Shown in pieces: positions 1 through 28,392 of a stretch of 28,392 bases of DNA. Both the position numbers and the translations under genes were made by a program. Position 1 is the first letter of the stretch. The number at the start of each line of letters is the position of its first letter. Source of the DNA: a virus (lineage: Duplodnaviria > Caudoviricetes). The stretch lies in IMG/VR virus record IMGVR_UViG_3300037041_000591, positions 1 to 28,392 of that record; one strand, given 5' to 3'. The notes under the pieces were generated by a model, which saw nothing but the letters and a program-made list of their open reading frames with translations, was not told the origin of the DNA and made no database searches.

Positions 1-127
1 GACAACTCAAGAGCGGAAACGTTAAGGCCGAAATAAATTTTAACGCTCCTCAAGTAACTTTTTAAACTCGTGGATCGGATTACATTACTTTGAAAAGATA
101 ATCGACGACGTTAAAAACTAAAATAAT
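1..127. repeat. Terminal direct repeat, copy 1 (circular assembly overlap)
   Basis: Bases 1-127 (gacaactcaagagcgg...aaaataat) are identical to 28266-28392. The 127-nt length matches a common assembler k-mer, implying a circular or permuted genome of about 28,265 bp. Confidence 0.95.
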
Positions 128-154
128 TTAGAAATTATTTATAAACTTGAAACA

Positions 155-766
155 ATGGCGGAAAATAAAAAATCTTTTGTTTTATACGCGGACTTGATCG
201 CAACCGTCGGAAAGTTGCCGGACGAGATCGCCGGAAAACTCTTTAAAATCGTCCTCGAGTACGTTAACGACCTTGATCCAACGATCGACGATCTCCTTTT
301 GTCCGTTGCCTTTGAGCCGATTAAATTACAACTCAAACGCGATTTAAAAAAGTACGAATGTAAACGCGAACAATGGTCGGACGCGGGTAAAAAATCCGCC
401 GAGGCTCGACGATTGGCGAAAATTGCGGCGGATAAATTGGAAAAGTTAAAAGGAACGGATTTAACGGACGTTGAAAATCGTTCAACGGTTTCAACTGATA
501 ATGTTAATGTTAATGTTAATGTTATAAAAGAAAATAAACAAAAGAAATTTATTAAACCAACGATCCAAGAGGTTCGAGACTATTGCAAGGAGAGAAAAAA
601 CTCCGTTAATCCGTCTCGGTTTGTTGACTTTTACGAGGCGAAAGGTTGGAAAATTGGAAAAAATACTATGAAAGATTGGAGATCCGCCGTCCGGACTTGG
701 GAGCAAACTCCGGATAATAAACCGGATAATAAAAAACTCGGCCTCAATGGATCGGAAAACTTTTAA
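155..766 (+). CDS. Phage replication initiator / replisome organiser (DUF6291-like N-terminus)
   Basis: N-terminal KKSFVLYADL motif, low-complexity NVNVNVNV linker, and C-terminal FIKPTIQEVRDYC...FVDFYEAKGWKIGKNTMKDWRSAVRTWE domain typical of phage initiators. Lies directly upstream of a DnaC-like ATPase. Confidence 0.8.
   Translation: MAENKKSFVLYADLIATVGKLPDEIAGKLFKIVLEYVNDLDPTIDDLLLSVAFEPIKLQLKRDLKKYECKREQWSDAGKKSAEARRLAKIAADKLEKLKGTDLTDVENRSTVSTDNVNVNVNVIKENKQKKFIKPTIQEVRDYCKERKNSVNPSRFVDFYEAKGWKIGKNTMKDWRSAVRTWEQTPDNKPDNKKLGLNGSENF
454..523. repeat. Iteron-like repeats inside the initiator gene (candidate origin)
   Basis: AACGG repeats, an inverted repeat CGTTGAA-N5-TTCAACG (469-487) and a tandem (AATGTT)x4 array, all in the linker-coding region, analogous to lambda O iterons. 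Confidence 0.5.
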
Positions 767-871
767 AACGAAAAAACTTGCAAAATAAATTTAAAATAAG
801 TAAACGCCAAAAAAAATTATTAACAATCTTGATCGTTTGTAAAATTATATTATTTTTTCAAATTATATTTT

Positions 872-879
872 TATATTTG
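872..879 (+). promoter_or_regulatory. Bacteroidota sigma-A -7 box TATATTTG
   Basis: Exact TAnnTTTG match in the AT-rich intergenic region 767-907, 28 nt before ATG 908. No clearly spaced -33 TTG. Confidence 0.6.
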
Positions 880-907
880 CGATCGGAACTTTATTAAATC
901 TTGAGAA

Positions 908-1612
908 ATGGAAATTACTTTATCAATGTCGTTGAGGGAACGTTTTTGGAGATACGCGAACTTTATAACCGAAAATAAATATACGGTCGACGACGAAAAT
1001 CAAATCCAATTAAAAAAAATTATTGAAGCGGTTGAAAACTCTCCGAAAGGTTTACTCGTTTGCGGTAAAACTGGATCGGGTAAAACATTTATTTTTGAGG
1101 TACTCTCGAGAATTTACCGAGGGCCGTTCGATCCCGAGAGGTTTATCCTCCGACATTGCGACGCGATCGTCGCGAAGTACGAAAAAAACGGCGAGGATTG
1201 TTTCCTCGAGGAGAAAAACCTCAATATCGTTTACGACGAACTTGGTCGAGAAAAAAATCCGGCAAAATATTACGGTTCCGATTGCGACGTTATGCAAAGA
1301 GTTATCCTCAAACGATACGAACTTTTTAAACGACAAGAGGCCCGAACTTATTTTACGAGTAATTATTCCGCTCAAGATTTACGCGAGAGATACGGCGATC
1401 ATTGTTTTTCGAGGCTCTCGGAAATGGTACAAATAATTAACCTCGGAGTCGCTCAAAATTATAAGGATCGGAGATCGGACGCGGTTCCTTTTGTCGGAGG
1501 TTTGCCGGAGGTTTTACCTTATTGGAAACAAACGGCCCCGACAAAAAATCCGCCGGACAATCCCGAATTTATGAACCTCGCGAAAAGTATCGCGGAAAAA
1601 ATGAAGCGTTAA
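908..1612 (+). CDS. DnaC/IstB-like AAA+ helicase loader
   Basis: Walker A GKTGSGKT, Walker B-like YDELG, FTSNY...YGD..FSRL.EM motifs. Adjacent to the initiator. Confidence 0.85.
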   Translation: MEITLSMSLRERFWRYANFITENKYTVDDENQIQLKKIIEAVENSPKGLLVCGKTGSGKTFIFEVLSRIYRGPFDPERFILRHCDAIVAKYEKNGEDCFLEEKNLNIVYDELGREKNPAKYYGSDCDVMQRVILKRYELFKRQEARTYFTSNYSAQDLRERYGDHCFSRLSEMVQIINLGVAQNYKDRRSDAVPFVGGLPEVLPYWKQTAPTKNPPDNPEFMNLAKSIAEKMKR

Positions 1613-1616
1613 AGAT

Positions 1617-1841
1617 ATGATAATGATTACCGTATTAAATGATAAGGACGGAGATTATCAAGTTAAAATTTATCGCGACCGAGATATTATAAACTCGAAA
1701 GTTTTATCGATCGATCAATCCTCGACACTTTACCGAGAAAAATATTATTTTCAAACACAAAAGGCGGCGGAGATTTTCGAAATCGAATACAATAAAACCG
1801 ACGCAAAAAAATTAGTTAAACGATTTTTAAAATCAAAATAA
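1617..1841 (+). CDS. Hypothetical protein
   Basis: 74-aa ORF tightly packed in the + strand early operon. Confidence 0.7.
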   Translation: MIMITVLNDKDGDYQVKIYRDRDIINSKVLSIDQSSTLYREKYYFQTQKAAEIFEIEYNKTDAKKLVKRFLKSK

Positions 1842-1846
1842 AAAAT

Positions 1847-2053
1847 ATGATTAATGAAACGACTTGGTTTTATTGGCTCGTATCTTTAGGAGACGCGGAT
1901 AAAATATCGGAGGCGATCGTTAAAGAGATAAACGATAAAACGGATCAACCTTTACAATTATTTTTATTTTACGGACTCAATCCCGATACGATAACGCAAA
2001 CCGAGTACGAGGAAATGATCGGAAAAATTTTAAAACTAAAACCAAAAAGATGA
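1847..2053 (+). CDS. Hypothetical protein
   Basis: 68-aa ORF with an A-rich leader and ATGA overlap with the next gene. Confidence 0.7.
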   Translation: MINETTWFYWLVSLGDADKISEAIVKEINDKTDQPLQLFLFYGLNPDTITQTEYEEMIGKILKLKPKR

Positions 2054-2355
2054 CAAAAGAGGAGAGAGATAATTTCGACCTCGACGTTTTAAACGCCTTG
2101 GCGAAATTCCCAAAAGACGACGACAACGGAGTCGCTTACGTTCGCGTAAAAATGGAGGGCCAAAAAATTGAGAATACTTTTTTACATACTCGATCCAGTT
2201 ACGGAGCAATTCAAGGAATAATTTATCACTTGATAAGTAAAAAAGAAATCCGAACTCAAGTCCTCAACGCTATGTTAAATTTTTTCAAACAAAATAAGGA
2301 CGAGATCGCCGACTTTTCCGAATATCTCCGACAAATCAAAAACGAAAATTTATAA
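2050..2355 (+). CDS. Hypothetical protein
   Basis: 101-aa ORF, translationally coupled on both sides. Confidence 0.75.
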   Translation: MTKEERDNFDLDVLNALAKFPKDDDNGVAYVRVKMEGQKIENTFLHTRSSYGAIQGIIYHLISKKEIRTQVLNAMLNFFKQNKDEIADFSEYLRQIKNENL

Positions 2356-2356
2356 A

Positions 2357-2881
2357 ATGATTAACTCGATCGAAATAAAAATCGATAACGATATAAAAAA
2401 AATAGTCGGAGACTTTTTAAAAAATCGAAACGTCGGAGAACGTGGTGAGTTTGACGGAGATTTCCGAAAACAATATATCGGATTTATCGCCGAGGCGATT
2501 GTTTATAAATTCTTTTTCGGAAATTATCCCGATATAACAATCGGAAACGATAACGGGATCGACTTTATTTTGAACGGAAAAAATATCGACGTCAAATCGA
2601 GCGAGACAACGAAAAAGATTAACGATAATTTTGTCGTTACCGTCGTCCTTTCTCAACTATCAAACAAATCGGAGGCGTATATTTTTACTTTTGTTAATCC
2701 GGAGACGTCGATTTTAACTCTTGTCGGTTGGATTGATAAAAAAATATTTTTAAGGCTCTCGAATTTCGTTCCGAAAGGATCGGATCGGTACAAGTCGGAC
2801 GGATCAACTTTTAAAATGATAACCGATAATTTTGATTTGAGGATTTCCGATCTCCTCGATATTAAGTATCTCAAACCGTAA
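2357..2881 (+). CDS. PD-(D/E)XK restriction-endonuclease-like nuclease
   Basis: G..AE helix (YIGFIAEAIV), then DNGIDF and NIDVKSS, giving the E...D...(D/E)xK catalytic arrangement, followed by YIF...LVGWI strands. Confidence 0.65.
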   Translation: MINSIEIKIDNDIKKIVGDFLKNRNVGERGEFDGDFRKQYIGFIAEAIVYKFFFGNYPDITIGNDNGIDFILNGKNIDVKSSETTKKINDNFVVTVVLSQLSNKSEAYIFTFVNPETSILTLVGWIDKKIFLRLSNFVPKGSDRYKSDGSTFKMITDNFDLRISDLLDIKYLKP

Positions 2882-2900
2882 AAAATTAACAAATATAAAA

Positions 2901-3251
2901 ATGGAAACAAGCAACGAAACCCGAAAAGAAAATTATCAATTTAAGTATGTTTTTACCGAGGACGAGATCAAGGAGAAATCGAAACAACTAGCGAGAGCGA
3001 TACAAGCGAGGCTCGAACTGGAGGACGAAAAGAAAACCGCCGCCTCCGAATTTAAAGCAAAGATCGAGGCGAAAGTTTCCGAGTCGAACTTGATCTCGAA
3101 CCATATCAATAACGGTTACGAATACTTGTTTAAAACTTGCGACGTTGTTCTCGACTTTGTAACGGGCCGGAAAACTTATTTTTTCGAGGGAGTTGAGGTC
3201 GGAGTCGAAACAATGACAAAGGAGGACTATCAAAAACAAATCGGCGAATAA
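2901..3251 (+). CDS. Hypothetical protein (coiled-coil N-half)
   Basis: 116-aa ORF with an A-rich leader and charged heptad pattern. Confidence 0.8.
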   Translation: METSNETRKENYQFKYVFTEDEIKEKSKQLARAIQARLELEDEKKTAASEFKAKIEAKVSESNLISNHINNGYEYLFKTCDVVLDFVTGRKTYFFEGVEVGVETMTKEDYQKQIGE

Positions 3252-3292
3252 TTTACGAACGATAACGAACGTTAACGGAACTTAAAACGAAA
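3251..3292. repeat. Imperfect ~10-bp-period tandem repeat
   Basis: atttacgaac / gataacgaac / gttaacggaa / cttaaaacgaaa in the intergenic gap. Confidence 0.5.
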
Positions 3293-3358
3293 ATATCAAA
3301 AAAAAATTAATCGAAATTTATTATATTTACATATTATTAAAATTACAATATCCGACAA

Positions 3359-3664
3359 ATGGGACTCAAAAAAACGAAAACGGTAAAAATAAAACGCCAA
3401 CAACGCGAGGAGACGGTTCAAATCGTCGACCTCGTTAACGAGTATAATCTTATTCTCGATAAAAAATCAAACCTCTCAAAGTCCGAACGCGATCTCGTTA
3501 TTTTTAGGATTGAGAAGTTAAAGGAACGCGGCCTCGTTAAATTACAAACTCAAGCCGAGGCCGATCTTTTATTTAATCAAGGCGTTCAAGTTTCTCAAGC
3601 GATCGACGCGGATCAACAACCGATCGAGGAGCAAGTCGCGCAAATTATAAACGGATCAAATTAA
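3359..3664 (+). CDS. Hypothetical protein
   Basis: 101-aa ORF after an AT-rich gap containing a TATATTTA promoter-like variant (3322-3329). Confidence 0.75.
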   Translation: MGLKKTKTVKIKRQQREETVQIVDLVNEYNLILDKKSNLSKSERDLVIFRIEKLKERGLVKLQTQAEADLLFNQGVQVSQAIDADQQPIEEQVAQIINGSN

Positions 3665-3678
3665 AAGGACGTAAATTA

Positions 3679-3978
3679 ATGAGAGCGGAAATCGAAATAA
3701 AAGAAATCAAACTCAACTCGGGAAATATTTATCTCTCGGGCCACTACTCCGGCGACGGCCTTTACATTGTCGAGGACGAGTTAAAAGGAGTCTCGTTTGT
3801 TGTCGTCCTTGGTTCGTCCGTTTGGTATCTCGATAATAAAATCCCGAACTTTATAAAAGAGTTAAAGGAGCAACCGAAACCGGAGGAGAAATTCTCCGAG
3901 GAGTTTATCCTTAAACTTGTCGCGATTGCGGCGAATAAAGAGAATTACAAAAACGTAAACGCGCAACCGATTAAATGA
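3679..3978 (+). CDS. Hypothetical protein
   Basis: 99-aa ORF in operon context. Confidence 0.75.
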   Translation: MRAEIEIKEIKLNSGNIYLSGHYSGDGLYIVEDELKGVSFVVVLGSSVWYLDNKIPNFIKELKEQPKPEEKFSEEFILKLVAIAANKENYKNVNAQPIK

Positions 3979-4151
3979 TCTCCGACGAAAATATTTGTAT
4001 CAAGGAAACCGAGAAAATAATCGCCGGATATTTGTTTCAATCCTCCGACGTTGTTTTAAAGATTAAAAACGGAGAGGTCGTTTCCTTGCGTATCAAACGA
4101 AAATACGGTAAATTTACAAGGCCGATTTTTAAATATTACAAAAACGTATAA
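3975..4151 (+). CDS. Small hypothetical protein, 58 aa (not in ORF track)
   Basis: Hand translation MISDENICIKETEKIIAGYLFQSSDVVLKIKNGEVVSLRIKRKYGKFTRPIFKYYKNV*. ATGA overlap upstream and TAA directly abutting the terS ATG, filling the gap exactly. Confidence 0.75.
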   Translation: MISDENICIKETEKIIAGYLFQSSDVVLKIKNGEVVSLRIKRKYGKFTRPIFKYYKNV

Positions 4152-4538
4152 ATGTTAGAACAAAAAAAAATTTTATATCTCGACGCTCTCGCGACTTGTC
4201 TCGGCAACGTTACCGAGGCGACGACTCTCGTCGGTATGTCTCGCGCAACTCATTACGACTGGATTAAAAACGATCCGGAGTTTAAGGCCGCGTTCGACGC
4301 TCAAGATTACGGCGAACAATTAAAAGATTTAATCGAGAAAAAACTCGTCGAGAAATTAAATCTCAACGATACCGCCGTTATTATTTTTATGGCGAAAACA
4401 AAATGTAAAGATCGCGGATATATCGAACGACAAGAGATCGACGTTTCAAAAATTCCCGTTAATTGGATCGAGGAAAAATATTCGGATAATGAAGTTAACG
4501 AAAAAGCAATCGGAGGCGATCGACCTCCTCGAGGATAA
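4152..4538 (+). CDS. terS: Terminase small subunit
   Basis: N-terminal HTH (GNVTEATTLVGMSRATHYDWIKNDPEF) and AVIIFMAKTKCKDRGY motif. Overlaps the terL start. Confidence 0.85.
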   Translation: MLEQKKILYLDALATCLGNVTEATTLVGMSRATHYDWIKNDPEFKAAFDAQDYGEQLKDLIEKKLVEKLNLNDTAVIIFMAKTKCKDRGYIERQEIDVSKIPVNWIEEKYSDNEVNEKAIGGDRPPRG

Positions 4539-5796
4539 ACAAACGACGGAGTTACTTTTCGGAGGAGGAGCCGGAGGAGGTAAATCGATTTTCGGTTGTT
4601 ATTGGATCACAAAAAACGCGATACAATATCCGGCGACTCGTTGGTTAATCGGACGATCCGTTTTAAAAACTTTAAAGGAGACGACGCTTAATTCGCTTTT
4701 TGATTTGTTTCGAATACAAGGGATCGCGCGAAACGTACATTACAAAATAAACTATCAATCAAATTTAATAACGTTTTTCAACGGTTCCGAGATACTCCTC
4801 AAGGACTTGTTTAATTATCCGAGCGATCCGAATTTCGATGAACTCGGTTCCTTGGAAATATCCGGCGCGTTCGTCGACGAGGCAAATCAAATAACGGAGA
4901 AATGTAAAGAGATTTTAAAATCCCGTATTCGATACAAACTCGACGAGAATAATATTATCCCTAAAATTTTATACACTTGCAACCCCGCGAAAAATTGGAC
5001 GTACTCGCAATTTTATAAACCTTGGCGAGAGGGATCAATAAATAAAAATAGGGCCGTTATTCAATCACTCGCGATTGATAATCCGTATATCTCGAAACAT
5101 TACCTAGAGAACTTGAAAACTCTCGACAAGGTTTCAAAGGAGAGACTACTTTTCGGAAATTGGGAATACGACGACGATCCGGCGAGATTGATTAATTTCG
5201 ACGCGATAACGAATATTTTTACAAATAACTTTCAAACGAAAGGAAATAAATATCTATCGGCGGACGTTGCTCGATTTGGAGACGATCAAACCGTTTTAAT
5301 CGTTTGGGACTCGTTAAAGGTTGTCGATTATAAATTGATACCGAAATCCTCAATCGTTGAGGTTGTCGACGCGATTAAATCCCTTGAGGTTAAACACGCG
5401 ATCCCGAGATCGCAAGTCGTTATCGACGAGGACGGAGTCGGAGGAGGGGCCGTCGATCTCTTGTCCGGTTGCAAAGGTTTCGTTAACAACTCGAGAGCGT
5501 TAAACGGAGAGAACTATCAAAACTTAAAATCTCAATGTTATTTTAAACTGGCGGACTTTATTAATTCAAATCAAATCGGTTGGGCCGATTGCGATACGAT
5601 CACAAAGGAAAAGTTAATCGAGGAACTCGAGCAAGTAAAGCGAAACAATATCGACAAGGATCAACGCCTTTCGATTATCCCAAAAGATAAAGTAAAAGAA
5701 TTGATCGGACGATCGCCGGATATTTCCGACGCCTTGGCGTTGAGAATGTTTTTCGAACTCTCTCCTCCGCCTCGAGTACGCTCTCGAAATTATTAG
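4489..5796 (+). CDS. terL: Terminase large subunit
   Basis: Walker A GGGAGGGKS, Walker B FVDEA, coupling motif TCNP, nuclease domain SADVARFGDD...SPDISDALA. Confidence 0.95.
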   Translation: MKLTKKQSEAIDLLEDKQTTELLFGGGAGGGKSIFGCYWITKNAIQYPATRWLIGRSVLKTLKETTLNSLFDLFRIQGIARNVHYKINYQSNLITFFNGSEILLKDLFNYPSDPNFDELGSLEISGAFVDEANQITEKCKEILKSRIRYKLDENNIIPKILYTCNPAKNWTYSQFYKPWREGSINKNRAVIQSLAIDNPYISKHYLENLKTLDKVSKERLLFGNWEYDDDPARLINFDAITNIFTNNFQTKGNKYLSADVARFGDDQTVLIVWDSLKVVDYKLIPKSSIVEVVDAIKSLEVKHAIPRSQVVIDEDGVGGGAVDLLSGCKGFVNNSRALNGENYQNLKSQCYFKLADFINSNQIGWADCDTITKEKLIEELEQVKRNNIDKDQRLSIIPKDKVKELIGRSPDISDALALRMFFELSPPPRVRSRNY

Positions 5797-5870
5797 GTAC
5801 TTATGAAAAAACAAATAATAAAATTTTATAATTTTACGGCCTCAAGTTTTGGTTTTAAAAGTAGTTTCCG

Positions 5871-5904
5871 AAAAAGTCCTCTCTCTCAAGGGAGGATTTT
5901 TTTT
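5871..5904 (+). terminator. Intrinsic terminator after terL
   Basis: Stem GTCCTCTCT / AGGGAGGAT (two G-U pairs), loop CTCA, T8 tract at 5897-5904. The upstream A5 suggests it could be bidirectional. Confidence 0.75.
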
Positions 5905-5951
5905 GGTACTCTATTCCGTTTTTATTTGCCGATTAAAATTATATTTGTATT
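5902..5951 (+). promoter_or_regulatory. Tail-operon promoter: TTTGGTACT site plus TATATTTG -7 box
   Basis: TTTGGTACT at 5902-5910, TATATTTG at 5940-5947, GTG start only 4 nt later. Same layout as 15118-15167. Confidence 0.6.
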
Positions 5952-6437
5952 GTGGTAAAATTCGAGGTTATAACAAACAAGAGAGTCGAAACGAAAAGCG
6001 TTCCGACAAGTTGGGACGAGGTTACTTTCGACAAATATGTCGAGTTAATTAATTACGACGACGGTACTCTCGAGAGACGTATCGCGATCCTTGTCGGTAT
6101 TGATTACGATTTAATTAATACTTTACGCGCGGACGACATTGTTAATCTAATTCCGATAATTGCTTTTTCCTTTGAGTACGACGAAATTTTAAATACGTCG
6201 TCGGAGCCGGAGGAGTACAAGGATTTTAATATCGGTTTACAAAGTTGGGCCAAGTTGGAAAAGGCGAAACAAGCGATCGCGAAACTTGACGGAAAGGACA
6301 CAATAAACGCCGGAGCCGAGATCGTTCAAATTTATACCGATCGAGATATTAAAAACGAACCAGTTACGAAAGTCCTCGGAGTGGTTAATTTTTTTTTGCG
6401 CAAATATCTCGATTTTACGACCGTTTTAAACAATTAA
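5952..6437 (+). CDS. Probable tail assembly chaperone (short, gpG-like product)
   Basis: VPTSWDEVTFDKY N-terminal motif. Ends just after a T9 slippery run (NFFL) with an open -1 frame beyond. Confidence 0.6.
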   Translation: MVKFEVITNKRVETKSVPTSWDEVTFDKYVELINYDDGTLERRIAILVGIDYDLINTLRADDIVNLIPIIAFSFEYDEILNTSSEPEEYKDFNIGLQSWAKLEKAKQAIAKLDGKDTINAGAEIVQIYTDRDIKNEPVTKVLGVVNFFLRKYLDFTTVLNN

Positions 6438-6676
6438 CGGAGGGGAAATATAGCGAGGAGGAGGAGGAGGCCGGAGTCGATAACTTTAACAAGTACGGGT
6501 TTTTTAAAACTCTTTACTCATTATCAAGGGGAGACGTTACAAAATACGAGTTATTACTCGAGACCGACGCCGAAACTATTTTTATGACATTACTTTTCGA
6601 AAAAGAAAAAAGAGAGTATGAGGAAAAGTTAACTGAAATTTATAAAAGACAAAATGAACTATCAAAGTCTCGTTAA
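6395..6676 (+). CDS. -1 frameshift extension of the chaperone (gpGT-like, fusion about 241 aa; not in ORF track)
   Basis: Open -1 frame FAQISRFYDRFKQLTEGKYSEEEEEAGVDNFNKYGFFKTLYSLSRGDVTKYELLLETDAETIFMTLLFEKEKREYEEKLTEIYKRQNELSKSR* has no early start codon and fills the 6437-6654 gap. Slippery T9 at 6389-6397. Confidence 0.75.
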   Translation, partial: FAQISRFYDRFKQLTEGKYSEEEEEAGVDNFNKYGFFKTLYSLSRGDVTKYELLLETDAETIFMTLLFEKEKREYEEKLTEIYKRQNELSKSR

Positions 6677-7391
6677 TACAATCCGAAACGTTGCAAATAC
6701 GGTAAATCCTCCGCCTCAAGGTCGTTTTGTTCACGCCCGACGGACGGACGGATCGCTCGAGTATGACGGGCCGTTTCCTCAAATCCATTTATTACCCGTT
6801 CAATCGGAGTACGATCTTACAAACGATAACGTTAAACACACCGTCGTTTTAATGTTTTGGCAACAAGATACGCCGGAGACAACAAACGAACGCCGCGAGG
6901 AAATTATCGCCGAAATGGACGATCTTTCGGATATATTTCTTTTCACTTTAAACGCGTCCTCGAGTTTGAACTTGAGCAACGTTTTAAAAACTCCCGAATA
7001 TAGGCAACTCGCCGGAACGTTATCCGGTTACGGATTGTCGTTTGTAATATCCTCTAAAATAGATTGTCCGATTATTCCTCCGCCTCCGGATTGTCCGATT
7101 ATAACCGTCGATAATTTTCCGGATAAATTTTATTTTAATCAAAAGGCTTTATCTTATGCACCTATATTGAGCGACGGAGTTTATTCTCCTCCTTTTGAGA
7201 TAGTTGATTTTTCGGGAACCGTCCCCGACGGTTTGGCCTTGTTTATTTACGACGACGGCCTCGGAGGTTACTCGGTAGGAATTTCGGGGACTCCGACAAT
7301 TATTCAAGATTACATATTTTCTTTAAAGATAAAGGACTCAAACGGTTGCGAAAGCGATTTGCATACTTTTTTTATACCTATTCAACCTTAA
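6654..7391 (+). CDS. Tail terminator-like protein with C-terminal Ig-like (He_PIG-type) domain
   Basis: ~140-aa N-domain with a terminator-like pattern (FPQIHL...GYGLSFVI), a Pro-rich linker, then GTVPDGL...ISGTPT...YIFSLKIKDSNG. Confidence 0.55.
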   Translation: MNYQSLVNTIRNVANTVNPPPQGRFVHARRTDGSLEYDGPFPQIHLLPVQSEYDLTNDNVKHTVVLMFWQQDTPETTNERREEIIAEMDDLSDIFLFTLNASSSLNLSNVLKTPEYRQLAGTLSGYGLSFVISSKIDCPIIPPPPDCPIITVDNFPDKFYFNQKALSYAPILSDGVYSPPFEIVDFSGTVPDGLALFIYDDGLGGYSVGISGTPTIIQDYIFSLKIKDSNGCESDLHTFFIPIQP

Positions 7392-7395
7392 AAAT

Positions 7396-7908
7396 ATGGC
7401 GATTTCGATATTTGAAAAAGAAATTTTATCCGCGTTCGCCGAGAATTATCTCCGCGAGTTTAAAAGAGTGATCGAGAAATCCGCCTCGGCCTCGGGCAAA
7501 CTTGCGAACTCCGGCGAATATACAATCGCGGGAAACGAGTTAACGATCGTCGCGAACTCTTATCTTTATTTTTCAATATACGGACGCAAACCTTACACAA
7601 TTACAAACAAAAACGGAAAGGTCGTCGCCGATCCGAAAAAATTACCGCCGATCTCAAATATTGAGCAATGGTTAAAAGATAAAGGACTCGTAAATTTATC
7701 GCCTTGGGCCGTTGCTCAATCGATTACGAAAAAAGGCTCGAAAGTTTGGCAACGATACCGAGGACAACCCTCGCCGTTACTTGAGGGAATACCGCTCGAC
7801 GCTTTACTTGATACATTACAAGAGGGACTCGGCGAGAGATTTGTTCAACAAGCGACGACCGAATTTTTAAAAGACTTTGAACTCGAACAATTAAATATTG
7901 AATTATGA
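7396..7908 (+). CDS. Tail completion / neck protein
   Basis: ASGKLANS...YGRKP...LPPISNIEQWLKDKG...AVAQSITKKG pattern and position in the tail operon. Confidence 0.55.
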   Translation: MAISIFEKEILSAFAENYLREFKRVIEKSASASGKLANSGEYTIAGNELTIVANSYLYFSIYGRKPYTITNKNGKVVADPKKLPPISNIEQWLKDKGLVNLSPWAVAQSITKKGSKVWQRYRGQPSPLLEGIPLDALLDTLQEGLGERFVQQATTEFLKDFELEQLNIEL

Positions 7909-8717
7909 CGACACTATCTCCGGCGGATCAAACTTGGTACTCGATACATCGTCCGATTTTATTCGGGGCCGATACTCCGTTTTATCCGCAAGGATATACG
8001 CAAGTTTTACCGGACGTCGACGGGTTCGCCGTATTCACTCGCGCGAATTTTAACCCTTATCCGTTTGCAACGTTCTCGAAATTGTTTTACGTTGACGCGG
8101 GGCCGTATCAAGGATTTCATAACGTAATTAGTTACGACGCCTTTACGGAGGAAATATTTACGGACTCGCTTTATACCGTTGCCGATCCAATTTTTCCGGC
8201 GATACAAAGAGCGTTTAACCAAGTCGTCCCGTTTGGGTATCGAGTTTATTACGGATTTCCAACTCAATTAAACTATATTGATATTCGCGCGTTTCATAAA
8301 TTCGACGGAACCGCGTTCGTTGATATTGGATCGATATTAAAAAACGTCGTACAAGTTGCGCCGCCGATCCAAGGTTTCGACTTAAATATGTTTACTTATT
8401 TTCGGATCGATTATATCCCTCTAGGAGAGTTTAAGAATTTACTCGACTCTTTATTTTTATCGATCGATACGTTTACTGGTTGGAACTATCTCGCTCAAAT
8501 TTATTACGGATTAAACTCGTCGATCAATCATTCGGAATTACAAAGTTTAATCGCCGCAAACGATTGGATCGCGGAGGCCGATCCGGTATTCTCGGCGACT
8601 TGTTGTAACGTATTGACAAAAATTATAAACGTTCAAGCCTATAATTATTTTGTTTGTCCGCAAGGCTCCGGCGGTATCGGACAAATGGAAATCGAAAATA
8701 CTTTAATCGTAAATTAA
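7905..8717 (+). CDS. Putative tail structural protein
   Basis: 270-aa aromatic/beta-rich ORF coupled to both neighbours in the tail operon. Confidence 0.55.
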   Translation: MTTLSPADQTWYSIHRPILFGADTPFYPQGYTQVLPDVDGFAVFTRANFNPYPFATFSKLFYVDAGPYQGFHNVISYDAFTEEIFTDSLYTVADPIFPAIQRAFNQVVPFGYRVYYGFPTQLNYIDIRAFHKFDGTAFVDIGSILKNVVQVAPPIQGFDLNMFTYFRIDYIPLGEFKNLLDSLFLSIDTFTGWNYLAQIYYGLNSSINHSELQSLIAANDWIAEADPVFSATCCNVLTKIINVQAYNYFVCPQGSGGIGQMEIENTLIVN

Positions 8718-9580
8718 TGACGGCCTATACTATAAATCAATATCAAGCGAGAAATTATAATTATCCGGACGTTACTCTCGGCCTTTATATTACTCCCTTT
8801 CAAGATAATGTAAATCTAATTTATAACGGCGTCGATTATACTTTCGAGGTTGACGTTATCGTTACCGCCGGAGTTTATAACTTTGACGTTTACGACTCTT
8901 TAAATGTATTAATCGATACGATTATTTTAACCGTTACCGCCGTTATTCCGTCGATAACGTATAATAAATGTCTCGCGGAGAGTATTCCTCCGACGGCCTT
9001 GCCTCCGGCTCCCCTTGGCGTTTGGGAATTATCCGGAAACTATTATCCGGAATGGTTATTTTTGGCGTTTTCGGGTTACGCGGTCGCGACGGTTCCGGTT
9101 GTTGGTACGTTTTACGTTTTGTTTCAAGATAGTATCAAGCCGACTCAAGTTTATTTAATACAATTTATTTTCGATAGTTGCCTCGACGAGTACGATTTTT
9201 GCACTCCTCAAGATATTAACATCGTTTGGTTAAATCGCGCGGGAGGTTGGTCGTCTTATTGTTTCAAAGGAAAAAAAACGTATCAAGTACAAATCGGAAA
9301 CAAGTCGACATTTAAGGACGCGAACGGCCTTTTAAAATATTACAAAGTTGAGGACGTATTCGACGCGATCGCCGTTCTCTCGGGAGAAATTCCCGTCTCT
9401 CATTCTCCATTTATAAAGGGATTAAAATATTCGATCCAAGCGTTTATAAAATGGACGGGAGGTTTTATTCCGATATTGATCGAGGATAAAGATTTCGACC
9501 TTTATACCGACGGAGACGGATTAATGAGGTACAATATACAAGTAAAATACTCCTCGGAGAAATTAATTCAAACTCAATAA
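8717..9580 (+). CDS. Putative tail-tip / distal tail protein (start revised to ATG 8717)
   Basis: TAATG stop/start overlap at 8715-8719. C-terminal IVWLNRAGGWSSYCF motif resembles Bacteroidota phage tail proteins. Confidence 0.6.
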   Translation: MTAYTINQYQARNYNYPDVTLGLYITPFQDNVNLIYNGVDYTFEVDVIVTAGVYNFDVYDSLNVLIDTIILTVTAVIPSITYNKCLAESIPPTALPPAPLGVWELSGNYYPEWLFLAFSGYAVATVPVVGTFYVLFQDSIKPTQVYLIQFIFDSCLDEYDFCTPQDINIVWLNRAGGWSSYCFKGKKTYQVQIGNKSTFKDANGLLKYYKVEDVFDAIAVLSGEIPVSHSPFIKGLKYSIQAFIKWTGGFIPILIEDKDFDLYTDGDGLMRYNIQVKYSSEKLIQTQ

Positions 9581-9583
9581 ATT

Positions 9584-11557
9584 TTGACGGAGATTTATAT
9601 AAATACCGAACTCATTGAACTATACTCGGACGAAATTATCGTTATGAGTTACGCGGTTAATAATCTTTTCGAGATCGAGAACCGACAAGGATCGTACTCG
9701 AATACGTTTAAAATTCCGGCGACAAAAAAAAATAACTTGATCCTCGGATTTTCGAACAACGTTTTAAGTATTTCGGATTTACCTTATACGAAAATACCTT
9801 GTTTAATTTATACCGACGGACTTTTAGAAGTCGAGGGAATTGCGCAAATAATTACGGCGAGTCGGAGCGAATACGAAATCCGTATTTTATCGGGTAATTC
9901 GAATTGGTTTGAGTTGATCGCCGATAAAAGTATTCAATCGGCTTTATTCGGTTGCGCGTTCTCTCAATATTGGAACGTTTTAACCGTTTCCGCAAGTCGC
10001 GCGAATATTTGGACGGACGTTTTTATTTATCCGAATATTGATTACGGAGAATTATTTTTTTTACCGGCGGGGCCGTACGATATAACTTTCGATAAACTTT
10101 ATCCGGCGGTTTATGCAAAGTATTTATTTAAAAAAATATTCGAGGACGCCGGACTCTCGATCGAGTCCGATTGGTTTGAAAATGATCCATTATTCGAAAA
10201 ACAAATAATCCCTTTTTCCTCGGACTGGAAAAGAGATCGAGATTACTCAACTCGTAACCGTTGTAATTATACACTCGGAACGGACGTAATCCAAAACGCC
10301 GCCGGATTTATTCCGATTAACGTACATACAAACGTCGGACACGTTCTCGACTCGCCTTGTTTTAATTTCCGTCTCGGAGATACGATAACAATTCCGTCGA
10401 CTCCGTTTTTTTTAAATCCAATAAGACAAATCGCCGAAACTTTTTGCACTCTTGACGGAGCGATCGTAACGGTTAACTTTAATATAAACTACGAAACCGA
10501 TACTCTCGCAACTTGCGCCGGAACGACGACGCAAATAATTTGCGATTACGTTGATATTAACGGAAATACTCAACTATTTAATTTTTTTCCGGTCGTTTCC
10601 GGTTGTCAAGCGTTTACGAATGTAACCGGATCGATTACTTTAAACGACGTCGGACGAGGCGGACTTCGTATATCTATGCAACAATGTAAAATATACGCCG
10701 GATCGACTTTCGATTTTATTATCGAGCCGAGCGGACTCGACGAGGGCGATCTCGATATTAATACGGCCTTTAACTTTTTAACTCTCGGCGGAATTTTGCC
10801 GGATATTTCTCGGACTGATTTTATCCTTTCGATCGCAAATCAATACGGATTAATTTTCGAACAAACTCCGTTAACTAATAACGTTAAGATTTTTCAGTTT
10901 GGAAAAATTATCGGAAATATTCCGAACGCGATCGATTGGTCAAAAAAACTTGATCTCTCGGACGATCCGACGATCTCGTTTTTATCGGATAATTATTCGC
11001 GTAATAATTATTTTCAATACGCCGAGGACTCGGAGGACGCTTATCTTTTACGACAACCGAATTACGGACGCGGAAACTTTATCGTAAACGCGGACGCGAA
11101 CAATACGGAGCAAATAATTTTTCAGTCGGTATTCTCGGCGGTTATCCGGTTATTATCTTTTTCCGGATCGCTCGAACTCGCTTACATTCCCTCGAACGAG
11201 GGGACGGCGTTTACAATCGTTAACGGTCGTTTCGCTTACGTTAACTTTGACGCGTCGACGGCGATAACTATAAACGGACAACCGCTTTTAATTCCTCAAC
11301 CTAACGTATATTTTGAGGAGTTGATTTTTCAAAACTTACTCGATAAAAATTATCCCTTACTTACTCAAACGATCAACTCAAATAAGGCGGTTACTTGTTT
11401 AATACGTTTGAATAATCTCGACGTAAATCAACTCGATTTTAGTCGTCCGATTTGGATTGATTATTTCGGAGCCTATTTTTATTTAAACGAAATTTCTCAA
11501 TACAAGGTAAACGAAAAGGACTCGACTCAAATAACTTTAATAATAATACAAAACTAA
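9584..11557 (+). CDS. Putative baseplate hub / tail-tip protein
   Basis: 657 aa, TTG start. N-terminal ELY...RQGSYSNTFKIPATKKNN and C-terminal LDFSRPIWIDYFGAYFYLNEI patterns. Adjacent to the tape measure gene. Confidence 0.6.
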   Translation: MTEIYINTELIELYSDEIIVMSYAVNNLFEIENRQGSYSNTFKIPATKKNNLILGFSNNVLSISDLPYTKIPCLIYTDGLLEVEGIAQIITASRSEYEIRILSGNSNWFELIADKSIQSALFGCAFSQYWNVLTVSASRANIWTDVFIYPNIDYGELFFLPAGPYDITFDKLYPAVYAKYLFKKIFEDAGLSIESDWFENDPLFEKQIIPFSSDWKRDRDYSTRNRCNYTLGTDVIQNAAGFIPINVHTNVGHVLDSPCFNFRLGDTITIPSTPFFLNPIRQIAETFCTLDGAIVTVNFNINYETDTLATCAGTTTQIICDYVDINGNTQLFNFFPVVSGCQAFTNVTGSITLNDVGRGGLRISMQQCKIYAGSTFDFIIEPSGLDEGDLDINTAFNFLTLGGILPDISRTDFILSIANQYGLIFEQTPLTNNVKIFQFGKIIGNIPNAIDWSKKLDLSDDPTISFLSDNYSRNNYFQYAEDSEDAYLLRQPNYGRGNFIVNADANNTEQIIFQSVFSAVIRLLSFSGSLELAYIPSNEGTAFTIVNGRFAYVNFDASTAITINGQPLLIPQPNVYFEELIFQNLLDKNYPLLTQTINSNKAVTCLIRLNNLDVNQLDFSRPIWIDYFGAYFYLNEISQYKVNEKDSTQITLIIIQN

Positions 11558-14500
11558 TGGCGGACAATATAACAAAAGAGGTTTTACTCCGAGTTAAACT
11601 CGATCCGAGCGATCTCGAAAAGCAAGGCGACGCGTTGCAAAAATCACTCAATAAATTAAAGGAGGAAACGAAAAAACTCAACAAAGAGTTAAACGATAAA
11701 AATACTGGAGTCGAACGTCGAAAAGAAATCGAGGATCAACTCCTCGAACTAGGTCGTAAAACAAAAGAGTATTCGAAACAAATATCCGCGAATAATAAAG
11801 AGATCGAGTTTCAAACAAAACTATCGAACGCGCAAGAGGGATCGAACGAACAACTCCGTTTGCAACTTTCGGCGTTAACAAAAACTTATAATGGATTAAG
11901 TAAAGAGGCGAGAGAAAATTCGATCGAGGGGCAAACGTTACAAAAAACAATTAAAGGAATATCCGACACGTTAAAAGAAAACGAGTCCGCCGTCGGAGAT
12001 AATCGCCGGAACGTTGGTAATTATAAAGAGGCTCTCGAGGAAACTCTCGCTCCATTGCTAAAGCAACGGGAGGCGTTGGTCGCTCAATCGGAGGCGTTAA
12101 AACAAACCGGAGAGCAACAAAAGAAATTCGGTTTCGGAGCCGGAATAAAAACCCTCGACTCCGATATTAATGGATTTAACGCAAGTCTCGGAGAGACGAC
12201 CTCGTCGTTTGAGTCAATCGATAAACAAGTTATGTCGGTCGATCAATCAATCGCCGCGCTCGATCAAGAGATCGAGAGAACGCGGATCGGATTTCGTCAA
12301 AATACCGACGCCGGAAAAGAATACGAGAATACTCTCGACGGAATGACTCAAAAACTCGCCGATCTTAAAAAACTTGCGCCAACGCTTGACTTAAATTCCG
12401 AGGAGTACAAAAAAACAAACGACGCGATCCGCGAGACACAATTCGAAATCGATAAAGCAATCGGAAAGGTCGACGAGTTTGGAAACAAGGAGCCAAAAAA
12501 TCCGGCAAAAGAGGCAATGGACGACACGTTCGAAGCCGCAACCGCCTTAACGTCCTCGATCGGTTTGTTATCGATTGCGTTCGGAGAGAGCGAGGATATT
12601 CAAGAAGTACAAAAAAAGGCTTTACAAGCGGTCGCGATCGCTCAAACGGCGGCGAATATCGCAAAAAGCAAAGGCGCGATTATATCAACGATCGAACTTG
12701 TAAAAACAAAGGCGGCGACGGCGGCTCAAATCGTTTATACAACCGTTGTCGGAGCCTCGACCGGAGCGTTAAAGGCGTTTAAAATTGCACTGGCAACGAC
12801 CGGAGTCGGAGCGTTGGTCGTTGGACTTGGATTATTAATCGCGTACCTTGCAAGGAATAAAGACAAAACGGAGGAGTTGACGGAGGCTCAACAAGCGTTA
12901 AGGGATGCAACGGAAAAATTACGAGAGGAGGAGACAAAAGAATTAGTACAAGCGACAAAAATTTTCGGAGAGTTGCAAAAGTCGAACGCCGGATCGAAAC
13001 AACGTAAACAATTAATCGACCAAGTAAATTCGACCTACGGAACTACCTTAAAAAACTTATCGGACGAGGCCGCGTTTTTGGCGGCGGTCGCCAAGGCTCA
13101 AGAGGCGGTAATAAAAAACATACAAACGAAAATCGCGGCCCGTATCGTCGAGACAAAACTCGAGGCGGAGATTACCGATCTTTTACAAAAACAAGAGTTT
13201 TTAAACGAAAATCAAATCAAGAGGGCCGATTTACTTATTCAATTAAAAAAAGCAACTAATGACGAGGAGCGTAAAAGAATACAAGCGGAAATCGACTCGA
13301 TAAAAAACCAAGATAAATTAAAAAAGAATATCGACGGAGTTATCGGATCGTTGAATACTTACGGAAACGAACAAGATAAATTAACAAAGGTCGGAGAAAA
13401 CTTAAACGACGAGGCAATCCTCGGATATGTCGAGCAACGTTTTAGAGTTGACGAGTTAACTCAAGAATTAGTAAATTTACAAAGTCAAGTCGTAACGACC
13501 GGAGATAAAACAAAAAAGTCGACTCAAGATAACCTCGCCGCGATCCTTGCGTTTGAGAAAAAAGTTTTAAACGAAAGTATCGACAACCGGATCGAGGCCC
13601 TCGCGGATCAAGAGCAAAAGGAACAAGAGGCACTCGCGACAAATGTCGAGAGACAAAAAAATCAACTCGAGGAGGAGTTTAAAAATCTCAAGGCGGTAAC
13701 GGAAAAAGAAAAAACGGAAAAAGAAAACGCGAGGATAATTTTAAACGATCGACTCAATCAATTAACGGAGGATCAACTTTCGAAACAACTCGACATAAAT
13801 CAAAAGTATAGAGATTTAGAGGAGGCCGCAAGGATCGAGGCCGCTCAAAAAACGCTCGACCGACAATCGATCGCGTTAGAAAAAGCGAGACAAACTCGTC
13901 GACTTGATATTGAGGAAAATATAAAAGACGAGAGAGAGAAATCGATCGCGTTAATACAACTCGAAATCGATACGCAAAAAGAACTAATACGGATCGCGCA
14001 AGAGTCCGCCGAACTCGATTTGTTTATTACTCCCGAGGAGCAAGATAAAATCGACGACGCAAAAATAAAACTCCGAGAGTTGGAAATCCAACTCAAACAA
14101 ATAAACGAGAACCCGATCGCAATTATACCGGACGACTTCGAGAAAAAGTTTCAACAAGTCGCCGACATTATTTCCGACGTTTTCAAATCTCTCTCCGATG
14201 CAATTAACGCAAACTTCGCAAACGCAACGGCTGAGGTTGAAAAAAACGGAGCGGAACAAGTTAAAGTAATTGAAAAAACAACTTTAACCGAAAAGCAAAA
14301 ACAAAAACAAATCGAAAAGATAAACGACGAGACCGCGAGAAAAAAATATCAACTCGAGGTTGACGCGTTTAATTTTAATAAAGGAGTGCAAATAACTCAA
14401 GCGATTATCTCGACCGCGTCCGCCGTTATTGCGGCTCTTGCAAACCCCGTTCCGTTTGTCGGAGCCGTACTCGCCGGAGTTGCCGCCGCCACTGGAGCCG

Positions 14501-14925
14501 TACAAATCGGAATTATCGCAAGTCAACAACCGCCGCCGCCTCCGTTTTACGAGGGAGGATATACGGGAGACGGAAATCCTCGAGAGGAGTCTATCGCCTT
14601 GGGGCGTAAAAGTTACCAATACCACAAAGGCGAGTATGTCGTTCCGAATAAGATTTTAAAAACGGAAACCGGATCGGCTCTCGTTGCAACTCTCGAGCGA
14701 ATGAGATCGGGTAAAATATCGAGTTTGGGATTGTCGGGATTTGCCGACGGAGGATTTACGGCGAACGATATTCGGGCCGGAGTACAAGCGACAATCGCAA
14801 CCGACCGACTCGCCTCTCAAATATCGGACGCGATTTCGAACGTTCAAATAATTACAAGAGTTACCGACATAAATCGAGTAAATAAAAACCTCGCTCAAAA
14901 TAAGATCGCCGCAACGTTGCGATAA
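11557..14925 (+). CDS. Tail tape measure protein
   Basis: 1122 aa, long coiled coil, GDNRRNVGNY motif, Ala/Gly hydrophobic segments (ALATTGVGALVVGLGLLIAY), C-terminal FYEGGYTG...HKGEYVVP...FADGG. Confidence 0.9.
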   Translation: MADNITKEVLLRVKLDPSDLEKQGDALQKSLNKLKEETKKLNKELNDKNTGVERRKEIEDQLLELGRKTKEYSKQISANNKEIEFQTKLSNAQEGSNEQLRLQLSALTKTYNGLSKEARENSIEGQTLQKTIKGISDTLKENESAVGDNRRNVGNYKEALEETLAPLLKQREALVAQSEALKQTGEQQKKFGFGAGIKTLDSDINGFNASLGETTSSFESIDKQVMSVDQSIAALDQEIERTRIGFRQNTDAGKEYENTLDGMTQKLADLKKLAPTLDLNSEEYKKTNDAIRETQFEIDKAIGKVDEFGNKEPKNPAKEAMDDTFEAATALTSSIGLLSIAFGESEDIQEVQKKALQAVAIAQTAANIAKSKGAIISTIELVKTKAATAAQIVYTTVVGASTGALKAFKIALATTGVGALVVGLGLLIAYLARNKDKTEELTEAQQALRDATEKLREEETKELVQATKIFGELQKSNAGSKQRKQLIDQVNSTYGTTLKNLSDEAAFLAAVAKAQEAVIKNIQTKIAARIVETKLEAEITDLLQKQEFLNENQIKRADLLIQLKKATNDEERKRIQAEIDSIKNQDKLKKNIDGVIGSLNTYGNEQDKLTKVGENLNDEAILGYVEQRFRVDELTQELVNLQSQVVTTGDKTKKSTQDNLAAILAFEKKVLNESIDNRIEALADQEQKEQEALATNVERQKNQLEEEFKNLKAVTEKEKTEKENARIILNDRLNQLTEDQLSKQLDINQKYRDLEEAARIEAAQKTLDRQSIALEKARQTRRLDIEENIKDEREKSIALIQLEIDTQKELIRIAQESAELDLFITPEEQDKIDDAKIKLRELEIQLKQINENPIAIIPDDFEKKFQQVADIISDVFKSLSDAINANFANATAEVEKNGAEQVKVIEKTTLTEKQKQKQIEKINDETARKKYQLEVDAFNFNKGVQITQAIISTASAVIAALANPVPFVGAVLAGVAAATGAVQIGIIASQQPPPPPFYEGGYTGDGNPREESIALGRKSYQYHKGEYVVPNKILKTETGSALVATLERMRSGKISSLGLSGFADGGFTANDIRAGVQATIATDRLASQISDAISNVQIITRVTDINRVNKNLAQNKIAATLR

Positions 14926-14926
14926 T

Positions 14927-15085
14927 TCAATCGAGATTTATTTCTCCGTTGTTAAATTTGATCGCGAGTTTTCGGATCACTTTATCCGCCGATCTTTTGT
15001 TTCCGAAAAGTTGCTCACATTTTTTATTAAACTTTTCGTGTATCTCGGGAGAGACTCTCGTTTTTAAAGTTTTCGGTTTACTCAT
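14927..15085 (-). CDS. Ribbon-helix-helix DNA-binding protein, 52 aa (not in ORF track)
   Basis: Hand translation MSKPKTLKTRVSPEIHEKFNKKCEQLFGNKRSADKVIRKLAIKFNNGEINLD*. It shows an alternating beta strand (TLKTRV), helix A, a G..RS turn and helix B (VIRKLAIKF). A-rich leader, its own -7 box, and a stop 1 nt from the TMP stop. Confidence 0.75.
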   Translation of the reverse strand: MSKPKTLKTRVSPEIHEKFNKKCEQLFGNKRSADKVIRKLAIKFNNGEINLD

Positions 15086-15130
15086 TATTTTAGTTTTTTG
15101 GTACTTAATTATTTTAGTTTGGTACTTAAT
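15084..15130. repeat. Tandem imperfect repeat (candidate operator)
   Basis: ATTATTTTAGTTTTTTGGTACTTAAT followed by the overlapping ATTATTTTAGTTTGGTACTTAAT. GGTACT cores at 15100 and 15121, 21 nt apart (two helical turns). Confidence 0.8.
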
Positions 15131-15140
15131 AAATCAAGAT

Positions 15141-15148
15141 CAAATATA
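15141..15148 (-). promoter_or_regulatory. -7 box TATATTTG driving the RHH gene
   Basis: CAAATATA on + equals TATATTTG on -, 55 nt upstream of the RHH ATG. Confidence 0.65.
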
Positions 15149-15154
15149 ATGATT

Positions 15155-15167
15155 TTACTTTGTATTA
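15155..15167 (+). promoter_or_regulatory. Degenerate -7-like box of the head operon (TTACTTTG-TATTA)
   Basis: TTTGTATT immediately before the start codon, as at 5944-5951. One mismatch to TAnnTTTG. Confidence 0.45.
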
Positions 15168-16331
15168 ATGAAAGTCGCGAAATTTAAAATCTCGGGAAAT
15201 ATCGGAGAGCCTGATCCTTTCCTCGCCGCGTTCGGAGTAATTGACGACTCGACAAACGCGCAAATGATCGGAGACTTTATCGACGCCAATACGGACGCCG
15301 ATACTTTGGAAATCGAGATCGACTCGAACGGCGGATCGGTAACGACCGGATTTGCAATTCACGACAAGTTAATTAACTCCGGTAAAAAAATAATAACGAA
15401 AGGTTACAAAGTTAATTCAATCGCGACCGTTGTTTTTTTAGCGGGATCGGAGAGACTACTTTCAAAAAACGCGGAGTTTGTAATTCATAACCCTTGGATC
15501 GACGGTTCGAACTTGGGTAATATGCCATTAACCGCCGACGAACTCGACGCAATCGCGGAGGACGTTCGTAACTCGGAGGATAAAATTTTCAACTTTTACA
15601 AAGAGACTTTAAAATTAAACGACTCGGATCAATCGATCGTTAAAGATTTAATGTCCAAAGATACCGACCTCGGTTCTCAACGCGCGATCGATTTAGGTTT
15701 CGCAACCGGAACCCTCGAGCGTAAAAAAGCAAAGGCCGCTTATACCGAATTAGTATTTAATAAATATAAATCAAATAACGATAATAAAATGAATATCGAG
15801 GAGCAAAATAAAAAAATAAGTTTACTGGAAAAAGGAGTAAACGCGATCTTGAACTTATTAAAAACCGAAAAGAAAAACGCAACCGTTACGGCGGAGGACG
15901 GAGTTACTCTTTATTTTGAGGGCGACGTTTTGGAAGTTGGTTCGAAATTATTTATCGACGAGGAAATGATTACTCCGGCTCCGGACGGAGAACATACTCT
16001 CGATAGCGGAGAGGTTGTCGTTATTTTCGAGGGAACCGTTACGGAAATCCGTCCCGTTATGGTTGACGATAGCGCGAAAAAGATCGCCGATCTTGAGGCG
16101 GAAAATAAAAGATTATCGGACGAATTGGCCGCAAAGTCAAACGATACAAATAACGAAGTTATCCTCGAGGAGGTTAACAAACTTAAAACCGAAATCGCCA
16201 ATTATAAAAAAGCGGTCGCCGGAGATAAGAGAGCCGAAAAGAAAAATGAAAAGAAAACCGACGAGCCTTTAAAGCCTTGGCAAAAAAGAATTGAGTCGGA
16301 TAAAAGGATTAACGGAACGTTTGAAAAATAA
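15168..16331 (+). CDS. ClpP-like prohead protease with C-terminal scaffold region
   Basis: IDSNGGSV, NSIATVVFLAG (catalytic Ser) and FVIHNPW (His). Acidic APDGEHTL domain and coiled-coil tail. Upstream of the capsid gene. Confidence 0.85.
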   Translation: MKVAKFKISGNIGEPDPFLAAFGVIDDSTNAQMIGDFIDANTDADTLEIEIDSNGGSVTTGFAIHDKLINSGKKIITKGYKVNSIATVVFLAGSERLLSKNAEFVIHNPWIDGSNLGNMPLTADELDAIAEDVRNSEDKIFNFYKETLKLNDSDQSIVKDLMSKDTDLGSQRAIDLGFATGTLERKKAKAAYTELVFNKYKSNNDNKMNIEEQNKKISLLEKGVNAILNLLKTEKKNATVTAEDGVTLYFEGDVLEVGSKLFIDEEMITPAPDGEHTLDSGEVVVIFEGTVTEIRPVMVDDSAKKIADLEAENKRLSDELAAKSNDTNNEVILEEVNKLKTEIANYKKAVAGDKRAEKKNEKKTDEPLKPWQKRIESDKRINGTFEK

Positions 16332-16591
16332 TGAACGTTTATAAAATAATTGAGGGCCGAGAGTTGAGGCCCAACGGCCCAAAATCCTTGATTAAACCCG
16401 AGGATTTAACGGACGAACTCGCGGAGTTTTTTATTAAGAAAAATCCCGCTTTACTTGGAACGATTATCGAAAAGATCGCAACGGTAAAAAAAGAGCAACC
16501 GAAAAAAGAAATTAAAAAGGAAACGACTACTAAAAAGCCGCAACCGAAAAAAGTAATCACAACCAAAACGAGCAAAACAAAAAAAAAATAA
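16331..16591 (+). CDS. Small basic head-operon protein
   Basis: 86 aa, coupled to the protease stop. EDLTDELAE motif and Lys/Thr-rich tail. Confidence 0.7.
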   Translation: MNVYKIIEGRELRPNGPKSLIKPEDLTDELAEFFIKKNPALLGTIIEKIATVKKEQPKKEIKKETTTKKPQPKKVITTKTSKTKKK

Positions 16592-16618
16592 ATTTAGAAA
16601 TCAAATAACAATTAAAAA

Positions 16619-17617
16619 ATGCCATCAGGAATTAATTACTCACCAATAGAGTTTACCGGCCCCGCGTTCGAGGAGGTATTTATGGAGTTATTGTTTCAAA
16701 ACGAAACCGTTGCTCAAGAAAAAGTACGTTTAATAAACGGGATCAAAAACGAAACCGTTATTACGGAAATGGGTATTACCGTAAATTTACAGGCGTACGT
16801 TTGCGGCGTTCCAACTCCGAGCGGTTCATTCAATATGAACGACGCCCTTTTACGTCCTTGTAAATTAATGGCGTACGACGAATTTTGTCCCGACGATTTG
16901 AGATTTTCGCGTTTCGCGTCCTCAATGAGAGCGGGAGCGTGGGAAAACGTATCGGAGGAGTGGGTTCGTATTGTCCTTGAGACGTACGGCGTACAAATGT
17001 CGAGACAAATGGAGGAGGATTTTTGGAACGGAGCCTCCGCCGCCACAAAGGTAGCCGTTGCCGCGTTGTCAGTTGGCCCGAATTTAACCGCCGAGGAAAA
17101 GGCGTACGTTGCCGCCGCTCCGACAACTCTTTGCGACGGTATCGTTACATACTTGATATACAATAACGGAGCGGTTGGAACCTCGATCGACGTTGTAGGA
17201 ACAACTATCGACGCAACGAATATTTGGGACGAGTACAAGGCCGTTTATTCGGTTATTCCGGTGGTAATGTTAAAGCCGAGTAATATTGCAATGACTAAGA
17301 TTTTCGCGCCGGAGTCTCACGCGCAACTTATTCAGTTGTATAATACGGATCAAGCGTTCCGCGATAAGTTTTTAATTACTCCGAGCGGAGATTTTTATTT
17401 CTTAGGAGTAAAAATCGAGTTTGTTCCTTTGCCGGAGGACACAATGATCGCGGCCCGTTGGTCGGATATTTTACTCGGAACCGACTCGACGAGCGATTTC
17501 TCTTATTTGCAAATCGATAAGGTTGCAAATAACGCCGACACTCGTTTTATTAAGGGAGTATTTACTCAAGCCGGAGCGGTTGTTTCGCAATCTCAAAAAG
17601 TCCTTTACAAAGGATAA
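16619..17617 (+). CDS. Major capsid protein
   Basis: 332 aa after the protease/scaffold and followed by a strong terminator. EFCPDDL, FWNG and CDGI patterns resemble Bacteroidota phage HK97-fold capsids. Confidence 0.8.
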   Translation: MPSGINYSPIEFTGPAFEEVFMELLFQNETVAQEKVRLINGIKNETVITEMGITVNLQAYVCGVPTPSGSFNMNDALLRPCKLMAYDEFCPDDLRFSRFASSMRAGAWENVSEEWVRIVLETYGVQMSRQMEEDFWNGASAATKVAVAALSVGPNLTAEEKAYVAAAPTTLCDGIVTYLIYNNGAVGTSIDVVGTTIDATNIWDEYKAVYSVIPVVMLKPSNIAMTKIFAPESHAQLIQLYNTDQAFRDKFLITPSGDFYFLGVKIEFVPLPEDTMIAARWSDILLGTDSTSDFSYLQIDKVANNADTRFIKGVFTQAGAVVSQSQKVLYKG

Positions 17618-17624
17618 AAATATC

Positions 17625-17653
17625 GGAGCGTTCGAAAGGACGCTCCTCTTTTT
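17625..17653 (+). terminator. Intrinsic terminator after the capsid gene
   Basis: GGAGCGTTC-GAAA-GGACGCTCC followed by TCTTTTT. Confidence 0.85.
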
Positions 17654-17699
17654 CGTTCTCATTTATTCAATTTAGTTAAACAAAATAATTTTATATAAA

Positions 17700-18296
17700 A
17701 TGGCAACTTGTTCGTTTTTAACCCTTGGACTCGATCCAACTTGCGAGGCACTTAAAAAAATAGGCGGAGCAAACAAAAGAATTTGGATCGGACAAATCTC
17801 CGATATTTCGTCCGTAACTTTTGGAACTGACGGAGAGATTACCGCCTTTACTTTATTAACTGGAAAATCGCTCAAGGCGTTTATCGGTAAAAAAGAAAAA
17901 CATCAAGGAACGTACGAATTAACCGCCGGAGAAACGGTAAACTTGTTCAATCAAGCCGCGATTTTAGCTTTATATTTCGAGAGCGATCTTGAGCGTAAAG
18001 CGGTAAACGAATTGGTTAACGTTGAGGATATGTTCGCAATGATTGAAACGAACGCGGGATCGATTGAGGTTTTCGGACTTTCAAACTCGAGCGTTTTAGG
18101 TTACGATAATTTTGGACTAAAGGCAACCGCCGGAACCGGAAACGGAACCGGAGTCCTTATCAACGACGATACCGTTTACCGAGTTACTTTATCCGGTAAC
18201 GTTCCAAACTTACCAATGAGATACAAACCCGCCGACACGTTGGCGAATAATATTATCGGACTCGACGCGATCACTTTCCCGAACGTCGCTCCTTAA
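17700..18296 (+). CDS. Major tail (tube) protein
   Basis: 198 aa, beta-rich. N-terminal C...C....IGG..RIWI pattern, then FG...GL and TLSG C-terminal motifs typical of Bacteroidota siphovirus tube proteins. Confidence 0.65.
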   Translation: MATCSFLTLGLDPTCEALKKIGGANKRIWIGQISDISSVTFGTDGEITAFTLLTGKSLKAFIGKKEKHQGTYELTAGETVNLFNQAAILALYFESDLERKAVNELVNVEDMFAMIETNAGSIEVFGLSNSSVLGYDNFGLKATAGTGNGTGVLINDDTVYRVTLSGNVPNLPMRYKPADTLANNIIGLDAITFPNVAP

Positions 18297-18310
18297 TTTA
18301 TTGTTTTTAA

Positions 18311-18526
18311 ATGGGGCCGGAGGTTAATATCGATTTGATTAAAGAATTAGTCTCCGTCCCGTTTAGGAACGTCCGTAATCGTATCGAGTTACTCGATCAA
18401 TTCGAGGCGGTTTTTAAAGGTATAATCGGAGACGGAAAACTTTGCCGAACTTGTACCAAGGATCGAGAGTTTGCTTATTTAAAACTAAAAAAATACCTTT
18501 CGGAAAATGTCGAAAACGAGATATAA
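18311..18526 (+). CDS. Small hypothetical protein with CxxC
   Basis: 71 aa, CRTC motif, in the structural operon. Confidence 0.7.
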   Translation: MGPEVNIDLIKELVSVPFRNVRNRIELLDQFEAVFKGIIGDGKLCRTCTKDREFAYLKLKKYLSENVENEI

Positions 18527-18734
18527 AATAAACGGAGATCAAATAATCAACGTTAAAGGTTTCGGACGGTTAACGAACGAGAATATAAGCGACGAGATCG
18601 CCGAAAAACTTTTATCCTCGGGCCAATACGGAGAAATAATTTCTCTCGTTAATCCGATCGAGGACGTAAAGTCCGAGGAAACTTTTAAAAAGAAAAAGAA
18701 AAACAATAACTCCGATAATGTCGATCAAGAGTAA
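18507..18734 (+). CDS. Small hypothetical protein, paralogue-like to 16331-16591
   Basis: YKI...G...ENISDEIAE motif and Lys-rich tail. Confidence 0.7.
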   Translation: MSKTRYKINGDQIINVKGFGRLTNENISDEIAEKLLSSGQYGEIISLVNPIEDVKSEETFKKKKKNNNSDNVDQE

Positions 18735-20091
18735 AGTTATTTCTCTCCTTTATAATTTAATACCGGAGAGTTTCGTTAATACTCAAACCGGAGTTATTTC
18801 GTACGGTTCGGATAATTTAATCCCGAACCATTTAATAAACGCGATCTCGTCAAGCGGAACCGCCGCGAATTGTGCGAAAACTTTAAAAATATTTATCGAG
18901 GCCGACGGATTTGTCGGAGGAGAGGGAAAAATAAAAGTCAATCCAAAACAAACCGCCGACGAGTTACTCGCCGGAGTTGCTTATTCTCAAGGGATTTACA
19001 AAGGCTTTGCCTTAAATATACTTTATCGAAATAACGGAGAAATCGGATCGGTTTATTTAATGGCCTTTAATAAGGTTCGTAAAACGTCCGGCGATCAATT
19101 CGTTTATAACGATAATCTCGGAACTAAAAAATATAAAAAGTCCGAGGACGTTGTTTATCCTCCTTTTAATCCGGAAAGATATACGCCGGAGGAGAGGGCC
19201 GCTCGAATATTGTTCGAGATCGAGGAGTTTGGTTATCAACTCGGAGAGGTGCTTTATACGTTCGAGGAAAATCCTTATTTGGAGGATTATCCTTATCCGA
19301 ACGCAATGATCGGGATTAAAGATATAATATCCGACGGATCACTTACGAACCTCGATAATAGAAATATTACAAAAGGATTTCGTCCGACGGTTATTATTTC
19401 GACGATTGGCGAGTTAGACGATACGAGCAAAGGAGGCGGAGGCGGAACCGAGGCGGATCAATTCGACGCAAATTTGCGCAATTTTACCGGAGACGACGCC
19501 GCGACAATCTTACATCTCGAGGCGTCAACAAAAGAGGGATTGCCGCAAGTAACTCAATTTCCTTTACAAGATCAACTCGACGGAGTTGAAAAAGCAACCG
19601 AGAGAGTATCGAAAAAAGTTTGTCGCTTGTTCTCTTGTCCTCCGGTTCTCGTTGGTTTCGACGTTTCGGCGATCCTTGGGAATACTCAAGCAATCGCGAA
19701 CGGGATTAAAATTTTAAACGCGAACGTTTTACCGGATCAAAATTTGATCTCTCGAGCGTTTAAAATGATTTGGCCCGTACCGGATTGGACGATCTCGACA
19801 ATGTCGTTAATTAGTTACATTCCGCCGGAAATACTCGCGAAACTTTCAACGGACGAGGTTCGAGCCTTGGGAGGTTATCCTCCAGTTTCAACGGAGGGAC
19901 AAACCTCGGAGATTACTCTCGCCGAAAAGATCGGAGTCGGAGGCGTTACGGCTTTAACCGGAATACTATCGAACCCGCTTTTAACCGACGCTCAAAAAGT
20001 ACAATCGATAATAAAAATATTCGGACAATCGGAGGACGACGCAAAACTTTTGGTTTTCGGAACTCTCGATCCTCAAACTCCGGCGGCCTAA
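18718..20091 (+). CDS. Portal protein
   Basis: 457 aa. YGSDNLIP..L....SS.T...C N-terminus, YPYP.A, NITKGFRP and PPVLVG motifs. Confidence 0.8.
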   Translation: MSIKSKVISLLYNLIPESFVNTQTGVISYGSDNLIPNHLINAISSSGTAANCAKTLKIFIEADGFVGGEGKIKVNPKQTADELLAGVAYSQGIYKGFALNILYRNNGEIGSVYLMAFNKVRKTSGDQFVYNDNLGTKKYKKSEDVVYPPFNPERYTPEERAARILFEIEEFGYQLGEVLYTFEENPYLEDYPYPNAMIGIKDIISDGSLTNLDNRNITKGFRPTVIISTIGELDDTSKGGGGGTEADQFDANLRNFTGDDAATILHLEASTKEGLPQVTQFPLQDQLDGVEKATERVSKKVCRLFSCPPVLVGFDVSAILGNTQAIANGIKILNANVLPDQNLISRAFKMIWPVPDWTISTMSLISYIPPEILAKLSTDEVRALGGYPPVSTEGQTSEITLAEKIGVGGVTALTGILSNPLLTDAQKVQSIIKIFGQSEDDAKLLVFGTLDPQTPAA

Positions 20092-20092
20092 T

Positions 20093-20707
20093 ATGTTAAT
20101 CACGAAACAAAATATAAAAGACCTCGCTCAATTTACTTTAAATATTGAGGATCGAATTATTAATCCGAATATCGAGGACGCGCAAGAGTACGATTTGAAA
20201 CCGACGATCGGCGACGCTATGTTCGACAAGTTGATCGAGGATTTCGACGGAGGTTTAATCCCTTGGGATATATTAACCGCGTACGCGATCGGCGACTTTG
20301 TCGTTTACGGAAAAATTGTTTACAAAGCATTGACGGTAAACGTCGGAAATCAACCGGATTTATTTCCTTTGGATTGGGAGGTTAACCAACTCGGAACTTT
20401 TTTTAATAAATACCTCCGTCCGTTTATTGTATTCGCAACGTATCAACAATTTTTATTGTGGATCGGTCGGAACCTTACTCAATACGGATTGAGAGAAATG
20501 CTCGAAGATACCTCGATCCCCGTAACGGAGGAGGGCCGCGCCGCGTTGATTGCGGACGCGAGAAAAAAACGCGGAATTTGGTATAATAGACTTACGAACG
20601 AACTTTGTTTAAAAAATTATACCTTTGACGGAGTTTTATACGAAGTGGATTGCGATATTTACAAACCGAACCCAAAACAAACGTATAAAATAAGACCTAT
20701 CAAATAA
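20093..20707 (+). CDS. Head-tail adaptor with inserted CBM5/12-like module
   Basis: Follows the portal. I.DAQ..DLKP.IG...F..L adaptor pattern, with internal WDILTAYAIGDFVVYGKIVYKAL...QP....DW. Confidence 0.6.
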   Translation: MLITKQNIKDLAQFTLNIEDRIINPNIEDAQEYDLKPTIGDAMFDKLIEDFDGGLIPWDILTAYAIGDFVVYGKIVYKALTVNVGNQPDLFPLDWEVNQLGTFFNKYLRPFIVFATYQQFLLWIGRNLTQYGLREMLEDTSIPVTEEGRAALIADARKKRGIWYNRLTNELCLKNYTFDGVLYEVDCDIYKPNPKQTYKIRPIK

Positions 20708-20713
20708 AAATTT

Positions 20714-21598
20714 ATGGCGGTTTTTACGGATTTACAAATTAAACAATGGTTCGAGACGGGAGACTTTCCGACTCAACAACAATTTTTTAACCTTATCGAC
20801 TCAAAGGTTAACGTTTTAGATTTACCCGCTTTATTGGGATTATCGATCGGCGTTACCAATATAACCGGAGGAGCCGATAAAAACATTCTTTTTCAACAAG
20901 GAACGAAAGTTTCTCAAGATAATTTATTCAAGTACGATTATACAAACCGGAGGATCGGAGTAAATATCTCCGCGCCTTTGACGGGTTTCCACGCTTTTTC
21001 GACGGTTGGAAACGCCGATCCGAACCCTTTAACATTCTCCTATCAACGAGACGCGGTTCCGCCTAATTCGAATACAACTTGGTTTGCTCACAACGCTTTA
21101 AATAGCGCAAATGTTAGGATCGCGGCGTTCGCCTTTGCGCAACAAGCCGCCGGACAAGGGACTCGATTTAGTGTATTGGTAACGAATAACTCCGCCGTTA
21201 CTCCGGCAACCGAGGGAATGAGATTAAGCCAAGAGAAAAGGCTCTCGGTCGGAACGATTATAAGCAACGGCGCGAGAGTCGATATCCATTCCGAGGGAAA
21301 TCTCTCGACCGACTTAGCTTTTCGCGTTCGTAATAATGCCAACACAAACGACGACGTTCGAGTTAACGGAACCGGACAAGTATTAATCGGAACTTTTACC
21401 GGAATACCGTCTCCGTCGGCGGTTGTTGAAATCGAGTCGGTAACGAGAGGATTTTTATTTCCGAGAATGACAACGGCCCAACGAAACGCGATCGTCGCTC
21501 CGGCAAACGGCTTGTTTATATGGAATACAACGACGGACGAGTTAAACGTTTTTAAAACCTCGACCGGAACTTGGAGAAGATATAATGACTTACCATAA
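20714..21598 (+). CDS. Fibre/whisker-like virion protein
   Basis: N-terminal WFETGDFPTQQQFFNLIDS, repeated IGV/VGT/IGT fibre-type units, C-terminal SAVVEIES.TRGFLFPRMTTAQRNAI..PANGL domain common in Bacteroidota. Confidence 0.65.
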   Translation: MAVFTDLQIKQWFETGDFPTQQQFFNLIDSKVNVLDLPALLGLSIGVTNITGGADKNILFQQGTKVSQDNLFKYDYTNRRIGVNISAPLTGFHAFSTVGNADPNPLTFSYQRDAVPPNSNTTWFAHNALNSANVRIAAFAFAQQAAGQGTRFSVLVTNNSAVTPATEGMRLSQEKRLSVGTIISNGARVDIHSEGNLSTDLAFRVRNNANTNDDVRVNGTGQVLIGTFTGIPSPSAVVEIESVTRGFLFPRMTTAQRNAIVAPANGLFIWNTTTDELNVFKTSTGTWRRYNDLP

Positions 21599-21615
21599 AA
21601 ATAAAAACTAAAAAT

Positions 21616-21927
21616 ATGGGTTTACTAGTAAAAGAAAACGGAGAGAAAAAAATCAAGATCGACGGAACCGAGATCGAACTCGCTCAAATTTATTTACGCG
21701 TTGCGTTTAACGCAAATGTCGACGGTAAAACTTGCGAGGTTGCTCTTTATTCGTTCGCGTCCGAGTCTATGTTTTTAGACGGAAAAACTTTATTTACCGA
21801 CGTTCCGACTGCAAACCTTTACGTCGTTGTTGACAAGGGGGAAAGTCAATGTATCGAGTTTGTTCTCGCTCACTTAAAAAAATATTATGAAACCGAACTC
21901 GGATATATTGTAGAAATAACACAATAA
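21616..21927 (+). CDS. Hypothetical protein (possible fibre chaperone)
   Basis: 103 aa, directly after the fibre gene. Function inferred from position only. Confidence 0.6.
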   Translation: MGLLVKENGEKKIKIDGTEIELAQIYLRVAFNANVDGKTCEVALYSFASESMFLDGKTLFTDVPTANLYVVVDKGESQCIEFVLAHLKKYYETELGYIVEITQ

Positions 21928-21941
21928 AAAACGCAACCGTT

Positions 21942-22421
21942 ATGCCGTTAAAAAAAATACTAGCGATAAAGATATTCGGATCGAATTTCCTCGGATTAAT
22001 GTTAACTTATCTAGTTAGCTTTTTTACGCCGTTAACGCCTTGGTTAATCGCGATCGGAATTTTTGTCGTTGCCGATATGGTAACGGGTATCTTTGCGGCT
22101 AAAAATAAAGGAGAAAAAATACAATCAAATAAAATGTTTAAGACGATACCGAAATTTTCGGCGTACGGCCTAGGGATTATCGTCGCTCACGTTTTAACCT
22201 TGTTATTTATAAAGGACTTTCCGGCGGTTAAACTTGTCGCGGGATTGATCGCCTTTATCGAAATAAAATCTCTCGACGAAAATATTAAAGCAATAACGGG
22301 AGTTTCTCTCTTTTCCGATCTTATTAAAATTTTAAACCCAAAAAGGAACGACAAGCCGGAGGAGAAAAATCTCAACGAGGAAAACAACGATCAACCTAAT
22401 ACAAATGAGGACGGACAATAA
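21942..22421 (+). CDS. Holin (Phage_holin_4_1-like)
   Basis: Several hydrophobic segments, ADMVTGIFAA...IQS.KM..TI.K and IEIKSLDENI motifs, charged C-terminal tail. Confidence 0.8.
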   Translation: MPLKKILAIKIFGSNFLGLMLTYLVSFFTPLTPWLIAIGIFVVADMVTGIFAAKNKGEKIQSNKMFKTIPKFSAYGLGIIVAHVLTLLFIKDFPAVKLVAGLIAFIEIKSLDENIKAITGVSLFSDLIKILNPKRNDKPEEKNLNEENNDQPNTNEDGQ

Positions 22422-22992
22422 AATCGTTTTAATTGTCGTCGCTCTCCTCGTCGCTTATATTATTTATATGCAATCTTGTAAAGGCGGACGCGTTGAAAAA
22501 ACAACGGTCGTCGAAACCGTTTATAAATTTGATACAATCGATCACTTTTTCCCAGTTTACACTTCAACGAACGTATTTACTCAACTCCCGAACGAGACGA
22601 TCTCAATTCCTTACATTGACTCAAATTATTGTAAACGTATCGCGATCGATTACTTATCAACTCGATACTATTCCGATACATTATCGAACGACTCGATCGA
22701 CCTTTATAATTATTCCGAGGTAACGAATAATAAGATCGTAAAACAACGATCCGGTTATCGGTTAAAGTTTCCGGTCTCCGTTACGAATATCGTTCAAGAG
22801 AACCGCGTTAAAGTTTATCTCGGAGGGACTCTCGGATCGGACTTTAAAAATCAATTATATTTTGGGCCTCAATTATCATTAACCGACAAGCGGGATAATC
22901 TTTATCAAGTCGGTGCGGCGTTCTCTCCTTTTGGCGGATCGCCGATTTATTCTTTTGGGTTCGGCTTCAAACTTAAATTTAAAAAGAAATGA
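22405..22992 (+). CDS. Membrane-anchored lysis accessory (spanin candidate)
   Basis: N-terminal hydrophobic segment ending in QSC, VETVYKFDTI stalk, C-terminal amphipathic beta strands. Lies between the holin and the endolysin candidate. Confidence 0.5.
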   Translation: MRTDNKIVLIVVALLVAYIIYMQSCKGGRVEKTTVVETVYKFDTIDHFFPVYTSTNVFTQLPNETISIPYIDSNYCKRIAIDYLSTRYYSDTLSNDSIDLYNYSEVTNNKIVKQRSGYRLKFPVSVTNIVQENRVKVYLGGTLGSDFKNQLYFGPQLSLTDKRDNLYQVGAAFSPFGGSPIYSFGFGFKLKFKKK

Positions 22993-23642
22993 AAAAAGCG
23001 ATTTTATTAAGCAACCGAGAAATAAATCTCGTTGAGGGATCAAAGGCCTATCCTCTTAATATGCCAACGCAACCGAAAGGAGACGGAACGCCGGAGAGTT
23101 TAACTCGGATCGTTGAGTTTTTAAAAGTTGAAACCTCGCCTCGTTACAAGCGAAAAGAGGTCGACGGAAAGGTCGTCGCGACTTATTGTAATATTTACGC
23201 GTTCGATTACGCTTATCTTGCGGGAGCCTATATCCCGCGCGTTTGGTGGACGCCGGACGCGATTAAAACTCTTAACGTTATGGACGTTCAAGCCAAGTAC
23301 GGAACGACCGTCCTCGAGTTAAACGCGAACTCGCTTTACGATTGGTTCGTAAACTATTCCGATCACTTTGGTTGGGAAAAGCCGTCGAGCCTTGAGGACG
23401 CTCAAAAGAGAGCAAACGCCGGAGAGATTGTTATTATCGTCGCAAAACAAAAGATCGTCTCGCGTTCGGGCCATATTACGGCGATCGTACCGGAGTCGAA
23501 CGGACAAAAGGCCAAGGTTATAAACGGAGAGTTTATTCCGTTGCAATCTCAATCCGGATTTAACAATAAAAAATATTTCGCGGATAATTGGTTTAAAAAT
23601 CCTCGTTATTCCGGCTCCGGTTGTTGGGCCTTTAAACCTTAA
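22989..23642 (+). CDS. Endolysin candidate, CHAP/NlpC-like Cys-His hydrolase
   Basis: TYCNIY (Cys), NANSLYDW, SGHITAIV (His) and QSG in papain-like order. Last gene of the lysis cassette, with no other endolysin visible. Confidence 0.55.
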   Translation: MKKAILLSNREINLVEGSKAYPLNMPTQPKGDGTPESLTRIVEFLKVETSPRYKRKEVDGKVVATYCNIYAFDYAYLAGAYIPRVWWTPDAIKTLNVMDVQAKYGTTVLELNANSLYDWFVNYSDHFGWEKPSSLEDAQKRANAGEIVIIVAKQKIVSRSGHITAIVPESNGQKAKVINGEFIPLQSQSGFNNKKYFADNWFKNPRYSGSGCWAFKP

Positions 23643-23666
23643 ATCCTATTTAAAATAGCCATATCG

Positions 23667-23709
23667 AACGAGCCTCGACCGAAATTAATCGCGTTGAGGC
23701 TCAATCGTT
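23667..23709. terminator. Stem-loop after the lysis cassette
   Basis: GAGCCTCGAC (23670-79) pairs with GTTGAGGCTC (23693-702), extendable by AACG/CGTT. Weak T tract. Confidence 0.5.
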
Positions 23710-23795
23710 TACGCCGTATTTATATAAATTATTATTATAAATTGAAACTATAAATATTTATAGGCGTTCAAGTATCTATAAACAACAACTTAAAT

Positions 23796-24002
23796 ATGTT
23801 TACTTATAAATTAACATTCGACAACGGCGCAAAGTTTATCAGCAAGGGCAAAAACTTGGACGTCGTACATACTAAAATTGTAAACTACATTGAGAAAAAC
23901 AATTTAAAGGAGTGTATTATTTTATGTCCTAATAACGTAACTCGTCGCGTTAGAAAAACGGGTTCGTATCATTGGAACCATAACGGATATTCATTCGATT
24001 AA
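23796..24002 (+). CDS. Hypothetical early protein
   Basis: 68-aa ORF after a long AT-rich gap. Confidence 0.7.
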   Translation: MFTYKLTFDNGAKFISKGKNLDVVHTKIVNYIEKNNLKECIILCPNNVTRRVRKTGSYHWNHNGYSFD

Positions 24003-24016
24003 TTAAATAAACAAAC

Positions 24017-24038
24017 GCTCCGGTCGAAAGGCCGGAGC
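24017..24038. other. GAAA-tetraloop hairpin without + strand U tract
   Basis: GCTCCGGTC-GAAA-GGCCGGAGC, 15 nt before ATG 24054. Confidence 0.7.
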
Positions 24039-24053
24039 CTTAAAATCAAAACA

Positions 24054-24377
24054 ATGGAAACAACTTACACAAATTTAAGAGTAATCGAAAAAAGACAATA
24101 CTCCGACACTTACGGAACTGGAGATCAAATCGGATATAATGTTTATCAAGTCGTTCGAGACTTTGACGAGTCGGATATTTACGACAAAACTTATTCGAGA
24201 GGCCGGAACGTCGGACAATACTTTACCGCCGATTTATTAAAAGCCGGTTGCGTAATCGAGACCGTATCGACTCTTGAGTTTGCTCAATACATAGTTAACG
24301 GAATAGTAAAAAAGAAAATCGAACAATCAAAAAAGGAAATCGCAAAAATCAAACGCAATGGAAAAACCAAAAATTAA
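24054..24377 (+). CDS. Hypothetical early protein
   Basis: 107-aa ORF with an A-rich leader. Confidence 0.75.
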   Translation: METTYTNLRVIEKRQYSDTYGTGDQIGYNVYQVVRDFDESDIYDKTYSRGRNVGQYFTADLLKAGCVIETVSTLEFAQYIVNGIVKKKIEQSKKEIAKIKRNGKTKN

Positions 24378-24537
24378 AATCGATCTTGTAATGTCCGGCG
24401 TAATGGACGGCGCGGCCTTGTCCGCGTGGAAACAAAAAATAAACTATCGCGAGACAATCGACTCAATGATCGCCGGAGGATTGTCCGCTTGTAAACTCGA
24501 CGGCGTATTTATTAAAATAACTTTAATCCCTCAATAA
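24358..24537 (+). CDS. Small hypothetical protein, 59 aa (not in ORF track)
   Basis: Hand translation MEKPKIKIDLVMSGVMDGAALSAWKQKINYRETIDSMIAGGLSACKLDGVFIKITLIPQ*. Fills the gap and ends 1 nt before the next ATG. Confidence 0.7.
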   Translation: MEKPKIKIDLVMSGVMDGAALSAWKQKINYRETIDSMIAGGLSACKLDGVFIKITLIPQ

Positions 24538-24538
24538 A

Positions 24539-24841
24539 ATGGAAACAAAATTTACGCGCGGCCCTTGGGTTGCTATACCGACTTTCCGAACTCAATTCGA
24601 TATTGTTTGCGGCCCGTCGTTAATCGCTTCGGTTAAAAATATACTGGAGGTCGAGGCCAACGCGAAACTAATCGCGGCGGCTCCCGAAATGTTTACCGCC
24701 TTGGCCCTTACTCGCGAACGGTTGTCGGTTTTATTAAATTACTCCTCCGAAAAAATATCCGTCGCCGAGGCTTACAAATTAATTTATGGTTATAACGAGG
24801 TTAATAACTCAATCGAAAAGGCTCTCGGCCTATCAAAATAA
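24539..24841 (+). CDS. Conserved phage hypothetical protein (T.GPW...ANA.LIAAAPE family)
   Basis: FTRGPW and EANAKLIAAAPEM motifs, widespread in phage early regions. Confidence 0.8.
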   Translation: METKFTRGPWVAIPTFRTQFDIVCGPSLIASVKNILEVEANAKLIAAAPEMFTALALTRERLSVLLNYSSEKISVAEAYKLIYGYNEVNNSIEKALGLSK

Positions 24842-24845
24842 ATAC

Positions 24846-24869
24846 TATATTTGTATAATTAAAATTTAT
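24846..24869 (+). promoter_or_regulatory. -7 box TATATTTG with conserved downstream leader
   Basis: TATATTTGTATAATTAAAATTTAT, 21/24 identical to 27553-27576. Confidence 0.65.
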
Positions 24870-24872
24870 TAT

Positions 24873-25109
24873 ATGCCACAATTTAAAAAAGTCGCCGCCG
24901 AATTAAAATCTCACGTTTACGACGAATTGAAAAAGAAATTACTCCGAACTCGTATCGCGAGAGTTACCGGAATGAGTGAACAAACAATCCGCCTTTGGGC
25001 CGTAAAAAAGGACGTTCAACTTTTGAGATACGATATTGTTTCGGAGATCGCCGATTTTTACAAAACGGATATTAAATCGCTCCTCGTATTCGTTGACAAA
25101 CTTTCGTAA
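24873..25109 (+). CDS. Cro/XRE-like HTH protein (start revised to ATG 24873)
   Basis: RTRIARVTGMSEQTIRLW helix-turn-helix and IADFYKTDIKSLL tail, 78 aa. Confidence 0.7.
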   Translation: MPQFKKVAAELKSHVYDELKKKLLRTRIARVTGMSEQTIRLWAVKKDVQLLRYDIVSEIADFYKTDIKSLLVFVDKLS

Positions 25110-25110
25110 T

Positions 25111-25422
25111 ATGCAAACTCAAATCCTTTTTAAAATCGACGGTTTAGACGTTGAGGTCGAACTCGATAAAAACTCGGAATTTTGTTCGGCTTTAAAAATT
25201 GTCGATCCCGATAATTGGTTCGTCCTCGAGTTTCAACTCCGAGACGTAAAGGTCGAGGAGTACGCCGAGCGGGTTGTTTGGGATCACTCGAGACAACAAC
25301 CTCGACACGCTCAAGTAATGGATTACGATCCTTTCGAGCAAGGTTTCGAATATTGCGAGGAGGAGGTTAAAGAATTTATATCCGAGCAACCGCCGGAGAA
25401 ATGGAAACAACTCGAACAATAA
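25111..25422 (+). CDS. Hypothetical acidic protein (start revised to ATG 25111)
   Basis: ATG 1 nt after the previous stop, 103 aa. Confidence 0.7.
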   Translation: MQTQILFKIDGLDVEVELDKNSEFCSALKIVDPDNWFVLEFQLRDVKVEEYAERVVWDHSRQQPRHAQVMDYDPFEQGFEYCEEEVKEFISEQPPEKWKQLEQ

Positions 25423-25446
25423 AAACAAAAATCAAAACTTGAGACA

Positions 25447-25725
25447 ATGGAAACTATTATTACGATCGGTAATCGGATCGATATTCTCGAACTTGAGATC
25501 GAACAACTCGAGGAGGATATTAAATTAATCGACTCTTTAATCGGATCGAGGCAAAAATTCGGAGACTCGGTAATCGTTACTCAGTATAAAAACGATCTCG
25601 ATTTAATAACTCGGCGTTACATTCATAAAAAAGCAATCGAGAAAAAACTCTCAACGATCAAAAACCTAAAAGAATTATCGGACGATTATTCGACTCCGTT
25701 AATTATTTACAAATGGAAACTTTAA
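25447..25725 (+). CDS. Hypothetical coiled-coil protein
   Basis: 92 aa, heptad pattern. Confidence 0.7.
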   Translation: METIITIGNRIDILELEIEQLEEDIKLIDSLIGSRQKFGDSVIVTQYKNDLDLITRRYIHKKAIEKKLSTIKNLKELSDDYSTPLIIYKWKL

Positions 25726-26681
25726 AATCAATTATAAAAATGGAAAACGAGGAAACAATCGAAACCGCTCAAGTCGTATCGGCGGACGTAATTTATCAAC
25801 AAGATAAAGCCGCAATCGATATGCAAATTACAACCGCGAAAACTTATCCGCGATCATTAAAGAGATCAACCGAGAACGCAATCGCGATCGTTACTCTTGA
25901 CAAAGAGACCGCCGCAACTTGTACTTATTCCGTCCCAAGAGGAGGAAAGGCGATAACGGGGCCGTCCGTACATTTGGCGAAAATACTCGCGCAAGTTTGG
26001 GGAAATATGAGAGTCGAGGCGAAAGTTATCTCGATCGAGGACAAAACGGTTACGTCTCAAGCGATCGCGTTCGACCTTGAGAATAATCTCGCGATCAAGG
26101 TCGAGGTTAAACGTTCGATAATGACAAAGTCCGGTCGAATGTCGGACGATATGATCGTCGTTACTGGAAACGCGGCGAACTCGATCGCTTTACGAAACGC
26201 CGTCCTCTCGGTTATACCCAAGGCCGTTGTCGATAAAGTTTACAACGAGGCAAAGAGAACAATTACCGGAGACCTTTCCGACGAAACGAAGTTAATCGCC
26301 GGACGAAAAAAAGTAATCGACTCGTTAAAAGAGGCGTACTCGGTAACGGAAAAAGAAATCCTCGGCGCAATCGGTAAAGCCTCAACAACTCATTTAACTG
26401 GAGACGATCTCGTCGTTTTAATTGGTATCGGTCAAGCGATTAAGGACGGAGATACGAGCGTCGATCAAGCGTTCAAAGGAAAACAAACCTCGTCGGCTCC
26501 GATCGTTGTTTCGGAGGAGGAAATTAATCGACTCGCTCAACTTGCGGTTAACGAAATCGGAGACATAAAAAACGATGAGGAGTTAAACGTTTACGTCGAA
26601 AAATTCCGAGAACTTGTAAACTTGCAATCGTTTAAAACAATGGTCGGAGCGAAACGAAAAGAGTTGCAAAAGTCGAATTAA
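25713..26681 (+). CDS. Putative ssDNA-annealing protein / recombinase (alternative start 25740)
   Basis: QITTAKTYPR...YSVPRGGKAITGPSVHLA..LAQVWGN motif, directly upstream of a RecE-like exonuclease. Function inferred from context. Confidence 0.5.
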   Translation: METLKSIIKMENEETIETAQVVSADVIYQQDKAAIDMQITTAKTYPRSLKRSTENAIAIVTLDKETAATCTYSVPRGGKAITGPSVHLAKILAQVWGNMRVEAKVISIEDKTVTSQAIAFDLENNLAIKVEVKRSIMTKSGRMSDDMIVVTGNAANSIALRNAVLSVIPKAVVDKVYNEAKRTITGDLSDETKLIAGRKKVIDSLKEAYSVTEKEILGAIGKASTTHLTGDDLVVLIGIGQAIKDGDTSVDQAFKGKQTSSAPIVVSEEEINRLAQLAVNEIGDIKNDEELNVYVEKFRELVNLQSFKTMVGAKRKELQKSN

Positions 26682-26698
26682 AAAAATAACTTGAGCAA

Positions 26699-27505
26699 AT
26701 GGAAACGCAAACAAGGAAAACAAAAATCGACGAACTCGTTTCAAGGTTGTTAAATGGGGAGGAGCCTTTGAGTTACTCCTCCATTTCAAACTTTGCCGAG
26801 TCGCCAAAACATTTTATTGAGTACAAACTCAAGGAAAAGAAATCGACCGACGCAATGATTTACGGATCGGTTGTTCATTGTCTCGTATTAGAGGAGCAAA
26901 ATTTCGAGAAGCGTTACGCCGTCGCGCCGACTTGCGATCGCCGGACAACGATCGGAAAAAATATTTATTCCGCGTTTATTGACGAGGCCCAAGGTCGCGA
27001 GGTTATATCTCAAGAGGTTTATTCTCAAGCGTTGGAAACAAAACGAGCGATCCGATCAAACTTTCCGGCGAATAATCTTTTAAAGCAAGACGGACAAAAT
27101 GAGATCGCCGCAACGTGGGAATATTTAAACTTTAAATTTCGCGGATTTATCGACAAGTACAAGGCCGGAAAATTTATCCTCGATCTAAAAACTTGCGCGG
27201 ACGCGTCGCCTCGAAAGTTTCAAAGAGATATAATCGCGTTCGATTATCATTTACAAGCGGCTATGTATTTAACCGCGATCGGAGAGGACGTCCCTTATTA
27301 TTTAATTGCGGCGGATAAATCCGGCGGAGTATCGGTTCACTTACTTGACGAGCGTTTAATTAATCTCGGTCGAGAGCGATACGCCTTTTTAATGGAAAAC
27401 CTCAACCGTTGTATTTTACTCGACGCGTTTAATCGGAGTTTCGATTTCTATTCCGATCGAGGAGACGGAATTTTCGTCGCCGAAAAACCCGCTTACCTTT
27501 ATTAA
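26699..27505 (+). CDS. PD-(D/E)XK exonuclease (Exo VIII / DUF3799-like)
   Basis: LSYSSI...SPKHF, GSVVHCLVLE, RGFID...ILDLKT and YHLQAAMY motifs. Confidence 0.85.
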   Translation: METQTRKTKIDELVSRLLNGEEPLSYSSISNFAESPKHFIEYKLKEKKSTDAMIYGSVVHCLVLEEQNFEKRYAVAPTCDRRTTIGKNIYSAFIDEAQGREVISQEVYSQALETKRAIRSNFPANNLLKQDGQNEIAATWEYLNFKFRGFIDKYKAGKFILDLKTCADASPRKFQRDIIAFDYHLQAAMYLTAIGEDVPYYLIAADKSGGVSVHLLDERLINLGRERYAFLMENLNRCILLDAFNRSFDFYSDRGDGIFVAEKPAYLY

Positions 27506-27552
27506 TGTTAATAAAAAACAACGGTTGACGACGGTCGTTAAATAAAAAATAA

Positions 27553-27576
27553 TAGATTTGTATAATTTTAATTTAT
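27553..27576 (+). promoter_or_regulatory. -7 box TAGATTTG with conserved downstream leader
   Basis: TAGATTTGTATAATTTTAATTTAT in the intergenic gap before ATG 27583. Confidence 0.65.
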
Positions 27577-27582
27577 AACTAA

Positions 27583-28026
27583 ATGGAAACAAACGAAACA
27601 AACCAAAACAAGGAGATGAACGTCGTCCCTTTTAAAAACGCTCCGGTTGAAAAATTGGAACGCGTCGAACTTGCGATCCCTAATATTGGATTGATTATAA
27701 ATTTTGTCGACGAGAATTATCCGGCGATTAAATTACGACTTGTAAAAAACTACAAAGAGGCGAGAGAGTCGTTTCCGAATTGGTTTAACTTTAACGTCGA
27801 TATTCGTTACAACGCGAAAGGTTGCAACTTTATTTTAATCGTTCATTTTCAAGTCGCTTTACAAGATAAAGCGAGGCCCGAGTTTTTTAAATCTAATACG
27901 CTCGATATTGAGGGAGTAACTGGAGACTCGGTCGAGGATATAATCGAAAAGTTAAACGATAAATATTTAATAAATGTCGATCACAAACCGGAGTCAAATA
28001 CGGACGGACAAGACGACAACGATTAA
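27583..28026 (+). CDS. Hypothetical protein
   Basis: 147-aa ORF downstream of a promoter box. Confidence 0.75.
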   Translation: METNETNQNKEMNVVPFKNAPVEKLERVELAIPNIGLIINFVDENYPAIKLRLVKNYKEARESFPNWFNFNVDIRYNAKGCNFILIVHFQVALQDKARPEFFKSNTLDIEGVTGDSVEDIIEKLNDKYLINVDHKPESNTDGQDDND

Positions 28027-28330
28027 GATTGTCGAAAGCCTCCTCGAGTCTCGCGATTACTTGCGGGACGACGACGAGAGACTTGTCGCGAATACTCTTT
28101 ATCAATTTATAAAGGACTCCGGTAAATCGCCGGATCAAATGTCCGCAAGTGAATTATTAAAAGAGTATTCTCTCGGAAACTTACCAACGGCGGACTATAT
28201 TACGAGAGTCCGCCGTAAATTACAAGAGGAAAACCCGCTCCTCCGAGGCTCTCGATATAAAGAGAGACAACTCAAGAGCGGAAACGTTAAGGCCGAAATA
28301 AATTTTAACGCTCCTCAAGTAACTTTTTAA
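27974..28330 (+). CDS. Conserved phage hypothetical protein
   Basis: LRDDD..L and ITRVRRKLQEENPLLRG motifs. On the circle it precedes the initiator gene. Confidence 0.75.
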   Translation: MSITNRSQIRTDKTTTIKIVESLLESRDYLRDDDERLVANTLYQFIKDSGKSPDQMSASELLKEYSLGNLPTADYITRVRRKLQEENPLLRGSRYKERQLKSGNVKAEINFNAPQVTF

Positions 28331-28392
28331 ACTCGTGGATCGGATTACATTACTTTGAAAAGATAATCGACGACGTTAAAAACTAAAATAAT
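28266..28392. repeat. Terminal direct repeat, copy 2
   Basis: Identical to bases 1-127. Confidence 0.95.

Follow-up and report, generated by a model that had tools for sequence, protein, structure and literature searches.

Why should a phage genome have lost nearly every CAG and CTG and, at the same time, be rich in CG-containing words? The question is raised by a stretch of 28,392 nucleotides (hereafter the window) that holds a freshwater Bacteroidota-type phage with a complete, circularly permuted genome of 28,265 bp. A preliminary description of the sequence had put the pattern down to a broad, directional T:G-to-C:G repair or conversion system, possibly with the phage also avoiding a defence target only 3-4 nt long. 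The features referred to here are as follows.

1..28265, no strand: full phage genome, with word bias throughout (contiguous words, Type II-like sites, gapped A-N6..9-T motifs)
155..766, + strand: DUF6291 putative replication initiator, whose best relatives are Flavobacterium and other Bacteroidota phages
908..1612, + strand: DnaC-like helicase loader
2357..2881, + strand: 174-aa protein of a viral family with an invariant G-x-D...D-x-K, the nuclease candidate of one rival explanation
4489..5796, + strand: terminase large subunit, the query for collecting relatives
11557..14925, + strand: tape measure protein
15168..16331, + strand: Clp-type head maturation protease
16619..17617, + strand: probable major capsid protein, 42% identical to a virion protein of Cellulophaga phage phi46:1
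18718..20091, + strand: portal protein
25713..27505, + strand: phrog_3657 protein and exonuclease VIII-like gene, likely a recombination module
28266..28392, + strand: 127-base repeat of bases 1-127, the assembly overlap of the circular genome

No polymerase gene was found in the phage genome, so replication is likely carried out by host enzymes. No methyltransferase or anti-restriction gene was recognised either. Its clade is defined by the major capsid protein (A 93%, B 75%, M 69%, N 66%); N and a further group, C, served as controls.

The word bias is confirmed. Positions 1-3000 contain exactly the three CAG/CTG first reported (495, 1071 and 2196), all in ACTG/CAGT, and the window has 35, against 695 expected from base composition or 225 from a Markov model. 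CAC/GTG (85 against 695), CAT/ATG (252 against 1017) and CTA/TAG (167 against 1017) are also scarce, and among dinucleotides CG stands at 2.24x and CA/TG at 0.48x. The 11 copies of GATC noted in the first kilobase are there, and the words described as abundant are enriched: GATC 2.4x, TCGA 3.7x, CCGG 2.8x, CGCG 3.7x, GACG 2.5x, CCTC 2.4x and GACTC 1.9x. CATG, GAWTC, GGWCC and CCNGG, none of which had been noticed by eye, all count 0. Gln is nearly always CAA (359 CAA, 5 CAG) and Leu almost never CTG (5/775 Leu codons), as had been said; only the GC estimate of 35-40% was slightly low, the measured value being 40.6%. The bias is even along the whole genome, across modules, and the depletion is found in all frames, on both strands and in non-coding DNA. 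It stays under synonymous-codon shuffling (off-frame CAG 7 against 128, CTG 17 against 158), and the 1,976 non-coding bases hold 0 CAG against 16 and 1 CTG against 13.

Palindromic and degenerate-palindromic sites of 4-6 bp are at or near zero, as in orthodox Type II avoidance, and so is GTATCC. In the pooled A strains the ratios are 0/63 for CCNGG, 0/53 for GCNNGC, 2/27 for GATATC, 0/17 for CCGCGG and 0/13 for TGATCA.

The main new layer, which the preliminary description did not see, consists of gapped motifs. All counts given here use a far-gap, same-frame null; the pooled-strand null of a first scan was inflated by frame and strand bias, and no reported count uses it. The window alone has 68 depleted gapped motifs at gaps 3-10, against 1 at null gaps 14-21, and 65 of the 68 fit an A..T interval of 6-9, where the baseline is 19% (7,117/37,648). 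A-N7-T and A-N8-T are 16-18% low across the whole genome, and T..A is not: at gaps 6/7/8/9 the A..T pairs stand at 0.97/0.84/0.82/0.91 and the T..A pairs at 1.00/0.95/0.99/0.99. Terms for A..T at 6-9 improve the held-out likelihood by 274 and 363, compared with 24/53 for gaps 12-15 and -2/9 for T..A. Controls N and C have A..T at 0.96-1.00, and only 2, 2 and 1 depleted gapped motifs were counted in N, C1 and C3.

In the motif lists and 16x16 half-site tables, read by eye, half-sites such as CAA, CA, GGA, GAG, AAG, GTA and TAA are paired with TC, TG, CT, GT, TA and TTC, and are reused across many combinations and spacings. The gapped depletion has the geometry of Type I/IIB restriction sites, with Type I indistinguishable from IIB here. 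From strain to strain the depleted gapped motifs are retained in 28/114 cases, whereas their halves at other spacings are retained in 997/1,838; of the aligned CAG/CTG only 2/32 persist from one strain to another, in a pair where most trimers are kept at 65-82%. Surviving CAG, CAC, CAT and TAG preferentially lack a T partner, and the N-A-N trimers, 16 in all, tend to be more depleted the more their partners are avoided (rho 0.55 in the window, 0.56 in B and 0.79 in M, against 0.02 in controls). Most of 25 characterised Type I motifs are too rare in the window to be informative; TTAN7GTCY stands at 0/10, and several, such as GAAN6RTCG (25 against 20), are not depleted.

The sister phages and the cultured Cellulophaga phages phi46:1 and phi39:1 carry a signal of this kind too, although in different motifs. 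Taken as independent cases, B1 has 62 depleted gapped motifs, M 25, phi46:1 84, phi39:1 35 and phi18:1 18; a further locus, L110, with 12 such motifs but also 11 at null gaps, was left out of account. No gapped signal was found for lineage M's loss of CG, CCB and GCC. Phage phi46:1 (NC_021800) resembles the window phage in its related capsid, its dozens of depleted gapped motifs and its lack of an annotated methyltransferase, and shows a milder shift in the same direction (CA 0.73, CG 1.67, CAG 0.58). It differs in its motif set, in carrying integrases and in having GATC, CCGG and GGCC at zero; its losses fall on discrete 5-mers (CCAGA, GCAGG, CCAGG, CAGTG, CCAGT), and its trimer-partner correlation is not significant (rho 0.15). 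Phage phi46:3, from the same isolation strain, has only 4 depleted gapped motifs in 35 kb, and motif sets are not clearly shared among phages of one host species. We found no published description of the phi46:1 bias. In a literature search that covered few subscription papers, neither a C. baltica methylome nor any account of gapped sites or half-sites being depleted throughout a phage genome was found.

We consider it probable that the words were purged by long-term selection from a host population whose restriction-modification arsenal is unusually large and readily changed. Lacking a recognisable methyltransferase or anti-restriction gene, the phage would have no other protection of this kind than removal of the words; against this reading, group B has two methyltransferase-like genes and avoids sites all the same. 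The arsenal would act in three layers. The first would be the depleted Type II-like sites. The second, about 70 depleted gapped motifs with reused half-sites and A and T 6-9 bases apart, would reflect Type I and Type IIB sites with shuffled target-recognition domains. The third, and least certain in its cause, would be the depletion of CAG, CAC, CAT, TAG and GAAG beyond what the second layer accounts for, these words probably being penalised as the half-sites that occur most often and as parts of many contiguous sites that overlap. For the most part, the enrichment of CG words and the raised GC (41% in this lineage, 33-36% in relatives) would be compensation; since the commonest transition destroying a site turns the target adenine into G, T-to-C pairs would arise of themselves.

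Several results on the third layer tell against this reading. Where no T stands at gaps 6-9, CAG is still at 0.09x, CAC at 0.21x, CAT at 0.35x and TAG at 0.25x, so gapped sites cannot erase a trimer; Type II and gapped terms alone give CAG 0.64 and CG 1.47, and split sites account for only 2-3-fold of the CAG/CAC/CAT/TAG loss. Depleted MmeI-like 6-mers of the form NNNNAS show no excess (11/213 against 111/1,949) outside the CAG/CAC/TAG contexts, which are almost empty, and some asymmetric Type IIG/III-like motifs are absent (GGATAC, AAGAAC, CGCNAG).

It is conceivable, if rather doubtful, that some Bacteroidota phages respond to shuffling Type I-like restriction by purging a whole half-site library and that, in addition, an undescribed adenine-centred defence with a target of 3-4 bases has rewritten codons and even residues. 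The target-recognition repertoire of a host might then be read off from the genome of its phage, a suggestion to which we attach the same doubt, as we do to the possible defence targets (CAB, TAG and GAAG here, TA and GAG in a sister lineage). A narrower proposal, which we regard as unlikely, accepts avoidance of the gapped sites and assigns the contiguous loss of CAB (CAG, CAC, CAT), TAG and GAAG to one undescribed host defence with a target of 3-4 bases, such as a nuclease of loose specificity, a glycosylase or a modifier directed at adenine, with host-dependent specificity (TA, GAG and CG in M). Penalties of -2 to -4.5 on CAB/TAG/GAAG do remain after the gapped terms, the depletion persists without a T partner and is strong enough to remove His and Met (A, B) and Tyr (M), and no MmeI-like excess fills the gap. 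However, the words survive in a patchwork of contexts that is not the same in A (YCAGT, HCATT) as in B (RCAGA, TCATW), a pattern that a union of longer sites predicts; in B, the RCAGA survivors come close to the expected number where T partners are lacking; and the loss in phi46:1 is of discrete 5-mers. Dpd (7-deazaguanine) restriction-modification as a system with CAG/CTG for its target was rejected, its motif being CxGCxG within the PvuII site (PMC10164549).

The idea of T-to-C conversion holds in part: depleted and enriched words do form such pairs, and GC is higher in this lineage than in its relatives. As the main cause, however, directional T:G-to-C:G conversion fails. The words are equally rare at invariant residues that a central T-to-C change would replace. 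Invariant Gln is CAG in 1/65 (A1), 0/65 (A2) and 3/65 (B1) cases against 17/65 in M, invariant Val is GTG in 0/81, 1/81 and 1/81 against 24/81, and in B invariant Phe is TTC in 3/109. They are equally rare, too, in frames where the change is non-synonymous, CTG counts of 15/156 against 5/134 and 2/45 showing that T-to-C-synonymous frames are not more depleted. The His-to-Arg, Met-to-Thr and Gln-to-Arg exchanges expected of Vsr-type repair are not seen: lost His becomes Phe, Tyr, Asn or Lys and lost Met becomes Leu, Phe, Ile or Val (Thr 4/70), and CGG makes up only 9% of Arg codons. Strain differences at CTA favour TTA (40), CGA (31) and CAA (22), with CCA at only 11. Polarising the strain differences was limited to two independent A strains, B being too distant, and 18 of 40 listed differences were polarised, too few to use. 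Close strains differ in clustered tracts.

The accompanying claim that avoidance cannot explain the enrichments was mostly wrong, as a simulation with penalties only rebuilds most of them. It gives CG 1.99 (observed 2.21; GC-only simulation 1.12), TCGA 3.0 (3.86; 1.39), CGCG 3.0 (3.54; 1.22), GACG 2.5 (2.43; 1.27) and CCTC 2.2 (2.34; 1.12), and under-predicts CCGG (1.5 against 2.7) and GATC (1.7 against 2.4). Weights left free to be positive (CG +1.2, CTC +0.9, GATC +0.8, CCGG +0.7 to 1.2, GGCCC +1.4 to 2.2) yield a held-out gain of 120 and 126, which missing or shrunken penalties could equally give. The L1 word model, in which positive and negative weights can partly stand in for each other, served only as a lead. 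For these five words a smaller positive bias remains, which may leave room for repair as a secondary force.

Broad Vsr-like repair, or biased gene conversion at m5C contexts, as the driver of the whole pattern is accordingly very improbable, and as sole cause it is contradicted by the invariant-codon and residue-exchange results. Besides the pairs and the raised GC, it can claim that the positive weights restore the relatives' AT bias (-1.1 to -1.3) as well as improving the held-out fit, that the same words are nearly erased in the mirror phage M, and that Vsr in E. coli is able to turn CTAGG into CCAGG (PMC2715241). It does not predict the gapped A..T depletion, and the window contains no vsr or methyltransferase gene.

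A role for the phage's own 174-aa protein, which would cut CAB/TAG in host DNA and so force the phage to purge its own targets, is extremely improbable. By its motif this protein may be PD-(D/E)XK nuclease-like; its D...DxK residues are invariant, and by profile its gene occurs only in A and B among about 230 loci, the two groups that share the CAB/TAG loss. Against this, 0/12 other viral contigs with homologues of 30-37% identity show the loss (CAG 0.77-1.30), the protein has no Pfam, PHROG, NCBIfam, PADLOC or PDB assignment, the gapped motifs are left unexplained, and M and phi46:1 lack the gene. CRISPR PAM avoidance (PAM depletion in phages is reported in PMC12174588), codon/tRNA adaptation and a host genome signature deserve hardly any credence and are already largely refuted, since the pattern extends to both strands, every frame and the non-coding DNA, the signature is missing from all Bacteroidota genomes sampled, and none of the three yields an orientation-specific A-N7/8-T depletion.

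A search for the host behind the preferred restriction arsenal covered several samples. In 401 genomes of the presumed host phylum, Bacteroidota, CAGCAG/GACGAC counts revealed no host, and 0/401 come near the phage's word bias. Twenty stretches from the most CAG-poor or GAC-rich of these genomes had no signature (lowest CAG 0.58), nor did any of 80 terminase loci in genome contigs. A capsid profile run on 351 genomes in each of three orders gave 1, 5 and 14 matches, the best at 40% identity and none with the signature, and one metagenome scan gave a single relative of 1.6 kb. HsdS domains occur in 206/301 Bacteroidota genomes, and PMC7641763 calls Type I loci that shuffle ubiquitous in this phylum.

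If the arsenal reading is true, site avoidance works against combinatorial immunity through half-site removal, and restriction alone can lift phage GC by several points, invert the CG/CA balance and replace His, Met or Tyr residues. Gapped-motif depletion could then link uncultured phages to host methylomes. Phages phi46:1 and phi39:1, which grow on Cellulophaga baltica, make this reading testable, and the simple A-N7/8-T statistic detects gapped loss that per-site tests miss.

Among known systems, very-short-patch repair by Dcm/Vsr in E. coli (PMC2715241) likewise pairs depleted T-words with enriched C-words; it predicts central T-to-C loss and nothing at gapped positions, and both predictions fail here. 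Type I systems with shuffled TRDs and BcgI-like Type IIB systems are closer. Their sites are bipartite, with one A in each half, on opposite strands and 6-9 bases apart; wherever Table 1 of Loenen et al. 2014 (PMC3874165) lists a Me-interval for a characterised Type I enzyme, it is 6-9. Half-sites recombined in many pairs are common in Bacteroidota, as in the phase-variable locus of Bacteroides fragilis (PMC7641763). Unlike these described systems, the one proposed here is known from a phage footprint alone, in which Type I and IIB are indistinct. Marinomonas phages, whose early-injected region lacks a Type I motif (PMC12455610), show that Type I sites are selectable; there it is one motif in one region, and in the window phage many motifs evenly over the whole genome. 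The survey of almost 4,000 viruses by Rusinov et al. 2018 (PMC6286503) reports that sites of Type I and IIG systems are not avoided and takes Type I specificities to change too fast for phages to avoid. The window phage resembles the phages of that survey as a non-integrating dsDNA phage with 4-6 bp Type II-like sites eliminated on both strands. It departs from them in its depletion of about 70 gapped Type I/IIB-like motifs, its genome-wide lowering of A-N7/8-T and its nearly erased trimers, and, contrary to the survey view, dozens of gapped-site losses run genome-wide through the window phage, its sisters and two cultured Cellulophaga phages.

Bases 1-127 of the window are repeated at its end, so it is a complete circular genome of 28,265 bp. 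Its 41 hand-called genes, all on one strand, include terminase, portal, Clp protease, capsid, tape measure and holin, together with a DUF6291 initiator, a DnaC-like loader and an exonuclease VIII-like gene. When the 41 proteins were searched against Pfam and PHROGs, and 25-26 non-structural ones against NCBIfam and PADLOC, none matched a methyltransferase, Vsr, integrase, polymerase or any family of defence or anti-defence; a small unassigned ORF could hide such a gene. Since the best cultured relatives infect Bacteroidota, we infer this as the host phylum. Group A comprises the window (A1) and one strain 86-90% identical (A2), with the signature common to both. Strains at 90-99% identity occur in metagenomes of riverine, sediment, lake-water and estuary origin and in viral ones, and differences from close strains fall in dense tracts at 4953-5148, suggesting frequent inter-strain recombination. 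The 217-aa lysis-cassette protein at 22989-23642, conserved in A and in the related phages B and M, has no family assignment, and 50,697 phage records hold nothing that matches it; Cys and His within its conserved stretches suggest a possible unclassified endolysin.

CAG/CTG occurs 35 times in the window, against 695 expected from base composition or 225 from a Markov model. The preliminary description had placed three within bases 1-3000 (495, 1071 and 2196) and counted 11 GATC in the first kb, and both counts are exact. CAC/GTG (0.12x), CTA/TAG (0.16x) and CAT/ATG (0.25x) are also low, CAA/TTG (1.26x) is not depleted, and CG stands at 2.24x. The depletion persists in all three frames after synonymous codons are shuffled, so neither codon usage nor a single codon frame, two of the artefacts considered at the outset, accounts for it. 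Both strands show the loss, as does non-coding DNA, and it is spread evenly along the genome. Nor is it a normal Bacteroidota trait, as none of 401 genomes comes near the phage's CAG loss: in the lowest of them each strand has about 90-110 CAGCAG per Mb, where the phage trimer rate predicts about one, and 20 sampled stretches of such genomes have CAG at 0.58x or higher.

A part of the pattern missed by the preliminary description is a gapped layer. Against a null of distant gaps in the same frame, window A..T pairs with 6, 7, 8 and 9 bases between them stand at 0.97, 0.84, 0.82 and 0.91, compared with 0.95-1.00 for T..A pairs and 0.96-1.00 in controls. In the window by itself, 68 gapped motifs are depleted once redundant ones are set aside, compared with 1 at null gaps; 65 of the 68 allow an A..T interval of 6-9 (19% by chance).

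Examples of depleted gapped motifs in the window (observed/expected)
CAA-N8-TC: 11/99
CA-N9-TC: 26/131
TAC-N7-TC: 7/52
GGA-N6-TG: 2/32

Elsewhere we find 87 such motifs in A2, 62 in B1 and 25 in M (mostly with a TA half-site), and 2, 2 and 1 in the control relatives N, C1 and C3. When synonymous choice alone is modelled, A..T terms at 6-9 raise the log-likelihood of held-out genes by 274 and 363 units; gaps 12-15 give 24 and 53 and T..A gives -2 and 9, which rules out protein-structure periodicity as the source. Between strains, depleted gapped motifs are lost at twice the rate of the same halves at other gaps, for a motif list picked on the window.

The word loss is the result of selection on words. 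The T-to-C conversion originally proposed fails as its main cause at 1,804 alignment columns unchanged across A1, A2, B1 and M. Here a central T-to-C change at Gln CAG, Val GTG or Phe TTC would put in another residue, yet these words are equally gone. Invariant Gln is written CAG in 1/65 (A1), 0/65 (A2) and 3/65 (B1) cases versus 17/65 in M, and Val as GTG in 0/81, 1/81 and 1/81 versus 24/81; Phe is TTC in 3/109 in B and Glu is GAG in 0/90 in M. Escape at these codons runs C-to-T, the reverse of the proposal, and depletion is no stronger in frames that allow a synonymous T-to-C change. Residues also yield: 31 of 51 His columns of M differ in the window (mostly Phe, Tyr, Asn and Lys, with Arg outside the nine commonest), as do 70 of 98 Met columns (Leu 15, Phe 10, Ile 10, Val 8, Thr 4), and Tyr became Phe in M 41 times. 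His makes up 0.6% and internal Met 0.9% of window residues, versus 1.2-1.3% and 1.8-2.3% in M and the controls, except for N (His 0.7%). Turnover is fast, with only 2 of 32 aligned CAG/CTG common to both A strains. Formally, the load that very frequent context-specific mutation imposes on a huge population could be at work, but this would not produce the gapped A..T depletion.

The erased trimers act as half-sites, because survivors shun T partners, more so the stronger the depletion. Surviving CAG, CAC, CAT and TAG in the window tend to have no T partner; CAC has one in 11/23 (gap 7) and 10/24 (gap 8) observed/expected cases, and CAG in group B in 18/45 and 9/42. Trimer depletion tracks this avoidance (rho 0.55 in the window, 0.56 in B, 0.79 in M and 0.02 in controls); in the cultured Cellulophaga phage phi46:1 the correlation is not significant (rho 0.15). 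Gapped sites account for just a 2-3-fold trimer loss, and CAG without any T at gaps 6-9 still stands at 0.09x. Flanking bases also govern survival, with different contexts in A and B. Phi46:1 is at an earlier stage, with discrete 5-mers missing; together these patterns suggest many overlapping contiguous sites. Because depleted 6-mers of MmeI-like form proved not to be in excess, a short-target host defence is possible behind the residual loss.

Enrichments had been held to lie beyond ordinary avoidance. We simulated coding DNA with penalties alone, set on 13 contiguous words, on GCNNGC and on gapped pairs, and with the GC term left free.

Enriched words (simulated; observed; GC-only)
CG: 1.99; 2.21; 1.12
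TCGA: 3.0; 3.86; 1.39
CGCG: 3.0; 3.54; 1.22
GACG: 2.5; 2.43; 1.27
CCTC: 2.2; 2.34; 1.12
GGCC: 1.5; 1.52; 1.31

For these six words penalties come near the observed values, and that argument mostly falls; CCGG (1.5 simulated versus 2.7 observed), GATC (1.7 versus 2.4) and CGATCG (7.0 versus 11.6) are predicted too low. Once penalties are in, the GC weight beneath them falls from -0.22 to -0.86, closer to the -1.2 to -1.3 of the relatives. Free positive weights on CG, CTC, GATC, CCGG and GGCCC, the words lost in M, gain 120 and 126 on held-out genes, which may reflect missing or shrunken penalties; the real secondary protection of methylated cytosines proposed earlier is an unlikely, if not negligible, source.

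Group B (~70% nucleotide identity) has lost CAB, CTA, CTTC and CATC, as in A, and in addition GAA/TTC, GATC, CGCG and GCGC, and has gained GGWCC. Phage M, whose capsid is 69% identical, shows the mirror image, with CG at 0.12, TA 0.23, CTC 0.03 and CAG 1.96. The close relative L195/G406 (IMGVR_UViG_3300034096_000377, 30.5 kb) has an extreme mirror-image bias (CG 0.10, TA 0.22, GAG/CTC 0.03, CCC 0.14), with Glu 100% GAA, Pro 95% CCA and Phe often in place of Tyr; TA acts as a half-site and CG/CCB are also lost. Binned with Woesearchaeota, a terminase contig of 2 kb (L149; CG 0.07, TA 0.20) carries the M signature and is probably a misbinned fragment from that lineage. No notable bias is seen in phage N (66%) or in the majority of the terminase relatives, at 33-35% GC. 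Terminase relatives L039, L040, L044, L048, L127 and L078 have strong biases of their own (TCA 0.26 and AGCT 3.1, or CG 0.25) and 7-25 depleted gapped motifs, and an unrelated viral contig (L239, IMGVR_UViG_3300012920_000262) has CG 0.15 and CCG 0.03. The phage's own 174-aa ORF at 2357-2881 is an improbable cause of the loss. Among the loci examined it occurs only in A and B, and its viral family, some 400 clusters in size, has a putative nuclease-like motif, but 12 other contigs with homologues show no bias.

Among 130 scanned sequences of at least 11 kb (viral contigs, prophage loci and host stretches), 108 have two gapped motifs or fewer. GC-rich prophage-like stretches in Cytophagales-order genomes, L278 (G1296:C202:27000-46999) and L279 (G1234:C8:488000-507999), have A..T at 0.87-0.91 for gaps 7-8. 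Eight cultured Bacteroidota phages gave 84 motifs in phi46:1 (L227, NC_021800.1), 35 in phi39:1 (L247, KC821626.1), 18 in phi18:1 (first 35 of 39 kb) and 3-8 in each of the other five, two of them covered in part; in phi46:1 and phi39:1 they are of A..T type. These two have no annotated methyltransferase and the others one to four, an association that is suggestive only. Group B avoids its sites yet has two methyltransferase-like genes, which group A lacks.

Short phrog_757 DNA methyltransferase-like genes of group B
L002:7171-7824: first gene
L002:8405-9070: second gene, fragmented in locus L003

Restriction-site avoidance itself is well known; genome-wide depletion of gapped sites was not reported in the literature we searched. 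Passages of Rusinov et al. 2018 (PMC6286503) describe no avoidance by phages of Type I and IIG targets, and parts of a 2025 paper (PMC12455610) take the same view of Type I, with one local exception. According to PMC3874165, the sites of Type I enzymes consist of two halves whose methylated adenines lie 6-9 bases from each other and are read by recognition domains that are shuffled, and Type IIB enzymes share this geometry. Shuffling Type I loci are called ubiquitous in Bacteroidota in part of PMC7641763; we find HsdS domains in 206 of 301 sampled Bacteroidota genomes, several with at least 11. Judged by geometry, the gapped motifs would be restriction targets, and the gapped layer very probably reflects Type I/IIB-like enzymes. 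The wider model, in which Type II-like sites, gapped motifs and contiguous trimers are purged together under host restriction, seems likely, with less assurance. The window's motifs have the same bipartite A..T 6-9 geometry as Type I/IIB sites, and are known from their footprint in the phage.
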